Shown here: one piece after another, positions 1 through 64,000 of the stretch
How positions within the stretch are numbered: the first letter of the stretch is position 1
How the letters are laid out: every line of letters begins with the position of its first letter
Assembly (NCBI GenBank): GCA_016185945.1
Contig: JACPMR010000015.1
Location: 7,256-71,255 of the forward strand
DNA length: 64,000 nucleotides
From: Candidatus Woesearchaeota archaeon
GTDB lineage: Archaea; Nanobdellota; Nanobdellia; Woesearchaeales; GW2011-AR4
Direction: 5' to 3'
Notes under the pieces: generated by a model
Database searches by the model: none
Seen by the model: only the letters and a program-made list of their open reading frames with translations
What the model was told of the DNA's origin: nothing
Made by a program: the position numbers and the translations under genes

Positions 1-134
1 AACGTTCTTTTTCTTGCTTATTACTTTTACTGCTTTCTTTTTTTTGGATTTATTTGCTTTTTTCGTCTTCCTTTTTGCCATTGAATCACCGTTTTTATTT
101 TTAATTTTGCTTAAAATTACATCATTTTTAAATC

Positions 135-449
135 TTACGAAATATCCCTGTGGGTTTCATAAAGAAATGCAGCATCCTCATTATGCTTTTGTAATTCTTC
201 TATCAATTTCCTGAAAATATCATTTGACGAAACAACTTTCTTTGTTTTAATCCATTTTGTAATTGATGAACTGACTTTATTGCATATTTTTTCAGATTCT
301 TGCTCGCTTAAATGAGCGCTCCTGCATGCAAAATAGCACGAGCCGTATACTTTTCTATCATCGTAAATTTCTGTATGCCCTTTTCGCTTTACTATATGCA
401 ATATTGTCTTGTCTTTTGTTTTTTTGATTATTTTTTTTCTTTTTGCCAT
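135..449 (-). CDS. ATP-cone domain protein (NrdR-like regulator candidate)
   Basis: 104 aa ORF; segment VKRKGHTEIYDDRKVYGSCYFACRSA fits the ATP-cone pattern (V-KRdG-xE-FD--KI); Lys-rich N-terminus. Confidence 0.45.
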   Translation of the reverse strand: MAKRKKIIKKTKDKTILHIVKRKGHTEIYDDRKVYGSCYFACRSAHLSEQESEKICNKVSSSITKWIKTKKVVSSNDIFRKLIEELQKHNEDAAFLYETHRDIS

Positions 450-450
450 T

Positions 451-1158
451 TTAGTTAAATGTTATCGTGCCGTTTGCTATCAATATCAAAAGCCACCCAA
501 GCATAACCAAAATAACGCCTATTGCAAGCCTCATATAGGTTCTGTTGTTTTGCTTCCATCTTTTTATTTGTTGTATTTTGGTTCCTCCATAAACCATTAG
601 TAAAATAACTATGAGAGGCATGACGAAGATTATGTTGTACAATATGAGCATTAAAAATGCCACAAAATTAAAGTTTTGCGATAATAAAAGTAGTATTGCT
701 AAGTATGGTGCGCCTGTGCATGGAAGCTCAACGCCTGCAACAAAAATTCCAAGGAATATGACTCCAGGCAGTGTTATTTTCTTAGTCATTTCATGAATCT
801 GCTTTGCCCTTTCTGGCGGTATTGCAAGTGTAATGCCTTGCCCGTACCAAAAGAAATCCTTAATTTCAATTAAGCCAGCAATCACTATTAACAAACCAAC
901 AACAATTGATATGTATTCGCTTACATAAAGCGGGATAGAGCTTAGAAAGTACAAAATGCCTAATCCAGCTAATATATAAGTAACAAATATCGCAAGAATA
1001 TACAAAAGCCCATGATAAAGCATTTCTTTTTTTGTCTTGAAAGCAATCATTATTGAAACAAGAAGTATTAAAACTCCTATAGCACATGGGTTAATCGAAT
1101 CTATCAAAGCTGTTACTACAACTGTGCCAAGTGTCGGCAGATATGCTTCTACTCCCAT
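451..1158 (-). CDS. DsbD/CcdA-family thiol-disulfide transporter membrane protein
   Basis: 235 aa, about 6 predicted TM helices; Cys in TM1 (SINPCAIG) and TM4 (ELPCTGAPY) as in the cytochrome c biogenesis CcdA/DsbD_2 family. Confidence 0.5.
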   Translation of the reverse strand: MGVEAYLPTLGTVVVTALIDSINPCAIGVLILLVSIMIAFKTKKEMLYHGLLYILAIFVTYILAGLGILYFLSSIPLYVSEYISIVVGLLIVIAGLIEIKDFFWYGQGITLAIPPERAKQIHEMTKKITLPGVIFLGIFVAGVELPCTGAPYLAILLLLSQNFNFVAFLMLILYNIIFVMPLIVILLMVYGGTKIQQIKRWKQNNRTYMRLAIGVILVMLGWLLILIANGTITFN

Positions 1159-1159
1159 T

Positions 1160-1906
1160 TTATTTTAGGTAAGGATTTATTTCCTGAACTGGCTTTTCCG
1201 TGAAGATGATTTTTATCCTATCGCCTGGAGGCACTTTTTCGTATGGCGCAATGACATAATCTCCTGGGTTTTGTATTAAATTGCCATTTACAAAGACATA
1301 GAGTTTTGCTGGCTGCTCGTTGCATTTGTCTCCATCATGCATGGAAACTAAGCCATCGTCTGCAGGCATTTTTAATCCGTCATCTGTGATTGAGCCGCCG
1401 ATTGCATAGAAAAATGCGCCTACACTTGCCTGTCTTTCATCCAATATAACTCCCTCAACATGTATTCTCTTGTCTTCATGAGCATGCATTAAATCAACTC
1501 CCTGCTTGTTGGACAACCCTTTTGCTTCAGGAAGGTGCAGTTCTTTGCCACAAACCCATACCTCGAAGTCTGCATGCCAGTGCACAGGACCTTTTGTCAA
1601 TGAAGTTAGGTTAAGATGCAAGGTGGTTATTACAAGGTAAAGGGTTACTATAGCGACAACAATCACAATCAACAAGTAAACTGCTCTTTTATGCAAATCA
1701 TTCATTTTTTTATGAAATAACAATACAACCAAAATCAAAATTCCAAAAGCTATTGAGCCATAGCCAACAACAGCCAACTGGCTTAAAGGGTATAGCTGAG
1801 AATGGTCCAGCATAAATTCTTCTTCTGGCTCACCTTCATGGGCAATAATAGGATATGCAAATAGAATAAAGAGTATAAAAAGCCAAAAAGCCAACCTCTT
1901 TTTCAT
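1160..1906 (-). CDS. exported membrane-anchored protein, His-rich C-terminal domain, function unknown
   Basis: 248 aa; N-terminal signal-like hydrophobic segment, second TM near residue 45-65, several His/Asp clusters (HWHADFEVWVCGKE, LMHAHEDKRIH). Confidence 0.4.
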   Translation of the reverse strand: MKKRLAFWLFILFILFAYPIIAHEGEPEEEFMLDHSQLYPLSQLAVVGYGSIAFGILILVVLLFHKKMNDLHKRAVYLLIVIVVAIVTLYLVITTLHLNLTSLTKGPVHWHADFEVWVCGKELHLPEAKGLSNKQGVDLMHAHEDKRIHVEGVILDERQASVGAFFYAIGGSITDDGLKMPADDGLVSMHDGDKCNEQPAKLYVFVNGNLIQNPGDYVIAPYEKVPPGDRIKIIFTEKPVQEINPYLK

Positions 1907-1992
1907 GATGTTTTATTAAAAGTGATATTATTTAAAGGTTGCTATTAGACATTAGGTAAAGATTTTATGATTTTCATTTATTTAAAATAATT

Positions 1993-2138
1993 TCAATCAC
2001 GTAGCGACCCATTTTCTGCTTAAGGTGATATGGGTGCCCCGCATACTTCTGTGGCACTATATTGCTTGCTTTAAAGTGCCTGAAGCACAAGCGGATTACT
2101 TTATTCACTTGTACATTTAAAAGTCGCTCTCGGGATTG
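1993..2138. repeat. GC-rich intergenic repeat element, copy A (TIR TCAATCACG ... CGGGATTG, core GATATGGGTGCCCCGCATACTTC)
   Basis: Shares terminal motifs and the GGGTGCCCCGCATAC core with copies at 13120, 23896, 36335, 45966 and 63551; lies in a divergent intergenic region. Confidence 0.65.
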
Positions 2139-2257
2139 TTATTTTTATTTTAATGAGATTTTTATTATACTTTTGGAATTAGTTTAATTTTATCAAATTG
2201 GTCCATATATACCAACAAATAAACTTTATAAACTATACTTCTTTCATTTTTGAGTAT

Positions 2258-3496
2258 ATGAATAAGCAGACTTTTAGAAATAAAAACATTGTAATTGGAG
2301 TTACTGGAGGGATTGCATGCTACAAAGTTCTTGACTTGATAAAAGAATTGCGGAACAATGGCGCAGATGCACATGTAATCATGACAGAGAATTCCATGCA
2401 TTTTGTGGATATTAAAGATTTTGAAAAGGCATCTGGAAATGAAGTGCATACAACATTGTTTCATCCAAAGATAAATTATGTTGAATACATCAAGAAAAAC
2501 AAACAAATAAAGCACATTTCATTGGCTGACATTGCTGACTTGTTTCTGGTATGCCCTGCAACTGCCAATATAATAGGGAAAATAGCAAATGGAATTGCAG
2601 ATGATTTGCTTTCCACTTCCATAACTGCAACTATTGCGCCTGTCCTTATATGCCCTGCAATGAATGTCAAGATGTGGAAAAATGCCATTGTGCAGGAGAA
2701 TGTCAAAAAATTAAAATCTTTAAATTATCATTTTGTCGAGCCGGAATATGGGGAACTGGCATGCGGCTATAAAGGGGTTGGGCGGCTTGCAAACTTGAAA
2801 GGGATTATTGAAAGAGTGGGTTTATTGCTTAAACAAAGAAATGATTTGAAAGGGAGAAAAATTCTTGTTACAGCAGGAGCAACTGTTGAGGAAATAGATC
2901 CTGTGAGAGTAATAACGAACAAAAGCTCGGGCAAAATGGGAACAGGCATTGCAGAGCAGGCATTTTTGAGGGGGGCAGATGTTTTTTTATTGAGAGGGTA
3001 TAATTCAATAGAGTCAAACTATAACATCAAAGAAGAAAAATTTACGACAGTGCATGACCTATTTGACAAAATCAAAAAAAACATTAAAAAATTTGGTATT
3101 GTAATACATTCTGCTGCTGTCTCTGACTTTGCAATCAACAATAAGCAAAACAAAAAGATAAAAAGTAACAAAGAACTGCATCTTGAATTAACTCCCACGA
3201 CAAAGATATTTGAAAGGTTAAAGAAATTAAATAAAAGAATATTTCTGGTTGGCTTTAAGGCAGAGTATAATGTCAGCAAAAATGATTTAACAAACAGCGC
3301 TTTTAACCTACTGAAATCTGCCGATGCCGACTTGGTTGTTGCCAATGACGTAGGCAAGACGAACATGGGATTTGATGTTGATACAAATGAGGTTTTTGTT
3401 GTAGACAAAAATAAAAATTTTTTACATATAAAATTAGCTGATAAAAGAATTATTGCTGACAAAATTTTAGATGTTATAGTTGAGAAAATAAAATGA
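2258..3496 (+). CDS. coaBC: bifunctional phosphopantothenoylcysteine decarboxylase / phosphopantothenate-cysteine ligase
   Basis: N-terminal flavoprotein motif NIVIGVTGGIACYK; C-terminal CoaB motif ILVTAGATVEEIDPVRVITNKSSGKMG; start taken at MNKQTF rather than the upstream ORF-track Met. Confidence 0.85.
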   Translation: MNKQTFRNKNIVIGVTGGIACYKVLDLIKELRNNGADAHVIMTENSMHFVDIKDFEKASGNEVHTTLFHPKINYVEYIKKNKQIKHISLADIADLFLVCPATANIIGKIANGIADDLLSTSITATIAPVLICPAMNVKMWKNAIVQENVKKLKSLNYHFVEPEYGELACGYKGVGRLANLKGIIERVGLLLKQRNDLKGRKILVTAGATVEEIDPVRVITNKSSGKMGTGIAEQAFLRGADVFLLRGYNSIESNYNIKEEKFTTVHDLFDKIKKNIKKFGIVIHSAAVSDFAINNKQNKKIKSNKELHLELTPTTKIFERLKKLNKRIFLVGFKAEYNVSKNDLTNSAFNLLKSADADLVVANDVGKTNMGFDVDTNEVFVVDKNKNFLHIKLADKRIIADKILDVIVEKIK

Positions 3497-4329
3497 TTTC
3501 TGCAAAAGCATTTGCGCCTGCAAACATAAGCTGCGTATTCAAGATTCACGAGCACAAAAACCCGAGATGGATGGGCTCTTACGGGTTTGGTTTTACATTG
3601 AATAAAGGTGTTATTGTTGAGGTTTCAAAAGCAAAAAGGACAGAGGTTGTGTTCAACAACCATTCTATAAGTTTTCCTACTGTAAAAAGTGTTGTTGAAG
3701 AATTAGCCAAAGAAAAATTGAGGGTTTATATTAAATCGGAACTGCCTCTTGGCTGCGGATTTGGGTTAAGCGGGGCAAGTGCTTTGGCAACAGCTTATGC
3801 AATTAATAAATTGTTAAAATTAGGAAAAACAAACAAAGAATTGGCAGTCACGGCACATACTGCAGAAGTCGAAAATAGAACTGGTTTAGGAGATGTTGTA
3901 AATCAATATTATGGAGGATTTTGCGTTAAGTTCAAGCCGAGCTCTTATTTTATTGTTGAGAAAATAACATTAAATAATATTAATGTTTATTGCAAATATT
4001 TTAGCAAAATATCAACTAAATCAATAATAACAAATGCAAAAATAAAAAATAAAATAAATGATGCCGCCTCAATTGCATTGGATAAAATAAAACAATTATT
4101 AAAATTTAACAAAAACATTCAACTTAAACAAATAATAAAAATATCAAAGGAATTTGCTGTGAATAGCAAATTATTAATGGATAAAAAAACAATTCAAATA
4201 ATTAGAGAGATAGAAAAAAATAATGGGAATGCATCGATGATAATGCTAGGGAATGCTGTTTTTAGTGATAAAAAGTTTAGAGGCTCAATAAAATTAAAAA
4301 TATCAGATAGAGGCGCACATTTGTTATGA
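3493..4329 (+). CDS. GHMP-family kinase, candidate archaeal pantoate kinase
   Basis: GHMP phosphate-binding motif ELPLGCGFGLSGASALATAYAI; sits between coaBC and a candidate phosphopantothenate synthetase, with start codons overlapping the upstream stops. Confidence 0.55.
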   Translation: MISAKAFAPANISCVFKIHEHKNPRWMGSYGFGFTLNKGVIVEVSKAKRTEVVFNNHSISFPTVKSVVEELAKEKLRVYIKSELPLGCGFGLSGASALATAYAINKLLKLGKTNKELAVTAHTAEVENRTGLGDVVNQYYGGFCVKFKPSSYFIVEKITLNNINVYCKYFSKISTKSIITNAKIKNKINDAASIALDKIKQLLKFNKNIQLKQIIKISKEFAVNSKLLMDKKTIQIIREIEKNNGNASMIMLGNAVFSDKKFRGSIKLKISDRGAHLL

Positions 4330-5021
4330 AAGTTCCAAAATCACATCCAAGATATATTTCATTAAAAACAAGGGATTTGATAGCTGATGGAGTAGAAAAA
4401 GGAATAACATCAATTCATGGACTGATTGCGCATGGAAGAGGTGAGGCATTTGACTATTTGCTTGGTGAGAAAACAACTGATGCTGCAAAAAAATCAATTG
4501 AAGCGGCTGCAGCAATGTTATTATTGGCAAAAAATCCGGTTATTTCTGTAAATGGAAATGCTGCAGTATTAGTTCCAAAAGAGTTGGTTAAATTATCAAA
4601 TTTATTGAATGCTCCGCTTGAAGTCAATATTTTTCATCAATCGAAGCAAAGAGAAATAAAAATAAAAAAACATCTTGAAAAACATGGAGCAAGAAATGTT
4701 TTATTGCCCGACAAAAAATATAAAATAAAGTTTCTTGAGTCAAACAGAAAATATGTAAACCCCCATGGGATTTTAAAGGCAGATGTTGTCTTTGTTCCTT
4801 TGGAAGACGGCGACAGGGCAGAGGCATTAATCAAGAATGGAAAAAAAGTTGTAACTATTGATTTAAATCCATTGTCTAGGACAGCGCAGAAAGCAACAAT
4901 AACTATTGTGGATAATATAACAAGAGCGATGCCTTTGTTAATAAAAAAGATACAACAATATAAAAAATATGATAATAAAAAAAGTTTAAAGCAATCATCA
5001 AAAATTATAAAATCGTTCTAA
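4326..5021 (+). CDS. candidate archaeal phosphopantothenate synthetase (DUF137/COG1701-like)
   Basis: 231 aa; N-terminal segment GLIAHGRGEAFDYLLGE; operonic with coaBC and the GHMP kinase; assignment rests on context plus recalled family features. Confidence 0.5.
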   Translation: MKVPKSHPRYISLKTRDLIADGVEKGITSIHGLIAHGRGEAFDYLLGEKTTDAAKKSIEAAAAMLLLAKNPVISVNGNAAVLVPKELVKLSNLLNAPLEVNIFHQSKQREIKIKKHLEKHGARNVLLPDKKYKIKFLESNRKYVNPHGILKADVVFVPLEDGDRAEALIKNGKKVVTIDLNPLSRTAQKATITIVDNITRAMPLLIKKIQQYKKYDNKKSLKQSSKIIKSF

Positions 5022-5075
5022 AAACCCAAGAATAGCAATATTTAAATACCTATTTCTTAAAGAATAAACGCGATT

Positions 5076-7148
5076 ATGGTAAAGCGCATGGACATTCTGG
5101 AATGGGTTTTTAGGGAAAGGCCTTGGGAACAGCAATTGTCCGAGGTTGAGGCGCTAAGAAGCTCTATTAAGGCACAATTGATATTATTTGATGATTTGTG
5201 GAGAGCTCATCAAACAAAGTTATCAGCAATAAAAGCAATAGCCGAAGGATATCTTCCTTATTTAAAAGATATTCCAGAATTAAATAACATAATAATAACT
5301 AATTTTAAGAAAATACTAGAAGGGATAAATTTCAAAGTTCTGATTAAAAAAATTTTGTACGAATCTACTGAAAGACTGCATGAGATTGAAGTTTTTGTTT
5401 GGAGATATGGTGGAGCAAGTCTTCCAGCATGGGATCCTACTACTGGGGAAAAGATTGTACCAAAAGTGGAAATAAAACCCTATAATATAGAAAGTGCAAA
5501 AAGAGCAATATGGAGCATTGTGAAAGACAAACAAGAGTTGGAAGATTTCATTAGAGATGCCTCAAAACAATTGCTGCCGGAGTTAGAAGCATTAAAGAAA
5601 CTTTACAATGAACAACTAGAACCATTCTTGAGGGAACAGTCAGACAAGGCTGGAAGCGGCATATGGACTGGTTTTAATACAGATGAAAATGAAAGATATT
5701 GGAAGCAAGAAGGTGAAATTATTTTACAAATGAAGAGGATTCTAAGTGACATAATAAATAAGACAATTGTAATGGCTAGACTATGGAGCAGAGTAGAGAT
5801 TGAGGAGCTAAAAACAAAAGAAGAATTCATAAAAGAAGTAGGACAAAAAGTAAGAAAAAAAGTGGGGGTTATGCTGATATCTCAAATATCAGGAACACCT
5901 TATCAAATGAGTGAATTTGAGAATTTCCTAAAAAGCATGGGCTACATAACCTATAATGTAAGGCTTCCTGGACATGCAACTTCTTTAGAGGAATTGTTTA
6001 ATACGCCAGTTGACGAAATTGAAAGATTTTTAATAAGCCAATTCAATTTTTTCTATCAAGCTATGAAAAAAATAAACAATGGTGACGGCAGATTTTATAT
6101 TGCAGGAAATTCCCTTGGCGCTATGATGCCATTACATATAATGGCAAAAAGCTGGAAAGTCGCCATAAAAACAGAAAACTCAGCTAAAAAATTTAATGAA
6201 AAAATTGGTGAAACTGTGACAATACACCCTTATCAAGATATGGTTAAAGGAATTATTTCAATCTCGGCAGCAACAAGCCTTGCCGCAGGTCCACTTCCAT
6301 TTGGAGTTGGGCCACCTATGATTAATCTTGGTACAAAGGTAGCAAAAAATCCTATTGCCTCAAAAATATTAACGCCTATAATGGCTCTTTTAGCAGGCAG
6401 AAAAATACGCAAAGAAGGCATAGTAGATTATGCGGGTTCTGTACATATAAAGATTGAGGGGATTAAGAAAAGAATAGACCCTGACCTCGAACCTGATAGA
6501 TTTTATGAAGCGGTAAGAAATGAGATTAAGCCACTAATTCAAGGAATTTACAGAAAAAAGATAGCTAAAATCAATAATCTAAAACTCAAGAACATAATAA
6601 ATAAAAAGATTGAGGAGATTAAACAAGAAATCAACCCAAATCTTTATCCTGATAGATTTTATGAAACAGCAAAGAAAGAGATTGAATTAATTAGAGAGAC
6701 TTTTAGAGGAATGTCAACTGAGATTAGCGAGATGGAACTTAACAGTATGGTTGAACAGGTAATAGATAATGTAAAAAAGGGACTACATGCATTTGCTGGC
6801 GAAAGTTTGATGGGTGTAAGGCCACTACAAGAAAAAATGCGTGGACAGTCTGTTAAAACATTACTAGGCGGTGTATCCAAATTAATATCACAATTAAGGG
6901 AAGATGTAAAACATATTTATATACCGATTCTTATACTTCAGGGACTTCATGACAGTATAACCCACCCTTCAAGCGCAGATTATATTTATAATAATGTTAA
7001 AACAAATCCAAAATTCAAGAAAAAAAGAATGTTAGAAGGTTCAGGACACACGCCACAGTTAGACTTCGATAAAGATATAGTGTTCGAAGAATCTGTCAAA
7101 TTTATTGAGATGGTAGAAGAAAGTGAAAAAGTGCCTGTATATGGCTAA
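5076..7148 (+). CDS. large alpha/beta-hydrolase-fold protein with N-terminal domain of unknown function
   Basis: 690 aa; nucleophile elbow GNSLG, and C-terminal LQGLHDS and GSGHTP consistent with an Asp/His triad; internal duplicated segment (IDPDLEPDRFYEAVRNEIK / INPNLYPDRFYETAKKEIE) inside a long cap insertion. Confidence 0.5.
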   Translation: MVKRMDILEWVFRERPWEQQLSEVEALRSSIKAQLILFDDLWRAHQTKLSAIKAIAEGYLPYLKDIPELNNIIITNFKKILEGINFKVLIKKILYESTERLHEIEVFVWRYGGASLPAWDPTTGEKIVPKVEIKPYNIESAKRAIWSIVKDKQELEDFIRDASKQLLPELEALKKLYNEQLEPFLREQSDKAGSGIWTGFNTDENERYWKQEGEIILQMKRILSDIINKTIVMARLWSRVEIEELKTKEEFIKEVGQKVRKKVGVMLISQISGTPYQMSEFENFLKSMGYITYNVRLPGHATSLEELFNTPVDEIERFLISQFNFFYQAMKKINNGDGRFYIAGNSLGAMMPLHIMAKSWKVAIKTENSAKKFNEKIGETVTIHPYQDMVKGIISISAATSLAAGPLPFGVGPPMINLGTKVAKNPIASKILTPIMALLAGRKIRKEGIVDYAGSVHIKIEGIKKRIDPDLEPDRFYEAVRNEIKPLIQGIYRKKIAKINNLKLKNIINKKIEEIKQEINPNLYPDRFYETAKKEIELIRETFRGMSTEISEMELNSMVEQVIDNVKKGLHAFAGESLMGVRPLQEKMRGQSVKTLLGGVSKLISQLREDVKHIYIPILILQGLHDSITHPSSADYIYNNVKTNPKFKKKRMLEGSGHTPQLDFDKDIVFEESVKFIEMVEESEKVPVYG

Positions 7149-7158
7149 TGGAATAATT

Positions 7159-7815
7159 TTAAGCTATATGCTTCAAAATCTCACTTAAATCCTTCTTGTC
7201 TATGCAGACATTTGCAACCCTTTTTACTTCGTCGTGCATACAGTTAAATGCAATTCCAAGTCCAGCCTCTTGCATAATTTTTATATCATTTAAATAGTCG
7301 CCGACAAAAACACATTCCTTCAAGCTGATTTTTTCCCGTTCTGCTATTTTTTTAAGAGCCAATGCTTTTGCTTCCATGTCAAACTCTGTTGCTTCCACTT
7401 TAGCGATATTGCCATGCTTATCAAAGTGAATTTTGCTTATGAAGACATCATCAAAAAATTCCCCATAGTTGGGTATAAATTTTTCAAGAACAACATTCAA
7501 AGAGCCTGATATAACTGCAAGTTTTAGTCCTCTTTTTTTAAGCTCATTTAATGTGTCCATTGCACCTTCCATAAGCTTTAGATTGCTCATTGCCTTAAAG
7601 AAATCTTCTTTTTTTGCATTTTTTTCCTTCCATAAGTTTATGTCATGCTCTGCCCACTGCAAATAACTTATCTGTCCATTGAGAAACCTGCTTTTTGCGT
7701 CTTCCCTTCTGTGCCTGTCTGTCTGGAAATAGTCATGGAAAACCTGCCAAGAGAACTTAACATTGTCTATTAAAGTACCGTCAACGTCAAAGCAAACTAA
7801 CTTGTATTTTGGCAT
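7159..7815 (-). CDS. serB: HAD-IB hydrolase, phosphoserine phosphatase-like
   Basis: N-terminal DVDGTLI motif (KLVCFDVDGTLID); C-terminal GDYLND and GLGIAFN motifs typical of SerB. Confidence 0.65.
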   Translation of the reverse strand: MPKYKLVCFDVDGTLIDNVKFSWQVFHDYFQTDRHRREDAKSRFLNGQISYLQWAEHDINLWKEKNAKKEDFFKAMSNLKLMEGAMDTLNELKKRGLKLAVISGSLNVVLEKFIPNYGEFFDDVFISKIHFDKHGNIAKVEATEFDMEAKALALKKIAEREKISLKECVFVGDYLNDIKIMQEAGLGIAFNCMHDEVKRVANVCIDKKDLSEILKHIA

Positions 7816-7849
7816 TTTTGGAATAAAATGGATTTTTTCTTATTACTAT

Positions 7850-8686
7850 TTAGTACATCCCCTTCTTGAAAAAATTTGTTTCGGTGACAAAATCTTTAGT
7901 CTTATTTTCTATTTGGATTAATTCTTCTTTACTAAGTTGATTGAAATTTTTGGCAAGATTTGCATTTTCCTGCACTTCTGGCGGAGTTTTGCACCCAATT
8001 ATTGCCAAGTCAACATCTTGGCTTAGCGCGTAATAGAAGGCTTCTTTCATCGTGATTGAAGACAATGCATTTCTTTGTGCTGTTACCTTCATTGCTATAA
8101 CACCCATTCCTTTCTTTCTAGCTTCTGGAATTACAGAGCTGATAAAAGGCATATAATGAGAATCTCCAGCATTAACACAAAGTAATACAGTATCAAAGCT
8201 GTATCTTCTTATTGCTTCAATAAGAATTTTAGGATCGTGATGTCCTGTAATCCCAATAAACCTTGCTTTACCTTGTTTTTTTGCATCTTCCAATGCATAA
8301 ATTGCTCCATTGCTTGAAAATATTTCATCAATATCCTCTTTTGTGCGCAAATCGTGGAGTTGCAATAAATCAAGATAGTTTGTTTTTAATCTCCTTAATG
8401 AATCTTCGAGAAGCAGCATTGTTCCTTCATAGCCTCTGTCATGCGTTTTTGAAGCCAGGAAAATCTGCTCGCGCTTTGCAAACTTCCATAAATATGCTCC
8501 GAGATAGTCGCGACTTTGCTGGTAGGCAGGGGCAGTATCAAAATAATTAACTCCAACCTCAACTGCTTTTTTAATTACAGCCTCTGCTTCTTTGAAATAC
8601 CCAGTTGTTCTTAAAATTCCCTCTCCACCAAGCCCGAAAATTGTTGCTTGATGCTTGGTTTTGCCTAGTGCTCTGTATGGAAGCAT
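7850..8686 (-). CDS. aldo/keto reductase
   Basis: AKR signature GVNYFDTAPAY; start placed at MLPYRALGKT (ATG at 8684-8686), not the longer ORF-track start. Confidence 0.8.
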   Translation of the reverse strand: MLPYRALGKTKHQATIFGLGGEGILRTTGYFKEAEAVIKKAVEVGVNYFDTAPAYQQSRDYLGAYLWKFAKREQIFLASKTHDRGYEGTMLLLEDSLRRLKTNYLDLLQLHDLRTKEDIDEIFSSNGAIYALEDAKKQGKARFIGITGHHDPKILIEAIRRYSFDTVLLCVNAGDSHYMPFISSVIPEARKKGMGVIAMKVTAQRNALSSITMKEAFYYALSQDVDLAIIGCKTPPEVQENANLAKNFNQLSKEELIQIENKTKDFVTETNFFKKGMY

Positions 8687-8792
8687 ATTCTTATTTAAAG
8701 AGAATTGATACTTAAAGTTTGTGGAATACCATTGCAGTCGTCTGATATAAAAATGCAGATAATAAATAAAATTTATAATGATTGTATTTGAT

Positions 8793-9086
8793 TCAACAAA
8801 ACCTGCCAAACTCTTCCTTCATGTCATAAAATATCTCGCAGAATTTTCTTGTTGCAGCCTTAAGCTCCTTTTGCCCCTTTTTAGTAAGCTTGTATTTCTT
8901 CTCCTTGCCGCTGTCCTTTACCTCTTGTATAAAGCCGCTCTCGCTTAATGCCTTAAGCACGGGATATATTGTTCCGGGGCTCGGCTTTGCGCCTTTTCTC
9001 TTTTTCATTTCTTTCCTGATGTCTTCCCCAGACATGTTTTTTTTGGATATAAGCCTCAATACTATAAAGCTCAGGAACCCCCTCAT
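8793..9086 (-). CDS. PadR-family transcriptional regulator
   Basis: Winged-helix PadR signature RGFLSFIVLRLISKK...GTIYPVLKALSESGFI; about 97 aa. Confidence 0.75.
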   Translation of the reverse strand: MRGFLSFIVLRLISKKNMSGEDIRKEMKKRKGAKPSPGTIYPVLKALSESGFIQEVKDSGKEKKYKLTKKGQKELKAATRKFCEIFYDMKEEFGRFC

Positions 9087-9148
9087 GTCACAGCATTCTC
9101 TCATGCAACTTAATATTTTTAGGGTGTTTATAAATTTTTACCCATTAT

Positions 9149-9211
9149 TGTATCGTATAACCGATACATTTATATATTACCTCATACTACAAATATCGTA
9201 TATCCGATATT
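9149..9211. promoter_or_regulatory. two operator-like palindromes in the divergent PadR / small-ORF promoter region
   Basis: TGTATCG-TATAAC-CGATACA at 9149-9168 and AATATCG-TATATC-CGATATT at 9192-9211; half-sites (T/A)(G/A)TATCG / CGATA(C/T)(A/T) with a 6-bp spacer, between the PadR start and a Shine-Dalgarno-led small ORF. Confidence 0.5.
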
Positions 9212-9229
9212 AATATGGAGGTGCTAAAA

Positions 9230-9370
9230 ATGGAAACTTGCGGATGCTACGGGACAAGAAGCTTCTTCACAAAGGATGAGAAGATAGAAATGCTTAAGGA
9301 GTACAAGGGATCCCTTGAGAAAGAAGCCAAAGGAGTTGGAGAAAGGATAAAACAACTGGAAAAAGAGTAA
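9230..9370 (+). CDS. small Cys-containing protein (46 aa), METCGCYGTRSFF...
   Basis: Not in the ORF track (<60 aa); ATG preceded by GGAGGTG 8 nt upstream; divergent from PadR and downstream of the operator-like palindromes. Confidence 0.35.
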   Translation: METCGCYGTRSFFTKDEKIEMLKEYKGSLEKEAKGVGERIKQLEKE

Positions 9371-9457
9371 TATCCTTATGTTAGAAGGCTTTAAATGCAG
9401 GCTGGATTTACACCCTCTTTTTCCAGCTTGCTAAATTTTTTTAACTTGGAGTGAAAA

Positions 9458-10087
9458 ATGGAGAGAATTATGGAGTTTAATATGGATTTCGGAACTATAG
9501 TCAAGGAAAGGTACGCAACAAAATTATTTGATGGAAAAAAGATACCTGAAGATAAAGTTAATGAGTTAATAGAAATAATAAGATATGCTCCTTCTTCTTT
9601 CAACATACAGCCGTGGAAGATAATTGCAGTAACCGATTCAAAAATTAAGGAAAAGCTTTCACCAGCATCATGGAACCAGCCGCAGATAACTTCCTGCTCT
9701 CGTCTGCTTGTTTTCTGTGCAAACAAGGATATTGCAGGCAACATAGACAAGCTTGAAGAATTGATGATTAAGGCAGGCGCAAAGCCAGAGGATATCAAGC
9801 CATATGTTGACATGATGCGGGGATTTGAAAAAAGCTTGAATGACGAGCAGAAATTAAGCTGGGCTCAAAGGCAAATGTTTCTTGCTTTGGGGAATGCTGT
9901 CAATGGAGCAAAATCACTTGGCTTTGACTCATGCCCGATGGAGGGCTTTAATCCAGAAGAATATGCAAAAATTCTTAAGCTACCAGATAATTTAGTTCCC
10001 ACTGCATTATGCCCGATTGGATATGCGGCAGACAAGCCAAAAACAAAATTTAGGTTTTCTGAGGAAGAGGTATTTGTCTATAAGTGA
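9458..10087 (+). CDS. nitroreductase-family protein
   Basis: Nitroreductase motifs ERYATKLFD, APSSFNIQPWKIIAV, C-terminal GYAADKP. Confidence 0.8.
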   Translation: MERIMEFNMDFGTIVKERYATKLFDGKKIPEDKVNELIEIIRYAPSSFNIQPWKIIAVTDSKIKEKLSPASWNQPQITSCSRLLVFCANKDIAGNIDKLEELMIKAGAKPEDIKPYVDMMRGFEKSLNDEQKLSWAQRQMFLALGNAVNGAKSLGFDSCPMEGFNPEEYAKILKLPDNLVPTALCPIGYAADKPKTKFRFSEEEVFVYK

Positions 10088-10103
10088 AAGAAGGGAATGT
10101 GAA

Positions 10104-10433
10104 ATGAAAAAAATAAAATTCATTGCCATAGAGCAGCTTTTGGAGATGATTGAGAACAAGGAAAACTTTAAGCTGGTGGAAGTCTTAAAAGAAGAAGGCT
10201 ATAAGGAAGGGCATATTCCTGGAGCTATTAACATCCCAGTTGACAACCTGAAAGAGATGGCTCCAAAGCAGCTTGAGAAAACAGACGCGATTGTTGTTTA
10301 CTGCGCAAGCTACCAGTGCCATGCAAGCACAAATGCTGCAAGGATTCTTCTTGACATGGGCTACAATAAAGTGCTTGACTTCAAGGCAAGCAAAAAGGGC
10401 TGGGTTGACGCGGGGTTTGAGCTGGAGAAATAA
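10104..10433 (+). CDS. rhodanese-domain sulfurtransferase
   Basis: Rhodanese active-site loop VVYCASYQCHASTNAARIL; start at MKKIKFIAIEQ (ATG 10104), not the overlapping upstream ORF-track Met. Confidence 0.8.
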   Translation: MKKIKFIAIEQLLEMIENKENFKLVEVLKEEGYKEGHIPGAINIPVDNLKEMAPKQLEKTDAIVVYCASYQCHASTNAARILLDMGYNKVLDFKASKKGWVDAGFELEK

Positions 10434-10435
10434 GT

Positions 10436-10530
10436 TAGATGCCCCTGCGGGGACTTTCATAAGAAAAGATTTTTCTTTTCTTACATTGAACCCCGACCTC
10501 AAGGTCCGCAACCTCACGTTCTGGTCCGTT
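10436..10530. other. GC-rich structured element of unknown identity downstream of the rhodanese gene
   Basis: GCCCCTGCGGGG hairpin, GAAAAGATTTTTCTTTTC hairpin, and a terminal CTACAGGGGC resembling the CTACAGGGAAGCC 3' module of the intergenic repeat family; tRNA-like segments but no complete cloverleaf found by hand. Confidence 0.3.
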
Positions 10531-10782
10531 ATACTACAGGGGCAATAAGAAAGTTGAGAAAAGCGATTTATAAAGTTTCTTAATAACAGAATTCAATTTA
10601 TAAAATAAATCAAAATTTAAAAAATTCAAACAAACTGGCTCCCTAGGAAATTTTATAAGTAGCATAGGGAACCCGCTGTGATTCATGCCTTTAAAGTAGA
10701 TATTCAGAGACAAATTTCCGCTTTTGAACAAATTGTCCATATAGAAAATAATTTTTACTACTAATATATAGTGACAAACCGA

Positions 10783-10818
10783 AAGATTTATAAAGGGTGG
10801 AAAATATAGATTTTCCAT
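10783..10818 (+). promoter_or_regulatory. archaeal TATA-box promoter for the GGDEF gene (likely leaderless transcript)
   Basis: TTTATAAAGG at 10787-10796, about 23-32 bp upstream of the ATG at 10819; no Shine-Dalgarno motif between. Confidence 0.4.
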
Positions 10819-11475
10819 ATGGACGGAGATAAATTAGAACCAAGAGTAAGACAACTTGAAGAATTGATAAGGACTGTAGAAGGGGTTAGTGAACAAAAAA
10901 AACAAGAAATGTTGGAATTAGTTCACCAAGTATCACTGCACGACCCACTTACAGAACTTCCTAATAGAACTCTGTTTGCTAGAAGATTTAACGAAGAGGC
11001 ACATAGAGCTGCAAGACATGGGCAGCCTTTAGCAGTTTTAGCACTTGATTTAGACTATTTAAAAAGATATAATGATATGTATGGACATCTACAAGGAGAT
11101 AGGGCGTTAATACACGTTGCATATTTGTTGACTCGACAGAGAAGACCTGAAGACATAGTAGCAAGAATTGGCGGAGAAGAATTTGATGTAGTGCTTCCTG
11201 AAACTGACGAAAGAGGTGCTGTCACAGTTGCTGAAGATATTTTAAGAAGATTTAGATCACATCCAATTAACGATTATGTTGGGCTTCCAGAAAGAGCAGA
11301 AGCAACATATTTCAAAAAAAGAACATTCCGCGATCTTACTATGAGCATTGGCGTAGCTACCTGCACGCCAAAAACTAATTCAGATGCTCTCCTATTACCA
11401 GCCGATGCTGATAAAGCGTTATACTCAGCAAAAGAAGCTGGAAGAGATAGGTATGTTGTTTATCGAAGTAGATAG
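10819..11475 (+). CDS. GGDEF-domain diguanylate cyclase (bacterial-type, intact I-site and A-site)
   Basis: Near-consensus GGDEF domain: DPLTELPNRTLF, LDLDYLKRYNDMYGH, I-site RPED, active site RIGGEEF, C-terminal SIGVA...ALYSAKEAGRDRYVVY; short N-terminal coiled coil; locally elevated GC. Confidence 0.85.
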   Translation: MDGDKLEPRVRQLEELIRTVEGVSEQKKQEMLELVHQVSLHDPLTELPNRTLFARRFNEEAHRAARHGQPLAVLALDLDYLKRYNDMYGHLQGDRALIHVAYLLTRQRRPEDIVARIGGEEFDVVLPETDERGAVTVAEDILRRFRSHPINDYVGLPERAEATYFKKRTFRDLTMSIGVATCTPKTNSDALLLPADADKALYSAKEAGRDRYVVYRSR

Positions 11476-11480
11476 TTCTC

Positions 11481-13037
11481 TCATTCCCCCCAATCCCTCA
11501 AGCTAATCTGCCCTTTTCTTTTGTTTTCAGGCACTTCTAATTGCTCCTGTCCAAGTTGTTTTTTGACGCTTAAGGCAACTTTCTCTCCCAGTAATTGAGA
11601 TAACGTTGCTAAGTCTGTGTTTTTGACATCCTTTATGTCCCTTATTCTGTTCCTGAACAAGATTCTTGCTCTTACCCTTCCTATGTTTTCCAATCTTATC
11701 AAAGGCAGCAATTCTTCTTTTATTCCATACTTCAATCTTAACCTTAACTTGATAATTTCCTTTATCAGTGATTGGTAATGCAATATCTTGCATATTTCCT
11801 CTGTTGCATAAAGAAGCCAGTCTGCAATGTCAAGCTTTGTTCTTAGTTCGCCTGGCCTTATGTTAAATTCCTCCAATAAGAATTCCTCATCCTGTTCACT
11901 AATCCACTGGTAAAACATCATGGCCGTCTTTACGGAGTTTAAAAACTCTTCATATTCCGGCTCGTACATTGACGGCTCGTTCTCAAGCAGGAAATCCGAG
12001 AATTCAAGCAAGGATTCCTGTATTCTGTCATATTCCCTAATGCCGACCCTGAGCAACGGCCTTATTTCAAGGGTATGGGAGAGCATCTGCAGGAAAGAAA
12101 AATCATTGATTTTTTTGTCAGACGCATTTCTCAGGCAGGTTATTATGAAATTTGCTGTCAACGGATCGATGTAAAGCTCGGCAACCCTCTTGCCGATTAA
12201 AGTAGCTTTGAATTTTTCATCTTCAAGCTCGTTTGCACTCGCAAAATCATCTGCAGACGACATTATTAACTCCCATTCCTCGAGCAAATCAATAACTTTG
12301 TTAAGTGTAGAATGCAATTTCCTTAAGTCCTTGAACTGATAAGCATAGAAAGTTTTGTCAAAAAAATCAAAAAGCTGCTTTTTTGTTGTTGTAAAGTTTG
12401 CTGCTATAAGAGATAAAACATAAGTTCTAAGCACTGGCTCGACTGCAAGCTTTGAGTAAATCTCTTCAGGAGTCCCGTCAATGTATTTTTCCTCTATCTT
12501 TTCCTTTTCCGAGTTTGTTGCTGCAATTGCAATTGCTTGCCCTTCTTTGTCATAGTTTGGACGTCCTGCTCTTCCTGACATCTGCATATAATCCAAAACA
12601 GGAATCCAAGTCAAGCCATGCAATGTGTATCTTCTCAAGTCTTTTAAAATAGATCTGTACGCCGGTAAATCTACACCGTACGCAAGAGTTGGCGTGGAAC
12701 ATATTATTTTTATTACTCCACTCCTGAAATTTTCCTCTATCAATCTTCTTTGCTTTTCTACCAAGCCAGCGTGATGGAATGCAATGCCCTTTTTCAGGCA
12801 TAAAGCAAGTCGTTCGCATTGCTTTGTAGGGCGGGAAAGGGTGTTCAAAGCACCCTCTGAAAGCAAGCTTAATTTTTCATCATCAGTTTTTATTTTCTTT
12901 GAAATTTCCTCTGCTGTCTTTTCTGCTGATTTTTTCGTGTTTGCAAAAACCAGTGCCTGCTTTCCAAGCTTTATAGTGTCTAAAGCGATATTTAGAACAG
13001 CACTATCAAATTCATCATCAATTTTGATTGATGCCAT
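11481..13037 (-). CDS. Hel308/Ski2-like helicase lacking the N-terminal RecA1 (Walker A/B) domain
   Basis: Helicase C-terminal motifs LVFANTKKSAEKTA, GIAFHHAGL, STPTLAYGVDLPA, QMSGRAGRP, followed by winged-helix/ratchet/HhH-like regions; ORF begins directly in RecA2; a repeat element lies immediately upstream. Confidence 0.6.
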   Translation of the reverse strand: MASIKIDDEFDSAVLNIALDTIKLGKQALVFANTKKSAEKTAEEISKKIKTDDEKLSLLSEGALNTLSRPTKQCERLALCLKKGIAFHHAGLVEKQRRLIEENFRSGVIKIICSTPTLAYGVDLPAYRSILKDLRRYTLHGLTWIPVLDYMQMSGRAGRPNYDKEGQAIAIAATNSEKEKIEEKYIDGTPEEIYSKLAVEPVLRTYVLSLIAANFTTTKKQLFDFFDKTFYAYQFKDLRKLHSTLNKVIDLLEEWELIMSSADDFASANELEDEKFKATLIGKRVAELYIDPLTANFIITCLRNASDKKINDFSFLQMLSHTLEIRPLLRVGIREYDRIQESLLEFSDFLLENEPSMYEPEYEEFLNSVKTAMMFYQWISEQDEEFLLEEFNIRPGELRTKLDIADWLLYATEEICKILHYQSLIKEIIKLRLRLKYGIKEELLPLIRLENIGRVRARILFRNRIRDIKDVKNTDLATLSQLLGEKVALSVKKQLGQEQLEVPENKRKGQISLRDWGE

Positions 13038-13119
13038 AAGGTAAAAGAAGAAATGATTGTTTATAAAGATTGTTGAATTAAATTTAAAATTCATTGACAA
13101 AAATAATAAAATAAATTAA

Positions 13120-13341
13120 CAATCAGCGACCCATGCACTTCCATGAAGTAAAATGGGTGCCCCGCATACTTCTTCCTGCACTATATTGCAGGCGATAAAG
13201 TGCAACTGCGTGGCATGTGAGCGAGTTCGCTGTTGCGTGCGAGAACGCTCGCACGCTCGCGTTCAGGTCGAGCTCACTCGCATGTCACTGGCTGTGGTTC
13301 CCTCATCGCAAAGGCGGCTACAGGGAAGCCCCGTGATTGAA
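13120..13341. repeat. GC-rich intergenic repeat element, copy B (long form with extra GC hairpins)
   Basis: CAATCAGCGACCCATG ... AAAATGGGTGCCCCGCATACTTC ... hairpins GCGTGCGAG-AACG-CTCGCACGC and GAGCTCACTCGC ... GGCTGTGGTTCCCTCATCGCAAAGGCGGCTACAGGGAAGCCCCGTGATTGAA; TIR CAATCA.. / ..TGATTG. Confidence 0.7.
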
Positions 13342-13406
13342 ATAAATAATTTAATCATTGTTTTTAGGAAGCCTCTTTGATTGAATTATAAATTTATTAA
13401 TGCTTT

Positions 13407-15296
13407 TTACACCACATTCACATTCATTATCTGCTCAACTTTTTCAATTCCGTCGCTTACTGTAACTTTAATAACTTTTGTGCCTTTGCTTGTGAATGTT
13501 CTTTGATGGCTGGAAGTTGCCTTATACTTTTCCAAAAGCCCAAAGTTCCATGTGTAAGTCAGTTCATCTCCATCGTCGTCAACTGCTTTCACAAATAAAA
13601 GAACAGGCTGATTTGCTCTTGCTATTACGCTTTTTGTCGAATCAATTATTTTAGGCGCCCTGTTTTTATCCGTTACCTCAACTTTTGCAATTTGCCTTGT
13701 CTCTGCCTTGCCATCGCTTGCAACAAAAATCAAGTCAAGCTTCTTTGTTTCCTTTTTATTTGCTATATCAAAACTTGGTGTCCACAAGAATGCATTTCCT
13801 TTAATTGAATAGTCCTCTGGAGCATTATCAATCCTGAATGTCATTTCATCCCCGTCTGGGTCGTGGGCATTTAGAAGTATTGCAATATTGTCGCCTTCCA
13901 TTGCTTTTACACTCTCAATCTTGCCGAACAATGGCGCCCTGTTTGTTTGCTGTATGTTAATCTGCACAAACTTTGATGTTTCAAGCAAGCCGTCGCTTGC
14001 AGTTACTTTTACATAATAAATTCCTGCATCATCATAGCCTGAATTGAAAGTGTCAGAATCCATAAAGCCGGAGTATCTTAAAGTTATCTTATTTTCATCC
14101 AAGTCATATGCTTTTGGCACAATTTTTAATGTTTCGCCCTCATTTATTGCTATGGGCTCCATGTCTTCAATTAGGGGGGCTCTATTTACATCCTTGACTG
14201 TGATTATTATATTTTGAATAATTTTCTTGTCTTTTGAAGATGCAATAAACTGAACATAGAAGCTCTTGCTCAAAACCCTGAACTTGTCCATAACTTTATC
14301 TACGAAGCCCTCTTTCCTTACTGTGTCAAAATTTGTTTTCCATGCGAATACATTGCCTTCAAGCATTGCGCCTTCTGGCAGATTGTTTGCAGAATAAGTT
14401 ATTTCATCTCCGTCAGGCTCATTTGCACTTAGTGTTATTTTTACTTCCTCATTCTCATTTATTACTTTGTTCTCAACTTTCTCAAAAAAAGGCGCTCTGT
14501 CAACATCATTTACGATCACCTTAACAATTTTGTCGCCGCTGAAGCCTTTGCCTTCTGCATGAACTTTGAATTCATAAGCGCCTGCATCCTGATAAGCAGT
14601 CTTCCACTCATTCTTGCTTAGCGGCTCTGAAATGGAGTAAGCCAAGCCGTATTTTTCAAAATTGGGTAGCTTTAACTTAACAACCTCATTTTCATTAACA
14701 GCAACATCGCTTATGCCATTTAACAAACCTTCAACATCAACATTCTGTGCATTAACTTGCCATTCCTTGCTTGCTGAACTTATTACATCAGAAACAGAAG
14801 CGGTTATTCTATGAGAGCCAGCGTCGTTATAGGTTGTGTCATAAGTGAATTCCTGCCCATCCGCGACTTTTTTGTCGTCCAAAAACCACTCGTAGCTTAA
14901 AGCATCTTTGTTTAAATCACTTGCTGAAACTTTAAATTCAATAGAATCGGTTTCCTTAATGCTTAAAGTATCCTGCCTTGGGCTGAACGAATCTATCTTT
15001 GGGCTTTCTTCTTTCTTGTTGACAACAATCAGCACTTCCTGCGATGTCTCTGTAACGCCGTCAGAAACAGTTATTGTGGTTTTATGCTCGCCTGCATCTC
15101 CGTAACCAGTTTGCCATTCGCCGTTTTCATTGAGAGGAGGAGCGTAAGTTATCGTAAGCTTGTCCGCATCAGGGTCTGCTGCATTCGGCACTAGGCTTAT
15201 CTTTTCAGTTTCCTGGATTACAAAAGTAGTGGCTGAATACACAAGATGGGGGAATATTAAAAAGATGATTAGCAATAATACAATCCTTTTATTCAT
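13407..15296 (-). CDS. secreted surface protein with tandem cadherin-like/Ig-like Ca-binding repeats
   Basis: 629 aa; N-terminal signal peptide; repeated ~95-aa units with NRAPLF/NRAPKI starts and DPDGDE/DDDGDELTYTW motifs. Confidence 0.6.
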   Translation of the reverse strand: MNKRIVLLLIIFLIFPHLVYSATTFVIQETEKISLVPNAADPDADKLTITYAPPLNENGEWQTGYGDAGEHKTTITVSDGVTETSQEVLIVVNKKEESPKIDSFSPRQDTLSIKETDSIEFKVSASDLNKDALSYEWFLDDKKVADGQEFTYDTTYNDAGSHRITASVSDVISSASKEWQVNAQNVDVEGLLNGISDVAVNENEVVKLKLPNFEKYGLAYSISEPLSKNEWKTAYQDAGAYEFKVHAEGKGFSGDKIVKVIVNDVDRAPFFEKVENKVINENEEVKITLSANEPDGDEITYSANNLPEGAMLEGNVFAWKTNFDTVRKEGFVDKVMDKFRVLSKSFYVQFIASSKDKKIIQNIIITVKDVNRAPLIEDMEPIAINEGETLKIVPKAYDLDENKITLRYSGFMDSDTFNSGYDDAGIYYVKVTASDGLLETSKFVQINIQQTNRAPLFGKIESVKAMEGDNIAILLNAHDPDGDEMTFRIDNAPEDYSIKGNAFLWTPSFDIANKKETKKLDLIFVASDGKAETRQIAKVEVTDKNRAPKIIDSTKSVIARANQPVLLFVKAVDDDGDELTYTWNFGLLEKYKATSSHQRTFTSKGTKVIKVTVSDGIEKVEQIMNVNVV

Positions 15297-15328
15297 TTAT
15301 TCCCCCCCTCGAAATGAAAAGAAAAAAT

Positions 15329-16363
15329 TTATTTTTTCTGCACTATGTCTGTTATAACAGGCGGCCTGTTGACATTCTCAACAGTTATTGCCAATTTCTG
15401 CTCTGTTGTGTCCTGCCCGTCAGATGCCGTTATAGTAACTTCATAAGTGCCTGCACTTGCATAATCTGTCTGCCATGTGAACGCATTGTCTTCCTGCGCA
15501 AACCTGTTGTCGCTGATTGAGTATGCTATTGAATCCCTATCATCATCTGTTGCCAATGCTGTTATGACAATCTTGTCTGTCTCTTTTGCGGATATGTCTT
15601 CTAATTTCTCCAAAACCGGCTGCCTGTTCACATTTTTGATATCCACCGACCATATCTTGCTTGTGCTTGACAAGCCATCAGACACTTCCACCTTGATTGT
15701 ATGTGTGCCTGCATCCTCGTAAGTTGATTGGTAGGTATATTTGTCTTCATTGCCTACGTCAGTGCCGTCAAACTTCCAGGCATATGACAAAGAATCTTTA
15801 TTTAAATCGCTTGCTGTGACGGTAAATTCAATTGCTTGGGTTTCATCAATTGCCAAGCCGCTTTCGATTGGCTTTGCGCTGTCGATTGTTGGCGCCTCTT
15901 CTTTTTTGTTTACAATTATCAAAACATCTCTTGCAGTTGTTGATTCCCCATCTGATACCGTAACTGTGACTGTGTATTCGTCTGCATCTCCATAGTTTGT
16001 TTGCCATTCGCCGTTTTCGCTTAATGGCGATGTAAATGTGAAAACAAGGCTTGTGTCTCTGTCAGGGTCTTCTGCTCTTGGTGATAAGCTTACCAAATCA
16101 GTTTCCTGAACAACCACAACAACTGGCTTTTCCCCTGTTGGTTTTTCCATTATTTCTTCTTTAACCTCGACTTTGGGCTCTTCTTCCTTGGTTGCTTCGC
16201 CAGTCACTTCGGGCTTTTCTTTTGTAACATTTTCCATACTTACATTTTCAGCTGGCTTTGTAGCATTAGGAGCACCATACAAAGTTTGATATACTTCACA
16301 ACTGCTTAACAAGAATACAGAAACAATTAGCAATGCCACCAATTTTTTATTAAAGTCCATCAT
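15329..16363 (-). CDS. lipoprotein-like surface protein with cadherin-like/Ig-like repeats (paralog of adjacent gene)
   Basis: 344 aa; signal peptide with LLSSC lipobox-like motif; Glu/Lys/Pro-rich linker then repeats homologous to 13407..15296 (NRQPVL, NRPPVI, VSDG motifs). Confidence 0.6.
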   Translation of the reverse strand: MMDFNKKLVALLIVSVFLLSSCEVYQTLYGAPNATKPAENVSMENVTKEKPEVTGEATKEEEPKVEVKEEIMEKPTGEKPVVVVVQETDLVSLSPRAEDPDRDTSLVFTFTSPLSENGEWQTNYGDADEYTVTVTVSDGESTTARDVLIIVNKKEEAPTIDSAKPIESGLAIDETQAIEFTVTASDLNKDSLSYAWKFDGTDVGNEDKYTYQSTYEDAGTHTIKVEVSDGLSSTSKIWSVDIKNVNRQPVLEKLEDISAKETDKIVITALATDDDRDSIAYSISDNRFAQEDNAFTWQTDYASAGTYEVTITASDGQDTTEQKLAITVENVNRPPVITDIVQKK

Positions 16364-16519
16364 GCACCCTCCTTTATTCTGAAAATAAGTGTTGCTATTC
16401 TAAAATAATAACTTGTATTTAAACTTTGTGGTAGTTAAAAGATTTTTAAATAACCTATAAAAATAACATTCAATAAATTGCAAAGGATTCATTCTAAATA
16501 AATTTGTATTGAAAAGAAA

Positions 16520-16594
16520 TGGGCTCGGCGGGACTTGAACCTGCGACCTCTGCCTTATCAGAGCAGCGCTCTAACCAAGCTGAGCTACGAGCCC
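16520..16594 (-). tRNA. tRNA-Ile (anticodon GAU)
   Basis: Minus-strand cloverleaf GGGCUCG-UA-GCUC-AGCUUGGUUA-GAGC-G-CUGCU-CUGAUAA-GGCAG-AGGUC-GCAGG-UUCAAGU-CCCGC-CGAGCCC-A; 7-bp acceptor; one A-C mismatch in the T-stem. Confidence 0.8.
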
Positions 16595-16649
16595 AACAAA
16601 TAATGGAATAATATTTAATTTATAAAGTTTATTAGAAGGAAAAATATAG

Positions 16650-16800
16650 CGCCCTTGACCAGACTTGAACTGGTGACCTTCCATTCCTTTACTAGGATTT
16701 ACGGTGTCTAACCCTGTAGGATAACAGCTTCGTAGTTTCTACCAGAACTCGTACGCTCCACCTATTGCTCCATGCCTTTGCATGTCTGAGCTACAAGGGC
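16650..16800 (-). tRNA. intron-containing tRNA (151 nt; at least two non-canonical introns; isotype unresolved, possibly Arg-UCU)
   Basis: Perfect 7-bp acceptor GCCCUUG/CAAGGGC, canonical U8-A9-GCUC-AG start of the D-arm, T-arm ACCAG-UUCAAGU-CUGGU; about 75 extra nt between D-arm and T-arm including a CAUGCAAAGGCAUG hairpin inside the D-loop. Confidence 0.55.
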
Positions 16801-17570
16801 GTCAAAAATTTTTTAAGTTCTGGTAGATTAGAAACAATTGAACCTTCAAATTCTTTATAAAACTTTCTAGTTAATGATGGGATAAAAAATACAACTTTAT
16901 AACCAAGTTTATTATAGTCTTTGAGTTTCTTCTTTATATGACTAATTCTATCTTTATTGGGATGCTTCCATTCTGTTACTTCAATAATTTTATCATCAAT
17001 TTTAAAGTCAGGAAAATAAACTTTTCCATCTACATTAATATAAGGCTCATACTCAAAACCTATGCTTTCTTGAATTAAAAAATTCCCTATTTTCTGTTCT
17101 AATAAATTTCTTACAGGAATTTCATTATCTAGGCAATATAGATAGCCCCTACCAACTTTCTTGAATCTTTCGTACTGCCAAATATGATATTGTTTTGGAA
17201 GATTTTTTTTCATATATTTATGCCATTTCTTCATTCGCTTGGAACTTATTTTTCTTAGTCTCTCAATCTCGTACTGTAATGTTCCTTCTCGTATCTTCTT
17301 AAGCACGCAGTTTTTTCCACCTTTGATTTGACCCCAATTTTTAGGGAGGTGTTCTAAAATTTCATTTTTGTATTTGGACAAATCTTCATCAATAAATTTC
17401 AGTATTTTTTCTAGTCTATCCGTTCTTACGCATGTCAATTCGAATTTATACTTATAAACCGAACCTTTTGACAGGGTCAATATTTTGCACAATTTCCTTT
17501 CAGAACCAGCTTTGGTTATTGCTCTGCAAATTATTTCTTTTTGCACTCCTTTTTTAAATTTTAAAACCAT
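16791..17570 (-). CDS. HTH plus DUF559/Vsr-like endonuclease-domain protein
   Basis: 259 aa; C-terminal YFPDFKIDDKIIEVTEWKH ... GYKVVFF resembles the DUF559 endonuclease-like pattern (PDF..IIEVdG..H ... GW-V-RF); 3' end overlaps the 5' end of the intron-containing tRNA by about 10 nt. Confidence 0.4.
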   Translation of the reverse strand: MVLKFKKGVQKEIICRAITKAGSERKLCKILTLSKGSVYKYKFELTCVRTDRLEKILKFIDEDLSKYKNEILEHLPKNWGQIKGGKNCVLKKIREGTLQYEIERLRKISSKRMKKWHKYMKKNLPKQYHIWQYERFKKVGRGYLYCLDNEIPVRNLLEQKIGNFLIQESIGFEYEPYINVDGKVYFPDFKIDDKIIEVTEWKHPNKDRISHIKKKLKDYNKLGYKVVFFIPSLTRKFYKEFEGSIVSNLPELKKFLTPL

Positions 17571-17728
17571 AACATTGGTGGTGTTAACTTATATTTAAGC
17601 ATTACTAAGCTATAGGGGCATGAAGTTTTGAGATAAAAGAATCGTTTAAATAGGTTTCGTTAAAGTAAAATTGTGATTTCTCAGAAACAAATTCAACCCG
17701 TTGCCTTCGGCAACAATATTTACTGCTC

Positions 17729-17758
17729 GGTGTCGCTTGTCTGCCATTCAGCGACACC
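17729..17758 (-). terminator. GC hairpin immediately downstream of the FKBP gene
   Basis: GGTGTCGC-ttgtctgccattca-GCGACACC, 8-bp perfect stem, 8 nt after the stop at 17767; a second hairpin GTTGCC-TTCG-GGCAAC at 17700-17715; no clear U-tract. Confidence 0.3.
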
Positions 17759-17766
17759 TCGCCTGT

Positions 17767-18183
17767 TTATGCATTAACGGCAACAACCTTAACCTTGAAT
17801 GTCAGTTCCTTTCCTGCCAATGGATGGTTCAAGTCAATTGTAACAACATCTTCTTTCACTTCTTTCACAACAGCAGGCATCCTTTCTCCATTCGGCCCCT
17901 TAAGGAGTAATGTCCCGCCTGCCTGAACTTCTGGAGGGAATTTATCCCTTGGGATTTTTGCTATCAATCTGCTGTCTATATCTCCATAAGCGTCTTTTGG
18001 ACTTATCTTGAATGTTTTTTCTTGATTGAGATTCATTTCCTTTATTTGATTTTCAAAGCCTGGAATTACTTCTCCATTGCCTATAGTTAATTCCAATGGC
18101 TGTTTGCCTTCGCTTGAATCAAATACAGTACCATCATTCAAAGTGCCTGTGTAATGGACTTTTATTTTGTCTCCTTGGTTCAT
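17767..18183 (-). CDS. FKBP-type peptidyl-prolyl cis-trans isomerase (SlyD-like, with IF insertion)
   Basis: KIKVHYTGTLNDGTVFDSS, LELTIGNGEVIPGFE, NHPLAGKELTFKVKVV: FKBP domain with insert-in-flap region. Confidence 0.8.
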   Translation of the reverse strand: MNQGDKIKVHYTGTLNDGTVFDSSEGKQPLELTIGNGEVIPGFENQIKEMNLNQEKTFKISPKDAYGDIDSRLIAKIPRDKFPPEVQAGGTLLLKGPNGERMPAVVKEVKEDVVTIDLNHPLAGKELTFKVKVVAVNA

Positions 18184-18235
18184 TGGAATACCTAAAAAAC
18201 GGGAAAAATAAAGATGGTATTTAAAGGTATTGTGA

Positions 18236-18604
18236 TTATCTTACAAACTCGACGTTTTCGAAGCCTTTGAATGCATAATCTCCTGTCACGAATTTTAAGT
18301 TTAATTTTAATGCAGCCACATATCCAATGCAATCAGTAAAGCTAAATCTTTTTTTATTATTTGCAAGTTTGAACTTATTTGCGTCTTTGATTATATCATC
18401 ATCTGTGCTCATGATTAATGGCAGTATAAGATTGTATATTCTTTCTGCCTCTTCATTTCCAAAATTCTTCAAGTAATAGAAATGAATTTCCATAATGTTA
18501 AATATTGTTGTTCCGGCTTCTATCGGGCTGATAGAGTAATTACTGTACTTAGGGTTTTGTGTAGCTATTTCTATCAGCGCATAAGTGTCCAGAAAGTATT
18601 GCAT
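18236..18604 (-). CDS. vapC: PIN-domain ribonuclease toxin (VapC-like)
   Basis: MQYFLDTYALIE (first acidic residue), FTDCIGYVAA, TGDYAF: PIN catalytic residues; start taken at the internal Met so that it abuts vapB. Confidence 0.7.
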   Translation of the reverse strand: MQYFLDTYALIEIATQNPKYSNYSISPIEAGTTIFNIMEIHFYYLKNFGNEEAERIYNLILPLIMSTDDDIIKDANKFKLANNKKRFSFTDCIGYVAALKLNLKFVTGDYAFKGFENVEFVR

Positions 18605-18605
18605 T

Positions 18606-18827
18606 TTACCTATTCCATTCCTTCCTAAGCTCGTCTTTTGCCTTCTGCGCATCAATTTTTAGATGCTTGCTTGCGCCCCACAATTTGCTTAAATCAACTT
18701 TCGGGATAATCTCGAAAGTAACTTCCTGGCCGACTTTTAGTTTTCTCTCTTTGACATAATGCGGAGGAACAGTCAAAACAATGCTGTTTCCTGACTTCCT
18801 GACTCTTGTAGTTGGCATATTAATCAC
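18606..18827 (-). CDS. vapB: AbrB/MazE-type antitoxin (VapB-like)
   Basis: 73 aa; SpoVT/AbrB swapped-hairpin signature VRKSGNSIVLTVPPHYVKERKLKVGQEV; directly upstream of and overlapping the PIN gene. Confidence 0.65.
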   Translation of the reverse strand: MINMPTTRVRKSGNSIVLTVPPHYVKERKLKVGQEVTFEIIPKVDLSKLWGASKHLKIDAQKAKDELRKEWNR

Positions 18828-18917
18828 CTATGTAATACATATGTAATACGGAAGTATTTAAAGGTTTTGGGTAGGAATATAGGAAATATTTAAATTATCA
18901 AAACTTATCCTGTATAT

Positions 18918-19703
18918 ATGAAAGAGAAAGCTGTAGAAAAAGTGGAAAATTTCATTGATTTATCCATGCCTATTGTGAAAGCCGCTGTTAACATACCTAC
19001 TTTAGGTTTTGGTGGAGCTGTTATCGAAATATTTCAAACTGACTACCGATTATCAAAAGAAAGGAATATTAAAGAGTTTTTTGAAAGTATAGACAAAAAA
19101 CTAAAGGAAATAGGAATACAAATTGATGAGACAATTAAAGAAAGGCTGAAATCTCCTGAATTCTATCAGATTATCACAAGAATACTAACTAAAATTCAAA
19201 TAGAAAGTAGAAAAGAAATAAGAGAGATTTATTCAAATTTACTTATTCAATTACTTAAGGAAGAACCAAAAATTAATTTTAATCAAAAATTATTTTATTT
19301 AGAAATATTGGGAAATTTAAATGAAGACCATATTAAAATATTAAGTGTTTTTTATAAGGAAGGGGAAGTAAAAAGCAGATTTAGACTAGATTCACTTTAT
19401 GAAAAGACTCGATGTTATGAAACCAAGAAATTAAAAAAAGGTGATCCAGATTTTGATTTTATGGGATTTAAAGAACGGAAAACTCTAAATTATGCGAAAT
19501 CTTCTTATTTTAAAGGTTTAGTAAGTGACTTAGTTGGTAAACAAATAATTGATATTTTTCAAGAAATTGAATCAACCCCAGAATACAAAGAAGAGGGAGA
19601 TGTTAGAAAAGAGTTAAAATCTATTGAATCAGAAATAAAGGAAGAATATGAAGGAACAGAATTGGGATTAAGTTTCTATAAATTTGTTCTGACTTATAAA
19701 TGA
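18918..19703 (+). CDS. hypothetical protein, first gene of a two-gene module (possible Abi-like partner)
   Basis: 261 aa, no recognisable catalytic motif; hydrophobic Gly-rich N-terminal segment IPTLGFGGAVIEIF; co-oriented, 35 bp upstream of a PD-(D/E)xK nuclease-like gene. Confidence 0.4.
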   Translation: MKEKAVEKVENFIDLSMPIVKAAVNIPTLGFGGAVIEIFQTDYRLSKERNIKEFFESIDKKLKEIGIQIDETIKERLKSPEFYQIITRILTKIQIESRKEIREIYSNLLIQLLKEEPKINFNQKLFYLEILGNLNEDHIKILSVFYKEGEVKSRFRLDSLYEKTRCYETKKLKKGDPDFDFMGFKERKTLNYAKSSYFKGLVSDLVGKQIIDIFQEIESTPEYKEEGDVRKELKSIESEIKEEYEGTELGLSFYKFVLTYK

Positions 19704-19738
19704 AAAATCAAAATTTTTAAAGGAATTCAGATTAATTT

Positions 19739-20635
19739 TTGAACATGGATAATTCAATCAAAGAAAAGATAAAAAATCACATTTTAGAGCATGGATTTTT
19801 ATTAGAAGAAGAAACTAAAACTTTCTTAGAGTTACAAGGATGGGAATGTGAAAGAAATGCTCATTTCGTCGATCAAGATGTTCCAACCGAATCAAGAGAG
19901 ATTGATATAATTGCCCGTAATTTTAGTTGGTATAAAAATTTTGACCCAAAAAGGATTCTAGTTAGATTTGATTTAATAATTGAATGTAAAAACTATAAAG
20001 ATCCAATAGTATTTTTTTCTACTAATAAAACTAGAGAGGACAAAGAAATTTTCTTTTCAAAAGAATTGATCAATTTTTTTACTACCCATGATACTGTTTA
20101 CGTGCCTATTCCAGAATCACAAAATAAAAAAGTTATATCTGTTGCTGAATTCTTGAAAATTGATAAATATCATCATTTTTTTAATAGTAATTTAAAAGCC
20201 ACAAACCTTAATTTATCAAGAGTTAAGTCTGATTATTCATTCTCAAATATAAAATTATATGAAGCTACTATATTACCATTAATCAAAGCAAATGACTGGT
20301 ACAGAGCAGACCGTAAGAATAGTGTTAAACTTTTTGCTGGAAATAGTATCCACGTACCATTTTCATTTATTATTCCAATTTTAGTACTTGGTAATGATTT
20401 TTTTGAAGCATATTTTGAAAATGGAGAGCTTAAATTAAAAAAATCAGATTATATTCAATTTATTTCTGATTATAGATCCAAAAATATAAATGGACGTTTC
20501 CAAATTGATATAGTGAATAAAAGTTATTTTGAAAATTATCTAAAAGAAAAAGTAGATGTGACTATTAATAAGGTTAGTGAAGTTATATTAAATAACTTCC
20601 AAGATATAGATAGATTTAGTCATATTTCAAATTAA
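19739..20635 (+). CDS. PD-(D/E)xK (restriction-endonuclease-fold) nuclease-like protein with C-terminal domain of unknown function
   Basis: N-terminal segment EIDIIARNF ... RFDLIIECKNY supplies a D ... D-x4-E-C-K motif typical of Mrr/NERD-like nucleases; about 200 aa of unassigned C-terminus. Confidence 0.5.
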   Translation: MNMDNSIKEKIKNHILEHGFLLEEETKTFLELQGWECERNAHFVDQDVPTESREIDIIARNFSWYKNFDPKRILVRFDLIIECKNYKDPIVFFSTNKTREDKEIFFSKELINFFTTHDTVYVPIPESQNKKVISVAEFLKIDKYHHFFNSNLKATNLNLSRVKSDYSFSNIKLYEATILPLIKANDWYRADRKNSVKLFAGNSIHVPFSFIIPILVLGNDFFEAYFENGELKLKKSDYIQFISDYRSKNINGRFQIDIVNKSYFENYLKEKVDVTINKVSEVILNNFQDIDRFSHISN

Positions 20636-20643
20636 AAATATAA

Positions 20644-21039
20644 TTATTTAATAATTGAAGTATTAATAAGATTTTGTGTAGTTCCTAAATATCCTCCAAA
20701 CCATAAAGCTGCTATGATTAAGATAGAAAAGGAACCGTATGCTAAAAAACTAATTTGATAGAACTCAACTGGAAGACTTTCTTTTGATAGATAAGCTACT
20801 AAGGCAATTATACCTATAATTGTACCAATATTAAGATAAATTTGAAACCAGTTAGGTAAATTATTGAAATAATGATAAAAGATCTGCCATAATAATAAAG
20901 AATTTAAAAAAATGCCAACTCTTCCTATATAAGATTGTCTAAATTCAACAATACCTGCAACTACTAATCCTATCATAGCAATATATGATAGGGATTTTGG
21001 TAGTATTATTAATGTCTCAATCATTAAAGGTGTTGTCAT
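20644..21039 (-). CDS. small integral membrane protein (4 TM), unknown function
   Basis: 131 aa, four hydrophobic helices. Confidence 0.4.
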   Translation of the reverse strand: MTTPLMIETLIILPKSLSYIAMIGLVVAGIVEFRQSYIGRVGIFLNSLLLWQIFYHYFNNLPNWFQIYLNIGTIIGIIALVAYLSKESLPVEFYQISFLAYGSFSILIIAALWFGGYLGTTQNLINTSIIK

Positions 21040-21082
21040 GGTTATAAATTAATAAAAATAATGTTTAAATTTATTGACTAAG

Positions 21083-21400
21083 TTAAGAGTTTATTACATC
21101 TTGTGCAATTTTCTTATAAATTAAATGTAATAAATTATATTTATTATTTTTTTTATTTATCTGGAAATATTTTGATTTATCATCTTCCCTTGTTTGTACA
21201 ATTAAATTTTTATCTAATAAATCTTTAATTGCATTTCTAACTGCTGTTCTTGATAATCCAGTACCTTTATGAATTTGAGTTATGGTAAAATCAAAATTCT
21301 CTCCTAAAAAAAAGAAATCAAGAACTTTAATGGTATTATTAGTACCAAAAACATTTTCAAAAAGGGGTTTACCTAAAAGTAATTTTTGTTTCATCGCCAA
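21083..21400 (-). CDS. winged-helix transcriptional regulator
   Basis: 105 aa; HTH segment ITQIHKGTGLSRTAVRNAIKDLLDKNLIV. Confidence 0.5.
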   Translation of the reverse strand: MAMKQKLLLGKPLFENVFGTNNTIKVLDFFFLGENFDFTITQIHKGTGLSRTAVRNAIKDLLDKNLIVQTREDDKSKYFQINKKNNKYNLLHLIYKKIAQDVINS

Positions 21401-21516
21401 TTCACCTCTTATTTGAAAATGACTACTGAAGTATTATAATAAATCATAAAGTTTAAATATCAGTACACCCTAACTCCTTATAGGTGTATGTTAGGGTGAC
21501 TGACAAAAAACTTTTC

Positions 21517-21756
21517 TTATCTTTTTCTTGGAACAAAAGTTAACTTACCATTTTTCAATGGAATAATTTCCTTTCTTTCAATCAAGCCATCAATTGATTT
21601 ATCCGAATTTTTGGTATTTATACCAATATTTTTTAGATAAACAACAATCTCTGCTCGATGAAAGCTGGTTATTCCAGCGTTCTTTAATTCGATAAGATAG
21701 TTTTGTACTATGTTATCTATGGGCCTCATCGTAATCACCTTCCCCCACCGACCCAA
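21517..21756 (-). CDS. small hypothetical protein
   Basis: 79 aa ORF followed by a 9-bp perfect inverted repeat CACCCTAAC ... GTTAGGGTG at 21457-21495. Confidence 0.3.
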   Translation of the reverse strand: MGRWGKVITMRPIDNIVQNYLIELKNAGITSFHRAEIVVYLKNIGINTKNSDKSIDGLIERKEIIPLKNGKLTFVPRKR

Positions 21757-21950
21757 GCAGGTTTAAACATGATTTTTCAGGAGGAAAAATCAATGGCAAA
21801 TACAACAATTTCTTTTTGGAAGGTGATTAGTCGTTGCCGACTAACAAGATGTGTTATTCTTAGAGTTTATAAATGTTTCCTTTTTAGAACATTATCGTCT
21901 TAAAAAAGACATAAACTAAACCTATAGATTTGGAATAAACCCTTTCTAAA

Positions 21951-22040
21951 CCTCCACTTCCCTCTCCACCACAATCTTCCCTGTCACACTCCTCACTATT
22001 TGATTGATTATCTCCAAATCATAGAATTGTTTTAGTGAAA
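21951..22040. repeat. degenerate direct duplicate of the 3' end of the radical SAM gene (att-like)
   Basis: CCACTTCC ... ACAATCTTCCCTGTCACACTCCTCA matches CCACTTCC ... ACAACCTTCCCAGTCACGCTCCTCA at 22331-22420 (the real gene end), about 22/25 identity in the core and weaker on the flanks; the copies bracket the Bro-N fragment. Confidence 0.55.
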
Positions 22041-22124
22041 GCATTCATAGCCTCAAAAAGCATTCAAATACCACTGGACATTCCCAGACAAAGTATTTAA
22101 AGCAATACTTGTACTCATGCCAAC

Positions 22125-22352
22125 ATGGAGCCTGAAAACGCCCTTGTAGTATTCCAAGGCAAGAAAATAAGGAGAACTTGGTTTAATGATGAGTGGTGGT
22201 TTGTAGCCGTTGATATTGTAGAGGCATTGACTGACTCAAAAGACCCTAATGGCTATTTAAAGGATATGCGAAGGAGGGATGAAGGCTTTGCTCAAGGATG
22301 GGGGCAAATTGCCACCCCCCTTTCTATTGATACACCACTTCCACTTTCTTAA
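22125..22352 (+). pseudogene. Bro-N (phage antirepressor N-terminal) domain fragment
   Basis: 75 aa: ALVVFQGKKIRRTWFNDEWWFVAVDIVEALTDSKDP fits the Bro-N pattern (F-F ... IR ... WF-A-DVA--LG); truncated, GC-richer than surroundings, 3' end overlaps the radical SAM gene. Confidence 0.5.
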
Positions 22353-23814
22353 CAACCTTCCCAGTCACGCTCCTCAACATCTGCCCCGTAACCTCAATGT
22401 CATAAAACTTCTTCAACTCTAGTCTTCCTTTAACCCCAACAATGATAGGATATGTTCCAAATTGACGGCAAAAAGTTGTATTCCCATCATAAATCTCGGC
22501 ATAGCAATTAGTCAAAACTGTTCCATTTGGAATTACTCTCTGGAGCATTGGCCAGTCAATCTTCTGCCTTATGTCATTGCGCCATTTCCAATATAATTTC
22601 TTGTTCTTCTTCAGGAACTTGTCTTTGCCTTCATTGTACAAAGAAGTGCCTTCAAATATTGCAACCTGCCTAATATTTATCCTGCGAAGCATCAATCCTT
22701 CATTGTAAATTCTTGAAAGCCATTTCATGTTTTCTTCATGCGTTTTCTTGGTTTCATTCCTCAAGCCGAATATTATGTTGACTCCGGGCAAAAACTTAGG
22801 AAGTCCATCAGAGCCTCCTTCAGAGCCATACTTGTTCAAAATCTTAATTGCTTCATAAGCAATATTTGGCGGAGTGTTCAAAGTGTTTGCCTTGACAACT
22901 TCCATGTCAAATGATTCAATTCCAAAAGCAGCTATGTTGCCTGAAGTGCAATACTTCACAACAGCTTTTGTGATTGCAAAATCATTCTGCCTGTCCATCA
23001 CAACTTTTACAGGGTTTACATTGTCAATGTGCAAAACTTTTATGCCAGGGCATTTCTCATTGATTTCTTTTAACAATTCAGCAGCATAAGGCAAAGTGTA
23101 AAAGCATGTCTGCTTTCCCAATCTAAAGTAGCGAGCGCCAAGCTTGTAAAACTCAATAATTTCATTCAGAACATCCTCTTTATTCCTGAACTCAACCTTA
23201 TTCTTCAAAGGCTCTGTGCAGAAAGAGCATTTTCCAATGTCGCAGCCATGCCCTGTCTCAATCTCAACCATTCTCAAGCCAGGAATCTGTTTTATGATTG
23301 ATGCCCCTTTAACGGAATATTCCTTAACATCCTTGTACGGAAAATTAAACATCAAATGCTCAACCTTGTCAAAAATGCTTAAATCCGCCTTCTCAAAGAA
23401 CCTGCCTCCGAATAATTGCGTGCCAAACACGGCAGGCCCTGTCAAAATCTTCCTGCATTTCAAATCCTTTAACATCGGGATAATCTCGTGCAAAGTGCCA
23501 GGCACAGCAGAAAGATACTTTCCGGGAACGTGAACGCCAAGAACAACAACCAAAGTTTGTGTTTCCTCCAATATTTTTTCAATATTTTTGTGATTTACAG
23601 TCAGATTGTATGTTGTTATGTCGGTTTTTTGTGATAATTTTGTCTCCTTGACAATTCCGTTATGCTTCTTCCATAACCTCAAATCATCAATTGTCAGGTA
23701 ATTAACATCTTCATTAAGGTAGCCGGCTATGTACCTTGGGTATGTGCCAAGGTAAGGAGGCACTCCCAAGCCAGCGGGCTCGTCAGTATAGCAGTCAATT
23801 ATAGTATAAGTCAT
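22324..23814 (-). CDS. radical SAM superfamily protein (archaeal subfamily, unusual CX4CX2C cluster)
   Basis: 496 aa; Cys cluster GHGCDIGKCSFCTEP (C-x4-C-x2-C); N-terminal domain of unknown function (MTYTIIDCYTDEPAGLGVPP) is a possible B12-binding-like module. Confidence 0.65.
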   Translation of the reverse strand: MTYTIIDCYTDEPAGLGVPPYLGTYPRYIAGYLNEDVNYLTIDDLRLWKKHNGIVKETKLSQKTDITTYNLTVNHKNIEKILEETQTLVVVLGVHVPGKYLSAVPGTLHEIIPMLKDLKCRKILTGPAVFGTQLFGGRFFEKADLSIFDKVEHLMFNFPYKDVKEYSVKGASIIKQIPGLRMVEIETGHGCDIGKCSFCTEPLKNKVEFRNKEDVLNEIIEFYKLGARYFRLGKQTCFYTLPYAAELLKEINEKCPGIKVLHIDNVNPVKVVMDRQNDFAITKAVVKYCTSGNIAAFGIESFDMEVVKANTLNTPPNIAYEAIKILNKYGSEGGSDGLPKFLPGVNIIFGLRNETKKTHEENMKWLSRIYNEGLMLRRINIRQVAIFEGTSLYNEGKDKFLKKNKKLYWKWRNDIRQKIDWPMLQRVIPNGTVLTNCYAEIYDGNTTFCRQFGTYPIIVGVKGRLELKKFYDIEVTGQMLRSVTGKVVKKVEVVYQ

Positions 23815-23895
23815 AAGAAAATAGTATTCTTAGCAACTTAAAAATCTTTTTATGTGTTATAAGTTTATACGCAATTAAAATATAAATAAAAAATT

Positions 23896-24044
23896 CAATC
23901 ACGATGGCGACCCATGCGCTTCCTAAGCTAAAATGGGTGCCCCGCATACTTCTTTGGCACTTTATCATCAGCAATCAAGTGCAAGCATCAGAGGCTGTGG
24001 TTCCCTTATCACGATGGTATAGACAGGGAAGCCCAGTGATTGAA
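23896..24044. repeat. GC-rich intergenic repeat element, copy C
   Basis: CAATCACGATGGCGACCCATG ... AAAATGGGTGCCCCGCATACTTC ... CAATCAAGTGCAAGCATCAGAGGCTGTGGTTCCCTTATCAC ... CAGGGAAGCCCAGTGATTGAA; clear TIR CAATCACG / CAGTGATTG. Confidence 0.7.
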
Positions 24045-24169
24045 AATTTTTAAAACTTAGTTTTTTATGTACGAATTGATTATATTCTTTAAAATATATA
24101 TCAAACTTGCATTTTTAGCAAAAAGCTTAAATAGACATATTTTGAAATATTCTCTTTACACACAAGGAG

Positions 24170-24535
24170 GTGGTGTATATCGCAGATGTACAGAAAACAT
24201 ATGCAATGGTTATAGGTGCAGTTCTTGTGCTTGTAGGGTTAATCGGATTCTTCAATGCGCCTATATTTGGAGTGTTTGGAGTCAACACAGCGCAGAACTT
24301 GTTGCATCTTGTGGGAGGAGCCTTAATGCTCTGGTTTGGATACAAAGGAAGCGGCAAGACAGCCAACACATGGCTTGGCTACATCTCAGCTGTTGTAGCT
24401 GTTCTCGGCTTTGTGCCAGGAGCAAAGGATTTGCTTGCAAGCATTTTTGCCATCAACATGGCAATAACATGGCTGCACGCAGCAATAGCTGTTGTTTCAT
24501 TGGGAGTTGCTTTTGGAGTTAAAGGTGCAGCATAA
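24170..24535 (+). CDS. small membrane protein (DUF4383-like, 4 TM)
   Basis: 121 aa, GC-richer codon usage; GTG start 7 nt after a strong AAGGAGG Shine-Dalgarno; preferred over the overlapping ORF 24067..24522, whose cysteine-rich translation looks spurious. Confidence 0.5.
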   Translation: MVYIADVQKTYAMVIGAVLVLVGLIGFFNAPIFGVFGVNTAQNLLHLVGGALMLWFGYKGSGKTANTWLGYISAVVAVLGFVPGAKDLLASIFAINMAITWLHAAIAVVSLGVAFGVKGAA

Positions 24536-24555
24536 GCTGCATTCTTTTTTCTTTT

Positions 24556-24750
24556 ATGAAGAATAAAATTTTTGATGTGCTAGGAACCATATTGCTATTT
24601 ATTGGATTTTTTCTTGCCTTTTTGCCGCATGCAGTACATACCACTATCGGCTTAGGTGGTGAAACTTCACATTTCAGGCATATCTTAATAGGAATGGCAC
24701 TTGTGATAATTTCACTTGTTATTTTAATAAAAAACAGACACCAAAAGTAA
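24556..24750 (+). CDS. small 2-TM membrane protein
   Basis: 64 aa, two hydrophobic helices, follows the previous gene by 20 bp. Confidence 0.35.
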   Translation: MKNKIFDVLGTILLFIGFFLAFLPHAVHTTIGLGGETSHFRHILIGMALVIISLVILIKNRHQK

Positions 24751-24914
24751 AGAATAAAAAAATATATTAAGGTCACTTAATACCCTATGCTTGATTTGAA
24801 TGGGCACAAATGTATCAAAAAGAGTAATGCTTATGCATCTATACTCACGGACAAAAATAATTATACAATAGTTGTCCGTTCGTAATATGTCGGAAATTGC
24901 AAAATAAATTATAA

Positions 24915-25000
24915 ATTGTTGCGATTTCCGCTGAGTTGAGCGAGCGAGATATGAACGCGAGCTTGCGAGCGTTCTCGCAATCGCCATGCAAGCATCGCCT
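24915..25000. repeat. GC-hairpin module of the repeat family (copy D, partial)
   Basis: GCTGAGTTGAGCGAGCGAG ... TTGCGAG-CGTT-CTCGCAA ... CCATGCAAGCATCGCC; shares the GAGCGAG hairpin module with copies B and K. Confidence 0.5.
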
Positions 25001-25075
25001 TAGAAAATGCGCTTAAAAAATTGGACAAAAATATTAAAACACTAAACTTGGACTCTATCAACAAGAAACGGAATA

Positions 25076-25837
25076 GTGAACATGGCTAAAATAATACTTA
25101 ATGCTGCGTTTATACTTTTACTTTTTATTTTAATGATAATTTTAGACTCAATTTACTTCTATCTTAACTGTTATTACGGATTTTTCTCACAGGCCGGCAT
25201 TGTTAGAAGTGGTTCCCGCAACAAAAGGAACGTAGCTATCACATTCGATGACGGCCCTTCAAAGTATACGGATAAAATCCTCGATATTCTCAAAAACAGA
25301 AAGGTGAAAGCAACCTTTTTTTTGGTTGGGGAACAAGTAGGGCAATATCCGCATATTGCTAGAAGAATAGTCGAAGAGGGACATGACATAGGCAATCATT
25401 CTTTTGCCCATTCAAGGCTTTCCCTGAGGACAAAAAAGACCGTCATGGAACAAATAGAAAAAGCTGAGAGAATAATAAAAAAAATTACAGGCAAAAAAGC
25501 ATTATATTTTAGACCGCCAAATGGAAACTACGATCAAAATCTTAGAGAGATTCTTGTAAGAAAAGGCTACAAAATGGTTCTCTGGACAATATCATCTTAT
25601 GACTGGATGAATCCCGGAGTCGGTATCATCATTTCAAAGGCTACAAAACGCGCGAAAAATGGAGACATTATCCTTTTTCACGATTCGGGAGGATTAATAA
25701 AATCTCATATGATGGGCAGAGAGCAGACAATCAATGCCCTCCCAAAAGTGATTGATGAGCTAAAGAAAAAAAGATTAATGCCAGTAAAAATAAGCAGGTT
25801 ATTAAAAGATAACTACAACTCGCCGCTCGGGGGCTAA
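25076..25837 (+). CDS. polysaccharide deacetylase (NodB-homology) family protein
   Basis: N-terminal TM then ITFDDGPSKYT, ATFFLVGEQV, HDIGNHSFAH: NodB motifs 1-3. Confidence 0.8.
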   Translation: MNMAKIILNAAFILLLFILMIILDSIYFYLNCYYGFFSQAGIVRSGSRNKRNVAITFDDGPSKYTDKILDILKNRKVKATFFLVGEQVGQYPHIARRIVEEGHDIGNHSFAHSRLSLRTKKTVMEQIEKAERIIKKITGKKALYFRPPNGNYDQNLREILVRKGYKMVLWTISSYDWMNPGVGIIISKATKRAKNGDIILFHDSGGLIKSHMMGREQTINALPKVIDELKKKRLMPVKISRLLKDNYNSPLGG

Positions 25838-25966
25838 CTGCACCCTAAAGGGATGAGGTATTGAACTCTTGCCAATATTGCAAAAATTAAAAATTTTTCT
25901 TCACAAAATAAATCACGATTCAGAATGATAAAAAAATTTATATAAGGCTGTCAAACAGCAGTTTCC

Positions 25967-26569
25967 ATGGTATGGGAATTAACAACTGCTATTGTCATCT
26001 TGCTTTTGATTATATTCTTGTTGAATTTCTACAGAGACCCTAAGAGAAGAATACCGAAAGGAAACAATATCGTGGCTCCTGCAGATGGCAGTGTAATAAA
26101 CATTTTGAGGATAAACAAAAGTGATGCTAACATCAGAAAAGGCATGCTTGGAAAAATAAAAATATTGACAAAAGACATCGCAGAAGAATGTTATGTCATC
26201 TCTATCTTCATGTCCCCTTTAGACGTTCACATCAACAGGGCGCCTATCGACGGCAAAATAAAAGCCGTAAAATACACAAAAGGCAGGTTTTTTGAGGCGT
26301 ACAACTTGGAAAAGAGCCTTGAAAATGAAAGAAATGAAATAATAATTCAGAACAAAAAAATGAAAGTCAAGGTTATACAGGTGGCGGGCTTTCTTGCAAG
26401 GAGAATAAAATGCTATGTCAAAAAGAATCAAAAGGTTAATAAAGGGCAAAAAATAGGCATGATATCCTTGTCAAGCCAGACAACATTGGTAATTCCGGCA
26501 TGGGTGGATTTAAAGGTTGAGATTAATGATGGAATGAAAGCTGGAGAAACCATATTGGCAGAGTGGTAA
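25967..26569 (+). CDS. phosphatidylserine decarboxylase-related protein (short archaeal type)
   Basis: 200 aa; N-terminal TM; FMSPLDVHINRAPIDGKI and C-terminal GQKIGMISLSSQTTLVIP resemble the PSD family, although the canonical LGST cleavage motif is not obvious. Confidence 0.55.
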   Translation: MVWELTTAIVILLLIIFLLNFYRDPKRRIPKGNNIVAPADGSVINILRINKSDANIRKGMLGKIKILTKDIAEECYVISIFMSPLDVHINRAPIDGKIKAVKYTKGRFFEAYNLEKSLENERNEIIIQNKKMKVKVIQVAGFLARRIKCYVKKNQKVNKGQKIGMISLSSQTTLVIPAWVDLKVEINDGMKAGETILAEW

Positions 26570-26572
26570 TTT

Positions 26573-27178
26573 ATGGAATTGCTGTCTATGGATTATTTAG
26601 TTGTTATTTCTATGACTATTGTATTGATTAGCGGAATATACCAATTTTATTTTTGGTGCGAGAGAAAACATATCAGACCATGCAGGAGCTTACTTACTTT
26701 TTTAGATTCTTGGTTCAGTTGCCATCCCAGCTGGATTTGGATTTACGCGGGTTTGTATTACCCGGTGATTATTCTTGCAACTTTAACCTTAAAAGACACA
26801 CGCCATTTCGCATATACCACATTTAGCTATATTGTTTTGATGTTACTACAAATGATTTTTTTTCTTCTCTTCCCAGTCGAGACTCCTGTCCAATGGAGAA
26901 AGCAGGTATCCGGTAACTCCATATCAGAAAGATTCCTTCGACTTGTTCATAAGGCAGATACTGACTCAAATTGCTTCCCAAGCATGCATGTTAGCGTTGC
27001 AATGCTTACCTCACTACATTTAACCGCTAATGTGCCGAAACTTGGTTTGTGGACACTTTTATTTCCACTCCTCATCGCACTCAGCACACTTTATACCAAG
27101 AGGCATTATTTTTTGGATACAGTTCCAGGAGCGATACTTGGATGGATAGTTTTTAGGATTTATAATTTGATATACTAA
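26573..27178 (+). CDS. PAP2-superfamily membrane protein (Aur1/sphingomyelin-synthase-like motifs), paralog 1
   Basis: SNCFPSMHVSVA (PSGH-like) and YTKRHYFLDTVPGAILGW (SR-x5-H-x3-D-like) on a 6-TM scaffold; paralogous to 30027..30719. Confidence 0.55.
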   Translation: MELLSMDYLVVISMTIVLISGIYQFYFWCERKHIRPCRSLLTFLDSWFSCHPSWIWIYAGLYYPVIILATLTLKDTRHFAYTTFSYIVLMLLQMIFFLLFPVETPVQWRKQVSGNSISERFLRLVHKADTDSNCFPSMHVSVAMLTSLHLTANVPKLGLWTLLFPLLIALSTLYTKRHYFLDTVPGAILGWIVFRIYNLIY

Positions 27179-27259
27179 TGAAATCAAAAGATTAATAAAA
27201 TAAGTTTGGTTAATTTTACACTTATGATAGTTGATAAATCAAAAAACATAAATGAAACA

Positions 27260-27793
27260 ATGGTATTTTTTTCTACATTTTTGAAGAATCCAAAAGAAGT
27301 TAGCGCATTAATTCCCACTCCGAAGTTTTTAATTGACAAACTGCTGGAAGAGATTGATTTTGAAAATGCCAAGTATATTGCGGAATACGGCGCTGGCACT
27401 GGTTGTATAAGTGCCGAACTTCTCAAAAGAGCTGGAAAAGACGCAAAGATATTGTGCTTTGAATTAAATAGGACTCTGTTTAAATACCTAAAAGAGACTC
27501 TAAATGATGATAGGCTAAAAATAATTGGTGATAGTGCTGAAAAGGCAGCAGAATATGCAGTGAATTATGAAATTCCTTATTTTGATTATGTGATATCAAC
27601 ATTGCCATTCACTCATTTAGAGCCGGATACAAAAACTAAAATTCTTGTTGAAACTAAAAAGATTTTGAGCAACAAAGGAAAGTTTATATTTTACAAATTA
27701 TTCCCGCTTTACGAAAGAAACCTAAGAAAAATTTTCTCTAGAACATCGATGAAATTTGCATCTCCCTGCCTTGTATATGTATGCGGGAAGTAA
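27260..27793 (+). CDS. class I SAM-dependent methyltransferase, PmtA-type phospholipid N-methyltransferase candidate
   Basis: FLKNPKEVSALIPTPKFLIDKLLEEIDFENAKYIAEYGAGTGCISAELL is colinear with the N-terminal region and motif I of bacterial phospholipid N-methyltransferase (COG3963-like); embedded in a lipid head-group cluster. Confidence 0.5.
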   Translation: MVFFSTFLKNPKEVSALIPTPKFLIDKLLEEIDFENAKYIAEYGAGTGCISAELLKRAGKDAKILCFELNRTLFKYLKETLNDDRLKIIGDSAEKAAEYAVNYEIPYFDYVISTLPFTHLEPDTKTKILVETKKILSNKGKFIFYKLFPLYERNLRKIFSRTSMKFASPCLVYVCGK

Positions 27794-27797
27794 ACAA

Positions 27798-28868
27798 ATG
27801 AAACTAAAAATCAGAAAGGAAAGGATTTTCTTTGCGCTTACTTTTTTAAGGATAGTGCTTGCTTTTGTAGTGGCTGTTTCCATCTCGCTAAACAGAAGAA
27901 ACATAGCATTGTTTATTTTCATTTTTACGGCATTAGTCGGGTTCTTTGAGAATTTCATATCAAAAAAATACCCTTCGCAATTGCGCTCCATAATGGATTT
28001 TTTTGCCGACAAGCTTCTCGTCAATCTAACAGCGATAACACTTACATTAGGCGGTGTAATCCCCATATGGGCAACTGCGATTATTCTTGCTAGAGACATG
28101 CTTACAATAATCGGAGGCATAATTCTTTTTTACAAAAACTTGAAAAGGGAATTCAAGTCAAGTGTGCTCGGCAAAATAAGCTACTTCTTTCAGATTATGG
28201 CATTGATACAGATTATAATTAACCTGCAGATTGACTGGTATGCGATGTCGGCTGCGTTAGTGCTTACAGTCGCTTCAGGGATTTATGCGCTTGTAAAATC
28301 TGAGTTCAGGTTTACAAGGAAAAAAACCGACCTTGACGAGTTTAGGATATACAATCTAATAAAGTTTGCCGATATATTCACCCTGATGAATGTTGCGCTT
28401 GGGCTTGTAAGCATAGTTTTCGCCATAGACAGCAATTTCGATTATGCTGCTTTTGTGCTGCTCATTGCAGTTGCTTTTGATTATCTCGACGGTAAAATTG
28501 CCAAGTCTATGCAGCAGCAAAATCCATTCGGCAAGGAGCTTGACTCTTTGGCTGATACAGTTTCATTCGGCGTTGCGCCTGCAATATTCGGATTCAGCCT
28601 CATGCAGTTTACCTCAGACATAAGGTATTTTCAAATAACTTTTGGCATGATATCTTTTACGGTTTTCTTGTTCTGCGGTATTCTGAGGCTCGCGAGATAC
28701 AATATAATGGACATCAAAGGCGCATTTCAGGGAATGCCAATCACGCTGAATGGCATCATTATTCCGCTTGCCTACTTCATTGGAGTCCCCATCAAATTCT
28801 ATCCCTACATTTACTTATTGCTCGGGATATTTATGGTTTCTTCATTCAGAATAAAGAAGCTGCCTTAA
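27798..28868 (+). CDS. CDP-alcohol phosphatidyltransferase, two-domain (degenerate N-terminal copy plus canonical C-terminal copy)
   Basis: C-terminal half DYLDGKIAKSMQQQNPFGKELDSLADTVS fits D-G-x2-A-[RK]-x8-G-x3-D-x3-D; the N-terminal half has a degenerate version (ENFISKKYPSQLRSIMDFFADK); start taken at MKLKIRKER. Confidence 0.65.
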   Translation: MKLKIRKERIFFALTFLRIVLAFVVAVSISLNRRNIALFIFIFTALVGFFENFISKKYPSQLRSIMDFFADKLLVNLTAITLTLGGVIPIWATAIILARDMLTIIGGIILFYKNLKREFKSSVLGKISYFFQIMALIQIIINLQIDWYAMSAALVLTVASGIYALVKSEFRFTRKKTDLDEFRIYNLIKFADIFTLMNVALGLVSIVFAIDSNFDYAAFVLLIAVAFDYLDGKIAKSMQQQNPFGKELDSLADTVSFGVAPAIFGFSLMQFTSDIRYFQITFGMISFTVFLFCGILRLARYNIMDIKGAFQGMPITLNGIIIPLAYFIGVPIKFYPYIYLLLGIFMVSSFRIKKLP

Positions 28869-29974
28869 GCAATCGCTGTTTTCTTTAGCGTCTTTTTGGG
28901 CAGCCTCAAAAACTTGAATATATAACCAATCATTGTTAGATACACCATTACGAGTGTTGCTATCATCAAATAAAAGCTGTATCCAAAATTGACATTGTAT
29001 CCAAAACTTATCAAAATAGAGATTATGGTTATATAAGTTAAGCTTACACTTACCCTTGATATAAAAGTTACAGGTACTATTTTTGTTCTCTTGGCATAAG
29101 CCACTTTTAAAGCGCCACTAATCAAAGAAGGCACAACCAGAAACACAAACCATGATGCATCAATGTAATTTTTTATGATAAAAAGAATAAATGTGGCTAT
29201 TATCAGTGTCCAATCTGTAAAAGAGTCTAAGGCGCTTCCAAGTTCTGTCTTCTGGTTCATTAGCCTTGCTGAGATTCCATCAAGCTTGTCAGTCAAGGTT
29301 ATTATTGCAAAAATAAACAAAGATATCTGTATTTTTGAACTCAAGAGGTAGTACCCAAAAGGGGCAATCAGTACAAATCTTGTCAAAGTTATTATGTTTG
29401 GCGTATTAATTACTTTATTGCCTGTCATTTGTCTTATTCTGATTAGGTATTCAAGCCCTGACACGAGGGTAAGAAAAACAGCGCCAAGCATTGCGTACCA
29501 GCTAAATGGCAACTTTAAAAGAACAAACACAATTGCAATGCTTTGCACCACTGTTTTTGCCTTTCCAAATGTGCTCGCTGGCACAACTATCCTGCTTGGC
29601 AATAGGTAAATTCGTATTGCGGTTATTATTATTTCCCTAACAATAATTGCAACAGCCATCCACAGCTCAACGCCCTTGCCGATTAGGAATATTAATGCCG
29701 TTGAAATCAGCAGCTTATCTGCAATCGGATCTATAAGCTTGCCAAATTCAGTAACCTGTTTTTTCTTTCTCGCAAAATATCCGTCCAAAAAATCGGATAC
29801 AGAAAGCAGTCCAAAGATAAATGCCGACAAGATGTTTTTATAAAGTATGTCAGCCAAAAGAATTACCGCAAATAAAGGTATCAAGCCTATCCTGATGATT
29901 GTTATTTTGTTGGGAATGTTGGATTTGAATTGCATGTTCTCAGAGTATTCAGTGCCGTTTAAATAATTTTGCAA
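28865..29974 (-). CDS. tandem CDP-alcohol phosphatidyltransferase (two complete catalytic motifs in one polypeptide)
   Basis: Motif 1 DFLDGYFARKKKQVTEFGKLIDPIADK and motif 2 DKLDGISARLMNQKTELGSALDSFTDW both match D-G-x2-A-R-x8-G-x3-D-x3-D perfectly; about 12 TM segments. Confidence 0.75.
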   Translation of the reverse strand: MQNYLNGTEYSENMQFKSNIPNKITIIRIGLIPLFAVILLADILYKNILSAFIFGLLSVSDFLDGYFARKKKQVTEFGKLIDPIADKLLISTALIFLIGKGVELWMAVAIIVREIIITAIRIYLLPSRIVVPASTFGKAKTVVQSIAIVFVLLKLPFSWYAMLGAVFLTLVSGLEYLIRIRQMTGNKVINTPNIITLTRFVLIAPFGYYLLSSKIQISLFIFAIITLTDKLDGISARLMNQKTELGSALDSFTDWTLIIATFILFIIKNYIDASWFVFLVVPSLISGALKVAYAKRTKIVPVTFISRVSVSLTYITIISILISFGYNVNFGYSFYLMIATLVMVYLTMIGYIFKFLRLPKKTLKKTAIA

Positions 29975-30026
29975 GGATTAAAATTACAATCTTATTTGGC
30001 AAGCATTCTATAGACTGGAATGATAA

Positions 30027-30719
30027 CTACACTATTATCGTGTAAACCAGCCATCCAAGAAGTATTCCTGGCAAAATGTCGGCAACCTGATGCTGCTTGA
30101 CGAACAGGCAGCTTATTGCAATCAGGAATATAAAAATCAGAGAATAGTAAGACATAACTGGCAGAAGGATTAGCCCTGCGTATGTCGCAACTGAGCAATG
30201 CATGCTTGGGAAGCAATTTCTCCCATTGTCTAGCTTTTGAACGAATTTTAGGAATTTTGTGGATAATGAATTAGCTTTATATTTCCGCCAGCTTGACGGC
30301 ACAGTGCATGGAAACAAAAGGAAACATATTGATTGAAGAAGAAGAAGCAGTAGCCCGCCGAAAATCAGGTTTACGCCTTCCTCTATCGAGTTTATCGAAA
30401 CGGCAACATAACCAATAAGCAAATAATATGAAAAACTGTAAATCCAAATAAATTGCGGCCAAAAGGGTATGTAATCGTCCAATCTTGTTTTCAAGCACCT
30501 TGTCCTAAAAAAGTAATTATTGCGTTGCACCCAAAAAAATATTTGGTAGCTTCCGGTGACAACCACTGCAAGAACCGAAGTAAACACAAGATACTGGTAG
30601 TAAGTCAAGGGCGAGTTGATGAATGTTTTGCCAAAATAGTAGTAAATAAAAGAGAAAGCGATTGTGCCGAGAAATATCAGCAACATATACTTGGGGCTGA
30701 TACCGCTTTTAGCCTTCAT
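30027..30719 (-). CDS. PAP2-superfamily membrane protein, paralog 2
   Basis: RNCFPSMHCSVA and VKQHQVADILPGILLGW paralogous to 26573..27178; start placed at MKAKSGISPKYMLLIF to avoid a 70-bp antisense overlap with the next gene (alternative starts at 30803 or 30833). Confidence 0.5.
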   Translation of the reverse strand: MKAKSGISPKYMLLIFLGTIAFSFIYYYFGKTFINSPLTYYQYLVFTSVLAVVVTGSYQIFFWVQRNNYFFRTRCLKTRLDDYIPFWPQFIWIYSFSYYLLIGYVAVSINSIEEGVNLIFGGLLLLLLQSICFLLFPCTVPSSWRKYKANSLSTKFLKFVQKLDNGRNCFPSMHCSVATYAGLILLPVMSYYSLIFIFLIAISCLFVKQHQVADILPGILLGWLVYTIIV

Positions 30720-30762
30720 AAAAGAAAAAATTTTATAATAGCTTAAATAATTTTCTAAAGGA

Positions 30763-31257
30763 ATGTGCAATAAAAAACCTATTTTGCTGATTTTTTTAGT
30801 CATTTTTATGTCAGGGTGCGGCGAAGCTGACAAGGAGAGGATTGCAAAAGAACTTGTTTATAAACATGCAAAAGCGTGGGAAACGGGCAATTATGAGCTT
30901 CTTAATTCCGTATTGCATGACGATGTTGTTTTTGCCTATCCGGGAAGGAGATTGAACAAACAGGAGACACTTGCTGACTTGATTGATTATAACAAGTCAT
31001 TCAGAGACACAAAAATATATATCAACAAGATTATTATCGAGGGTGACAATTTGGCTGTAGAATGGCAGTTTGCATCGACAAATATAAAAACAGGAAACAG
31101 GACTGCAGTCAGCGACGCCATAGTCGGGAAGATTAAAGATGGAAAGTTTGTAGTTTGGAAGGAATACCTTGACGGGCGAGTAAGTAGGATGCAGGCTACT
31201 GGCGAGCTACCTCTTGAAGAAGGGCAGGAGCCATTTCCGTGGCCAAGGAAGAAGTAA
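30763..31257 (+). CDS. NTF2-like (SnoaL/ketosteroid-isomerase-fold) lipoprotein
   Basis: Signal peptide with lipobox LIFLVIFMSGC; NTF2-like core DVVFAYPG ... DNLAVEWQF ... DGKFVVWKEYLD. Confidence 0.55.
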   Translation: MCNKKPILLIFLVIFMSGCGEADKERIAKELVYKHAKAWETGNYELLNSVLHDDVVFAYPGRRLNKQETLADLIDYNKSFRDTKIYINKIIIEGDNLAVEWQFASTNIKTGNRTAVSDAIVGKIKDGKFVVWKEYLDGRVSRMQATGELPLEEGQEPFPWPRKK

Positions 31258-31258
31258 G

Positions 31259-31894
31259 ATGAAATACGATTTGCATATGCATACTTTTTACTCAAAATGC
31301 AGCAATCTGAAGCCGCAAACTATACTAAAGCTGGCAAAAAAGAAAAAGCTAGACGGGATTGCGATAACAGACCATCATGAGATAAAAGGCGCCTTGGAAG
31401 TAAAAAAACTCAATAAAGACAAAGGCTTTGAAGTGATTGTAGGCGAGGAGATTAGTACAAATTATGGAGATGTTTTAGTTTATTACTTAAACAAAAAAAT
31501 TGACAAAATAGATTTCTATGAAGTCTCTGAAGAGGCAAAACGACAGAATGCGCTGATAACAATAGCCCATCCCTTCAGAACAACTTTGGTGCATAACCAC
31601 AGATTTAAGTTACCATTAGAAAAGGTAAAACATAACATTGATGCGATTGAATGCTTCAACGCAAGAACATTGCCAGGCGACAACAAAAAAGCAAATGAAG
31701 CTGCGGAAAAGCTAAAGGTTGCAAAAACTGGTGGCTCGGACTCACACTTTTTATTTGAAATAGGAACTGCACATACAATTTTTGAAGGCAGTTTAAGGAC
31801 AGCATTAAAAAGAAAGCAAACAAAGATTGCTGGCACAATCATGTTTGGGGCTTTTGGAGGCGTGTTGAGTTACCTGAGGAAAAAAATCTTTTAA
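31259..31894 (+). CDS. PHP-domain metal-dependent phosphoesterase
   Basis: MKYDLHMHTFYS ... GIAITDHH ... IAHPFR: PHP histidine motifs; start taken at MKYDL rather than the overlapping upstream Met. Confidence 0.75.
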   Translation: MKYDLHMHTFYSKCSNLKPQTILKLAKKKKLDGIAITDHHEIKGALEVKKLNKDKGFEVIVGEEISTNYGDVLVYYLNKKIDKIDFYEVSEEAKRQNALITIAHPFRTTLVHNHRFKLPLEKVKHNIDAIECFNARTLPGDNKKANEAAEKLKVAKTGGSDSHFLFEIGTAHTIFEGSLRTALKRKQTKIAGTIMFGAFGGVLSYLRKKIF

Positions 31895-32451
31895 GATAAT
31901 TCATCCCTTAATTCATAAGTACTCTTAAGCAAATCCAGTGTCTGTTTTTTTATGTTTTTTTTATTCTTTATATGAATTAACTTTCCTATGTTTATTGTCG
32001 AGCTAAATGGCTTGCTGGAAAATCTTATGCCCATTGGCAGGATGGGCGTTCTGGTTTCAAGGGCAAGCCTTACAGCCCCTGTCTTTGGATTTTCTTTGCG
32101 GTCCTTTCTTTCCAAAATGCCCTCAGGAAAAATACCCACTATGCCTCCTGATTCGATAACTTTTTTTGCTCCCTGATAAGCTTGCTTGGGGTCAAACAAA
32201 AGGATGGTGCCCGCCCACTTGCTGTAAATTTTAGTTTTAGCAAACCAGAACAATGGCACGGATATAAAATGCACTTTTCTGTTTAATTTACTGATTATAA
32301 GATAACCAACCAATAAATGATCCAAATGATGCTCATGATTTGCTACGACTATAAACGGGGTTTTAGGGGGAACATTCTCTACACCTTTGACTCTTTTTAT
32401 GATTACTCTTAAAAGAGGTAAAAACAGCAATTTGGATATTGGATATACCAT
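31891..32451 (-). CDS. lysophospholipid acyltransferase (PlsC/LPLAT-family) protein
   Basis: VVANHEHHLDHLLV (H-x4-D acyltransferase motif I) and GIFPEGI (FPEG motif III); 186 aa. Confidence 0.65.
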   Translation of the reverse strand: MVYPISKLLFLPLLRVIIKRVKGVENVPPKTPFIVVANHEHHLDHLLVGYLIISKLNRKVHFISVPLFWFAKTKIYSKWAGTILLFDPKQAYQGAKKVIESGGIVGIFPEGILERKDRKENPKTGAVRLALETRTPILPMGIRFSSKPFSSTINIGKLIHIKNKKNIKKQTLDLLKSTYELRDELS

Positions 32452-32667
32452 TTTTCAGCTTATTATCAAAATAGTTTGTTCTTACAATAACGACAATATA
32501 ATTTCTTGGAGATTGCCATATAAATTTTTAATAAATATTTAAAAGTTGGCATTAGGATAAAATTTTAGCATTATTGGTCCATTAAATTCAGAAAGACTTA
32601 TAAACATTTAAGTATTAGTATTTTTTGAATTGTACATTTTTATAAACTATAGGCTGCTTCCAAAAAT

Positions 32668-33363
32668 ATGATAAGCATTTTAGTACCTACTTATAACGAA
32701 GAGAAGTATCTTCCTAATTTATTGGATTCCATTGAAAAACAAACTTACAAAAATTACGAAATTATTGTAGCAGATGCCAATTCTAAAGACAAAACAAGAC
32801 GTATAGCAAAAAAATACGGATGCAAAGTTGTGAAAGGGGGGCTAACTGCTGTCGGCAGGAATAATGGCGCAAAGGCGGCAAAAGGTGACATACTATTGTT
32901 TTTGGATGCCGATATGCAGTTGCCTGATGAATTTTTTTTGGCTAGAGCCCTTCATGAATTTAAAAGACTAGATCTTGGAGCGCTTGCATGCTGGTATACT
33001 CCGAAAGAAAATAAGTACATTTACAAACTTTATTGGATTGTTGCACATACAATTCGACTCGTGTTGCAGTTCTTTAAGCCATACGGGGCAGCTGCGATTA
33101 TGACTACAAAGAAAATGCATTTTAGAGTAGGAGGATTTATAGAAAAGCCAGCACTAATGGAGGAGCATATTTATGCAAGAAATATATCTAAAATCAAAAA
33201 AGTAAGATTGCTACCATGGATTAGGGTAAGAGTATCAATGCGCAGATTTAAGTCAGAAGGGCTATTTAGTATCATAAAGAAATATTTGATGCTTGAAATT
33301 TATGAGTTATTAAAAAAAGAGCCCACTTATAAGGATTTTGACTATAAATTTGGCAAATTCTGA
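32668..33363 (+). CDS. family 2 glycosyltransferase
   Basis: ISILVPTYNEEKYL ... EIIVADANSKDKT ... LFLDADM: GT2 DxD-type signatures. Confidence 0.75.
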   Translation: MISILVPTYNEEKYLPNLLDSIEKQTYKNYEIIVADANSKDKTRRIAKKYGCKVVKGGLTAVGRNNGAKAAKGDILLFLDADMQLPDEFFLARALHEFKRLDLGALACWYTPKENKYIYKLYWIVAHTIRLVLQFFKPYGAAAIMTTKKMHFRVGGFIEKPALMEEHIYARNISKIKKVRLLPWIRVRVSMRRFKSEGLFSIIKKYLMLEIYELLKKEPTYKDFDYKFGKF

Positions 33364-33457
33364 TATACTCAAAAGAAGGCAAAAGAATAAGGTAAAGCGG
33401 TTTAATACCATAACATTATGCAAAACTATTTAAATTAATATTTAAAAGTTTTCTCTT

Positions 33458-34006
33458 ATGGCGGAGTCCCTTGTAACATTCTTAGTGAAATGCTTTTATC
33501 TAATGCTTCCAGCATATTTTGCCAATATGGCTCCGGTGATTGTGAAAAAAATCAATTTGCTTGCTTTTCCGATTGATTTTAATAAGCGCATAGGCAATAA
33601 GCCAATATTGGGCAAAAACAAAACCTTTAGGGGCTTGATTTTTGGGGTGATTTTTGCGATAATTGTTGCTTACTTGCAGTTTTTGCTGTATGGGGCAGAG
33701 TTATTTAGGAATTTCTCATTCCTTAATTATCAAAACTGGCTTTTGTTTGGGTTTTTGATGGGATTAGGTGCCTTGGTGGGCGATTTGGCAAAGAGCTTTA
33801 TCAAAAGAAGGCTCGGCTTAAAGCCAAGTGAGAGATTTGTGCCAGTTGACCAGATAGATTTTGTTATTGGAGCTTTAGTTTTTGTAATGCCTTTGCTTGA
33901 GATAACATTCAAGATATTTTTGACATCTTTGATATTAAGTTTTGTACTGGACATTATAATAAACCACATTGCTTTCCACCTGAGAGTAAGAAATGAGAAA
34001 TGGTGA
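33458..34006 (+). CDS. carS: CDP-archaeol synthase candidate (CarS, CDP-2,3-bis-O-geranylgeranyl-sn-glycerol synthase)
   Basis: 182 aa polytopic membrane protein; ILGKNKTFRGLIFG resembles the CarS (DUF46) conserved K-T-W/F-R-G segment; lies in the lipid cluster. Confidence 0.55.
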   Translation: MAESLVTFLVKCFYLMLPAYFANMAPVIVKKINLLAFPIDFNKRIGNKPILGKNKTFRGLIFGVIFAIIVAYLQFLLYGAELFRNFSFLNYQNWLLFGFLMGLGALVGDLAKSFIKRRLGLKPSERFVPVDQIDFVIGALVFVMPLLEITFKIFLTSLILSFVLDIIINHIAFHLRVRNEKW

Positions 34007-34474
34007 CTAGACCAAAAATAGAACATTTGCAATCAAAATGAACCCAAGATTATAAAAAATAACCTTATGACCATTCTTTTCTTTTTTGCTGTATACCAAA
34101 GAAGCTGTCGGCAATCCATACAGCAAAATCAAGCTTGACTCTATAATAAATAGGTTTGAATTTTTTGAGCCGAGAAAAAACAAAATTCCCAATAGAGTGT
34201 AAGCGATTATGGTTTTCTTAAATAAATCTGCCATCTTGTATTCGACAAATGCCAAAAATACAAAATAAGCAAGCAGTATAAGCAGGCTAAATTTGTCATT
34301 AAAATAGTAAAACATTGTGAAAATAGAAATCAAAATTAGCAAAATCTCCCTTCCATGCACAAAATATTTTTTCAGTGGCTTTTGCTCTTCCGGAGCTATT
34401 TTCACAAGCGCTATGCCGCTTAACAACCCCAGATATGAGGTTACAGAAGCAAAAAAATAATTTATGAATTGCAT
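34007..34474 (-). CDS. small integral membrane protein, unknown function
   Basis: 155 aa, 4-5 hydrophobic helices. Confidence 0.35.
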   Translation of the reverse strand: MQFINYFFASVTSYLGLLSGIALVKIAPEEQKPLKKYFVHGREILLILISIFTMFYYFNDKFSLLILLAYFVFLAFVEYKMADLFKKTIIAYTLLGILFFLGSKNSNLFIIESSLILLYGLPTASLVYSKKEKNGHKVIFYNLGFILIANVLFLV

Positions 34475-34475
34475 C

Positions 34476-34928
34476 TTAAGTCATTCTGTCTATCTTATTT
34501 ATTCTTCTGATGTGCCTTTCTTCGTTTCTGAAATCTGTATTTAGCCATAATTTTACTGCTTTTATTGCTTCGTCTTTTGGCAGAAATCTAGCCCCAAGGG
34601 AGAGTATGTTGGCATTGTTGTGGGTGCGCGAAAGCCTGACAATTTCCATATTGCCTCCGTAATACAAAGCAACCCTTACGCCTTTTACTCTGTTTGCAAC
34701 TATTGCTTCGCCTTGCCCTGATGCACCAAAGATTATGCCTCTGGCATTTTTGTTTTTTGCAACTTCCTTTGCTACAGGCACGATAAAATCAGGGTAATCA
34801 TCCAACTTGTCAAACGAATGCGCGCCCTTGTCAACAACTTCATAGTTATTTTTGATGAGGCATCTTTTGATGTATTCTTTTAATTGAAATCCAGCGTGGT
34901 CTGAGCCAAGAAATATTTTAGGTTTCAT
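34476..34928 (-). CDS. rpiB: ribose-5-phosphate isomerase B (RpiB/LacAB family)
   Basis: MKPKIFLGSDHAGFQLKEY ... GIIFGASGQGEAIVANR ... ALYYG: RpiB signatures; start at the internal Met (ATG 34926-34928). Confidence 0.8.
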   Translation of the reverse strand: MKPKIFLGSDHAGFQLKEYIKRCLIKNNYEVVDKGAHSFDKLDDYPDFIVPVAKEVAKNKNARGIIFGASGQGEAIVANRVKGVRVALYYGGNMEIVRLSRTHNNANILSLGARFLPKDEAIKAVKLWLNTDFRNEERHIRRINKIDRMT

Positions 34929-35034
34929 TACTAATAAATCTAAACTTGTTGCTTTTAAATCTTTCTCAAAATGTTTGAAAATATTAAAAATTCGTTCAAT
35001 AAATACTTCAATAATATATATCAACAATCACGAG

Positions 35035-35172
35035 AGCTTCCTTTAGAAGTAAGCATGATGAAGGAGACCTGCTTTTGCAGAAGGCACTTTCTATCGCAGC
35101 AATCAAGTGCAGGAAGAAGAGGCTGTGGCTCCCTTACCACAAAAGCAGCTACAGGGAAGCCAGATTTTTGAA
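35035..35172. repeat. GC-rich intergenic repeat element, copy E
   Basis: CAATCACGAGAGCTTCC ... GAAGTAAGCATGATGAA ... CAATCAAGTGCAGGAAGAAGAGGCTGTGGCTCCCTTACCACAAAAGCAGCTACAGGGAAGCC; right end degraded (CAGATTTTTGAA). Confidence 0.65.
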
Positions 35173-35198
35173 TAATAATTAGAAATCTTAATTGACTT

Positions 35199-35465
35199 TT
35201 AATACCAACTGCCTCGCCAAGTTGAGTGCCCCCATTGAATGAGCAAGTCGACTCCCAAGCGCTCTACTTGTAATGGCACGTCACAGGCGCCAAAGCACGA
35301 GCCCATCCATATTACTACATTGGCATTTGTATTTTTCTCTATTGCCTGCTGTATCTCTTTTGCCCTTGGCTTCAAGCCGTCCGGCAGCTGAACGCAGACC
35401 AGCTTTGAGTTTTCCTTGGTGATTCTTTCTATGACTTTGTGAAGTTCAAGGTCGTATGGGTCCAT
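35199..35465 (-). pseudogene. Dph2 (diphthamide synthesis 2-(3-amino-3-carboxypropyl)histidine synthase) N-terminal fragment
   Basis: 88 aa: LVCVQLPDGLKPRAKEIQQAIE ... VVIWMGSCFGACDVPLQVERLGVDLLIQWGHS matches the Dph2 N-terminus (P. horikoshii VLIQSPEGL ... YGACD ... LGHS), then diverges (TWRGSWY-stop) exactly where repeat copy E begins; the remaining ~240 aa of Dph2 are absent. Confidence 0.6.
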
Positions 35466-35525
35466 AAGAGTAAGAGAATGGTTAGATAGTTTAAAAATTT
35501 ATTGAGACGGGAGGGAATATAATTT

Positions 35526-35921
35526 TTATCTGCATTTTTTGTATTCGCCAAACAATTCTGGCAGGGTTTTTCCTTCTGGAGATTTTACTGGGATTGTGAT
35601 AACCATTCCAGGTCTTAAAGCACTTGAGGGAAGACAATTTACTTCTATAACATAATCATGCGCCAAGCTATTTGGACCTACAATCCCTTCAATAGTATCT
35701 CCTGACCTAACTCGATACTTTTCTAATGTGTATCGCTCATTTACAGCGCCTGCATTTATATCATATACACTTTCTGTTAAAGCACCATCAAATATCCTAA
35801 CAATATCAACTCCTGAACCATGTAAAATCTCAGCTAATCCTTTTCTTAATCCAGGCTGAGTTGCTAAAGCAGCAGCTGCTAACAAAGTTAGTCCAACTCC
35901 AACTCTTTGTTTATTTACCAT
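35526..35921 (-). CDS. secreted protein, GC-rich codon usage, unknown function
   Basis: N-terminal signal peptide MVNKQRVGVGLTLLAAAALA; segment YRVRSGDTIEGIVGPN is loosely LysM- or DPBB-like. Confidence 0.4.
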   Translation of the reverse strand: MVNKQRVGVGLTLLAAAALATQPGLRKGLAEILHGSGVDIVRIFDGALTESVYDINAGAVNERYTLEKYRVRSGDTIEGIVGPNSLAHDYVIEVNCLPSSALRPGMVITIPVKSPEGKTLPELFGEYKKCR

Positions 35922-35926
35922 TTTTC

Positions 35927-36076
35927 TCACAAAAACATCTCATCCATCTCAAATTCAGACAAGTCCTTCTTATTGAGCAATTTAGCAAAATCCTTATCCT
36001 TCATCTTTTTCCTTTCACTTCTCAAATTTTCAATTTGCTCCATGTCCTCGTCCAAGAATAATTCGTCCATTTCCAT
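35927..36076 (-). CDS. small acidic protein (49 aa) upstream of the secreted protein
   Basis: MEMDELFLDEDMEQIENLRSERKKMKDKDFAKLLNKKDLSEFEMDEMFL; not in the ORF track (<60 aa); stop overlaps the downstream start. Confidence 0.3.
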   Translation of the reverse strand: MEMDELFLDEDMEQIENLRSERKKMKDKDFAKLLNKKDLSEFEMDEMFL

Positions 36077-36334
36077 TTTAGTATGTTGAGCTGTTATAAT
36101 CCTGGTTCGGAGTGTAATCTACCTGCTTCTCGTTCTTTGCAGAAGGATTGTCCTCTGCTATTGCGCATGCCAAACACATTTTAACCCCCAACTTTTGTAA
36201 TATGTTATTACTTCGTAGTGATATAACTAGTATATAAAGTTTTCGATAAATATAGTAAAATAGATAATTTCAATATAGAAAATAAGTACTATAAACAATT
36301 ATTAAAGTATATCCAACAAAAACAGAAACGACTT

Positions 36335-36458
36335 TTGTAAGTAGGCATGATAAAAGTAAACCGTTGTGAGTTAAGTGCTATAGTGCTAAGCGTTCAAGCA
36401 CTGCAGCAGTATGCGGGGCACCCATATTACATGGTTGTGAACATGGCGCTGATTGATT
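36335..36458. repeat. GC-rich intergenic repeat element, copy F (rearranged; core in inverted orientation)
   Basis: GTAAGTAGGCATGATAAAAG (forward, as in copy E) followed by GCAGCAGTATGCGGGGCACCCATATTAC (reverse complement of the GGGTGCCCCGCATAC core) and the terminal GCGCTGATTGATTG (reverse complement of CAATCAATCAGCGC). Confidence 0.6.
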
Positions 36459-36495
36459 GTTCTTATAATTGGTTATTGTGATTAAATTTATTCTA

Positions 36496-36816
36496 TCACT
36501 TAACAGGATGCCTCATATAATGCTTGCAGCTAAAGCAATAATAGATTAATCTATGTTTATGCAACCTAACTCTACAATTAACTCCTGGAACAAGATATTT
36601 GTGGCAGTGCTTGCAGAATCTTTTCTTTAATTGAGAAGGCAGCTTTATCTTGTATTTCATTGCAATCCTTCTTGCAAGTTTTACATATTTGTCAGAAAAC
36701 TTGCTGTCTTCTTTGAATACTTCCTTTGCATGCTGGAACAAGAAATTAATCCTGTTTTTGGCTATTTTAACTTGCTGCGCTGGTTTTTTATAATGTTTGC
36801 GGGGCATTTTTATCAA
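36496..36816 (-). CDS. rpp21: RNase P protein subunit Rpp21 (Rpr2/RNP4)
   Basis: 106 aa; zinc ribbon CKHCHKYLVPGVNCRVRL ... YYCFSCKH; basic N-terminus typical of Rpp21. Confidence 0.7.
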   Translation of the reverse strand: MIKMPRKHYKKPAQQVKIAKNRINFLFQHAKEVFKEDSKFSDKYVKLARRIAMKYKIKLPSQLKKRFCKHCHKYLVPGVNCRVRLHKHRLIYYCFSCKHYMRHPVK

Positions 36817-36852
36817 AAGAAATAAAGCTAAATTATAAAGTTTGTCAAATAA

Positions 36853-38907
36853 TTAAACAAACAACGGCACCAGAACTAGGGTTATTGTACTTAACAGCTT
36901 AATCAAGACATGCAAGCTTGGGCCTGCTGTGTCCTTAAATGGGTCTCCTATTGTATCTCCAGTTACTGCTGCCTTGTGAGCTTCACTTCCCTTGCCGCCA
37001 TGTTCGCCTTCTTCAATAAGCTTCTTTGCATTGTCCCATGCACCGCCGCCTGTGTTTAGCAACAATGCCATCAAAATGCCTGTAATAGTTGCAACCATCA
37101 AGTAAGCTGCAGCAGCCTCATACTTAAGAACAACTCCGACAATAACGGTTACAACAACAACAAGTAACCCAGGCAATATCATTTCTTTCAAAGACGCCTT
37201 AACACATATGTCAACAACTTTGGCGTAGTCGGGCTTTTCCTTGCCTGTCATTATGCCTTTTTTCTCCTTCCACTGCCTCCTGACTTCATGGACAATTGTG
37301 TAGGCAGCATCTCCAACTGCCCTTATGGCAAATGCGCTGAACAAAAATATCAGCATTGCACCAATCAAAGCGCCAACAAAGACATCAATCTTTGCAATAT
37401 CAACTGTAACAACTTTCATGCCTGTGTGCTTTGCAACATCATCAAGGTAAGCTGTAAACAAAAGAAAAGCTGCCAAAGCAGCACTTCCAATAGCGTAGCC
37501 TTTTGTCAATGCCTTTGTTGTATTGCCTACTGCATCAAGCTTGTCTGTTCTTTTTCTAACAGCACTAGGAGCATTGCTCATCACAACAATGCCGCCTGCA
37601 TTATCGGTTATTGGACCAAAATTATCCATTGCAAGTATGTAAGCTGCTGTTGCAAGCATCCCCATTGTGGCAATTGCTGTCCCATAAAGTCCGCCATGCG
37701 CAAGGTTACTCATCTGCCCAAACTTGAAGGAAACAAGCAAGGCAATTGAAAGAACAATTACAGGCAATACAGTTGCTTCAAGCGCAACTGCAAATCCACT
37801 TATTATGTTTGTTGCATGCCCTGTCAAAGATGCTTTGGCTATGCTCTTTACAGGCCTGTAAGTTGATTCTGTATAGTAAACTGTGATCCAGACAATCAAA
37901 ATGCTTGTTATTATGCCAACCAATCCAGCATAGAAAAACCATATGTTGTTAAGAAGCCATTTTGTTGCTGCATAGAATGCGATTGCTGCCAAGAAGCTTG
38001 TTATGTAATAGCCCCTATTCAATGCAGTCATGGGGTTTTCGTTTTCATTTCTTAGCTTGACAGACATAATGCCAATCATTGTTGCTATCAATCCAAATGC
38101 CCTGACAACCAAGGGGAACAAAACTCCTTTAATGCCGAAGTATGGAAATAAAGCAACTCCAAGTATCATTGCTCCTATGTTTTCAGCAGCAGTGCTCTCA
38201 AACAAATCTGCTCCTCTGCCAGCGCAGTCTCCAACATTATCGCCAACCAAGTCCGCAATAACTGCCGGATTTCTAGGATCGTCTTCTGGAATTCCTTTTT
38301 CAATCTTGCCTACCAAATCAGAGCCGACATCCGCTGCTTTTGTGTAGATTCCGCCGCCAAGCTGGGCAAACAGCGCAACAAAGCTAGCGCCAAATCCATA
38401 GCCAACAATCAGGAAAGGAACTTCCTTTGGATCTGTGCCAATGCTAAACAATGAGTAAATCAAGGCAACCCCTAGCAAGGACATTGCAACTATTACAATG
38501 CCGGATATAGCGCCTGAGCGCAACGCAACAACAAAAGCGTCATTCATGCTTTTCCTTGCAGCGCTTGCTGTCCTTATATTAGCCCTTATGGAAATCCACA
38601 TGCCGACAATGCCTGCAATAGCAGAGCTTACTGCCCCAAACAGGAAAGCAATGCTTGTTCGCCATCCCAAACCAGTATTGCCGAAGAATGCATATGCTGC
38701 ATAAATGATAATAGCAAGGACAATTGAGAGTATTGCTATTGTTGTGTACTGCCTCTTCAGGAATGCTTCTGCGCCTATCTTTATTGCAGCTGCAACTTCC
38801 TGCATTGCTTCCGAGCCAGTGTCTTTTTTTAGAATCTGCCTTGTCAAGTAGCCGGCAAAAAGCAATGCCAAGACGCTAATGGTAATAACAATACTGAGAT
38901 AAACCAT
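36853..38907 (-). CDS. hppA: membrane-bound proton-translocating pyrophosphatase, K+-independent type
   Basis: 684 aa, about 15 TM; GYGFGASF ... DVGSDLVGK ... [16 protein letters not shown] ... [20 protein letters not shown] (Lys at the A/K position marks K+-independence) ... DNAKK; start at MVYLSIV. Confidence 0.85.
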
Positions 38908-38984
38908 TGGTTTTGGGAAAAAATAGGTATATATAAAGGTTTTTGTGAATGTTGTTTTCAGTCCTTTAAAATAGTAAAAATTAT

Positions 38985-40283
38985 ATGCATGCAGTTCCAA
39001 ATACACTTAAAATGCTGGAATTCCTAAAGAAAATATTCAAAAGCGAGGAGCAGGAAGTAAAAAAAGCTGCTGAAATAAAGCTGCAATATCTTGAGGAATG
39101 GATTGGAGAGCAGGCAAAGCCATTGACGGAAGATACACAGTACAAAATTGAAGAAATATTTATGAGGGTTAGCGAGGAACTGCAAAGGGCAAGGATTAAT
39201 GTCGAAACTTTGGAGAATGCAAAGCTGCAAAACCCAAATATACCATTCAAAGCAAAGCAGTATATGGAAGGCAACAGGAAGGCATACATAAGAGCAATAA
39301 ACTCCTTTCTTGGACATGCAGAGATAAACAACAAAGATTATTTTTATCTTTTGGATTTCTGCAAATTGTTTGATAGGTTAATAGACGATTTAAATAAGGG
39401 AACTTTTAGGAGCTATACAATACTGCAGGAGTTTTTTGCAAATGAAACAAATAAAATCGCTGAAAACCTCAAGAGTTTTGATGATTTATTCAAAGAGCTT
39501 AAATCCGTGCTGAACAGCAAAAAGATTGTAGCTGTAAATAATTCCAGGCAGAAGGCCCAGAACTTGAGCGCAAAAACAAAGCAGAAAATAAACATAGATG
39601 TGGATTTCAAAAATGCAGAGGCAAGCTTAAAGCTGGCAAATGAAGAGAAAGATTCAGTTATGGCGGAGATAATGGATTTCAGCAAAGGTGATTCCCACAA
39701 TAATTTTGTTAATTTAAACGAAGAGAAAAAGAATAAAGAAAGGGAATTTTATCAAGATCAAGATCGAATACTGCAAAGCTTTTCCGTGCTTGAAAGACCG
39801 TTGAGGAAATATTCGCATGTTGCATTCGAGCACGAGGAGATTGTTCTGGATTATCTGAAGCAGCCGATTGAGACTCTGGCCAATGACAAAGAAATGAAGA
39901 TTGCTGAAATTCTGAAAAATATGGAAAAATTGCTAGATGAAAACCAAATACAGATTGATGAGAAGAAAAGGGAAAAATCACTTGAAGAGATAAAGAAACT
40001 GAACAAGGAATTTTTGGAGCAATTCACCAAGAAATATTATTCGTTTAAATCCGAGATTGAGGAAATTGACAACAAAATAAAGATGACTGGTGTGCCAGAT
40101 AAATTCAGGAACTTTAATAAGCAGCTTGAGGATATTAATTTGAGGATTGAGAAAAACAATGAAGAGTATGAAAAACTGAAAAGTGATGTTGTCAAGATAA
40201 ACAATTCAATTGAAAGCCTGAAGAGCGAGATTGAAGGCGATGTTAAGGAGATTTTTGGGGAGGATATTAAGATTGTTGTTTGA
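38985..40283 (+). CDS. coiled-coil protein, unknown function
   Basis: 432 aa, Lys/Glu-rich with heptad-like periodicity throughout; no enzymatic motifs. Confidence 0.4.
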   Translation: MHAVPNTLKMLEFLKKIFKSEEQEVKKAAEIKLQYLEEWIGEQAKPLTEDTQYKIEEIFMRVSEELQRARINVETLENAKLQNPNIPFKAKQYMEGNRKAYIRAINSFLGHAEINNKDYFYLLDFCKLFDRLIDDLNKGTFRSYTILQEFFANETNKIAENLKSFDDLFKELKSVLNSKKIVAVNNSRQKAQNLSAKTKQKINIDVDFKNAEASLKLANEEKDSVMAEIMDFSKGDSHNNFVNLNEEKKNKEREFYQDQDRILQSFSVLERPLRKYSHVAFEHEEIVLDYLKQPIETLANDKEMKIAEILKNMEKLLDENQIQIDEKKREKSLEEIKKLNKEFLEQFTKKYYSFKSEIEEIDNKIKMTGVPDKFRNFNKQLEDINLRIEKNNEEYEKLKSDVVKINNSIESLKSEIEGDVKEIFGEDIKIVV

Positions 40284-41835
40284 ATTTTTTATAACATTCT
40301 TCCAAAGCTTCTATAGCGGGCAATCTTCCATCTTTTTCGATTAACTCCAAAGTTGCACCGCCTGCATTTGATATAATGGTAAAAGCTTCTTCACCATTCC
40401 ACCTTCTTATAATTGCTGCTGTGTCACCGCCTGCGCCTATCGTAACAGCGCCTTTATTTTTTGCTTCTTTAATAGCTTCGAACAGCTTTTTATTGGTTTG
40501 AGAAAATTTTTCTACTCTAGGATCTTCGATAGAAAGGGGTCCTGCCAGGATTAGCATATATGAATTTTTTACATTTTTGCAGATTAAATCTAAAGTCTCT
40601 GGACCAGGAGCAACTCCAAGCCAGCCATCTGGAATTCCAGCAGGAGCATTGTAAACTTTAAGCTCTGCATCTTTAGGAAGATTTCCATACCTATCAGGAG
40701 ACTTGTTTGTTATTGTATGGTCTGCGTTAAGCATAACTTCAACTTCTTTAGCAGCCGCCTTCAATAAAACCTGTGCTGCAAAGATTATCTGCTCGCCTAT
40801 CTCTTTCCATTCGACAAAAGAATTGCCAATCAGATTTTTTATTTCTTCGTCAGAAACTCCAATAAGTTCTTTTAGTTTGTCACTTTTTTCTTTTTGCAAG
40901 CTTTCCTGAACTTCAGTTGCGGTTTTTGAGGATTTTTCTATTTTTTTGTTATATTCATCAATTATGCTTTCGGCTTCATTAATTCTTTTTTCTATAACAT
41001 CTAAAAATTCTTTAGCCAAAAGAAATGTGTAAGTGACTGCACCTTGCACAATTAGTGCATCGCCTTTTTTCATTTTGTCCAAAAGAGAATGTGTTACAGT
41101 TATTTTTGAGGTTATTCCTACTTGTGTTTCGATTTTTTTACCTGATAAAAAGTAGACAAATGCCCCTCTGTTTTTTTCCTGCAAAAGTTTTGATATATTG
41201 CCTATATACTTGATTACTTCAACGTATTTAAAGCCAAAGCCAGCTTTGCCTCCATTTTCAACAATGTAAAGAGGAACGCTGACAACAGTTGCCTCTGGGC
41301 GCATGTTCTGGGCTTCTGCTTCATTAACATAAACTGCATTATGCCCAGCTAATGACGCAATAAACTTAGCAAATTCTTTGTCATTTGCATTTGCTTCTGG
41401 GTCGTATCTGACATTTTCCAAAACGATAATCTGCCCTTCTTTTAAATTATTAACATCATTAACAACTTCCTCTTTATTTCTGTAAACACTTCTGGGCTTG
41501 CTGCCGTCCAAGCAATTTGGAGTCAAAAGAACTGGATGGTTTAGCAAACCTTCTTCTTTTAATATTTCTTGCAAGCGCAAAGCAACAGGCGCCATGCTCA
41601 ATTCTGGGTCTTCACCTTTTGGTCTGCTTAACCAACCTGGCTCGAGAATGATTTTTGCATTATTTTTTATTAAATAAGCCAATGTTTGTATAGTGTCTCT
41701 TATACGAGAATCGTCTGAGACTCTTTTAGCATCCAATAAACTTTTGCTAGAATCAAGAGGAACATCAAAGCCACACCTTAAAATAACTCTTTTTCCCCTA
41801 ACATCCAAATCATTCAAAGTGAAAAATTTATGCAT
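40267..41835 (-). CDS. pgk: phosphoglycerate kinase with a ~100-aa internal coiled-coil insertion
   Basis: N-terminal LNDLDVRGKRVILRCGFDVPL and C-terminal GAGGDTAAI ... ISNAGGATLELIE are canonical PGK; 522 aa versus about 410 expected, the extra segment (NEAESIIDEYNKKIEKSSK ... EIKNLIGN) lying between the N and C domains. Confidence 0.85.
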   Translation of the reverse strand: MHKFFTLNDLDVRGKRVILRCGFDVPLDSSKSLLDAKRVSDDSRIRDTIQTLAYLIKNNAKIILEPGWLSRPKGEDPELSMAPVALRLQEILKEEGLLNHPVLLTPNCLDGSKPRSVYRNKEEVVNDVNNLKEGQIIVLENVRYDPEANANDKEFAKFIASLAGHNAVYVNEAEAQNMRPEATVVSVPLYIVENGGKAGFGFKYVEVIKYIGNISKLLQEKNRGAFVYFLSGKKIETQVGITSKITVTHSLLDKMKKGDALIVQGAVTYTFLLAKEFLDVIEKRINEAESIIDEYNKKIEKSSKTATEVQESLQKEKSDKLKELIGVSDEEIKNLIGNSFVEWKEIGEQIIFAAQVLLKAAAKEVEVMLNADHTITNKSPDRYGNLPKDAELKVYNAPAGIPDGWLGVAPGPETLDLICKNVKNSYMLILAGPLSIEDPRVEKFSQTNKKLFEAIKEAKNKGAVTIGAGGDTAAIIRRWNGEEAFTIISNAGGATLELIEKDGRLPAIEALEECYKKFKQQS

Positions 41836-41944
41836 AGAGAATGGGATTTATGTAATTTTTAAAAGGTTTGCGGTTTAAGTTGCGAAATTCGTTAAAAATA
41901 AAATTAAATATCATTACAAAAGACAATAAAATATTATTAAAAAT

Positions 41945-42150
41945 CAATCACTAACGAGAGCAATTTTTTGGGATTAAATTGCATTAAAACAATGAGATTA
42001 AATCAATCCCGAGAGCGTCCTTTATAAGTAATCGCGAATAAGGAAACCAGCTTTTGCTATCGCACTTTATCTTTAGCAATCAAGTGCAGATAGAAGTGGC
42101 TGCGGTTCCCTTATCACAAAAGCAGCTACAGGGAAGCCCTCGTGATTGAA
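41945..42150. repeat. GC-rich intergenic repeat element, copy G (possibly two nested/tandem units)
   Basis: CAATCACTAACGAGAGC ... second TIR-like CAATCCCGAGAGCG at about 41994 ... CAATCAAGTGCAGATAGAAGTGGCTGCGGTTCCCTTATCACAAAAGCAGCTACAGGGAAGCCCTCGTGATTGAA. Confidence 0.7.
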
Positions 42151-42186
42151 TTATAATTTTAATATAATTAGTATAATGATGTAATT

Positions 42187-44142
42187 TCAAACCATTAAAG
42201 GCACAAAAACAATCGCAACTATTGACATCAGCTTAATCAAGATATTCAAAGAAGGTCCTGCTGTGTCTTTGAAAGGATCTCCAACTGTGTCGCCGACAAC
42301 TGCTGATTTATGAGCTTCAGAGCCTTTGCCGCCAAGGTTGCCTGCCTCTATGTACTTTTTTGCATTGTCCCATGCACCGCCAGAATTAGCCATGAAAATT
42401 GCCAGAGAAAAACCAGTTACAATAGAGCCGACAAGCAGCCCTCCTAATGCCTCCAAGCCAAAAAAATAGCCAACTATAATAGGGGCAAAAATTGCCAACA
42501 AGGAAGGCATTACCATCTGCCTTAAAGCGCTTCTTGTGCTTATTGCTATGCATCTCTCATAGTCGGGCTTTGCCTTGCCTTTAGCAAGTCCTTTTATTTC
42601 CTTCCATTGTCTTCTTACTTCCTCAACAATCCCAGAAGCTGCTTTTCCCACTGCCTGCATTGCAAATGAACTGAACAGGAAAGGAAGCATCCCGCCAATG
42701 AACAAGCCAATTATTACATTTGGGCTAGAGATGCTCATTACTTGAATTTTTGTAATTTGAGTGAAGCTTGCGAATAATGCTAATGCAGTCAATGCAGCAC
42801 TTCCAATTGCAAAGCCCTTTCCAATAGCTGCGGTTGTGTTGCCGACTGCATCAAGCAATTCTGTTTTTTCTCTGACATCTTTGCCAACCTTTGCCATCTC
42901 TGAGATGCCTGCTGCATTATCAGCCACTGAGCCGTAAGTGTCGATAGCAAGTGTTATGCCCAAAGTTGAAAGCATTCCCACTCCTGCAATTGCTATGCCA
43001 TAAAGCCCTGCAAACTTGTAAGCAACTAAAACAGCAATTGAAACCACAAGAACAGGAATCAAGGTTGAGAACATTCCGACAGCAAGCCCTTGAATTACAT
43101 TTGTGCCTGCACCTGTCCTTGCTGCAGCTGCAATGCTTTTTGTCGGAGCATTTTTGTTTGATGTCATGTATTCTGTGAATAAGCCGATTACAACACCGAC
43201 AATCAAGCCCGCCAATGCTGCATAGAAAATTCCAATGTCAAGTTTCTGGTATTTGACAAGCAAAAATGAGAAAATTGCAGTCAATATAGTGCTTATGTAC
43301 AAGCCATTGTTTAATGCATTAAACAAATGCTTTTCATCCTTTGCCCTTACAAAAAATATTCCAATTAATGAAGCTAAAATCCCTAATGCAGCCAAAGCCA
43401 AAGGAAATATTACATGGCTAACTCCAAATAAAGCCACGCCTATAACCATTGCAGCTATTATGCTGTTGACATAACTTTCAAACAAGTCAGCACCCATGCC
43501 TGCGACATCACCTACATTGTCGCCCACATTATCGGCTATAACTGCTGGATTTCTTGGGTCGTCTTCTGGTATCCCTTTCTCGACCTTGCCAACCAAGTCA
43601 GCGCCAACATCCGCTGCCTTTGTATAAATTCCTCCCCCAACCCTTGCAAATAAAGCAATTGAAGATGCGCCAAAGCCAAATCCAAATATTATGTTTGGAT
43701 CGCCAAAAATTTGGTAAAGAATTGTAACTCCTAATAAGCCAATGCCTACAACGCTTAACCCCATGACAGAGCCAGAGTAAAAAGCAAGCCTTAAGCCCTC
43801 CCCTATATGCTTTTTAGTTGCCTCTGTTGTTCTTGAGTTTGCTCTTGTGGCAATCCTCATTCCAATATTTCCTGCCAATGCAGAAGAAAAGCCGCCAATT
43901 ATGAAAGATATTGCAAGCTTTTGCCCGTTTTCAAGAAAGAAAAACATTATTAATGCAACAATAAGTATGAAAATAACCAAAAATTCATATTCTTTTTTCA
44001 GAAAAATCAAGGCTCCTTTATGGATTGCCTCAGAAATTTCCTGCATTTTGGCAGTGCCTGCTGGCTTCTTTAATATGTAGAAAGCGAGAAATAAGGCAAC
44101 TAGCAATGATAAGATGCTTATGCTGATAATGAATTGAAGCAT
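42187..44142 (-). CDS. hppA: membrane-bound pyrophosphatase, K+-dependent type (H+ or Na+ pumping)
   Basis: 651 aa; GFGFGASS ... DVGADLVGK ... [16 protein letters not shown] ... [20 protein letters not shown] (Ala at the A/K position marks K+-dependence) ... DNAKK. Confidence 0.85.
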
Positions 44143-44335
44143 AACAAGTTTTGTATAGATTTATCTATATAAATATATATGATTTTAACTCCTTGCCTTA
44201 ACCCAGAAATAAAGGTAAATCGCAAATCCAATAAACAGCAACAGGTTAATAATATGAAAAGCAATAGGCAGCCATTTCAGAATTTTTATCTTTGTTTCTT
44301 TTTTCATTATTTGGATTTTTGTTTATTATTATTTA

Positions 44336-44475
44336 TAGGCGAGGCGGGGGTAGCTGGCGAGTGAGTCTCTCACGAGCCTCACAAGTCGGGTGCCGCCGAG
44401 CAGTAAAATTTGCGAAGCGGATTGAAATATTTTATATCGAAATGTTTTATTTTAAGTTTTCCTTTAGTTAATATG
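44336..44475. repeat. GC-hairpin repeat element, copy H (shares a module with copy J)
   Basis: GCGAGGCGGGGG ... GGCGAGTGAGTCTCTCACGAGCCTCAC ... TTTGCGAAGCGGATTGAAAT ... TGTTTTATTTTAAGTTTTCCTTTAGTTAATAT; the 3' half is near-identical to 58450-58515. Confidence 0.6.
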
Positions 44476-44542
44476 ATTTTTACTGTTTGCCTTTGCCAAT
44501 TAGGCATTTTCAATAAATTTAATTTTTTCAAAAAAACAAAAA

Positions 44543-45160
44543 TCATGCCTTTGCCTTTATTCTTTTCATCCTGAAGATGTTCTCCCTTTCTATCTCCTCC
44601 AATCTTAGCTGGATAAATGCCCTTACTTTTTCCAAATTGGGGATTACTATAAATTCCAATGCATTTACCCTTCTTTTTGTTTTTTCTATCTCGCTGAGCA
44701 GTTTTCTCATCGAGGTTTCAACTTCTGCAGCAAGGATTATTTTTTCGACTACTTTTTCATAGGCTGCCGCCGCCTCGTCAACTGCAGATGAATTATAGAC
44801 GCCATAGCCCCTTTCCATGAATGCCTTTTCTATCTCAGAAGATTCTATTTTTGGTACTTTCACTCCCATAATGTTTTTTGTTTCAAGCTTTACTTCCGGC
44901 ATGTCCTTAATTGCCATTGCAATTGATTTGACTTTCAAGTCACCTTCCAGAGTTCTTGCAATGTTGATTTTTTCCAATGCAACTTTATATTCGTTGACTA
45001 ACTCTTCCCTCAAAGTTTTTGCTTTCTTCAGTATTTCAAAGAACTCAAGAATCAAGCCGTCTCTTTTCTTCTTCAGCAAGCTGTAGCCAGATTTGGCTAG
45101 CTTGATTTGCTTTTTTAGCTTCAATAATTCGCTTCTGGTTGGCTTAATGTCTTGGGGCAT
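44543..45160 (-). CDS. atpD: A-type ATP synthase subunit D
   Basis: 205 aa; MPQDIKPTRSELLKLKKQIKLAKSGYSLLKKKRDGL, canonical AtpD N-terminus; last gene of the ATPase operon. Confidence 0.8.
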   Translation of the reverse strand: MPQDIKPTRSELLKLKKQIKLAKSGYSLLKKKRDGLILEFFEILKKAKTLREELVNEYKVALEKINIARTLEGDLKVKSIAMAIKDMPEVKLETKNIMGVKVPKIESSEIEKAFMERGYGVYNSSAVDEAAAAYEKVVEKIILAAEVETSMRKLLSEIEKTKRRVNALEFIVIPNLEKVRAFIQLRLEEIERENIFRMKRIKAKA

Positions 45161-45162
45161 TT

Positions 45163-45912
45163 TTATAAAAATTTCTTCAATAAATCAATTTCATTATGTG
45201 TATTATGTACCTCAAACCTTCTCAAATCAAAATAGCCATTGTGATGCGGAGTGTTTATCATAATTCCTCCAACCAATGCTATTTTTCCATTAAAATGATG
45301 TTTTAGGCTTTCTATAATTTTCATCATTGCTTCATCAACTAGCATGTAATTAACTTCAACTAATTCTTTGATATGATTTTGGGAAGAAATAATTCTATAA
45401 GCATGGGACAGCATCATTTTTTCAACTGAGTACTGCTCCATATCAAGAGCATCTTCAACTGGCTCATATTTCTTGCCGTTTTTCATTGACTCCTTATATT
45501 TGTTCAAAAACGAGATTGCTGCACCGCAAGCTGTTGATTCATGAAATTGATTTTCCCTTAGAACTTTTCCTAGTTCTCCTTTTGGTGAAATTCCTACATG
45601 AGGGCCATAAAGTATCACAAAATTAACTTCAGATTGGTTATTTGGTGCATGATGCGAAAATGCAGCAAAGCCTGTTTTTCCTCTGAATGGATATCCTGTC
45701 AAACCTCCCAATGGAAATTGATGCTCTCCATAATATGATTTGAAACTTGTTACATCTCTGTTTAACTCATCAGGGCAAGTTGAAAATCCAAATAAAGTAT
45801 TTTTTGGAGTGAATTGATGGGTTTTCATTAAAGTGTCTACAACTTCAATAGTCAATTTGTGCCCTTCAATTGCTTTTGGAAAATGCTTCAATAAAGTTTC
45901 CGTCATTATCAT
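45163..45912 (-). CDS. LCIB/DUF1445-like protein with a beta-carbonic-anhydrase-like Cys-His-Cys site (candidate)
   Basis: 249 aa; Cys46 (FSTCPDELNRD), His105 (YGPHVGIS), Cys129 (HESTACGAA); the spacing (about 59 and 24 residues) matches my recollection of the zinc ligands of LCIB-family beta-CA-fold proteins; sits between atpB/proteolipid-2 and atpD. Confidence 0.35.
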   Translation of the reverse strand: MIMTETLLKHFPKAIEGHKLTIEVVDTLMKTHQFTPKNTLFGFSTCPDELNRDVTSFKSYYGEHQFPLGGLTGYPFRGKTGFAAFSHHAPNNQSEVNFVILYGPHVGISPKGELGKVLRENQFHESTACGAAISFLNKYKESMKNGKKYEPVEDALDMEQYSVEKMMLSHAYRIISSQNHIKELVEVNYMLVDEAMMKIIESLKHHFNGKIALVGGIMINTPHHNGYFDLRRFEVHNTHNEIDLLKKFL

Positions 45913-45965
45913 TTTTTACAAAATATTAATTTGATTTTTTATTGGTCAATAATAAGTTCTAAAAC

Positions 45966-46137
45966 CATCAAGCAACCCTTTTTCTTCCAGATAGTGATAT
46001 GGGTGTCCCGCAGTAACAATTGCACTTGATTGCTTTGCTTTATAGTGCAACATTCAAAAGCGGTTTACTTTCAACGGCAAAGTCCGTTGACACCTTGTGG
46101 GCATAAAGCCACATTTACAAAAGTCGCTCTTGATTTG
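45966..46137. repeat. GC-rich intergenic repeat element, copy I
   Basis: CATCAAGCAACCC ... GATATGGGTGTCCCGCAGTAAC ... CAACGGCAAAGTCCGTTGACACCTTGTG (shared with copy K) ... AAAAGTCGCTCTTGATTTG (matches the copy A end AAAAGTCGCTCTCGGGATTG). Confidence 0.65.
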
Positions 46138-46255
46138 TTAGATTTTTATTAATTATTTTTTAATTAAATTATTTAATTTGTAATGAAATTATTCTTGTCA
46201 ATTCGTATTCTGGAAATATTACTAAAGTTACTCCCTTGTTTAAACAATCTTCTAC

Positions 46256-46507
46256 TTATATTCCGCCAGCCAAGTTCAATATCAATATGGCTATTACCAG
46301 CCCAAATATCACCAATGTTTCTGGTATTACGGTAAGGATTAACGCCTTACCAAACATCTCTTCCTTTTCAGCAGCTGCGCCTACAGCTGCAGCCCCTATC
46401 GTGCTTTCAGCTATTGCTGCTCCGATAGCACTTAAGCCTATGGCAATACCAGCCCCTATTGCTATTAAACCTGTTTCTATTGCCATTTTTTGCTCCGTTA
46501 TAAACAT
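46256..46507 (-). CDS. atpK: A-type ATP synthase proteolipid (c/K subunit), second paralog
   Basis: 83 aa, two TM helices, ALILTVIPETLVIFGLVIAILIL with the conserved ion-binding Glu; paralog of 52285..52512. Confidence 0.7.
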   Translation of the reverse strand: MFITEQKMAIETGLIAIGAGIAIGLSAIGAAIAESTIGAAAVGAAAEKEEMFGKALILTVIPETLVIFGLVIAILILNLAGGI

Positions 46508-46522
46508 AAAATTGTTCCGTTT

Positions 46523-47893
46523 TTACTTTATCTCCTTGTAATATTTCTTCCTCAATTCTGGGCTTATTCTTGTCAGTTCACTCTCTGGCAGCAATCCGAG
46601 TAGTTTCCAGCCCAAGTCAAGGGTTTCTGCAATGCTCCTTTCTTCATCCCTTCTTTGCCTTACAAACTTGTCCTCAAACTCGGCAGCTAATTTTAAAAAT
46701 TTTTTATCTCTTTCGCTCAATGCCTCTTCGCCAACAATCGCAACTAATCCGCGTAAATCCCTGCCTTCTGCATAAGCAGCATAAAGCTGGTCACTTACTT
46801 GCTTGTGGTCTTCTCTTGTTCTTGTTGGCCCAATGCCCAAATTCATTAACCTTGAAAGTGAAGGCAATACATCAATGCAAGGGTAAATTCCTTTCCTGTG
46901 CAGTTCTCTCAACAAAACAATTTGCCCTTCTGTAATATAGCCAGTCAAGTCAGGAATTGGGTGAGTAATGTCGTCTCCAACCATTGTTAAGATTGGAATT
47001 TGGGTAATGCTTCCTTTCTTTCCTTTGATTACTCCAGCCCTTTCATAAATTGTTGCCAAGTCAGTGTACATATAACCAGGGTAGCCCCTTCTCCCCGGGA
47101 TTTCTTCACGAGCAGCGCCAATTTCGCGAAGCGATTCGCAATAGTTAGTAATGTCTGTAAGAATGACAAGAACATGAGCGTCATGCTCGAATGCAAAATA
47201 CTCTGCGCAGGTCAAGGCCATTCTTGGTGTGACAAGACGCTCAACAGCCGGATCATTTGCAAGATTGAGGAAAACAACGCTTCTTTCAATTGCGCCTGTC
47301 TGCTGGAAATCGTTAATGAAGTACTGCGCTTCCTCGTTTGTTATGCCCATTGCAGCGAAAATAACGACAAAGTTTTCCTGCCTACCGACAACTTTTGCCT
47401 GGCGAGCAATCTGCAAAGCAATTTCATTATGAGGCAAGCCAGAGCCTGAAAACAAAGGCAGTTTCTGCCCCCTGACAAGGGTATTCATTGCATCTATTGT
47501 TGACAATCCGGTCTGTATGAAGTCATGCGGAGAAGCTCTTGCAAAGGGGTTTATTGCAGCGCCAATTATGTCTAATTTCTTTTCCGGTATTATTTCCGGG
47601 CCGCCATCAATCGGCTTGCCAGAGCCGCTTAAGACACGTCCAAGCATGTCATTTGAAACACTCAACTTTAAAGTGTCTCCCAAAAACTTGACTCTTGTAT
47701 CAATATCTATTCCAGCAGTTCCCTCAAACACCTGAACAACTACAATATCGTCGCTAGTATCAAGGACTTGCCCATTTTTTATTTCTCCATTAGGCAGAGC
47801 AATCTTAACAATATCGGCATATCCAATTGGCTCTGTCTTCTCTACAAAAATCAAAGGGCCTGCAACTCTTGTTATGGTTTTGTATTCCTTCAT
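46523..47893 (-). CDS. atpB: A-type ATP synthase subunit B
   Basis: 456 aa; [12 protein letters not shown] ... [16 protein letters not shown] ... canonical regulatory-subunit motifs. Confidence 0.9.
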
Positions 47894-48612
47894 GCTCTCA
47901 CTCTTAAAGTAAGTTCTAAAAAGTTGGTTAAAATTTTTTTTCTATTACGGCCATATTCTTCTTTTATGTTATTGAAATCTTCCCTTAAAGAATCTGCATT
48001 AACAGACTTCAAATCAGGGTCTTTTAGTATCCACTCATCAAGCAGAGAGCCGGTTAATTCCAAATGCCCTTGAAACCCATAAGCACTTCCTCCAACTTTT
48101 ATAACTTGGTTTTTGCAATATTTTCCAGTTGCCAATAACGACATACCATGCCCTAGTTTTACAGTTTCGCCATGTAAGTGGAATATTCTCATGGGCGATT
48201 TAATTCCTTTAAAGATTTGGTCATTTTTGCCTTCGTCTGTTAACTCCATTTCAAAATAATTTCCTTCAGGATCCCTCCATCCAATTTCTTTTATGAAATT
48301 TTTGTGAACCTCACCACCCATAGCCTTTACTAATGTTTGTGCACCCAAACAAATCCCTAAATAGGGCAGTCCAAAATTAACTGCCTCCCTGATTCTTCTA
48401 ATTTCATTTTTCATTTTGAGTGTGCTGTCATTTGCACTATCCGGACCACCCAAAACAATCAGTGACATATAATCAGTAGGGTCTGGAAAAATTTGCCCTT
48501 TGCTTAAGTCGAATATATCATAAGGGATATCGTTTTCCTTTAAGATAGCCTCTATAAATCCAGGGCCTTCCCTGTCAATATTTTTTACAATCAAAACTTT
48601 TTTTCCATTCAA
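47890..48612 (-). CDS. class I glutamine amidotransferase (GATase1-like, stand-alone), inserted between atpA and atpB
   Basis: 240 aa; nucleophile elbow GICLGAQ, C-terminal FQGHLE (His/Glu of the triad); start and stop codons overlap atpA and atpB. Confidence 0.75.
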
Positions 48613-50333
48613 ACCTTCAACTCCTTTTCCATCTGGAGTGTTATTTCCTCAAGCAATTTTTCATAGTCTTTGGCGAATTTGACTTCGCTCAGCCTGTCTT
48701 TTGATTTTGTTGCAAGTATCTGATGAACTCTAACTCCCCCGTCCATTGCTCTATTGCCAAGTTTTGAAAAATGAGAGATTGCCTTCATAATCCTGTATGT
48801 TTTTTTCAAGTCACAGTAAGTGTCGATTTCGTGGAATGCATTCTGCTGCAATAAGACTTCTCTGATTAATCTCGCAACCTGCAAAACCAATTGTTGCCTT
48901 TCAGGCAAAGCATCTGAGCCGACAAGTTGGACAATCTCAAGCAGTTTTTCCTCTTCCTGCAAAATGCTCATCATCTCTCCAACCAAAACATGCCAGTCAC
49001 CTGCAATATGCTTTGCATACCATGGCTGTAATGTTCCCAAATACAATGAATAAGATGTGAGCCAATTTATTGACGGAAAATGCCTTCTTTGAGCAAGTTT
49101 TGCATCAAGAGCCCAGAAGCATTTTGTAACTCTTAAAGTGCTTTGTGTGACTGGCTCTGAAAAGTCGCCGCCAGGAGGTGAAACCGCTCCGATAATGCTG
49201 ACACTTCCTTCTTTCTTTGTTCCAAGAGTGATTACTCTGCCTGCACGTTCATAGAATTGCGCCAATCTTGTGGATAAATAAGCAGGATAGCCCTCCTCGC
49301 CAGGCATTTCCTCTAATCTTGATGAAATTTCCCTCATTGCTTCTGCCCATCTTGATGTTGAGTCAGCCATCAATGCAACTGAATACCCCATATCCCTGAA
49401 GTATTCTGCAATTGTAACTCCTGTATATACACTTGCTTCTCTTGCTGCAACCGGCATGTTGCTTGTGTTTGCAATAAGAACGGTTCTGTTCATCAATGGC
49501 TTACCGCTTCTTGGGTCTATCAGTTCAGGAAACTCTGTAAGAACTTCTACCATTTCATTTCCTCTTTCGCCGCAGCCGACATAAACTATGATATCTGCGT
49601 CAGACCATTTTGCAAGCTGTTGCTGTGAAACCGTCTTTCCAGCTCCAAACGGTCCAGGAATCGCTGCTACGCCTCCTTTTGCCAGTGGGAATAAAGAATC
49701 AAAAATTCTTTGCCCTGTAATCAATGGGAATTCTGGCTTCAGCTTTGAACTCACTGGACGGGCAATTCTTACAGGCCAATTATGCTTTAGGCGAAGCTCA
49801 AATCCATTGTCGAGCTTTCCAATGACGTCGTTGACTGTGAATTTTCCAGATTTAATCTCAATAATCTTTCCTTTTTGGTTTGGTGCCACCATAACTTTAT
49901 GCATAACGCCCGGGTTTTCTTCAATTTCGCCAATAATCTGTCCTGCATTAACTGAGTCGCCATTTTTTACAACTGCCTTGAAATCCCATTTCTTTGATTG
50001 GTCAAGTCCAGGAGCATCAACGCCTCTTTTGATGAAATCCCCCATCTGCTTAATCAAGACAGGCAAAGGCCTTTGGATTCCATCATAAATGCCACCAAGC
50101 ATTCCTGGGCCAAGCTCAACCTTCAACGGCTCGCCTGTGTTTACAACTGGCTCGCCTGGCTTGATTCCAGAAGTGTCCTCATAAACCTGAATGATTGCCT
50201 TTTCCCCTTCAATCTGTATGACTTCACCCATCAAATTTTCATTACCAACTCGGCATACATCATACATTCTCGGCTTTATGCCTTTGGCTACAACAACAGG
50301 GCCTGCAATCCTGTATAAAATTCCTTTGTCCAT
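48609..50333 (-). CDS. atpA: A-type ATP synthase catalytic subunit A
   Basis: 574 aa from [14 protein letters not shown]; Walker [23 protein letters not shown]; no intein-sized insertion. Confidence 0.9.
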
Positions 50334-50334
50334 T

Positions 50335-50634
50335 TTATCTCCACAAATCAACCCCTATTGATTTTTTTATTAACCTTTTAAGGCTGTCCTGCTCAGTTTT
50401 TGTTGATACAGGAATGAAAACAGGGTCAACAGATGCCTCTATTTCAAGCCTTTCATGCATGTCAAGAGCATCCATTATTTTTTCATCAACAACCACAATT
50501 CCTATGTCTTTCCTATTTTTCATATGCTTCAATTCATTATAGTAATTGCCAGTCAATTCTATGGTGTCCTTTATGCCTGCTAACTGAAAACCAACCACGA
50601 ATTCGCTGCCTCCGACAACTGCGATTTTTACCAT
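50335..50634 (-). CDS. atpF: A-type ATP synthase subunit F
   Basis: 99 aa; [21 protein letters not shown] typical of AtpF. Confidence 0.75.
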
Positions 50635-50635
50635 C

Positions 50636-51733
50636 TTAATAAACCAATTGACTTTCGATAAATTCTTCGCTTAGCCCAAGCTGTTTGCCTTTAACAATCA
50701 CCTTCAAATTTCTGACTTCGATATCTTTTGCAAACATATAGCCAAGGATAACATCAACCGTTAATGGATGCTGGTGCGTAAATAAAATTAATTGCTTCAG
50801 CAAGTATTTGTAAAGTTCTGTCTCAAGCACTATCAATGAGTTGCTTTTCTTGAATTCCTCAATGCCTTTTGCAACCAAACTGCCGTATTCAGTTTTACCC
50901 AATGCCTTTGAAAGTTCGTCTAGATTATCAACATCCGCCAAGGATGTGATTTTCGAGTCTCTTAAATAATCACCCGTTGGAATAATAAAATTCTTTACAA
51001 CGTCTTTGCCCAGCTTTGCCTTTTTCATCCTCAGCAATGTTAACAGGTTCAATACCTCAACTTCTTTAAGCAAGAAGTTTTTGAATAATGCTTCTTCTTT
51101 CGGAAGAATTTTTGAAAATTGAATCAAATGACTGTAATAATATTTGTCAAACGCATTTTCTACACTCACTAGATTATTCTTTTCGCGAAAGTCCTTTAGG
51201 GCGTCTTGTAACAATGAAAAATCCACAATTCCATTGCCTTTTAAAATTTCTTCAATAGAGTCCTTTTTCAAAAGGTTTGTCAGAAAATCGTAGCTCAATG
51301 TGCCTGCAGCTGTTATGGAACTTAAGATAATCTTTTCACTTGCATTTGTAAATTTTCCCCTCAGTATGGTTTTGATATCCTCGATATCCTTTCTTTTTAT
51401 ATACTCCTTAACAAGCAATGCCAGCTCCTCGGAGGATATTCTTATCAATTTCTTAAATGACCCAGAAAGATTTCTGTTCAATGCAAGCTCCAACAAATCC
51501 GCTCCCGAGTATTCCCTGGCTAATTCATTGATTTCTTTTTTGTAATGTGATTCCTGAAGAAATTTTGCAATTTCGCTGAAGCTCATCTTGAGCATTTTCA
51601 AGTAGTCGTCCCTTCTAAAAAGCAAAGCCCTCATTACAACAGTCCTTACATAAGTGTAAGGATAAAAGCCAAGCCTTATCTTCCTCCTCAGTTTTTGTCC
51701 TTCAGCCAGTTTTGATTTTAACATTTTAACCAA
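50636..51733 (-). CDS. atpC: A-type ATP synthase subunit C
   Basis: 365 aa helical protein between atpE and atpF; N-terminal YPYTYVRTVVMRALLF as in AhaC/subunit d. Confidence 0.7.
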   Translation of the reverse strand: MVKMLKSKLAEGQKLRRKIRLGFYPYTYVRTVVMRALLFRRDDYLKMLKMSFSEIAKFLQESHYKKEINELAREYSGADLLELALNRNLSGSFKKLIRISSEELALLVKEYIKRKDIEDIKTILRGKFTNASEKIILSSITAAGTLSYDFLTNLLKKDSIEEILKGNGIVDFSLLQDALKDFREKNNLVSVENAFDKYYYSHLIQFSKILPKEEALFKNFLLKEVEVLNLLTLLRMKKAKLGKDVVKNFIIPTGDYLRDSKITSLADVDNLDELSKALGKTEYGSLVAKGIEEFKKSNSLIVLETELYKYLLKQLILFTHQHPLTVDVILGYMFAKDIEVRNLKVIVKGKQLGLSEEFIESQLVY

Positions 51734-52271
51734 GTAATATGCTGCTTATATGCTGCAATTCTTTGTCTTTTACATTCTGAAGCAAAACCTCAAAGCTGTA
51801 ATCCACTCTTATTGTTTTGTCCTTGTTCTCTGCTATCAGGCCGCCAATAATATCGACAGGCTCGGCATTAAGTCCCTTAAAGAACTTCGTGTCCCTTTTG
51901 TTGCAGTAAAAATACTCTGCCTCGATGTCGTTTTTTGCTTTTTCAAGCAATTTTTTAGCGTACTGCTCTCTCTTTTTGTCGTCCAAGCTTTCAAGCCTTC
52001 TATTAGCTTCATCAAAAACTTCATCAACAGCTTGCTTCTTGACGTCAAGAATCATTTTTTTGTTAGTGAGTTCTGCTGAGATTGTTTCCTGTCTTTTAAG
52101 TACTTCAATCATTTTTTTTGTTTCTGCTTCGCTTTTTTCCCTCATTTCCTCTATTTTCTTCTCAGCTTCCCTCAGCACCCGGTTAGCTTCCTTTCTAGCT
52201 CCGGCTATCAAAGCCACTGACTCTTCTTCAGCATGCTTAATAATTTCTTCCTTTATTTTTTCAATTCCCAT
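51726..52271 (-). CDS. atpE: A-type ATP synthase subunit E
   Basis: 181 aa; N-terminal charged coiled coil and C-terminal globular domain; operon position after the proteolipid. Confidence 0.7.
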   Translation of the reverse strand: MGIEKIKEEIIKHAEEESVALIAGARKEANRVLREAEKKIEEMREKSEAETKKMIEVLKRQETISAELTNKKMILDVKKQAVDEVFDEANRRLESLDDKKREQYAKKLLEKAKNDIEAEYFYCNKRDTKFFKGLNAEPVDIIGGLIAENKDKTIRVDYSFEVLLQNVKDKELQHISSILLG

Positions 52272-52284
52272 ATTTTGCTCAAGC

Positions 52285-52512
52285 TTAATACTTAAGCGTC
52301 AGTATCAATATTGACACGACTAGCCCGAAAATGACAATTGTTTCTGGTATTACAGTAAGGATTAATCCCTTACCGAAGAGCTCTTCCTTTTCGGCCATTG
52401 CACCGATTGCAGCAACGCCTATGTTCTTTTCAGCCCATGCTGCCGCAAATGCGGAACTAGCAAGCGCTATTGCAGAGCTCAATGCCAAAAGCCCACTACT
52501 CAATTCAACCAT
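52285..52512 (-). CDS. atpK: A-type ATP synthase proteolipid subunit K (c)
   Basis: 75 aa, two TM helices, GLILTVIPETIVIFGLV with the conserved Glu. Confidence 0.8.
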   Translation of the reverse strand: MVELSSGLLALSSAIALASSAFAAAWAEKNIGVAAIGAMAEKEELFGKGLILTVIPETIVIFGLVVSILILTLKY

Positions 52513-52526
52513 TTTTCTTTACCTCC

Positions 52527-54395
52527 TCAATTTTGTTTTTTGATTCCAAATGGCACATATTTGCTTGCGCCACCATGGAAAAATTTTGAAAAAAACTCAA
52601 CATAATGCAATCTTAATGAATGCAAAAAGCTTCCCAACAAACCCAAGCCAATGTTGATTATGTGTCCAATTAAAAGTATTATTACTCCAAATAATATCAT
52701 GACAGGGCTGCCGTGAAAGAACTGCTCGCTTTGGTGGTTTATCACCATGGCTAATTGCACTGAGCTTACTCCTATTGCCATAAGTCGCGCATATGATAGG
52801 GTATTGCTAAATAAACTTGGGATTTCTATTGGCCCTCTAACACCCTCTCCTTTGTAAAGCATTAAGATGATTATTATAAACAGTAATATAATACCTATAA
52901 CAAGATTTAACAGGTTAATTAATGAATTTATATATAAATACAAAAGCAACACGAGTCCAATTTGTAATATAAACCAACTTCCTTTTGCATAAATCGCATG
53001 CACAAGTCCGTGGGATTTAAACTCGTTTATAAATCCTAGCGTAAATCCAATGTTAAGGTGCACTACCCCTATGCCAATTGCTATGTAAAGCAAAGGCATT
53101 AACTCGTGTGACCTGCTCAGCAAATGGGGTATTTCTCTTCCAAACAATTCCTCAAAACCAAAGAACTCGCCAAAAATTAAGCCAAAAATCATTGTTGAAA
53201 GTGACGCCAGAATAAAGATATTGAAGAAATGCCTTGCTTTTGGAATCATTTTTTTAAGCACCAAAGCGATAATCAATGTCACAAGTCCATAGCCAAAATC
53301 ACCAAGCATGAATCCAAATAGGATTGGAAATGTCAAAAACAGGAAGAATGTGGGATCAAGTTCTTTGTATAAGGGCATTGTGTAAAGATTCATAAGGACC
53401 TCGAATGAATTTATTAGCTTTGGATTTTTAAGCTTTATTGGAACTTTGTCGTGCTTCTTGGCCGGCTCGAAATGCACTAAAATTTTGTTTTTTGTCGCTG
53501 TTTTTAATCTTTCTATAGATTTGCTTAAATCGTCAGTTGGAATCCATCCTTTGATGAGAAAACTGCTGGGTGTTGATGCAAACATCAAAGGAGCTTCTGC
53601 TTTTTCCAGCTCTATCCTTAAGAATTTGTCTGCTGCCAGCAAAAAGCTTTCGTATTCATTGCTTAATTTTTCAAGATTTTTTTTGACGCTTTCTATTTTA
53701 TTGTGAAGCTTTGAGATTTCCTCTTCAATTTTACTCAAATTGCTTAGCGCAGTTCCTTTGAAATCGCTTATATGTATAAAGTTTAGAGGCAAAAATCCTG
53801 CTTTTTGCAAAAACTGGATTATTTGCTCTTTCTTTTTAACATCAACAAATAAAACTATGAAAATGCCTTTTTGTGTTGCGCTGTCAAACAGCATGAATTC
53901 ATTTGTTATTTTTGACAATTCTTCTCTTAGTGTCAAGATGTATTTTGACTTGATGTATCCGATAAAATAAGCCAGTGATTTATAAGAGATAAAATATTCA
54001 AGAGGAACATTGACATCTTTTAGAATTTCCAGCTCTTGCTTTACAGCGTCTTTTTTTGCCAATTGCTCTTCTATACTCTTCAGTCCCTCTAAATTTTTGG
54101 TTACCTCATCGCTGAGCTTTTTCGTTGTTGATTCTATCTCCAAAAGACTCTTTTTAAGCTTGAATGTGGCTTCTTCCTGCTTAATGTTTAATGTAGAGAT
54201 TAACGCTCTTATTTTGACTAGAATTTCAGAAAGTTTGCTTGCACTCTCCAATGGCTTGCCTATGTCTGCTAATTTGCTTTTGGAGTGCTCAACGATGTGG
54301 AGTATTTTCATATCATGAAGTTCTTTAACAGCAGTCTCTTGCACATTGTTTGGGCCTGCTATTATTACCCTGCTCATCCGGTAAGGAGCCAGCAT
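52527..54395 (-). CDS. atpI: A-type ATP synthase subunit I (a-subunit homolog)
   Basis: 622 aa; about 330-aa N-terminal soluble coiled-coil domain then 7-8 TM helices with the conserved Arg-containing helix (LSYARLMAIG). Confidence 0.8.
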   Translation of the reverse strand: MLAPYRMSRVIIAGPNNVQETAVKELHDMKILHIVEHSKSKLADIGKPLESASKLSEILVKIRALISTLNIKQEEATFKLKKSLLEIESTTKKLSDEVTKNLEGLKSIEEQLAKKDAVKQELEILKDVNVPLEYFISYKSLAYFIGYIKSKYILTLREELSKITNEFMLFDSATQKGIFIVLFVDVKKKEQIIQFLQKAGFLPLNFIHISDFKGTALSNLSKIEEEISKLHNKIESVKKNLEKLSNEYESFLLAADKFLRIELEKAEAPLMFASTPSSFLIKGWIPTDDLSKSIERLKTATKNKILVHFEPAKKHDKVPIKLKNPKLINSFEVLMNLYTMPLYKELDPTFFLFLTFPILFGFMLGDFGYGLVTLIIALVLKKMIPKARHFFNIFILASLSTMIFGLIFGEFFGFEELFGREIPHLLSRSHELMPLLYIAIGIGVVHLNIGFTLGFINEFKSHGLVHAIYAKGSWFILQIGLVLLLYLYINSLINLLNLVIGIILLFIIIILMLYKGEGVRGPIEIPSLFSNTLSYARLMAIGVSSVQLAMVINHQSEQFFHGSPVMILFGVIILLIGHIINIGLGLLGSFLHSLRLHYVEFFSKFFHGGASKYVPFGIKKQN

Positions 54396-54396
54396 T

Positions 54397-54738
54397 TTAT
54401 ATAGTTTCCTCGAACTTTTTCATTACAAACTCGACAGCTTTTGCTTTGTTTTTTTCTGTCTTTGCCTTTAACTGCTTTGCTTGCGCTTTGCCTTCTGCCA
54501 TTTTTTCTTCTGCAACAAGTTTTAGCTTTTCTCTGAAATCCGCCAGCTTTTTTTCCTGCCCTTTTCCAATTTCCCCCTCTTTTTCTGTAATTAATCTTGA
54601 AGAATTTCTAGATGCTTCTCGCAAGATTGACTCGCTTTCCCTTTTGGCTCTTTCTATTATTTCGTCTGCCTTTTTCTCTGCTTCCTTGATTTCCAGCAAA
54701 ATCTCTGCTTCCTGTGAATTTTTTGATTCGGCTTCCAT
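54397..54738 (-). CDS. atpH: A-type ATP synthase subunit H
   Basis: 113 aa highly charged coiled coil (EAEKKADEIIERAKRE ...), first gene of the operon. Confidence 0.6.
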   Translation of the reverse strand: MEAESKNSQEAEILLEIKEAEKKADEIIERAKRESESILREASRNSSRLITEKEGEIGKGQEKKLADFREKLKLVAEEKMAEGKAQAKQLKAKTEKNKAKAVEFVMKKFEETI

Positions 54739-55020
54739 TTTTATCTCGAGAGCAAATTGGCTTTTTCGAGCGTCTTAATAAAATATTCTATTTGTTATAG
54801 GGAAAACATTTGTAAATAACAAATATAAAATACTTACTATATATTTTTCTTATTTTATATTTGGGTTTTATTTTTTAACAAAGCTATGTTCTTTTGAGCC
54901 ATGTCTTTTGAGCAATTTGTGCTTTATGCAAAGTATTTTGCGGCATTAATAGCCGGTATTATCATAGGAAGGCTAACAATGGCTATACAATATGCTCTTA
55001 TAAAGCCGAAGCCCAAATAG

Positions 55021-55893
55021 TTATCTTTCTATCTCTTTTGTGATAGCCCAGTCTGTGATTACCTCTGCTATAGTTGTCAATGAATTCCTTATCCTTTCCA
55101 TATCATAATACTTTATGTCTTTAACCTCAAAATTCCCAATTTTGCTGACTTTTTTTATGAATTGCAGTGCTGTTTTGTGGTTTAGGGTGTTAGTATTCTC
55201 TATTATGCTTTGAAGCTGATCAATCACATCATAAATCTTATTCAGAAATTCCAGTTCCTTGTTGCTTATCCTGATTAAATGGTCAACCGTCCTTTCCAAA
55301 TCTTTGGAGATTAAAGAGATATAATACAAATCAATTGTTTTAAGCTTTGTTACTCTTTCAAAAGCCAATGAGCTAATAATTGATTTCTCAATAATCATCT
55401 TAATTCTGTCAATCTCGTCTTCGTACCTTTCAATAAGCTCCTTGTCATAGCTCTTCTGCATTACTGTTATCATGTTCTTTATCTTCTTTACCATTGTCTT
55501 GAGCAATGACTCTGGATCGCTAATGGAAACAGCGCCATGGCATGTTATCTGCTTCTTGTCAATTTCGACTGATTCCAGGCTGATTAATCGCTTCTGGTTG
55601 AGAAGTTTTGTGAAGTCCATTTCCTTTTCAAGGTTAATTTCAAATGAGCTTGCAGGATTGACATAGCAAGCAACTACGAGCTTATGTATAATGTCTTGGT
55701 CGTCTTCTGAAATGCTGAATTTCAAATGTTTTAGTTTTTTTTCAATAATGTGCGGAGAAACAATTAAAGTGCCGTCGCTGCTCTGCTCTATGCTTACCTT
55801 TGACTTTGAGCCTATTTTATGCTCTCTGCACCACAATGTAGGCAAATAGAGGTAATGCATGTCGCCTGTCTTCTGCACATTTCTAACTTCCAT
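55021..55893 (-). CDS. regulator with N-terminal AbrB/SpoVT-like domain and C-terminal PhoU-like helical repeats
   Basis: MEVRNVQKTGDMHYLYLPTLWCREHKIG (swapped-hairpin-like) followed by about 200 aa of helical repeats as in archaeal PhoU-type phosphate-uptake regulators. Confidence 0.4.
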   Translation of the reverse strand: MEVRNVQKTGDMHYLYLPTLWCREHKIGSKSKVSIEQSSDGTLIVSPHIIEKKLKHLKFSISEDDQDIIHKLVVACYVNPASSFEINLEKEMDFTKLLNQKRLISLESVEIDKKQITCHGAVSISDPESLLKTMVKKIKNMITVMQKSYDKELIERYEDEIDRIKMIIEKSIISSLAFERVTKLKTIDLYYISLISKDLERTVDHLIRISNKELEFLNKIYDVIDQLQSIIENTNTLNHKTALQFIKKVSKIGNFEVKDIKYYDMERIRNSLTTIAEVITDWAITKEIER

Positions 55894-56015
55894 ATATTTA
55901 GTAAGTACTTAGGCAGTATTTATAAAACTTTTGCATTATTTGTTGATTTATTTTCTATATAGAAGAATAATATATAAGAATAAAGTTTTTATACACAAAA
56001 ATCTTTTAATTAGTT

Positions 56016-56441
56016 ATGAAAGTTAAAGAGGTACTACACAGAATTATGAAGATTTCTTCCGACACTAGTGTTGCTGAAGCTGCAAGAATAATGAGTGAGA
56101 AGCTGACTGGTTCTGTTTTAGTGGAAGAAGATGGTGATGTTATTGGTATAATGACTGAAAGGGATATGATGCGCAAGGTTGTTGCAAAAGCCAAAAATGC
56201 CAATCAGTTGAAAGTGAAAGACATAATGAGCACTCCCCTCATTACGATTGATGCAAACGAGGATATTTTAGAGGCAAGCAGAATAATGGATCGGCACAGG
56301 ATAAGAAGACTTATTGTTGTTGAAGATGGTAAGATTATAGGGAAAGTCACAGCCAATAGCATTTCTAGAAATCTTAAATATTTGTTAGCGAGAGACACGT
56401 CAATGTATTCTAAAACCGAATATTATGGGCATAGAGAATAA
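56016..56441 (+). CDS. CBS-domain pair protein
   Basis: 141 aa; two CBS motifs (VLHRIMKISSDTSVAEAARIM ... and LITIDANEDILEASRIM ... RLIVVEDGKIIG). Confidence 0.75.
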   Translation: MKVKEVLHRIMKISSDTSVAEAARIMSEKLTGSVLVEEDGDVIGIMTERDMMRKVVAKAKNANQLKVKDIMSTPLITIDANEDILEASRIMDRHRIRRLIVVEDGKIIGKVTANSISRNLKYLLARDTSMYSKTEYYGHRE

Positions 56442-56484
56442 AAACAATAAAATTTATTAGACAAGCGCATGTCCTCATTCATAT

Positions 56485-56624
56485 GCGCCGGTAGCTCAGC
56501 TTGGTGAGGCTAGCGAGCACTCGCTTTGCTTCGTGCAAATAGAGCGAAAGGTTCCTAACCTTTAGGCCGGGGGCATGATTGAGTACATGCTCTTTCATCC
56601 CGAATTCGAATCCTCCCCGGCGCG
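56485..56624 (+). tRNA. tRNA-Arg (anticodon CCU) with two non-canonical introns (D-arm ~36 nt; T-arm position 53/54 ~31 nt)
   Basis: Acceptor GCGCCGG/CCGGCGC (7 bp); U8-A9-GCUC-AGCUUGGU D-arm start; anticodon arm AAAGG-UUCCUAA-CCUUU at 56547-56563 (U33, anticodon CCU, A37); T-stem 5' GGGGG at 56569-73 separated by 31 nt from the T-loop UUCGAAU + CCUCC; D-arm 3' half GAGC-G at 56542-46 follows a 36-nt insertion containing the GCGAGCACUCGC hairpin. Confidence 0.6.
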
Positions 56625-56975
56625 TTTATAAATTTAAAAATAAATATAAATCTAACTATATGATACCCATTATCTGCTTCAGCGATGTGGGTACCCCTCA
56701 TATAACTTGTTCCACCTAATGATGAACAATAAAGTGCATTAAGCACACTGCCTCGTACTGATGAGGAACCCATGGAGTAGTGCTATCTAGCATAGCATGA
56801 AAAATTGTATCCGAAGCGAGAGAGCAGAAAAAATTATTTGAAATCGAAGTACATTCTTAAATTACAAGAAACATTGCCAACCACAAAAATCTTTTAGCAA
56901 ATTGTTGTGGTTGGCAAGATAGCAAACCACAGCTATTATACCCATCTATTTCTGTGGTTTGCTATATAAGTAAAT

Positions 56976-58388
56976 TTATTTCACAAACCTCTTCACAATC
57001 TCCATCACTTTCTTCCCATCAACCTTTCCCCTGTACTTTGCCATTATCAAGCCCATATAGGCGCTTTGCGTCAGATTTGGTTTTTCTTCAATTATTTTTT
57101 TTATTTCTTTTTCCAAATCTTTTTCAGAAACAGATTCAAAATGCTTTATATCGATTTTCTCTCCAAGCGCCTTTTTTTCCAATAAATCCATTATGGCTTC
57201 TTTTGCTATTTTTCCTTCAGCAAAATATGAAAGCACTTCCTCAAAATCTTTAACATCTAATTTTCCTTTTATTTCAGTGGGTGTATTTACTATAGTCCTG
57301 GCTATAAGCAAAGGCTCTAATTTTCCCAATTTTTTTACAAGAGATTCAAATTCTGTGTCAATCAAATCTTTTCCTACACCTTTAGGCAATCCGTATTTTT
57401 TCTCGAATTCTTCAACTTTTTCTGTTAATAATTTTGGTAATGATTTTCTTAGTCTCTCAATATATGTTTTGTCAACTCTTACTGGCAAAACATCTGTTTC
57501 AGGGTAAAGACGAGCAGCACCCGGCAATGGCCTAAGAAAAGCTGCTGTGAAGTTTGGCTCTGCCTTTCTTACCTCTTTTTCAAGCTTCTTGCCGTGATTT
57601 ATTGCCTCAAGCTGCCTTTTCACTTCATATTCTATCACTTTAGGAATGCTTCTCAAGTCCTGAAAGCCCTTTATCTCTGTTCGTGCTCCGCCTGATATTG
57701 AAATATTGACATCCTGCCTTATTGTACCAAGCCCTCTTTTTACTCCTTCAACGCTTCGCAGAATCATGCCGATATGAGCAGCAACCTCTTTTGCATGTTC
57801 AGGACTTTTTATGTCGGTGCTTGTTGCAATTTCTATTAGAGGAATGCCTAATCTGTCAAGCCTGTACCTTACAAAGTCTTTGTCTTCTTCTAATTTCTGT
57901 GCTGCCTCTTCTTCTAGGCAGATTGTTGGAATTCTAACATTACCAAGAGAAGTTTCAATAAAACCATTGATTGCAACCAATACAGTCCTCTGAAAGCCTG
58001 ATACGTTACTGCCATCAACAACAGTCTTGCGCATTACTTGAATTTCGTCGACTATTTTTGCGTTTAACAATAAAGCAACTTTCAATGTTGTTTCAAGGGC
58101 TTGCGTGTTCAATTTATGTGGCGGCTCTTCGTCTGTCTCTACAAGGCAAACATCCTCGGAATTTGCCTCATAGATTATCTTCTTTTTCTTCATCATCTCA
58201 AATTCCGCTGCAACATCTATGTCGCCTGTTTCTCCAGCTACCGCCTTCAATTTTCTCTCGAATTTTATGTCTGGTTCTTTAGTAGAATTCAAAGTAAGGC
58301 AATTGCAGAATAGTTTTTTGCCTTCTAATTGCTGGTGGATTTCTAAACCACATTTAAATCCAATTTCTTCATAGTTTATTTTTTCCAT
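56976..58388 (-). CDS. gatE: glutamyl-tRNA(Gln) amidotransferase subunit E
   Basis: MEKINYEEIGFKCGLEIHQQLEGKKLFCNC: GatB/GatE catalytic N-terminus; C-terminal YqeY-like helical domain; 470 aa, shorter than typical GatE. Confidence 0.8.
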   Translation of the reverse strand: MEKINYEEIGFKCGLEIHQQLEGKKLFCNCLTLNSTKEPDIKFERKLKAVAGETGDIDVAAEFEMMKKKKIIYEANSEDVCLVETDEEPPHKLNTQALETTLKVALLLNAKIVDEIQVMRKTVVDGSNVSGFQRTVLVAINGFIETSLGNVRIPTICLEEEAAQKLEEDKDFVRYRLDRLGIPLIEIATSTDIKSPEHAKEVAAHIGMILRSVEGVKRGLGTIRQDVNISISGGARTEIKGFQDLRSIPKVIEYEVKRQLEAINHGKKLEKEVRKAEPNFTAAFLRPLPGAARLYPETDVLPVRVDKTYIERLRKSLPKLLTEKVEEFEKKYGLPKGVGKDLIDTEFESLVKKLGKLEPLLIARTIVNTPTEIKGKLDVKDFEEVLSYFAEGKIAKEAIMDLLEKKALGEKIDIKHFESVSEKDLEKEIKKIIEEKPNLTQSAYMGLIMAKYRGKVDGKKVMEIVKRFVK

Positions 58389-58411
58389 TTTTTATTATGT
58401 GTTATCATAGA

Positions 58412-58515
58412 TAGTGAGCGAGGTTAATACCTCGCGAGGGTAACATTTGCCGAAGGCGGATTGAATTGGTAGTTATTATGTTTTATTTCAAGTTTTTCTT
58501 TAGTTTATATTTTTG
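58412..58515. repeat. GC-hairpin repeat element, copy J
   Basis: GTGAGCGAGG-TTAATA-CCTCGCGAGGG hairpin, then TTTGCCGAAGGCGGATTGAATT ... TGTTTTATTTCAAGTTTTTCTTTAGTTTATAT, near-identical to the 3' half of copy H. Confidence 0.6.
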
Positions 58516-58623
58516 TGCTTCTTGTCCTACTTAAAAACTAACATTTTTAAGTTCGTCAGAAACTTCGTTTATGCCGATGCCAATTTGGACATTTCAATAA
58601 AAATTATTTCTTCAAGCAATGAA

Positions 58624-58863
58624 TTATTTCCTTTCCCAAACAACAACATTATCTTTAGCGACTTTTTTTATCCTATGCAATGGGATGTTTGTTTCTTCCT
58701 CATTGTCCAAAACCATAAAAGAACCTTCCAGTTTTTTAATTTTTGTATAAGGGATTTTTATTAATGTTTTTTGAATCCTGTCAAAATAAAAAAGTGTATA
58801 TTGCTCTGGGTTTTCCCTTTTGTCCCATTTTATCTTGTTGAGCAAATCTTTGATTGTAATCAT
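58624..58863 (-). CDS. DUF504-like small protein
   Basis: 79 aa; KWDKRENPEQYTLFYFDR ... ETNIPLHRIKKV ... VVVWER resembles the archaeal DUF504 pattern. Confidence 0.45.
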   Translation of the reverse strand: MITIKDLLNKIKWDKRENPEQYTLFYFDRIQKTLIKIPYTKIKKLEGSFMVLDNEEETNIPLHRIKKVAKDNVVVWERK

Positions 58864-60176
58864 CAGTACAAAAACGCTTTCTCGTCGGTTCTTTCGCTTA
58901 TTTCACCAGCATAGCTTGTGAGCATCATTTCCTTTACTTCTTCAATGTTCTTTGCTTGAGGCAAAACCCAGCCAAGCTTTATGTAAGCAGTTTCTGGAAG
59001 CATGTCCTCTGCAAAGATGCAATTTAACTCCACTGACAATTTTCGCAAATTTGCATAAACATAAGGATGGACTCTGCCGTAAATTGTCTGTGTTGCAATG
59101 ACAACTGGCACTCCATTGTCAATAAGCTCCTTGATTTTTTTAATGAGAGAGTATTTGGGATTTATTGTAGGAACATGCCCAAGCGCAGTGGCAGCAATGA
59201 CAACTCCCTTATACTTTTTCTTTCTGTAGTAATCCATCACATCAGGATCCATTCCAGGATAAACATAAACCAAAGCTGTCTTGTGCTCGAATTTGTCGTC
59301 AACAATAACTTTTTGGCTATTCCTTTTTTTATAGTTTGGGTTTAAAATCTCTATTTTTCCATCCTCATAAACTTTTGCCAGTGGTAATTCATTTATCGGG
59401 CGAAAAGCATCCCTTCTGCTTGTGTGCATCTTCCTTACTTTCGTGCCCCTGTTTAGGATGCAGTAATTGTCATTAGTTGTGCCATGCAAACAGGTTACAA
59501 CTGCTGCTCCGTCAAACTTTGATGCAGCTTGGACTGCGCAAAGTAAGTTTGAGAATGCATCTGAAGAGCCTCTGTCAATGCTTCTCTGGGCTGCTGTAAA
59601 TATAACAGGCTTGTTCAAGTTTCTAAGGAAAAACGACATGGCTGCTGTCGAGAAATGTAAAGTGTCTGTGCCTTGCGTTACAACAACTCCTGCAACTTCA
59701 TTTTCATTCAGTTCTTTTGCAATACTTCTTGCCATCAATTGCCAGTCCTTCGGAGACATGTCCTCGCTCATTATGCCCATAACTTTCTCTGCCCTTAGAT
59801 TTGCAACATTCTCCAGCTCTGGAAGCATTGCAATGAAGTCCTCTGCTGTGTAGTGGGCATAAACGCCCCCTGTCCTATAATCAACTTTTGAAGATATAGT
59901 GCCTCCAAATGAAAGAATAGAAACAGTTGGAAGCCCTTTTTTATGGATTGATTTTGATTTTTCTTCTTTCTTTTTTTCGTATTTCTTTATTACTTCAATC
60001 TTTTTTATTTTTTTGTTGTCTATTCCAATGCCATAGCCATTGTCGAGTTTGATAATGGTATGATCCTTCTCAAAAATCTCAGGGCGAGGCATAAGAATTC
60101 CTTCATAAGTTGCTTCGTCTGCATATACTTTAACAACATCTCCATACTCTGGTTTCATAATAAAATCCGGTTTCAT
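58863..60176 (-). CDS. gatD: glutamyl-tRNA(Gln) amidotransferase subunit D
   Basis: Asparaginase-like domain VSILSFGGTISSKVD ... TQGTDT ... ; N-terminal GatD-specific domain. Confidence 0.85.
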   Translation of the reverse strand: MKPDFIMKPEYGDVVKVYADEATYEGILMPRPEIFEKDHTIIKLDNGYGIGIDNKKIKKIEVIKKYEKKKEEKSKSIHKKGLPTVSILSFGGTISSKVDYRTGGVYAHYTAEDFIAMLPELENVANLRAEKVMGIMSEDMSPKDWQLMARSIAKELNENEVAGVVVTQGTDTLHFSTAAMSFFLRNLNKPVIFTAAQRSIDRGSSDAFSNLLCAVQAASKFDGAAVVTCLHGTTNDNYCILNRGTKVRKMHTSRRDAFRPINELPLAKVYEDGKIEILNPNYKKRNSQKVIVDDKFEHKTALVYVYPGMDPDVMDYYRKKKYKGVVIAATALGHVPTINPKYSLIKKIKELIDNGVPVVIATQTIYGRVHPYVYANLRKLSVELNCIFAEDMLPETAYIKLGWVLPQAKNIEEVKEMMLTSYAGEISERTDEKAFLY

Positions 60177-60217
60177 AATAAAAAAGTTAGAATAAGTTTA
60201 TTTAAATGTTTTCAAAA

Positions 60218-60478
60218 TTACTTCCCAACCCAATTATAAACCCAAGCAAAAATAATTCCTGTGATTAAGCCACCAACAAAAAGAACAACTAAGCCGATAA
60301 CAAAAGCGTCAATTGTTATCACAGGCGGCTGTAAAGCAAGCATGTTGTAAGTGACTTTCTTTGCAAGATTAACAACAAAGTTGGGAAATAGCCATATTAC
60401 AATTGTGCGGATTACATAACAAATCACCAAGAATACACCCAAAGCAAGTCCTAATGATAATGGTTTTAGTTTCGCCAT
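60218..60478 (-). CDS. small 2-3 TM membrane protein
   Basis: 86 aa hydrophobic ORF. Confidence 0.35.
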   Translation of the reverse strand: MAKLKPLSLGLALGVFLVICYVIRTIVIWLFPNFVVNLAKKVTYNMLALQPPVITIDAFVIGLVVLFVGGLITGIIFAWVYNWVGK

Positions 60479-60511
60479 TTTAATTGATGAATTTTATTGT
60501 CTATTTTAATT

Positions 60512-60815
60512 TTTCAATCCGCCTGCGGCAAAAATTTGGATATTAACTTATTATTTCAATCCGTCGTGCTTCGCACGACAATTTCTTGGCGCGTCGGCAT
60601 TGACTTGTGAGCGAGTGAGACGAGCTCACTCGCATGCCACTGCTGTGGAAGTTTATTGTTTTCATGCTCCACCTCCACGCCTATTTATTTTGACTGCCAG
60701 CGATACGTCCCTGAGCTGGGTCCCCATCAACGACAAAGTTCGTTGACACCTTGTGCAAGTGGGATTTAACAATCCCACGGACCTTGCAGATGCTGGGAAG
60801 CGAAGTTGTTTGAAA
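60512..60815. repeat. composite GC-rich repeat element, copy K (about 300 bp, several hairpin modules)
   Basis: TTCAATCCGCCTGCGG; TTCAATCC-GTCGTGC-TTC-GCACGAC hairpin; GAGCGAGTGAG-ACGAG-CTCACTCGC hairpin plus CATGCCACTGCTGTGG (as in copy B); AACGACAAAGTTCGTTGACACCTTGTG (as in copy I). Confidence 0.65.
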
Positions 60816-60851
60816 AATTTTTAATTGTTGATTTTTAATTTAACATAATTT

Positions 60852-63455
60852 TTACCCCATATAGCCCGGCTTTTCCTCAAGCATCTGTTTTGCCCTTGTA
60901 GCAGTGAAGTGATCATGTAGTTCTTCATATGCCTTTTCAACGTCTTTTGTAACGCTGGGTCTTACCTTTTCAAGTGCCTTTTCAAAATGCCTTTTGTAGA
61001 TTTCCTTTGAATTTATGTCTTCCCTCAATGCAAGTATTGCTGCTTCCCTGCATACTGCTTCGATGTCAGCACCAACATAGCCGTCTGTTTTTTTGGTGAG
61101 ATATTTTAATAAATCTTCTCTGCTTTTCAAATTTTCACCATCAACTAACTTATCGCTTTCGTACTCAATTGTTGATTCTCCTTTCTCTGTTTTTGCAGCA
61201 AGCATTTTCTTCTTTATCGGCTGCTCCTCAACAGCAATAGGCATGCCTTTTGTATGAACTTTAAAAATTTCAAGACGGGTTAGCTCGTCTGGAATTGGAG
61301 TCAAAATCATCCTGTCAAATCTTCCTGGGCGCAGCAATGCAGTATCCACAATGTCAGGCCTGTTTGTTGCTGCGATTATGACAACATCATGCAAGTCCTC
61401 CAAGCCGTCAATCTCTGTCAAAAGCTGATTTACAACTCTTTCACTTACATGGCTGTCAGAGCTTGCTCCTCTTCTTGGAGCAAGAGCATCAATCTCATCA
61501 AAGAATATAATGCATGGGCTTACTTGTCTTGCTTTCTTGAAAACTTCTCTAACTGCCTTTTCGCTTTCGCCAACCCATTTGCTTAAAAGCTCAGGCCCTT
61601 TAACCAAGATAAAGTTTGCCTCGCTTTCATTTGCTACCGCCTTTGCAAGCAAGGTTTTTCCAGTTCCAGGAGCGCCAAACAACAATATGCCTTTTGGAGG
61701 TCTTACTCCCAATCTTTTGAATGACTCTGGATGCTTCAAAGGCCATTCAACTGCCTCAATTAATTCCTGCTTAACGATTGCCAATCCGCCTATGTCTGCC
61801 CATTTGACATTTGGAATTTCAACAAGAACTTCTCTAAGCGCAGATGGACGTACAACCTTCAATGACTCTTTAAAGTCGTGCTGCGTGATCACAAGCTTTT
61901 CAAGCAGTTCCTTTGGCAATGGCTCATCTTCCTTCAGCCTTATATCAGGAAGCACTCTTCTCAAAACAATCATTGCTGCTTCCTTTGCCAAAGAAGCCAA
62001 GTCAGCTCCAACAAAGCCATGGGTTATTTCTGCCAATTCCTTAAGAGAAACTATTTTCAAGTTATAGTTCAGTTTGTCCATGTATCTCTTTAATTTTGAT
62101 ATTTCAATTTTTTTAAACAATTCGTTCTTTTCGGGGTTTTCAACAAGATACTTGTTTATTGTCTTTTCCAATCCCCTTGAGTTTGCATCTTTGTATCTAA
62201 GCAAGTTCAAGATTGCTTCCTTGTACTCTAACTCAAATTCGCTTTCTTTAACTATGTTTTCCTTTGTGTACAATGGCATATTTCTTGTGTGAATTTTCAG
62301 GATGTTTAATCTTCCCTCTTTACTTGGCACTCCAATCTCTATTTCCCTATCAAATCTACCGGGCCTTCTCAAAGCAGGATCGAGGATGTTTGGAACATTA
62401 GTTGCTGCTATCACAACAACCTTTCCTCTACTCTGCAAGCCATCCATTAATGCGAGCAACTGTGCAACTACTCTTCTCTCAACCTCTCCTCTTGTTTCCT
62501 CTCTTTTTGAGGCAATTGCATCAATCTCGTCAATGAAAATTATGGAAGGGGCGTTCTTTTCTGCTTCCTCAAATTTCTTTCTTAAGTTTTCTTCACTTTG
62601 TCCATAATACTTAGACATTATTTCAGGACCATTAATCAAAATAAAATGAGAGTTTGTTTCGTTTGCAACTGCTTTTGCCAATAATGTTTTTCCAGTTCCA
62701 GGAGGTCCATGCAATAAAACTCCTTTTGGCGCTTCTATGCCCAGTCTTTCAAAAATTTCGGGATGCTTTAACGGCAGCTCAACCATTTCCCTTACTTTCT
62801 TGATTTCGTCTTCCAAGCCGCCTACATCCTCATAGGTTATGTCTGGAACTCTTTCTTCCTCTATTTCAACTGCCTCTGAGCGGAACTCTATTTCAGTTGA
62901 GTCAAGGATAATGACTGGCTGTTTTGGGTTTGTGTCAACAACAACAAACTTTATGTCGCCAAAGCCAATTCCCATCATGCTTTCATCAAGAATGCTGAAA
63001 ATGTCTTCATCAAAGAAAGGATTGGACATCATTGTTGTTTTTCTTCTTCTTGCTCCTCCCAAAGAGACTATATCTCCTTTCACAACAGCCCTGCCTAGAA
63101 GCCCTTGCTTGAATATTTCTGGAGAAGCCCTTATGACAATGCCTTTTCTTGCGGGAGCTATAATGACTTTCTTTGCCTCCTTGACAAGCGCTTTTCTAAT
63201 CTTTACTATTTCTCCTATACCAGTCTTGGCGTTCTTTCTGATAATACCATCCATTCTTATGATATTAAGTCCTATATCACCTGGATAAGAACGGTCTGCA
63301 ATGGCAACTGTTTTACGCTCGCCTTCAATCTCAACTATGTCGCCTGCTTTTATGTCTACTTCAGATAAGTAGCCAGAATCAATCCTTACAATGCCCTTGT
63401 TTACATCATCTTGGATGGCTTCTGCAACCTTAAGCTTTAGTTCTTTTTCCACCAT
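60852..63455 (-). CDS. cdc48: CDC48/VAT AAA+ ATPase with lineage-specific insertions
   Basis: N-domain, two AAA modules (Walker A GPPGTGKT twice, Walker B IIFIDEID / [11 protein letters not shown]); 867 aa versus about 740 typical, extra Lys/Glu-rich segments in the helical lid of D1 (~80 aa) and D2 (~60 aa). Confidence 0.9.
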
Positions 63456-63550
63456 TTTGTGTTAACTAATGAATAGGTATAGTGTTTTATAAATCTTTTG
63501 TTTAAAGATTTTTTAGGTTAATCTTATACATTAACAAATTTTAATGTAAT

Positions 63551-63730
63551 AATCCGAGACCCTTCGAAAACCAAAGATTTTCGATAGCTCGCAATTCCTA
63601 CGGAATTGCTTTGCATTGGATAGCTTCGCTGAAATGGGTGCCCAAAAAATAATCTTTGCACTTTATTCCTTACATTATAGTGCTACTGGCGTATGCATGG
63701 TACCTGTGCTTGATTCACGGGAGAAAGAGG
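63551..63730. repeat. GC-rich intergenic repeat element, copy L
   Basis: AATCCGAGACCC ... GCAATTCC-TACG-GAATTGC hairpin ... GAAATGGGTGCCCAAAA ... CTTGATTCACGGGAG (reverse-TIR-like). Confidence 0.55.
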
Positions 63731-63775
63731 ATTGTTTATTGGTTGTTTTATTTGATTTTATTTATTGTCTTGTAG

Positions 63776-64000
63776 TCATCCGATATAACCTTTGTCGGGA
63801 GAGCCAACCTGCACTTTTGGCAATGGAATAGGTGGAGGCAGATTGATTTCTTGACTTAGAATTAATGCTTGTACATTGCATTTTGTAAGTATTGTGTTAA
63901 GCATTCCTGCCATAACCTCTTGCGGCAGCTTTTTATCTTTCTTCCAATCATTTAATAATTCCTTTGCCTTTTTCGGCTCTTCAAGGTAAAGAAGCTCGCC
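63776..64000 (-). CDS. C-terminal part of an unidentified protein (gene continues beyond the window edge)
   Basis: Minus-strand frame open from the window edge to the TGA at 63776-63778 (… LLYLEEPKKAKELLNDWKK … KVQVGSPDKGYIG-stop); no family assignment. Confidence 0.3.
   Translation of the reverse strand, partial: GELLYLEEPKKAKELLNDWKKDKKLPQEVMAGMLNTILTKCNVQALILSQEINLPPPIPLPKVQVGSPDKGYIG

What the first reader, a model, noticed from the sequence alone, without database searches (positions are those of the whole stretch)
1993..63730. Dense mosaic family of GC-rich, hairpin-rich intergenic repeats with terminal inverted repeats (MITE-like), at least 12 copies in 64 kb
- Twelve intergenic segments share mixed-and-matched modules. 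Their approximate positions are 1993-2138, 13120-13341, 23896-24044, 24915-25000, 35035-35172, 36335-36458, 41945-42150, 44336-44475, 45966-46137, 58412-58515, 60512-60815 and 63551-63730.
- Module (i) is a left end, CAATCACG(A/T)(A)GCGACCC or CAATC(A/C)CGAGAGC.
- Module (ii) is a core, (A)AAATGGGTGCCCCGCATACTTC, present in reverse complement in the 36335 copy.
- Module (iii) is CAATCAAGTGCA ... GAGGCTGTGGTTCCCTTATCACAAAAGCAGCTACAGGGAAGCC.
- Module (iv) is a right end, C(G)GTGATTGAA, or GCTCTCGGGATTG.
- These ends are reverse complements of the left ends, so the elements carry terminal inverted repeats.
- Inserted between these modules are perfect GC hairpins such as GCGAGTGAG-ACGAG-CTCACTCGC, GCGTGCGAG-AACG-CTCGCACGC and GTCGTGC-TTC-GCACGAC.
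- The elements are strongly GC-rich in an AT-rich genome, always intergenic, 100-300 bp long, and occur in both orientations; no transposase is present in the window.
- This looks like a non-autonomous transposable-element (MITE) family or a novel dispersed structured-RNA family; nothing I can match to a named element.
Basis: seen in the sequence. Interest (0 to 1): 0.8.

Follow-up and report, generated by a model that had tools for sequence, protein, structure and literature searches.

The report
Modular hairpin repeat family in Woesearchaeota

Summary
In detail: it is far beyond chance, and there are more copies than listed.

- **Basic unit.** A 40-55 nt "arm" hairpin: a 3-4 bp foot, a one-sided 4-nt bulge, a 5-6 bp stem and a variable loop. 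The best-conserved arm is GCGACCCAT-N14-22-ATGGGTGCCCCGCATAC.
- **Spread.** A metagenome scan found the same arm on 47 groundwater contigs. At least some are Woesearchaeota relatives.
- **Structure.** The stems show dense compensatory covariation.
- **Insertion.** Copies are insertions. Two relatives have overlapping genes where the window and a 91%-identical relative carry different elements. Other copies are retained at orthologous sites across about 79% nucleotide divergence.
- **Flanks.** An A-run lies upstream and a T-run downstream.
- **Not found.** No transposase, Rfam family, CRISPR array or viral copy.

Best reading (about 0.5): an archaeal REP/REPIN/BIME-like repeat family, probably also serving as terminator or insulator modules. 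The mobilising enzyme and target-site duplications remain unknown. A dispersed structured-RNA family is not excluded.

The parts
1992..2138 (+). Inverted-doublet element A. Left arm P2 at 2004-2042, central hairpin at 2046-2085, right arm at 2090-2128. Terminal complementarity between 1994-2008 and 2123-2138. Lies between divergent genes, 59 nt upstream of the CoA-biosynthesis operon.
   Evidence: Model R1 58.9 bits, E 9e-19. Coordinates. BLASTN to 23894-23965. Neighbouring gene families.
13114..13344 (+). Doublet B. P2 at 13126-13165, central hairpin at 13177-13204, nested GC hairpin block at 13210-13288, right arm (GGCT..TCCCT/AGGGA..AGCC) at 13290-13330, then CGTGATTGAA.
   Evidence: R1 70.1 bits.. 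The nested block matches 24952-24979 and 60607-60640.
17692..17766 (-). It is co-oriented with the downstream gene 16791-17570(-).
   Evidence: Sequence. Same layout as the S-type copies in L131-L165.
23894..24044 (+). Doublet C. P2 at 23907-23945, central hairpin at 23957-23982, right arm at 23993-24033, ends CAATCACG and CAGTGATTGAA. Flanked by AAAATT on both sides.
   Evidence: R1 68 bits.. Orthologous copies in L167 (94% nt) and L159 (79% nt). A 96%-identical copy sits in another flanking context in L136.
24915..25000 (.). Cluster of small GC hairpins (H-unit GCGAGCTTGCGAG-CGTT-CTCGCAATCGC at 24957-24984). No convincing ORF covers it.
   Evidence: BLASTN 13238-13265 to 24979-24952, 96%. 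Six-frame check. The same unit is nested in L132 and L140.
35025..35172 (+). Doublet with a variant left arm (TCCTT/AAGGA stem, GACC bulge) at 35028-35069, central hairpin at 35084-35110 and right arm at 35121-35161. Its 5' end abuts the start codon of gene 34476-35027(-).
   Evidence: 82% identity over 137 nt to 42004-42138, E 1e-23..
36327..36461 (-). Doublet in reverse orientation. P2-like arm at 36413-36449, right arm (AACG..ACTTT/AAAGT..CGTT) at 36327-36365.
   Evidence: R1 37.2 bits, E 1e-10..
41945..42150 (+). Extra 5' end fragment at 41945-41961 plus AT-rich filler. Then a doublet at 42004-42150: left arm 42004-42048, central hairpin 42062-42087, right arm 42098-42138, CTCGTGATTGAA. 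Inserted between the PPase1 stop codon and the conserved PGK promoter.
   Evidence: The ortholog in L122 has compensatory changes and lacks 41945-42003. L121 has a 36-nt spacer and L120 a small gene at this place.
44335..44474 (+). S3 module at 44335-44426, with a nested hairpin in its stem. It is followed by a conserved AT-rich tail reaching 44474. It forms part of a 265-nt insert between ATP-synthase subunit D and a 40-aa ORF. Antisense to both genes.
   Evidence: The tail matches 58478-58510 at 91%. In L120 and L121 the same two genes abut or overlap with no spacer.
45960..46137 (+). Doublet with a diverged P2 (ATGGGTGTCCCGC) at 45972-46011, central hairpin at 46021-46049, and a right arm at 46059-46128 whose loop holds two extra hairpins.
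   Evidence: R1 19.3 bits, E 5e-4.. 46071-46099 matches 60727-60755.
56650..56830 (+). P2 variant ATGATACCCAT..GTGGGTACCCCTCAT, with foot changes on both strands. Lies 25 nt downstream of an intron-containing tRNA.
   Evidence: R1 17.7 bits, E 2e-3..
58414..58510 (+). Short S3-like module (GAGCGAGG-loop-CCTCGCGAGG, GAA-loop hairpin GCCGAAGGC, GGATTGAA) plus the same AT-rich tail as at 44442-44474. Antisense, between a 79-aa ORF and gatE.
60512..60815 (-). Composite region. Two GAA/GCAG-loop hairpins each followed by GGATTGAA (60512-60532, 60554-60585). An S3-like stem with a nested H-unit (60607-60640, start near 60684). A further hairpin block shared with 46071-46099. Co-oriented with gene 60218-60478(-); the last GGATTGAA lies 35 nt before its start codon.
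63551..63730 (+). Copy whose P2 arm is split by inserted small hairpins (K-unit TTCGAAAACCAAAGATTTTCGA at 63563-63584). Core remnant ATGGGTGCCC at 63634-63643; central hairpin at 63658-63683.
   Evidence: The same K-unit is nested at other positions in L131 and L164.

Best explanation
**What it is.**
- A clade-specific family of composite palindromic repeat elements, an archaeal counterpart of bacterial REP/REPIN/BIME-type repeats.
- The unit is an "arm" hairpin: a 3-4 bp foot, a 4-nt bulge on one strand, a 5-6 bp pyrimidine-rich stem and a 14-22 nt variable loop.
- Arms occur singly, as inverted doublets around a variable spacer with an optional central hairpin, or joined to other hairpin modules (S3 stem; GAA-loop hairpin plus GGATTGAA).
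- Tiny GC hairpins are nested in the loops.

**Shown.**
- The copies are DNA insertions into intergenic spacers, including former operon junctions.
- Copies differ between close relatives, and many persist long enough to accumulate compensatory substitutions. The hairpins themselves are therefore under selection.

**Inferred.**
- Copies are made in trans by an enzyme encoded elsewhere in the genome that recognises the folded arm, most plausibly on single-stranded DNA as in IS200/IS605 and REP-RAYT systems.
- Recombination between copies shuffles the modules.
- GC hairpins bracketed by an upstream A-run and a downstream T-run would stop archaeal RNA polymerase from either side. Retained copies probably therefore act as bidirectional terminators or insulators between transcription units.
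- The S-type sits immediately upstream of the next gene's promoter.
For: **Repeat family.**

**Same arm elsewhere.** It is on 47 groundwater metagenome contigs and in another Woesearchaeota MAG, L089.

**Doublet nature.** Model R1 hits the right arm in inverted orientation next to the primary hit in L130, L144 and L146, at 23.6-28 bits and E from 7e-5 to 1.5e-6. In the other copies the right arm has the same foot-bulge-stem design.

**Hairpins under selection.**
- Right arm: 8 of 9 pairs carry double changes. 65 cells against 17.8 +/- 4.5 in shuffles (0 of 500 as high). Covariation 0.729 against 0.259, and 0.275 or less for slid partners.
- Only 5.6% of dinucleotide shuffles allow such a hairpin, against 26 of 27 real copies.
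- P2: GCG/CGC becomes GAG/CUC and C-G becomes U-A, with 99.4% of cells paired.
- The ortholog pair window/L122 changes TCCTT/AAGGA to ACTTT/AAAGT.

**Insertion and turnover.**
- The ATP-D / 40-aa ORF junction overlaps or abuts in L120 and L121. It holds a 265-nt insert with S3 (antisense) in the window and a 300-nt insert with a sense doublet in L122.
- L154 has an antisense doublet upstream of PPase1.
- The PPase1-PGK spacer is 36 nt in L121 and 351 nt with an element in the window.
- The syntenic 22-kb loci L120 and L121 hold 0 and 1 copies.

**Persistence.** Element C is present at the same site in L167 (94% nt) and L159 (79% nt).

**Flanks.**
- An A5 run lies within 20 nt upstream in 29 of 47 copies, against 12% background.
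- A T5 run lies within 20 nt downstream in 15 of 30, against 19% background.
- The opposite runs are not enriched.

**S-type position.** Co-oriented with the downstream gene in 12 of 12 copies, ending about 30-50 nt before the ATG in most of them.

**Module exchange.** L134 and L147 are 99.8% identical up to the S stem and diverge at the terminal hairpin.

**No neighbouring transposase.**
Against: - No mobilising enzyme was found in about 400 kb examined. The rest of the 311-kb source contig and genome could not be read.
- No clean empty site from a near-identical genome was available, so insertion junctions and target-site duplications are unknown.
- The REP hallmark tetranucleotide GTAG/GTGG is absent.
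- RAYTs are so far known only from bacteria.
- Nothing here distinguishes DNA hairpins from RNA hairpins. Mismatches in the stems give no G-U versus A-C asymmetry.
- The S-type orientation bias, its more stable sense-strand fold (11 of 12) and the conserved S3 loop (AATGGCAGAAAA) would also fit an RNA or promoter-linked function.
- The terminator role rests only on flank composition.
- P2 invariance in the metagenome loci is partly by construction, because they were fetched with that pattern.
- Alignment A6 was fitted by hand to the hairpin.
Confidence: 0.5

Rival explanations
1. A dispersed family of structured RNAs. These could be independent small-RNA genes or cis-acting UTR modules, for example transcript-end stabilisers or protein-binding leaders. 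Their hairpins would function in RNA, and copy number would have grown by duplication and recombination rather than transposition.
For: - Dense compensatory covariation.
- Conserved single-stranded stretches (GCCCCGCATAC; S3 loop AATGGCAGAAAA).
- Retention at orthologous sites.
- GC-rich islands in AT-rich spacers.
- S-type copies are co-oriented with the downstream gene in 12 of 12 cases, and the sense strand folds better in 11 of 12.
Against: - P2-bearing copies occur in all four orientations relative to neighbouring genes.
- The doublet type folds better on the opposite strand, following GC skew.
- The conserved A/T box sits only 4-19 nt upstream of the arm, too close for an archaeal TATA box to start a transcript that includes the arm (spacing rule from my own knowledge).
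- There is no Rfam match.
- Single arms, doublets, split arms and nested mini-hairpins are typical of repeat DNA rather than a functional RNA with a fixed architecture.
- Independent, different insertions occupy the same spacer.
Confidence: 0.2
2. A classical MITE family: deletion derivatives of a TIR-bearing insertion sequence, moved by its DDE transposase, with target-site duplications.
For: - A subfamily carries CAATCACG(AGAGCGAC) opposite (GTCGCTCT)CGTGATTG ends.
- Copy C is flanked by AAAATT on both sides.
- ATGA is present on both sides of the insert at the ATP-D / small-ORF junction.
- Elements are 100-230 bp, non-coding and polymorphic between relatives.
Against: - Most copies in relatives lack these ends. 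Copy-specific terminal pairing is not above the mismatched-partner control.
- The interior is more conserved than the termini, and the stems covary.
- Within the window, copies are only 80-90% alike in modules and unrelated in loops. This is unlike a recently active MITE burst.
- No transposase was seen.
- The direct repeats are short and A/T-rich, so they may be chance. The ATGA case may instead reflect selection to keep both the stop and the start codon.
Confidence: 0.15
3. Host-evolved regulatory DNA or RNA, such as strong hairpin terminators and promoter-upstream elements, with no mobility. The similarity would come from local duplication and convergent constraints.
For: - The A-run / hairpins / T-run layout.
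- S-type modules end at a near-constant distance from start codons.
- Elements lie between a stop codon and the next promoter.
Against: - The same 17-40 nt sequences occur at dozens of unrelated loci and in different genomes.
- Elements interrupt junctions that are gene overlaps in relatives.
- Different elements in opposite orientation occupy one spacer in 91%-identical genomes.
- A simple terminator does not need a conserved bulged arm.
Confidence: 0.1

Closest known systems
REP / REPIN / BIME elements of bacteria (E. coli, Pseudomonas), replicated by RAYT (TnpA-REP)
   Same: - Short imperfect-palindrome units in extragenic space.
- Units occur as singlets, as inverted doublets with a variable spacer, and in mosaics with other short motifs.
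- No transposase lies next to the copies.
- Long persistence, with sequence diversity among copies.
- Proposed roles in termination and insulation (for the definitions).
   Different: - The arms are longer (40-55 nt), with a one-sided 4-nt bulge and a large variable loop.
- There is no GTAG/GTGG tag. The foot is followed by ATAC.
- The host is an archaeon, where REPINs "have not been detected".
- No RAYT-like gene was seen in the DNA available.
BOX elements of Streptococcus pneumoniae and Correia elements of Neisseria (from my own knowledge)
   Same: - Modular or mosaic build from a few short boxes.
- 100-200 bp, intergenic, about 100 or more copies.
- They form hairpins and affect transcription of neighbouring genes (promoter and terminator effects).
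- Correia elements have TIRs.
   Different: - No sequence relationship.
- Correia elements have defined TA duplications and 26-bp TIRs in all copies.
- Here the ends are optional and the internal arm is the conserved part.
Archaeal MITEs and IS200/IS605-derived palindrome-associated elements (Sulfolobus SM1-4, Haloquadratum PATEs; from my own knowledge)
   Same: - Non-autonomous, intergenic, structured elements in archaeal hosts.
- IS200/IS605 ends are subterminal hairpins recognised on single-stranded DNA, and that family occurs in archaea.
   Different: - Those elements share their ends with identifiable IS copies in the same genome and are near-identical to each other.
- Here no parent IS, TnpA or TnpB was seen.
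- Copies are old and covarying.
Small dispersed repeats nested in hairpin elements of heterocystous cyanobacteria (from my own knowledge)
   Same: Very small hairpin units are inserted into the loops of larger repeat hairpins. The same small unit turns up in different hosts and at different positions: H- and K-units here.
   Different: Different organisms and sequences. The mechanism is unknown in both cases.

Membership tests
MITE (miniature inverted-repeat transposable element) | Terminal inverted repeats at both ends of every copy | tested here: inconclusive
   - A 15-16 nt TIR is present in copy A, and 7-9 nt CAATCAC/GTGATTG ends in a subfamily.
- These ends are absent from most copies in relatives.
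- Mean longest complementary run is 5.5, against 5.16 +/- 0.28 with mismatched partners.
MITE (miniature inverted-repeat transposable element) | Target-site duplication of fixed length | tested here: inconclusive
   - AAAATT flanks copy C on both sides.
- ATGA lies on both sides of the insert at the ATP-D / ORF junction.
- Other copies show nothing consistent.
- No empty site from a near-identical genome was available.
MITE (miniature inverted-repeat transposable element) | A cognate autonomous IS with the same ends and a transposase | tested here: inconclusive
   - None among the 30 largest window ORFs.
- No recurrent family among 71 neighbouring ORFs in metagenome loci, where only the 25 most frequent of 129 families were listed.
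- No HUH-Y1 motif in window plus loci.
- The rest of the genome could not be read.
MITE (miniature inverted-repeat transposable element) | Small, non-coding, multi-copy, with presence/absence polymorphism | tested here: met
   At least 14 copies or fragments in 64 kb. Insertions are absent from relatives.
REP / REPIN / BIME | Extragenic imperfect-palindrome unit present in many copies | tested here: met
   The P2 arm occurs 6 times in the window and on 47 metagenome contigs, always between ORFs.
REP / REPIN / BIME | Inverted doublets of the unit separated by a variable spacer | tested here: met
   Inverted second R1 hits in L130, L144 and L146. The right arm has the same foot-bulge-stem design in 26 of 27 copies.
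REP / REPIN / BIME | Conserved GT[AG]G tetranucleotide at the 5' foot of the palindrome | tested here: not met
   The 5' side of the foot is an A-rich box with no conserved tetranucleotide. The 3' side is mostly ATAC, which reads GTAT on the other strand.
REP / REPIN / BIME | A single-copy RAYT gene flanked by the repeats | not testable with these tools
   - Only 64 kb of the source genome was readable.
- No HUH-Y1 motif was found in about 400 kb.
IS200/IS605-derived non-autonomous elements | Subterminal hairpins on one strand, no TIR or TSD, insertion next to a fixed tetra- or pentanucleotide, strand bias with replication | tested here: inconclusive
   - Hairpins are present.
- 5 of 6 P2 arms in the window are on the + strand, too few to be significant.
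- No fixed flanking oligonucleotide beyond the A-rich box.
- No TnpA or TnpB was seen.
Any Rfam RNA family | Match to a curated covariance model | tested here: not met
   In the window, only a tRNA scored at gathering threshold and nothing lay on the elements up to E = 5. Nothing on the elements in 13 related loci up to E = 1.
CRISPR array | Regularly spaced direct repeats with unique spacers | tested here: not met
   - No such array.
- The two hairpin-GGATTGAA units at 60512-60585 are 42 nt apart and differ in sequence.
- The likeness of hairpin plus ATTGAA to CRISPR repeat ends is from my own recollection only.
Integron attC sites | One site after each promoterless cassette, all in one orientation; R-box GTTRRRY | tested here: not met
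   Elements lie between housekeeping operon genes in both orientations. Their ends are CAATC/GATTG.
Hairpin plus T-run terminator | Stable hairpin followed by an oligo-T tract on the transcribed strand | tested here: met
   T5 downstream in 15 of 30 copies against 19% background. A5 upstream (T5 on the other strand) in 29 of 47 against 12%. Actual termination was not tested.

The most novel reading that the evidence does not exclude
This would be the first REPIN/BIME-like system in Archaea. Bulged hairpin arms and their inverted doublets would persist vertically in reduced DPANN genomes. They would be copied in trans by a single-copy, possibly domesticated, hairpin-recognising enzyme (HUH-type or something new). 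They would also be co-opted as terminator-promoter cassettes that break up operons.
Probability: 0.25. Interest if true: 0.8.

Novelty: new variant of a known kind. Interest (0 to 1): 0.6.

Why it matters
- **Unexpected host.** DPANN archaea have very small, streamlined genomes. Yet about one spacer in five or six here carries a 100-230 bp structured repeat, and the same arm recurs across many groundwater contigs.
- **Domain boundary.** REPIN-type, vertically persistent hairpin replicators are stated not to be known from archaea. An archaeal analogue would extend that biology to a second domain and point to an unknown partner enzyme.
- **Genome organisation.** The elements split formerly overlapping operon genes and sit next to promoters. 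They may therefore shape transcription-unit boundaries in organisms whose gene regulation is almost unstudied.
- **Annotation.** The arm is a sharp sequence and structure marker for this clade. Left unannotated, it can be miscalled as short ORFs.

Tried and rejected
- **Genome-collection scan.** The 17-mer ATGGGTGYCCCGCAKWA was too short for 596 Gb. L001-L119 are chance hits in unrelated bacteria, apart from L089, a Woesearchaeota contig that carries a real copy.
- **Exact-protein look-ups.** Window proteins were not on record, so the rest of the 311-kb source contig could not be fetched.
- **Viral contigs.** Both module patterns gave 0 hits.
- **Rfam.** No family matched the elements.
- **RNAalifold on a plain MAFFT alignment.** It recovered only P2, because MAFFT misaligns the covarying right arm. 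I replaced it with a hand-anchored, N-padded alignment and a shuffle null.
- **Riboswitch or leader idea.** Rejected, because the downstream genes are unrelated (CoA operon, tRNA, rpS15, pyrG, dnaK, zinc-ribbon protein).
- **CRISPR, integron attC and hammerhead.** All rejected. A CUGAUGA near 56760 has no Rfam support.
- **G-U versus A-C asymmetry as a test for the RNA strand.** There were too few mismatches, and the MFE asymmetry simply follows GC skew.
- **Outward GATTGAA as a BRE-like promoter element.** 10 of 14 element ends face a gene start, which is not clearly above expectation. The native PGK promoter uses AAACC-TTTTAAAAAT instead.
- **Bacterial promoter/terminator scan.** Not informative for an archaeon.
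- **Literature.** No description of these repeats or of the core sequence was found.

Full report
**Source and context.** The window encodes CDC48, Hel308, an A-type ATP synthase operon, GatD/GatE and two membrane pyrophosphatases. Its PPase1 is 100% identical to a protein annotated from a Candidatus Woesearchaeota (DPANN) MAG on a 311-kb contig. Overall GC is 36.6%.

- Self-BLASTN links the listed segments with E-values down to 1e-23.
- The 17-mer ATGGGTGCCCCGCATAC occurs four times, against 0.01 expected.
- A covariance model of the core arm (R1) finds six copies with filters off: 13114-13171+, 23894-23951+, 1992-2048+, 36407-36461-, 45960-46017+ and 56650-56705+.
- 24915-25000 is intergenic; no convincing ORF covers it.
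- No tandem or CRISPR-like array exists.
- Rfam has nothing on the elements, even at E = 5.

**Anatomy.** The unit is an "arm" hairpin.
- The conserved left arm (P2) reads GCG | ACCCAT | loop of 14-22 nt | ATGGGT | GCCC bulge | CGC, followed mostly by ATAC. The loop often contains a small apical stem of varying sequence.
- The right arm reads outer 3-4 bp | 4-5 nt bulge | inner 5-8 bp | loop of 13-21 nt, for example AGCG-GATT-ACTTT...AAAGT-CGCT.
- Read on the other strand, the right arm has the same design as P2. In L130, L144 and L146 model R1 hits it directly, inverted and next to the primary hit (23.6-28 bits).
- The "TIR elements" are therefore inverted doublets of one hairpin type, with an optional central hairpin (GCACT...AGTGC). 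The "TIRs" are the feet of the arms plus an optional CAATCACGAGA / TCTCGTGATTG extension.
- Single arms also occur (L124, L125, L126, L135, L137, L150).
- A third architecture, the S-type, joins P2 to three further parts: an AT-rich linker; an S3 stem (GGCGAGG-stem-AATGGCAGAAAA-stem-CCGAGCA); and a small hairpin with a C-GAA-G loop followed by GGATTGAA.
- S3 also occurs without P2 in the window (17692-17766-, 44335-44426+, 58414-58465+, within 60512-60684-).
- Tiny GC hairpins are nested in loops, and the same units recur in different genomes. The H-unit is at 13238-13265, 24957-24984, L132 and L140. The K-unit is at 63563-63584, L131 and L164.

**Relatives.**
- My only genome-collection scan was wasted on a pattern that was too short. 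It did, by luck, include one real copy in another Woesearchaeota MAG, L089.
- A specific metagenome scan (GCGAYCCAT-N14-22-ATGGGTGCCCCGCA) returned 47 contigs from groundwater and related samples, about 296 kb in all.
- The taxonomy of most of these contigs was not checked. L152/L154 carry an 81%-identical PPase. L122, L159 and L167 are syntenic with the window.

**Structure is under selection.**
- On a hand-anchored alignment of 28 right arms, 8 of 9 pairs show changes on both sides.
- That alignment gives 65 double-change cells against 17.8 +/- 4.5 in shuffles (0 of 500 as high). Covariation is 0.729 against 0.259, and 0.275 or less for slid partners.
- Because the alignment was fitted to the hairpin, I also ran a null. 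Only 5.6% of dinucleotide shuffles allow a hairpin of this quality, against 26 of 27 real copies.
- P2 is nearly invariant, partly by ascertainment. Its variants are nonetheless compensatory: GCG/CGC becomes GAG/CUC five times and C-G becomes U-A three times, with 99.4% of cells paired.
- The S3 stem differs completely between copies while staying paired: GCAAAAT/ATTTTGC, GCATCGC/GCGATGC, GCGTTGC/GCAACGC, GTGTCGC/GCGACAC (read directly).
- The orthologous pair window 42004-42150 / L122 shows TCCTT/AAGGA changed to ACTTT/AAAGT.

**Insertion, turnover and persistence.**
- The 22-kb syntenic loci of two relatives (PPase 85% and 82% identical) contain 0 and 1 copies, against six in the matching part of the window.
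- In L120 and L121 the ATP-synthase D gene abuts or overlaps a conserved 40-aa ORF.
  - The window has a 265-nt insert there, holding an antisense S3 module.
  - L122, 91% identical in the adjacent PPase, has a 300-nt insert with a sense doublet.
  - L154 has an antisense doublet upstream of PPase1.
- The PPase1-PGK spacer is 36 nt in L121 and 351 nt in the window. There the element lies between the stop codon and a PGK promoter-like box (AAACC-TTTTAAAAAT) conserved in all relatives.
- Conversely, element C sits at the same site in L167 (94% nt) and L159 (79% nt). In L159 the central hairpin is absent and the right-arm stem differs.
- A 96%-identical copy of C lies in a different context in L136.
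- L134 and L147 are 99.8% identical up to the S stem and then diverge, a recombination breakpoint inside an element.

**Flanks and orientation.**
- Upstream of P2 there is a G-free A-rich box, conserved to about position -19.
- A5 occurs within 20 nt upstream in 29 of 47 copies (background 12%). T5 occurs within 20 nt after the right arm in 15 of 30 (background 19%). The opposite runs are not enriched.
- P2-bearing copies occur in all four gene contexts.
- S-type copies are co-oriented with the downstream gene in 12 of 12 cases and end about 30-50 nt before its ATG in most of them. That spacing fits a position just upstream of a TATA box for leaderless or short-leader mRNAs. This is inferred from the sequences and from established archaeal promoter spacing.
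- Two of the four S3-only copies in the window break the co-orientation rule.

**No partner gene.**
- No transposase was found in the 30 largest window ORFs.
- No recurrent family appeared among 71 neighbouring ORFs.
- No HUH-Y1 motif occurs in any ORF of 90 aa or more in about 400 kb.
- There were no viral copies.

**Interpretation.** The family combines the marks of inserted repeat DNA with the marks of long-lived selected structure.
- Marks of inserted repeat DNA: the same sequence at unrelated loci and in different genomes; operon junctions split; different insertions in one spacer; split and nested copies; module shuffling.
- Marks of long-lived selected structure: covariation; orthologous retention; an interior better conserved than the ends.
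- That combination, together with singlets, inverted doublets and mosaics, and with no adjacent transposase, matches bacterial REP/REPIN/BIME systems better than classical MITEs.
- It fails the REP sequence tag (GTAG).
- The partner enzyme is untested, and RAYTs are so far bacterial.
- The A-run / hairpins / T-run layout suggests a bidirectional terminator or insulator role. This is inferred, not shown.
- I cannot tell DNA hairpins from RNA hairpins. Stem mismatches are too few, and the strand asymmetry in folding energy follows GC skew.
- C-GAA-G loops are known to be unusually stable DNA mini-hairpins (my own knowledge). That is a weak hint towards single-stranded DNA.
- A dispersed structured-RNA family remains a live rival at about 0.2.

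**Novelty.**
- Literature searches found no description of these repeats or of the core sequence.
- I rate this a new variant of a known kind, of moderate to high interest.

Noticed in passing
window 56486-56630 (+): A tRNA-like gene (GCGCCGGTAGCTCAGCTTGGT ... TTCGAATCCTCCCCGGCGCG) that appears to carry two or more introns. Neither ARAGORN nor the Rfam tRNA model reports it.
   Followed up: partly
window 16640-16795 (-): A second intron-containing tRNA-like sequence (GTAGCTCAGAC ... GGTCACCAGTTCAAGTCTGGTCAAGGGCGC) next to the detected tRNA-Ile. It was not called by the tools.
   Followed up: no
window 44185-44307 (-): A conserved 40-aa hydrophobic ORF (MKKETKIKILKWLPIAFHIINLLLFIGFAIYLYFWVKARS) between ATP-synthase subunit D and PPase1. 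It is present in L120, L121 and L122, and its start overlaps or abuts the D-subunit stop in L120 and L121.
   Followed up: partly
window 46255-46500 (-) and 52272-52526 (-): Two paralogous ATP-synthase c (proteolipid) subunit genes, 81% identical over 94 nt. The extra one lies just downstream of subunit B, next to element 45960-46137. L122 has a different 183-aa ORF at this place.
   Followed up: partly
window 18900-21400: A very AT-rich island (25-28% GC) that encodes an Abi_alpha (abortive infection) domain protein at 18918-19703, plus ORFs with no Pfam match. It may be an acquired defence islet.
   Followed up: no
window 36853-44142; L120, L121, L154: A conserved block PPase1 - PGK - 423/432-aa protein with no Pfam match (window 38985-40283, opposite strand) - PPase2. 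The order is the same in the three relatives that cover it.
   Followed up: no
window 44442-44474 and 58478-58510 (+): The AT-rich tail after two S3 modules is conserved (91%) and begins with a possible mini-ORF (MFYFKFSFS* and MFYFKFFFSLYFCASCPT*). Further weak similarity continues beyond it, so the repeated unit may be longer than the GC-rich core.
   Followed up: partly
L134 1664-6430 versus L147 1-4762: The two contigs are 99.8% identical up to the S3 stem of an S-type element. They diverge exactly at the terminal hairpin, with different genes downstream. This is a rearrangement breakpoint inside the repeat.
   Followed up: partly
window 58624-58863 (-): A 79-aa ORF lies between gatD and gatE, with its start overlapping the gatD stop. 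My first ORF filter hid it behind a spurious + strand ORF.
   Followed up: no
window 6445-6509 / 6601-6665 and 14899-15128 / 15789-16018: An internal repeat within the 690-aa ORF 5076-7148. Separately, a shared segment (PKD/Ig domains were identified only in 15329-16363) between the adjacent surface-protein genes 13407-15296 and 15329-16363.
   Followed up: no

Follow-up and report, generated by a model that had tools for sequence, protein, structure and literature searches.

A predicted stand-alone diguanylate cyclase gene at a conserved chromosomal slot in Woesearchaeota

GGDEF domains are overwhelmingly bacterial, and a gene encoding one in a metagenome-assembled archaeal genome raises the question of whether it belongs to the archaeon at all. 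Specialists have expressly left undecided whether such genes, and those for HD-GYP proteins, are authentic in archaeal metagenome bins or stem from contamination, and surveys warn of the latter (PMC5847659; bioRxiv 10.1101/2021.11.05.467447; PMC10086821). Reviews still state that c-di-GMP has yet to be found in Archaea, and no detection of the molecule in an archaeon has been reported (PMC10249747; PMC8646023). GGDEF genes in DPANN are nonetheless already known: in addition to Methanocella arvoryzae RCIX2274 (REC-PAS-PocR-GGDEF-HD-GYP) and a REC plus inactive GGDEF protein in Ca. Micrarchaeum, more than 300 BLAST matches have been found in Asgard and DPANN metagenome-assembled genomes, with DPANN reported in bulk (PMC8646023; PMC5847659; bioRxiv 10.1101/2021.11.05.467447). 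Our literature phrase search on archaeal diguanylate cyclase found no papers. The earlier reports of archaeal GGDEFs flagged contamination and came without locus-level validation, whereas the gene described here is validated as an archaeal locus by synteny, promoter and codon use; it also differs from the earlier examples in being stand-alone, in having intact catalytic residues and in belonging to a vertically maintained family. We consider it probable that the gene truly belongs to the chromosome of a Woesearchaeota archaeon (DPANN, class Nanoarchaeia) and that it encodes a minimal, sensor-less, predicted diguanylate cyclase.

The GGDEF domain is close to consensus and its A- and I-sites are intact, as originally predicted (Table 1). 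The protein matches the Pfam GGDEF profile PF00990 at full length (profile positions 2–161 of 161; 139.9 bits against a cut-off of 23.8; E = 8.3e-41) and the NCBIfam model TIGR00254 at 145.4 bits against a cut-off of 37.4, and NCBI holds an identical protein under the name [quoted passage not shown]. A DPLTELPNR motif can be read at residues 42–50. From the literature on PleD and WspR, we take D77, N85, D94, K205 and R209 to have roles in binding metal, guanine and phosphate, as counterparts of PleD D327, N335, D344, K442 and R446, and the spacing of D77, K82, N85 and D94 equals that of PleD D327, K332, N335 and D344. All of the catalytic residues that we mapped (D77, N85, D94, K205 and R209) are there, spaced as in PleD. 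In an alignment of 67 sequences, D77, D79, N85, G89, G93, D94, G118, G119, E121 and K205 are invariant and R209 is conserved at 90% or more; across eight syntenic archaeal genes, the invariant positions are D77, K82, N85, H90, G93, D94, R116, G119, E121, F122 and K205. RPED stands five residues before GGEEF, the arrangement that marks product-inhibited cyclases (RxxD five residues before GG(D/E)EF). The catalytic and feedback sites are both present and under purifying selection.

Table 1. Features of the GGDEF locus, with positions in the 64-kb stretch of DNA analysed (the window).
Feature	Position	Strand	Details
tRNA-Arg(GCG), slot boundary	10440..10543	-	~31-nt intron in T-loop; transcribed away from GGDEF gene
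Palindromic element TTACTACTAATATATAGTGAC, consensus TTACTAC-N6-TATAGTAAC	10755..10775	+	Just upstream of BRE; putative transcription-factor operator
Core promoter: purine-rich BRE-like run (CGAAAGA) and TATA box	10780..10794	+	
GGDEF gene, predicted stand-alone diguanylate cyclase	10819..11475	+	ATG start; 218 aa; coordinates include stop codon (11473-11475)
N-terminal helical extension	10834..10932	+	Residues 6-38; modelled helices 6-21 and 25-38
GGDEF catalytic domain	10936..11451	+	Residues 40-211, Pfam envelope
Block D77-L-D79-x-x-K82-x-x-N85-D-x-x-G-H-x-x-G-D94	11047..11100	+	Metal-binding Asp, guanine-binding Asn and Asp
I-site R109-P-E-D112	11143..11154	+	Followed by IVARI (5 residues), then GGEEF; R109 and D112 invariant in subfamily alignment A4
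A-site G118-G-E-E-F122	11170..11184	+	Read from sequence; invariant in 8-member subfamily alignment A4
Subfamily-specific insertion	11260..11337	+	Residues ~148-173; motif YVG-x8-Y-x4-G[YF]-x-x-LT
Hel308-like helicase, slot boundary	11481..13037	-	Convergent; without first RecA domain; stop 5 bp from GGDEF stop

The predicted fold agrees with this assignment. An AlphaFold2 monomer model (pLDDT 88.7; pTM 0.81) was compared with the PDB by Foldseek, and the best 50 matches were all diguanylate cyclases, with E-values down to 2e-18; the best of them were WspR, GCN4-WspR, SiaD, GcbC, PleD and DgcB (E = 1e-15 to 2e-18). The subfamily-specific insertion appears as gaps in the PDB sequences, has no counterpart in bacterial GGDEF structures and is modelled with a pLDDT of only 51–56. 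It is kept in the related proteins P0238, P0262, P0268, P0276, P0280, P0292 and P0337, with G155 and Y164 invariant.

The domain had also been described as preceded by a coiled coil of about 40 residues and no sensor. The extension is indeed short and helical, residues 1–39 contain no sensor domain, and Pfam found no REC domain (PF00072) in the protein, which has just 39 residues before the GGDEF domain; the coiled coil itself is plausible from two modelled helices. In the AlphaFold2 model the second of these (25–38) continues into the GGDEF domain in the manner of the WspR and SiaD stalks, a hydrophobic heptad register (6-10-13-17-20-(24)-(27)-31-34-38) can be read from the sequence, and alignments to PDB sequences begin at residue 9 (GCN4-WspR, 3i5c), 16 (WspR, 3i5a) or 7 (SiaD, 7e6g). 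Because the model breaks at residues 22–24, a continuous coiled coil is no more likely than a helical hairpin. The helices and the heptad pattern are suggestive of dimerisation driven by the N-terminus.

Among characterized cyclases, the closest comparison is WspR of Pseudomonas (PA3702; PDB 3bre and 3i5a; GCN4-WspR fusion 3i5c), in particular its stalk helix and GGDEF part. It gives the best structural and near-best sequence matches, its alignment reaches into the helix before the domain, and it shares GGEEF with RxxD five residues upstream. A coiled coil plus a GGDEF domain, as in the GCN4-WspR fusion, is reportedly enough for an active, product-inhibited cyclase. The archaeal protein differs in having no REC domain and hence no control by phosphorylation, in its modest identity (34–37%), in its 25-residue insertion after the helix that follows GGEEF, and in its archaeal host and promoter. 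Without an N-terminal receiver, it was rejected as a PleD/WspR-type response regulator. SiaD (P. aeruginosa PA0169; PDB 7e6g, NF038266) and Caulobacter DgcB (PDB 6ttr), which are stalk or coiled-coil GGDEF cyclases, resemble it in combining a minimal N-terminal helical stalk with a GGDEF domain (Foldseek E = 1e-17 and 1e-15). The SiaD model NF038266 aligns to residues 7–212, but at 136.8 bits it falls far below the equivalog cut-off of 290, and no SiaC-like activator or SiaA/B partner lies nearby, so that orthology to SiaD was also rejected.

We then asked whether the gene belongs to the archaeal chromosome. The window carries archaeal genes on both sides of it over the full 64 kb, in keeping with the archaeal context first proposed; they include GatD/GatE, an A-type ATPase, CDC48, CDP-archaeol synthase, an archaeal phosphopantothenate synthetase and Hel308 domain 4. 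The survey warnings would lead one to suspect contamination with bacterial DNA, or a mis-join that made the contig chimeric, and Logan contigs do end at 10515–10534 in five of six runs. These ends lie inside the conserved tRNA gene, where a fork in the assembly graph is expected, and six independent single-run assemblies match the window at 100% over 10515–11976, with contigs that join the GGDEF gene to the tRNA 5' exon on one side and to the archaeal helicase on the other. Runs SRR12113384–SRR12113431 carry the gene. The same gene order recurs in independent assemblies from other studies. Taken with host-like codon use, a tetranucleotide profile that is no outlier and an archaeal promoter with a host-typical TATA box at −32, these contigs argue that the gene is not a contaminant and answer the concern, raised at the outset, that the contig might be chimeric; we regard contamination or mis-joining as extremely improbable.

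A second alternative, favored by the original prediction, is recent horizontal acquisition, in which a GC-richer bacterial gene came to rest in an AT-rich spacer, perhaps outside host regulation. The bacterial bias of GGDEF domains, the bacterial REC-GGDEF proteins that are its nearest matches outside the family, the adjoining tRNA gene and the variation of the slot between genomes would all fit such an event. The composition of the gene does not. Its GC content is ordinary (0.387 against a gene mean of 0.366; z = 0.5), its GC3 of 0.21 is the fifth lowest of 55 genes (host mean 0.35), 22 of its 25 arginine codons are AGA or AGG (host 87%), and its synonymous-codon log-odds are the highest, that is, the most host-biased, of the 55. 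Nor is it flanked by gene-free DNA, as had been supposed: the helicase stop is 5 bp downstream, and the 275-bp AT-rich spacer upstream is a divergent promoter region shared with the tRNA-Arg gene, whose own TATA box lies at 10567–10574. The best bacterial identity is just 44–46%. Integration at tRNA genes usually occurs on the 3' side, whereas the GGDEF gene sits on the 5' side, and when related loci were searched with the tRNA 5' exon, no locus yielded more than one copy. On the basis of this orientation, of the single exon copies in related loci and of the lack of an adjacent integrase in the window, insertion of a mobile element at the tRNA was rejected. These observations, together with a promoter that recurs in at least nine further Woesearchaeota even though their GGDEF proteins are now only 21–45% identical, make recent acquisition very unlikely.

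That promoter has the features of an archaeal one. As had been predicted, a TATA box (TTTATAAA; 10787–10794) occupies −32 to −25 from the ATG, a leaderless spacing. TTTAWAW boxes start at −28 to −35 in about 14 other genes of the window, 12 of them within −28 to −33, and all nine syntenic GGDEF genes carry the same TATA box at −29 to −32. Judging from its TATA and BRE-like elements, the gene has an archaeal leaderless promoter, with a predicted transcription start, at about 10817–10819, that would yield a leaderless mRNA. The palindrome upstream has a mean pairwise identity of 84% across nine genomes, compared with 38% in the TATA-to-ATG spacer, and the roughly 45-bp promoter as a whole (palindrome, BRE-like run and TATA box) is about 79% identical even though the encoded GGDEF proteins share merely 21–45%. 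The palindrome was not found in the rest of the window or in loci without a detected GGDEF gene, with the exception of one copy in locus L025.

Comparison with related genomes indicates that the gene is not the isolated oddity that had been implied. We examined, by tblastn and HMM searches, 29 Woesearchaeota/Nanoarchaeia loci with an orthologous helicase, drawn from GTDB representatives (helicase identity 58–83%). In at least nine further Woesearchaeota assemblies, GGDEF genes lie in the same slot, with the Hel308-like helicase on one side and tRNA-Arg on the other. Seven loci (L013, L014, L021, L023, L024, L027 and L030) have a convergent GGDEF gene that starts 4–18 bp past the helicase stop, L017 has a degenerate copy, L039 has tandem paralogs, and P0276 has the same context in L037 and L038. 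The helicase itself matches Pfam Helicase_C and archaeal helicase domain 4, with NCBIfam Hel308-type models aligning from about model position 224 onward. On the other side, the tRNA-Arg 5' exon occupies the same slot in 16 related loci; ARAGORN assigns tRNA-Arg(gcg) in the window after removal of 29–33 nt, with a fold z-score of −4.7. Where a locus has the tRNA exon and no detected GGDEF gene, tRNA-Arg follows the helicase by 52–390 bp, and no GGDEF remnants were detected in GGDEF-less loci within 1.3 kb downstream of the helicase (tblastn, E < 0.1). The difference between loci is therefore a clean single-gene indel. About two-thirds of related genomes lack the gene, which is thus dispensable.

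The slot genes vary in sequence and history. L017 has AGDEF and L014 has SGDEF in place of the A-site motif, and RxxD is absent from L021 and L030. The GGDEF genes are related to one another in a way that disagrees with a rough, star-like neighbour-joining tree of the helicases, so that exchange among relatives or ancient paralogy is needed; the tandem paralogs of L039 support paralogy. Dating of gains and losses by the helicase tree was dropped because the tree is too star-like. Our case for the monophyly of all slot genes is based on their position and promoter. There is also a tighter, short subfamily of eight 50%-identity clusters, all of which keep GGEEF, RxxD and the private insertion. 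Seven of the eight came from an exhaustive HMMER search of 1.84 billion representatives, in which the best single-domain matches were all of the short type (41–45% identity). On the subfamily profile, members score 308–316 bits and everything else at most 195. A word-index search with the A4 subfamily profile had recovered three of the eight members, and the exhaustive search supplied the rest. A profile built from all eight slot genes (A2) was rejected for defining the archaeal clade, as it drew in GGDEF proteins of about 500 aa and uncertain origin, one of them labelled planctomycete.

These results describe a small, lineage-specific archaeal GGDEF family found at a single slot that is flanked by a Hel308-like helicase and tRNA-Arg. 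It had been suggested that an archaeal GGDEF clade would make the gene unremarkable. Such a clade exists in part, as the slot genes and the short subfamily, and because surveys treat GGDEF and HD-GYP genes in archaeal metagenome-assembled genomes as possible contamination, it makes the gene more credible as archaeal biology. An ultimately bacterial origin is likely, since the nearest outgroups are bacterial REC-GGDEF response regulators of the PleD/WspR class (41–46% identity over stalk and domain), which are the likely ancestral type. Unlike the archaeal family, these proteins have REC domains of their own and are encoded in two-component operons of Gram-negative bacteria (the nearest, P0002, in an operon with a TonB receptor and a histidine kinase), and on the profile of the archaeal family they fall more than 110 bits short of its members. 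The acquisition is old, dating to the base of this archaeal clade or earlier. Most likely, a single REC-GGDEF-type gene was acquired, its receiver was lost, and paralogs arose that were then repeatedly lost.

The gene product is best read as a product-inhibited diguanylate cyclase that stands alone and whose transcription is under conserved control, with its activity predicted from sequence. A leaderless mRNA would start at or next to the ATG, with output from the BRE/TATA promoter set by a putative factor bound to the palindrome; promoter and palindrome conservation is the observed part of this step. A PadR-family gene nearby (8793–9104) is a purely conjectural candidate for the factor. The N-terminal helices would dimerise the protein, much as in the WspR, SiaD and DgcB stalks, and place two GGDEF domains face to face. 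Each domain would bind one GTP, with N85 and D94 contacting the guanine, D77 and E120 holding Mg2+ and K205 and R209 binding the phosphates, and the pair would condense two GTP into c-di-GMP at GGEEF, where the residues needed are present. Product bound at R109xxD112 may then feed back to inhibit synthesis.

An alternative is that the protein does not synthesize c-di-GMP in vivo and is instead a receptor for c-di-GMP or another nucleotide, or makes some other nucleotide, for example cGAMP, as Hypr enzymes do. The private insertion and the slot paralogs that are degenerate or lack an I-site could be read in this way, as could the absence of a partner phosphodiesterase or receptor among the genes scanned in the window. 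On the latter point the original prediction was correct: no EAL, HD-GYP or PilZ domain was found by Pfam among 65 window ORFs. An Rfam search of the window gave one tRNA and no c-di-GMP riboswitch, no known c-di-GMP components were found among the genes beside GGDEF genes in related loci, and a phmmer search for EAL in the six-frame window and 29 loci matched only GGDEF parts, although this was a weak test since the EAL domain of the query (P0098) is truncated. All GTP-binding and catalytic residues are kept in the gene and throughout the short subfamily, however, and the conserved I-site makes most sense with c-di-GMP as the product. Hypr GGDEF enzymes have Ser at the guanine-specificity position, where this protein has D94 (the PleD D344 equivalent), an Asp invariant in all alignments, and a Hypr assignment was rejected on this basis. 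We therefore view a function other than c-di-GMP synthesis as unlikely.

A further possibility, speculative throughout, is a role in conflict or interaction, either as a generator of an antiviral nucleotide signal or as a means by which an episymbiont pushes c-di-GMP-responsive bacterial neighbours toward biofilm formation. It would account for the variable slot, for a patchily distributed and tandemly duplicated gene whose protein diverges very fast, and for a GC3 below that of the neighbouring helicase in nine of nine genomes. Conserved PKD/cadherin-like surface proteins are encoded nearby, and diguanylate cyclase genes are reported to be enriched in metagenome-assembled genomes of sediment-attached ultra-small prokaryotes (PMC9938205). 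In contrast, no effector gene is linked to the GGDEF gene in any locus, nor is a secretion signal or export system. PADLOC gave no match for the protein and no cas or effector genes are adjacent, and a Cas10/type III CRISPR palm or other defence cyclase was rejected accordingly. A conflict role thus seems improbable, and a product-inhibited cyclase remains our preferred interpretation.

Our findings give a clear, checkable answer, for one case, to the question of whether GGDEF genes in archaeal bins are real. Archaeal flanks, promoter, codon use and synteny, combined with sites under purifying selection, make this protein a small, soluble and easily expressed candidate for archaeal c-di-GMP synthesis, and its gene a good test case for c-di-GMP use in Archaea. 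If the enzyme were inactive or the circuit incomplete, it would be merely another GGDEF domain in the databases. More tentatively, this Woesearchaeota lineage may have a real c-di-GMP system, with regulated, product-inhibited cyclases (some with PAS sensors) long kept at one locus, a dedicated operator and receptors other than PilZ, EAL or HD-GYP. If so, this would be the first demonstrated case of archaeal c-di-GMP signalling and would imply either a new kind of receptor or a signal aimed at bacterial neighbours. The conserved operator and the presence or absence of the gene among close relatives offer a starting point for finding archaeal c-di-GMP receptors. A copy of the palindrome also precedes the GGDEF ATG by 61 bp in L037, in L038 and in the second paralog of L039.

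The window protein carries a near-consensus GGDEF domain, as the original prediction held: an HMM check returned a Pfam GGDEF match of 139.9 bits (E 8.3e-41; profile positions 2-161 of 161, residues 40-211) and an NCBIfam TIGR00254 match of 145.4 bits, and the DPLTELPNR, RPED and GGEEF motifs are all present in the sequence. The proposed start at 10783 takes in the promoter, and the ORF itself starts at 10819. When 66 homologs were aligned, N49, D77, D79, N85, G89, G93, D94, R116, G118, G119, E121, S176, G178, K205 and G208 were invariant. From the structural literature on PleD and WspR, we assume by spacing that residues of the window protein correspond to PleD D327, N335, D344, the GGEEF loop and K442. 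D94 is presumably the guanine-specificity Asp, whereas Hypr enzymes, which make cGAMP, have Ser at this position. With an AlphaFold2 model (pLDDT 88.7, pTM 0.81), the top 50 Foldseek matches in the PDB were all diguanylate cyclases, led by WspR, a GCN4-WspR fusion, SiaD, GcbC, PleD and DgcB (E 1e-15 to 2e-18). Within residues 1-39, the model has one helix at 6-21 and another at 25-38, interrupted at G22, and their hydrophobic heptad pattern is continuous. Because the alignments with WspR, GCN4-WspR and SiaD from the PDB and NCBIfam also reach into this segment, a coiled-coil stalk is a reasonable reading of the model. In function the protein would resemble WspR without the REC domain, or stalk-GGDEF cyclases such as SiaD/DgcB, and it matches no named cyclase as an equivalog in NCBIfam.

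The predicted archaeal context was borne out by a Pfam scan of 65 ORFs in the window, which identified GatD/GatE, an A-type ATPase operon, CDC48, CDP-archaeol synthase, archaeal phosphopantothenate synthetase and pantoate kinase, RNase P Rpr2 and Hel308 domain 4. Local GC enrichment, in contrast, was not found. The GGDEF gene has a GC content of 0.387, where genes average 0.366 (z 0.5), its GC3 (0.21) is the fifth lowest among 55 genes, and its GC1+2, the highest of the 55, is expected of a domain rich in Arg, Ala, Gly, Asp and Glu. AGA/AGG make up 22 of its 25 Arg codons (87% in other window genes), and it ranks top of the 55 genes in a leave-one-out synonymous-codon score; this score favors AT-ending codons, such that the rank marks the AT-rich extreme of host bias rather than high expression. 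Composition thus gives no sign of foreign origin. Nor did a check for chimerism reveal a mis-join: tetranucleotide distances of 1.5-kb windows across the gene rank 55-86 of 126, and six single-run Logan assemblies contain the gene, all 100% identical to window 10515-11976 and running from the tRNA 5' exon through the GGDEF gene into up to 500 bp of the archaeal helicase. NCBI already holds the identical protein under Candidatus Woesearchaeota, with a longest recorded carrier contig of 311 kb. The GGDEF gene belongs to its archaeal context. Five of the six Logan contigs stop inside the tRNA-Arg 5' exon (window 10515-10534), consistent with an assembly-graph fork at sequence common to co-occurring strains with and without the gene.

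The flanks, which had been supposed to be gene-free, are not. The stop codon of a convergent Hel308-like helicase gene lies 5 bp downstream, and the AT-rich 275 bp upstream (GC 0.27) are a divergent promoter region with a tRNA on the other side. Helicase orthologs with conserved flanks occur in 29 GTDB Woesearchaeota/Nanoarchaeia assemblies (58-83% identity), in the order PKD-type surface proteins, helicase, variable stretch, rhodanese or nitroreductase, PadR and HAD hydrolase. In seven of these loci (L013, L014, L021, L023, L024, L027 and L030), a convergent GGDEF gene (Pfam E 1e-30 to 6e-44) starts 4-18 bp past the helicase stop, with tRNA-Arg(GCG) found beyond it, and L017 has a degenerate copy with AGDEF. 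Far from being an isolated oddity, a GGDEF gene therefore occupies this slot in 8 of 25 relatives, counting those whose downstream sequence extends for 900 nt or more and including L017. In loci with the tRNA exon found but no GGDEF gene detected, 52-390 bp separate the helicase from the tRNA that follows it; the genomes thus differ by a clean indel of a single gene. The slot proteins are mutually 21-45% identical and begin with short helices (window, L023, L024), a PAS domain (L027) or an unassigned domain of ~80 aa (L014, L021, L030); L013 and L017 have an Arg-rich insertion. D42, L44, T45, D77, K82, N85, H90, G93, D94, R109, R116, G119, E121, F122 and K205 are invariant among them.

The archaeal TATA box proposed ahead of the ATG is present, and a TTTAWAW box starts at -28 to -33 in twelve other window genes. 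Given this host-typical distance and the lack of a Shine-Dalgarno sequence, the mRNA is likely a leaderless archaeal transcript. Alignment of nine upstream regions (the window and syntenic GGDEF genes) revealed a block of ~45 bp far more conserved than the coding sequences, in which a palindrome, TTACTAC-N6-TATAGTAAC, is followed by AAAATAGAAAG and then by TTTATAAA. Pairwise identity averages 79% over the block, 84% over the palindrome and 38% over the TATA-to-ATG spacer, and the TATA-to-ATG distance is 29-32 in all nine genes (in L027, from the second ATG). The palindrome also lies 61 bp 5' of the GGDEF ATG in L037, L038 and the second L039 paralog. These findings speak for a shared ancestry of the locus as well as for conserved, factor-dependent transcription in the archaeal host. 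A search for second copies in the window and in loci without a detected GGDEF gene yielded a single one, in L025, the sole palindrome found outside GGDEF promoters. It precedes an unrelated 149-aa coiled-coil ORF by 56 bp, and the neighboring ORF looks by eye like a gas-vesicle protein of the GvpA type, which hints that the putative regulator may control further genes.

Locations of features in the window, the window protein and related loci
Feature	Location	Strand	Remark
GGDEF gene	10819-11475	+	218 aa
DPLTELPNR	residues 42-50		read from sequence
I-site R109-P-E-D112	residues 109-112		five residues before GGEEF; read from sequence
A-site G118-G-E-E-F122	residues 118-122		read from sequence
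TATA box TTTATAAA	10787-10794	+	-32 to -25 from GGDEF ATG
Palindrome	10755-10775
Hel308-like helicase	11481-13037	-	convergent to GGDEF gene
tRNA-Arg(GCG)	10440-10543	-	5' exon 58 nt; ~31-nt non-canonical intron in T-loop
tRNA-Arg TATA box	10567-10574
Two tandem short GGDEF paralogs	L039 459-1547		adjoin tRNA-Arg
PAS-GGDEF fusion	L027 7557-8468		in slot
Degenerate AGDEF copy	L017 4428-5165		Arg-rich insertion as in L013
L025 palindrome	L025 10389-10408
GC-rich repeat family	1986-2079, 13105-13342, 23885-24055, 24938-24979, 35083-35161, 36405-36455, 42062-42159, 60621-60648		intergenic, dispersed, modular
PIN/MazE-like pair	18236-18827		beside low-GC island
Very low-GC island	18918-21039		GC 0.25-0.27; Abi_alpha-like gene, two ORFs without family
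Winged-helix gene	21083-21400		beside island
Bro-N/PDC-S13 N-terminal fragment	22125-22352		75 aa; beside island
88-aa ORF	35199-35465	-	matches only first 56 of 302 Dph2 (diphthamide synthesis) profile positions
H+-translocating pyrophosphatases	36853-39006, 42187-44142	-	two full-length paralogs
LCIB-type beta-carbonic anhydrase	45163-45912	-	between A-type ATPase D and B subunit genes

With HMMER, 1.84 billion cluster representatives were searched exhaustively, yielding 331 proteins at E ≤ 1e-30. The best single-domain matches are all 213-230 aa and 41-45% identical to the window protein across almost its full length. Seven further clusters (P0238, identical to the L023 gene, P0262, P0268, P0276, P0280, P0292 and P0337) form with it a short subfamily sharing two N-terminal helices and a private insertion, YVG-x8-Y-x4-G[YF]-x-x-LT (residues ~148-173), absent from bacterial structures; P0276 has the helicase/PKD context and promoter of the window locus. 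GGEEF, R109, D112, D77, D79, K82, N85, G93 and D94 are invariant in the subfamily alignment, which we read as a signature of selection for catalysis and product inhibition. The subfamily profile scores its members at 308-316 bits and all others at ≤195 bits, with bacterial REC-GGDEF response regulators as runners-up. Among them P0002, which at 44% identity is nearest to the window protein, lies in an operon with TonB-receptor, hybrid-kinase and HDOD genes. GGDEF similarities do not match a rough helicase tree, and the tandem paralogs of L039 support an explanation by old paralogy and differential loss. Host-like codons and a slot and promoter conserved across relatives speak against a recent horizontal arrival; probably a single WspR/PleD-type gene was transferred long ago, lost REC but kept the stalk, and then diversified.

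The gene has a host-type promoter and a conserved putative operator and is itself conserved across a clade, and its product combines the GGDEF fold and an N-terminal helical extension with intact catalytic and I-site residues. In the mechanism we propose, a leaderless mRNA would be made from its promoter, and the protein would dimerize via its N-terminus, condense two GTP into c-di-GMP and be subject to product feedback at RxxD; lacking a sensor domain, its output would be governed mainly by transcription. As predicted, no EAL, HD-GYP or PilZ domain occurs among the 65 window ORFs scanned with Pfam, nor was a c-di-GMP riboswitch found in these 64 kb. The genes adjacent to GGDEF in relatives (flavin reductase, pirin, glyoxalase, LUD-domain protein, KaiC-like ATPase, NurA and a lipase-maturation-factor homolog) include no c-di-GMP signaling component, and defence-system models did not match the GGDEF protein.

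A 2023 review states that c-di-GMP has been detected in no archaeon (PMC10249747), the sole experimental basis being mass spectrometry of extracts of H. volcanii and S. acidocaldarius (PMC8646023). Surveys by Galperin and colleagues counted one GGDEF among complete archaeal genomes, in Methanocella arvoryzae, and cautioned that hits in MAGs may be contamination (PMC5847659; bioRxiv 10.1101/2021.11.05.467447), and Römling considered that archaeal GGDEF proteins still require confirmation on archaeal contigs (PMC10086821). Braun et al. noted >300 archaeal BLAST hits, many from DPANN and Asgard (PMC8646023), and a study of groundwater gave counts of diguanylate cyclase genes for MAGs of ultra-small prokaryotes, with archaea not separated (PMC9938205). 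GGDEF genes in DPANN bins had already been noted, and the window protein is named in NCBI; our literature search found no paper on the family, its locus or its promoter. The window protein is a well-validated new case of a known kind of enzyme in an unusual domain of life.

Several other features of the window were recorded. The tRNA-Arg(GCG) was missed by ARAGORN and by Rfam at the gathering threshold, although ARAGORN calls it after removal of 29-33 nt; it has its own TATA box, and the L039 copy is apparently intron-less. Compared with NCBIfam Hel308-type models, the helicase is missing their first ~223 residues (the RecA1 domain), and no DEAD-domain half is present in the window. Wherever the ORF was extracted (seven GTDB loci, L037 and L038), it is 516-519 aa long, and for most of the 29 relatives the alignment starts at query residue 1-5, so that it looks like a conserved split or truncated form, not a local pseudogene. 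The GC-rich repeats have a 5' module (GCGACCCATGC...GGGTGCCCCGCATACTTCT), a 3' module (GGCTGTGGTTCCC...CAGGGAAGCCCxGTGATTGAAA), complementary ends and strong predicted folds. They are essentially absent from related loci, two stretches (13050-13420 and 23820-25080) gave no credible Rfam match, and the family may be a MITE-like element or a structured RNA of a new type. The segment 18236-22352 looks like a mobile or defence islet, and the Dph2-like ORF is possibly a gene fragment or part of a split gene. The two pyrophosphatase genes lie <7 kb apart, separated by a 432-aa unassigned ORF and a 522-aa phosphoglycerate kinase.

Follow-up and report, generated by a model that had tools for sequence, protein, structure and literature searches.

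A Hel308/Hjm helicase probably encoded by two unlinked genes in Woesearchaeales, and a hairpin repeat that appears independent of the split

The gene at 11481-13037 of the window (the whole 64-kb stretch of DNA analysed here) most probably encodes the C-terminal part of a Hel308/Hjm helicase that is split into two unlinked genes in Woesearchaeales, and the repeat copy upstream of it is probably an unrelated element of the MITE or REPIN kind; we would give this reading a probability of roughly 85%. It builds on the structure of the two genes, their conservation, the purifying selection, the complementary boundaries of the two products and the co-occurrence of both halves in one related MAG. In the literature no description of a split Hel308 was found, nor of MITEs in DPANN archaea.

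A Helicase Gene without RecA1

The product of this ORF begins with MASIKIDD and is identical to NCBI MBI2654390.1 (HYX02_06305). Pfam places Helicase_C on residues 80-160 (E=3.6e-11), finds the ratchet domain 4 (PF21280 Helicase_dom4_arc) with 104.5 bits (E=4.7e-30) and scores the winged helix HTH_61 slightly below its cut-off (23.8 versus 24.3 bits, E=6e-5), while HHH_5 is matched weakly (18.8 bits versus a cut-off of 27). The alignment with P. furiosus Hjm (2zj2) covers Hjm residues 228-713 of 720 (E=1.8e-91) and is continuous through winged helix and ratchet. The domain order proposed in the initial annotation, RecA2 motifs followed by winged-helix, ratchet and HhH-like regions, is borne out by these data for RecA2, winged helix and ratchet, and the HhH region is probable. 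Motif IV reads LVFANTK, motif IVa FHHAGL, motif V TPTLAYGVDLP and motif VI QMSGRAGR, and those involved in ATPase coupling (IV, V and VI) show strict conservation in the C-half. Public records name the C-half 'hypothetical protein' or 'helicase-related protein'; for the N-half they give 'DEAD/DEAH box helicase'.

That the ORF lacks RecA1, as had also been claimed, was confirmed. Pfam detects no DEAD or ResIII domain in it, a scan of the window for Walker A motifs leads only to Cdc48 and ATPase genes, with no RecA1 sequence or relic in the 64 kb, and tblastn of the window with five N-half proteins yields no N-half (best E=0.01). An AlphaFold prediction made for the C-half with a shallow alignment reached a pLDDT of 49 and the model was discarded.

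Upstream of the start codon lies a putative TATA box, TTTATAAA, and the extended form (C/T)TTTATAAA(C/T) recurs at the same spacing to the ATG, about 26 nt, in nine loci, the window and eight related ones. This box is likely to be the promoter of the C-half gene, and the mRNA is predicted to be leaderless or near-leaderless.

Table 1. Features of the window.
Feature	Position	Strand	Evidence or remark
Degenerate repeat copy, between GGDEF gene and tRNA-Arg promoter	10625..10729	(+)	R1 16.4 bits, E=0.035
Hel308/Hjm C-terminal half gene, 518 aa	11481..13037	(-)	Pfam, Hjm alignment, motifs, homologue clusters, dN/dS
Putative TATA box TTTATAAA of C-half gene	13060..13067	(-)	Centre ~26 nt upstream of ATG; archaeal TATA consensus
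Repeat family copy (~150-nt pseudo-palindromic intergenic)	13118..13342	(+), as scored by covariance model	R1 89.4 bits, E=3.8e-24
Nested 83-nt GC-rich hairpin inside copy 13118-13342	13206..13288		-48.7 kcal/mol fold; missing from L073 copy
Repeat family copy	1992..2141	(+)	R1 130.6 bits; intergenic
Repeat family copy	23894..24045	(+)	R1 163.7 bits; conserved in 94%-identical metagenome contig L072
Repeat family copy	35023..35173	(+)	R1 137.9 bits; 26 nt after Dph2-piece stop
88-aa N-terminal piece of Dph1/2	35199..35465	(-)	Pfam Diphthamide_syn positions 1-56 of 302
Diverged repeat copy, arm modules swapped	36315..36458	(+)	R1 33.7-37 bits
Repeat family copy	42002..42151	(+)	R1 146.1 bits
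Diverged repeat copy, enlarged arm loop	45960..46139	(+)	R1 40.5-43 bits on two strands

Is the short gene a family or an accident of one genome? More than 120 Woesearchaeota protein clusters of 517-520 residues are 77-84% identical to the C-half and share both its architecture and its start residue. Among the 150 best representatives at 50% identity, 82 are full-length, 42 consist of the C-half alone and align at the N-terminus, and a further 6, intein-bearing in appearance, also lack RecA1. The closest single-chain Hel308 relative is 53% identical. Against its closest relative (L073) the C-half has a dN/dS of 0.047 at a dS of 0.83, a ratio that indicates strong purifying selection, and inteins are found in motif V of homologues such as P0121. 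Judged by these comparisons, the split is widespread and old within Woesearchaeales, beyond any single genome.

The RecA1 Half Is a Separate Gene in Relatives

The initial annotation had suggested to search for a separate ORF encoding the Hel308 RecA1 domain, and the search was successful in relatives, albeit not in the window. Throughout the same lineage as the C-half, the RecA1 half is a separate 220-residue gene for a DEAD domain. More than 120 N-half clusters of 219-223 residues consist of the DEAD domain alone, belong to Woesearchaeota wherever the source is named and, one atypical 274-residue entry excepted, match the N-terminal part of the closest full-length Hel308 at 59-65% identity. 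With the N-half P0365 as query, 119 of 120 proteins among the matches listed were 77-100% identical to it and nearly all 220 residues long; N-half and C-half are conserved to a similar degree. Motifs Q, I, Ia, Ib, II and III are present, the protein aligns to Hjm residues 17-213 (E=5e-63), and its structural model (pLDDT 89) ends in a β-hairpin at residues 210-219. The N-half gene has a TATA box of its own, as has the C-half gene, and stands in a conserved neighbourhood (enolase ... FtsY-prefoldin) that differs from that of the C-half.

The two products are complementary at their boundaries. The N-half ends at about Hjm residue 216 and the C-half starts at about residue 213-217, so that the halves abut, and together they amount to 738 residues (220 + 518) as compared to 720-730 in intact enzymes. 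Between them the two ORFs, which have separate starts, stops and putative promoters, span the intact homologue without overlap or gap. Domain 1 of Hjm comprises residues 1-197 and domain 2 residues 198-399 (PMC2636818); the split point is off the domain border, some 19 residues inside RecA2. Up to the junction both pieces are helicase sequence, with no extra residues and no intein fragments.

Both halves occur in the MAG GCA_016181305.1 (HYT53/JACOZN), where the C-half P0026 (MBI2101838; 83% identical to the window C-half) is on JACOZN010000013.1 and the N-half P0483 (MBI2101898) on JACOZN010000014.1. The pair was found by proximity of the accessions, and, as this is one MAG, a binning error is possible. 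In another genome, J4204, a pair is tentatively suggested by accessions that lie 583 apart. A scan of GTDB-representative genomes, run with a chimeric N+C probe and poor peptide patterns, returned 28 C-half loci, 17 N-half loci and one unrelated weak bacterial match, and no assembly with both halves. Two further candidates for linked halves were rejected: an apparent match spanning N- and C-half in L006 is a tblastn artefact, the upstream ORF there encoding a PKD protein, and P0404 (N-half) and P0038 (C-half) had seemed to share a contig of 9257 bp, but the contig of P0404 carries no C-half. The lineage-wide RecA1 gene, its fit to the C-half on Hjm and the presence of both in one MAG support the split-gene arrangement that had been offered as one of two explanations.

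How could two such proteins act as one helicase? The 518-residue product would contribute RecA2 (motifs IV-VI), winged helix, ratchet and HhH, and the 220-residue product of the distant gene would contribute RecA1 (motifs Q, I, Ia, Ib, II and III) plus the first 19 or so residues of RecA2, ending in the short β-hairpin. Each half-gene would be driven by its own TATA promoter. Most likely the halves join non-covalently, the terminal hairpin of the N-half docking onto RecA2, and this docking would restore the ATP-binding cleft between the RecA domains and build an ordinary Hel308 motor from two subunits. Physical association of the halves as well as ATPase and helicase activity would be expected from these sequence features.

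Alternatives to a Two-Subunit Helicase

The other explanation given at the outset was repeat-associated disruption, in which insertion of the repeat or a linked rearrangement truncated the helicase gene and left a decaying pseudogene. A repeat copy indeed lies directly upstream of the ORF and a second short gene fragment, that of Dph2, also adjoins one. However, the repeat does not occupy the place of a missing 5' part, as had been thought, since in relatives the interval from the PKD gene to the helicase gene measures 35-125 bp and never contained coding sequence; repeat-free relatives have the identical C-half start. The recurrence of the 518-residue form, start included, in more than 120 clusters, the low dN/dS, the conserved promoter and the inteins hosted in catalytic motifs of homologues likewise speak against decay. 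The Dph2 piece, taken initially for a second gene truncated at a repeat, is a conserved stand-alone gene whose 90% cluster has 402 members (12 of the 15 listed are 88 residues long, the others 89, 91 and 105), and the split of Dph1/2 in DPANN, including Woesearchaeota, is already published (PMC6143161). The apparent abutting of repeats on truncated genes is therefore a coincidence; with about 10 copies and about 70 intergenic spacers, the chance that two chosen genes both lie beside a copy is roughly estimated at 0.08. A separately encoded N-half, as present in relatives, is the result that the initial annotation itself had set against disruption. The comparative data already refute truncation, and we consider it extremely improbable. 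Just as improbable is that the halves are joined by split-intein splicing or RNA trans-splicing with the structured repeat aiding assembly. DPANN archaea are known to use split inteins, as in the DNA polymerase of N. equitans, and tRNAs spliced in trans (PMC3655853), inteins occur in homologues of this helicase, and structured repeat copies lie beside the C-half in the window and several relatives. Yet the N-half can be aligned with Hjm to its very end and the C-half starts at the junction, leaving no room for intein fragments, the Cys/Ser...HN residues are missing there, none of some 20 N-half loci showed a repeat copy closer than about 4 kb to the gene, and near the C-half of L019 and L078 there is none either.

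A somewhat less remote, still distinctly unlikely alternative is that the C-half acts alone as a DNA-binding or clamp-like protein without motor function, the 220-residue DEAD protein being an independent single-RecA protein. The two genes are unlinked and have different neighbourhoods, and domains 3-5 of Hel308 bind DNA by themselves within the full-length enzymes, as is known from Hel308 structures (e.g. PMC2636818). Against independence stand the strict conservation of motifs IV, V and VI, which serve ATPase coupling, the fact that the closest likeness of the N-half is the RecA1 of Hel308, the similar degree of conservation of both halves, and the junction itself, as the N-half stops exactly at the C-half start and already includes the opening strands of RecA2. 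Moreover, neither RecA1 nor RecA2 alone hydrolyses ATP productively in SF2 helicases. These points favor a helicase assembled from two gene products.

The Repeat Family

At least 10 copies of the repeat are found in the 64-kb window, all of them intergenic. The elements consist of two inverted hairpin modules flanking a central spacer, with the inverted repeats TTCAATCAC and GTGATTGAA as termini. The arm modules are of four sequence types, mixed between left and right arms, and as the element is a pseudo-palindrome both strands score with the covariance model. Minimum free energies favor the minus strand, G-U pairs in the extended central helix the plus strand. Folding is predicted to be stable, with z = -4.2 to -5.6. 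In the repeat alignment 79% of the cells at hairpin positions are paired as compared to at most 46% when the alignment is slid, and the covariation score of 0.136 exceeds that of shuffled alignments (0.096) and was reached by 0 of 500 of them, indicating that the hairpins are kept by compensatory changes.

The copy upstream of the helicase, between the stop codon of the PKD gene (13407) and the helicase promoter, had been described as one repeat unit at 13120-13341. The copy is real, with 13118-13342 as its extent in the covariance model; as a single unit it did not hold up, being a composite of a family element of about 142 nt and the nested 83-nt hairpin. A piece of 28-42 nt related to this hairpin is found at 24938-24979. 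The site is filled in the window and in L073 (93% identical) and empty in L001 and L006 (both 82% identical) and in L078. The repeat would have entered the spacer in recent ancestry, and the nested hairpin would have been inserted later. Relatives also have a family copy downstream of the C-half, at the place that matches 10625-10729 in the window; copies occupy this site in L001, L006, L008, L015 and L024, and it is empty in L019 and L078. Taken together, the repeat appears to be unrelated to the split of the gene.

What could have moved such an element? Neither a RAYT, an IS200/IS605 or other transposase nor an autonomous parent was seen in the window ORFs scanned or beside eight metagenome copies (by ORF inspection only). 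There is no consistent target-site duplication, and the flanks are AT-rich. A metagenome scan found the repeat in nine contigs, all of one sample, and the search of viral contigs gave 0 matches. Rfam at gathering score identified tRNA only in the window and no repeat match, and permissive scans of two repeat copies gave chance-level matches only.

The elements of about 150 nt might instead be genes for structured RNAs or cis-elements outside Rfam, such as a terminator, a 3'-UTR stabilizer or a small RNA, and not mobile DNA, which we regard as possible at about the level of a minority opinion. The compensatory changes and the stable folds would fit such a role, as would the T-rich flanks, the position of a copy 26-65 nt past the upstream stop codon in four tandem gene pairs, and the copies recognizable in the stretch from the C-half stop to the tRNA promoter in lineages saturated at synonymous sites. 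It is opposed by the presence or absence of copies at orthologous sites, the nested insertion in one copy, the shuffling of arm modules between left and right, the location of some copies in divergent promoter regions and the pseudo-palindromic scoring on both strands, as in MITEs and REPINs. REP and BIME elements are mobile and functional at once, and hence the two readings are compatible. More speculative, and in our view doubtful, is the proposal that the elements constitute a functional class of structured RNA or ssDNA of Woesearchaeales selected at particular sites, where they might serve as bidirectional terminators, expression insulators or possibly hairpin substrates or regulators tied to the split helicase. 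The clearest candidate site for a selected repeat separates the Hel308 C-half from the tRNA-Arg gene that comes next; copies can be recognized there in lineages saturated at synonymous sites.

Implications and Comparison with Known Systems

A two-subunit Hel308 would correct the inventory of repair and replication restart in Woesearchaeota, where Hel308 would no longer be counted as incomplete or absent; in a published survey of Ski2-like helicases of archaea, sequences classed as 'partial' had been left out (PMC10946056). A natural SF2 motor cut just inside RecA2 would furthermore offer a system for studying assembly of the ATP cleft and inter-domain coupling. As an apparently old, lineage-wide case the split would join the DPANN list and bear on the question of recent decay versus stable architecture in such splits. 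The repeat family can be used to trace how genomes of an uncultured lineage have changed recently, and it is a candidate for a new structured element.

Like REPIN/BIME elements and MITEs, the repeats are short, non-coding and dispersed, with terminal inverted repeats, paired hairpin modules, site polymorphism and a nested insertion. They differ from them in the archaeal host, in the four types of arm modules mixed between the arms and in that no transposase accompanies them in the sequences searched. The C-half resembles the Ski2-like SF2 helicases Hel308/Hjm (P. furiosus Hjm 2zj2, A. fulgidus Hel308 2p6r, S. solfataricus 2va8) in the order RecA2, winged helix, ratchet and probable HhH, in motifs IV-VI and in its collinear alignment, but here the RecA1 motifs Q-III reside on a separate polypeptide, making two chains instead of one. 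In N. equitans reverse gyrase (NEQ318/434) and a 'large helicase-related protein' (NEQ003/409) are split (PMC3655853, PMC6349945). As in the splits of Nanoarchaeota and other DPANN, two unlinked ORFs in a lineage of reduced genomes correspond to one gene of other archaea, and assembly is thought to follow translation (PMC3655853, PMC6349945, PMC6143161). In contrast to the N. equitans cases, the protein concerned belongs to the Hel308 family and not to Lhr or reverse gyrase, and the split extends through a lineage and not just one genome.

A Hel308 helicase probably encoded by two genes

The helicase ORF of the window corresponds to the C-terminal part of Hel308 (C-half); its Pfam domains are Helicase_C, HTH_61, Helicase_dom4_arc and, with a weak score, HHH_5, and DEAD is absent. 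It is collinear with residues 228–713 of the 720 residues of Pyrococcus furiosus Hjm (E=1.8e-91) and also with Hel308 of A. fulgidus and S. solfataricus, and motifs IV, IVa, V and VI are complete. Across the whole 64-kb window no RecA1 sequence or relic was found: a Walker-A scan returned Cdc48 and A-ATPase only, and tblastn with five proteins of the separately encoded RecA1 part (N-half) gave a best E of only 0.01. The initial annotation of a helicase lacking RecA1 is thus borne out. The protein is NCBI MBI2654390.1 (HYX02_06305, Candidatus Woesearchaeota), encoded on a 311-kb contig.

Is this short form a local accident? A homology search matched over 120 clusters formed at 90% identity, 77–84% identical to the window protein, with the same domains, likewise without DEAD, and a length of 517–520 aa barring a few alternative start calls. 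Among the best 150 matches from a search of 1.84 billion 50%-identity representatives, 42 are C-half-only proteins with an N-terminus aligned with that of the window protein, 82 are full length (~700–770 aa, longer with inteins), 20 are fragments and six are long, lack RecA1 and are intein-like. One of these six was read (P0121, 1040 aa); its start resembles the window protein and an intein follows STPTL in motif V. Compared with its closest relative L073 (93% amino acid identity) the C-half has a dS of 0.83 and a dN/dS of 0.047, and compared with ~80%-identical relatives synonymous sites are saturated at a dN of 0.10–0.15. By these substitution rates the C-half is a gene under strong purifying selection and no pseudogene.

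Large inteins are frequent in Hel308 homologues, split and intact (P0121, P0124, P0128, P0133, P0140 and the long full-length forms); one insertion site follows STPTL in motif V (C-half position ~119), and a second is near motif VI (~153). L047, which lies on a 288-kb contig, matches the C-half from position ~119 onward only, suggesting an intein there as well.

The missing domain exists as a gene of its own. Residues 1–223 of P0135, the closest full-length relative (726 aa, with 53% identity in the C-part), retrieved more than 120 clusters of 219–223 aa with a DEAD domain alone, 59–65% identical to the query except for one atypical 274-aa entry; clusters with a named source come from Woesearchaeota or Nanoarchaeota. 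With the N-half P0365 as query, 119 of the 120 proteins listed, nearly all of 220 aa, were 77–100% identical, and the N-half is thus as conserved as the C-half. It carries motifs Q, I (PTASGKT), Ia, Ib, II (DEVH) and III (SAT), matches Hjm residues 17–213 (E=5e-63) and in all cases ends with WRPVKLHKGIYLNGEIEF followed by the stop codon. Since domain 1 of Hjm comprises residues 1–197 and domain 2 residues 198–399 (PMC2636818), the N-half consists of RecA1 plus ~19 residues of RecA2. On the Hjm alignment the C-half begins where the N-half ends, and both together amount to 738 aa (220 + 518) as compared to 720–730 in intact enzymes. Of the two explanations originally offered, a split gene is therefore upheld by the separate RecA1 genes and their abutting boundaries. 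AlphaFold modelling of the N-half (pLDDT 89) places a loop and a terminal β-hairpin (210–219) after the last RecA1 strand (196–199); this hairpin could complete the C-half's RecA2 sheet and hold both subunits together. Protein splicing of the halves is ruled out because the junction has no space for intein fragments.

The two genes are unlinked. In six independent records the N-half lies in a conserved setting between enolase and His_Phos on one side and FtsY/SRP54, prefoldin and PRPP synthetase on the other. The C-half is flanked by PKD proteins and by tRNA-Arg and nitroreductase; at the loci examined the other half was not found within 4–10 kb of either. Both occur in one metagenome-assembled genome, GCA_016181305.1 (NC_groundwater_206), the sole one behind the co-occurrence, with the C-half P0026 (MBI2101838.1, JACOZN010000013.1; 83% identical to that of the window) and the N-half P0483 (MBI2101898.1, JACOZN010000014.1), both with verified translations. 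For a possible second same-genome pair, J4204 (MBS3100817 and MBS3101400), the only indication is the closeness of the two accessions. For the genome of the window itself an N-half is predicted outside the window.

Repeat copies and shortened genes

The repeat copy noted upstream of the helicase is real, and the initial annotation had considered it as a possible cause of truncation. In relatives two PKD/cadherin-like surface proteins likewise precede the C-half, with a spacer of 125 bp in L001, 54 bp in L006 and 35 bp in L078–L080 as compared to 369 bp in the window, the extra length being the repeat copy. These repeat-free short spacers are followed by the identical start codon, which, together with the low dN/dS, speaks against repeat-associated truncation; the C-half is not a disrupted gene, nor does it represent a new mechanism. 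Cross-genome alignment upstream of the ATG is limited to the last ~45 nt, and a conserved (C/T)TTTATAAA(C/T) box is centered ~26 nt from the ATG in 9/9 loci examined. Judged by the archaeal TATA consensus this box would be the C-half's own promoter, and its distance to the ATG predicts a leaderless or near-leaderless mRNA. In L073 the ~150-nt repeat element occupies the same site without the GC-rich hairpin found in the window copy. This gives an order of events in which the gene was already split, the element then inserted between the PKD stop codon and the helicase promoter, and the hairpin inserted last, within the element.

The Dph1/2 N-terminal piece had been taken for a second truncated gene abutting a repeat copy. 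Its 90%-identity cluster comprises 402 members, 12 of the 15 listed being 88 aa long, and it is a conserved stand-alone gene; the other Dph1/2 piece is absent from the window. That DPANN encode Dph1/2 as two genes is already published (PMC6143161; PMC6349945). Both repeat-adjacent genes are thus old, stable splits. With ~10 copies in ~70 spacers the chance that two given genes both adjoin a copy is ~0.08 by rough estimate, not an unusual coincidence.

The repeat family

The family was searched for with a covariance model derived from five of its members; every copy found in the window is intergenic. In the terminal stem TTCAATCAC pairs with GTGATTGAA, enclosing a left-arm hairpin, a central hairpin (GCACTT...AAGTGC) and a right-arm hairpin, which is the left-arm module inverted, so that the whole repeat scores on the opposite strand too. 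At least four sequence types of arms (GACCCAT/ATGGGT, TCCTTT/AAGGA, GACTTTT/AAAGT and GGYTCCCT/AGGGAAGCC) are mixed freely between left and right. In 14 copies 79% of cells are paired versus at most 46% in slid controls, and the covariation score of 0.136 (0.096 in shuffles) was reached by 0/500 shuffles, with two-sided changes in four pairs of the left arm, three of the central hairpin and one of the right arm. The 83-nt hairpin could represent another small mobile hairpin, or else a stem by which family members are optionally expanded; in the L064 copy the same internal position is taken by a 33-nt hairpin whose ends are similar.

Features of the window and related repeat copies at other loci (L-numbers)
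Feature	Coordinates	Strand	Remarks
tRNA-Arg(GCG) gene	10440-10543	minus	31-nt intron inside T-loop; own AACTTTATAAA promoter ~25 nt upstream
GGDEF (diguanylate cyclase) ORF	10819-11475	plus	218 aa, E=8e-41; convergent, ends 5 bp from helicase stop
C-half ORF	11481-13037	minus	518 aa, start MASIKIDD
PIN-domain ORF	18236-18652
Abi_alpha abortive-infection ORF	18918-19703
Dph1/2 N-terminal piece	35199-35465	minus	88 aa; Pfam positions 1-56 of 302
Two long ORFs	36853-38907; 42187-44142	minus	684 and 651 aa; 5.3 kb apart
Repeat, strong	1992-2141; 13118-13342; 23894-24045; 35023-35173; 42002-42151	plus
Repeat, medium	36315-36458; 45960-46139
Repeat, weak	10625-10729; 56649-56798; 63580-63743
Repeat between C-half stop and tRNA-Arg promoter	window 10625-10729; L001 7709-7830; L006 2828-3013; L008 5515-5686; L015 3402-3530; L024 5600-5737		copies outside window diverged
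83-nt hairpin	13206-13288		GC-rich, near-perfect, -48.7 kcal/mol; nested in 13118-13342
Shorter related pieces	window 24938-24979; L021 4781-4824; L001 7642-7656, 7945-7961

The repeat has no match in Rfam and 0 matches in viral contigs. One metagenome scan yielded nine contigs from a single sample, among them L072, a 94%-identical orthologue of window 22352–24273 with the same copy present. Among ~28 C-half loci all matches to the model lie in a spacer adjoining the helicase, and ~20 N-half loci gave none. Relatives with a recognizable copy downstream of the C-half are saturated at synonymous sites versus the window. In L019 and L078 the stretch from the C-half stop to the tRNA promoter is free of a copy. 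The recurrence of copies in this spacer could stem from an old insertion that was retained, from a hot spot of insertion or from selection for a function. Neither the window ORFs scanned nor the surroundings of the metagenome copies revealed a transposase, and a clear target-site duplication was not found at the repeat copies. The repeat is best read as a MITE/REPIN-like non-autonomous element; a possible role as terminator or structured RNA would be compatible with mobility.

Neighboring features

The tRNA-Arg(GCG) precursor is missed by ARAGORN and Rfam, and ARAGORN calls tRNA-Arg(gcg) with the intron removed. An orthologous tRNA-Arg follows the C-half in relatives, with the intron next to the anticodon in L078 and L017. 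At the position of the GGDEF ORF relatives have no gene, the helicase being followed directly by the repeat and/or tRNA-Arg. As a GGDEF domain is unusual for an archaeon, this ORF may have been acquired recently. At 18236–21400 the PIN and Abi_alpha ORFs lie in and next to a region whose GC content is very low (0.20–0.28), adjoined by unannotated ORFs; this may be a small defense or mobile islet. The two long ORFs look like paralogues and, read from sequence alone, are putative membrane pyrophosphatases; direct repeat D1 (193 nt, 72% identical) represents their common coding 3' ends, and each has a repeat-family copy ~36–38 nt past a nearby stop codon.

Comparison with known split genes

No report of a split Hel308 was found in the literature searched, and a 2024 survey of archaeal Ski2-like helicases dropped 'partial' sequences (PMC10946056). 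The repeat family is undescribed so far. The interest of the locus lies, in addition to this new family, in what would be a natural two-subunit SF2 motor, lineage-wide and old, with a predicted association of its subunits. Split protein genes are a recognized DPANN trait, as known for reverse gyrase and the 'large helicase-related protein' NEQ003/409 of N. equitans and for Dph1/2 (PMC3655853, PMC6349945, PMC6143161). Split Hel308 adds to these cases and resembles them in that one gene is present as two.
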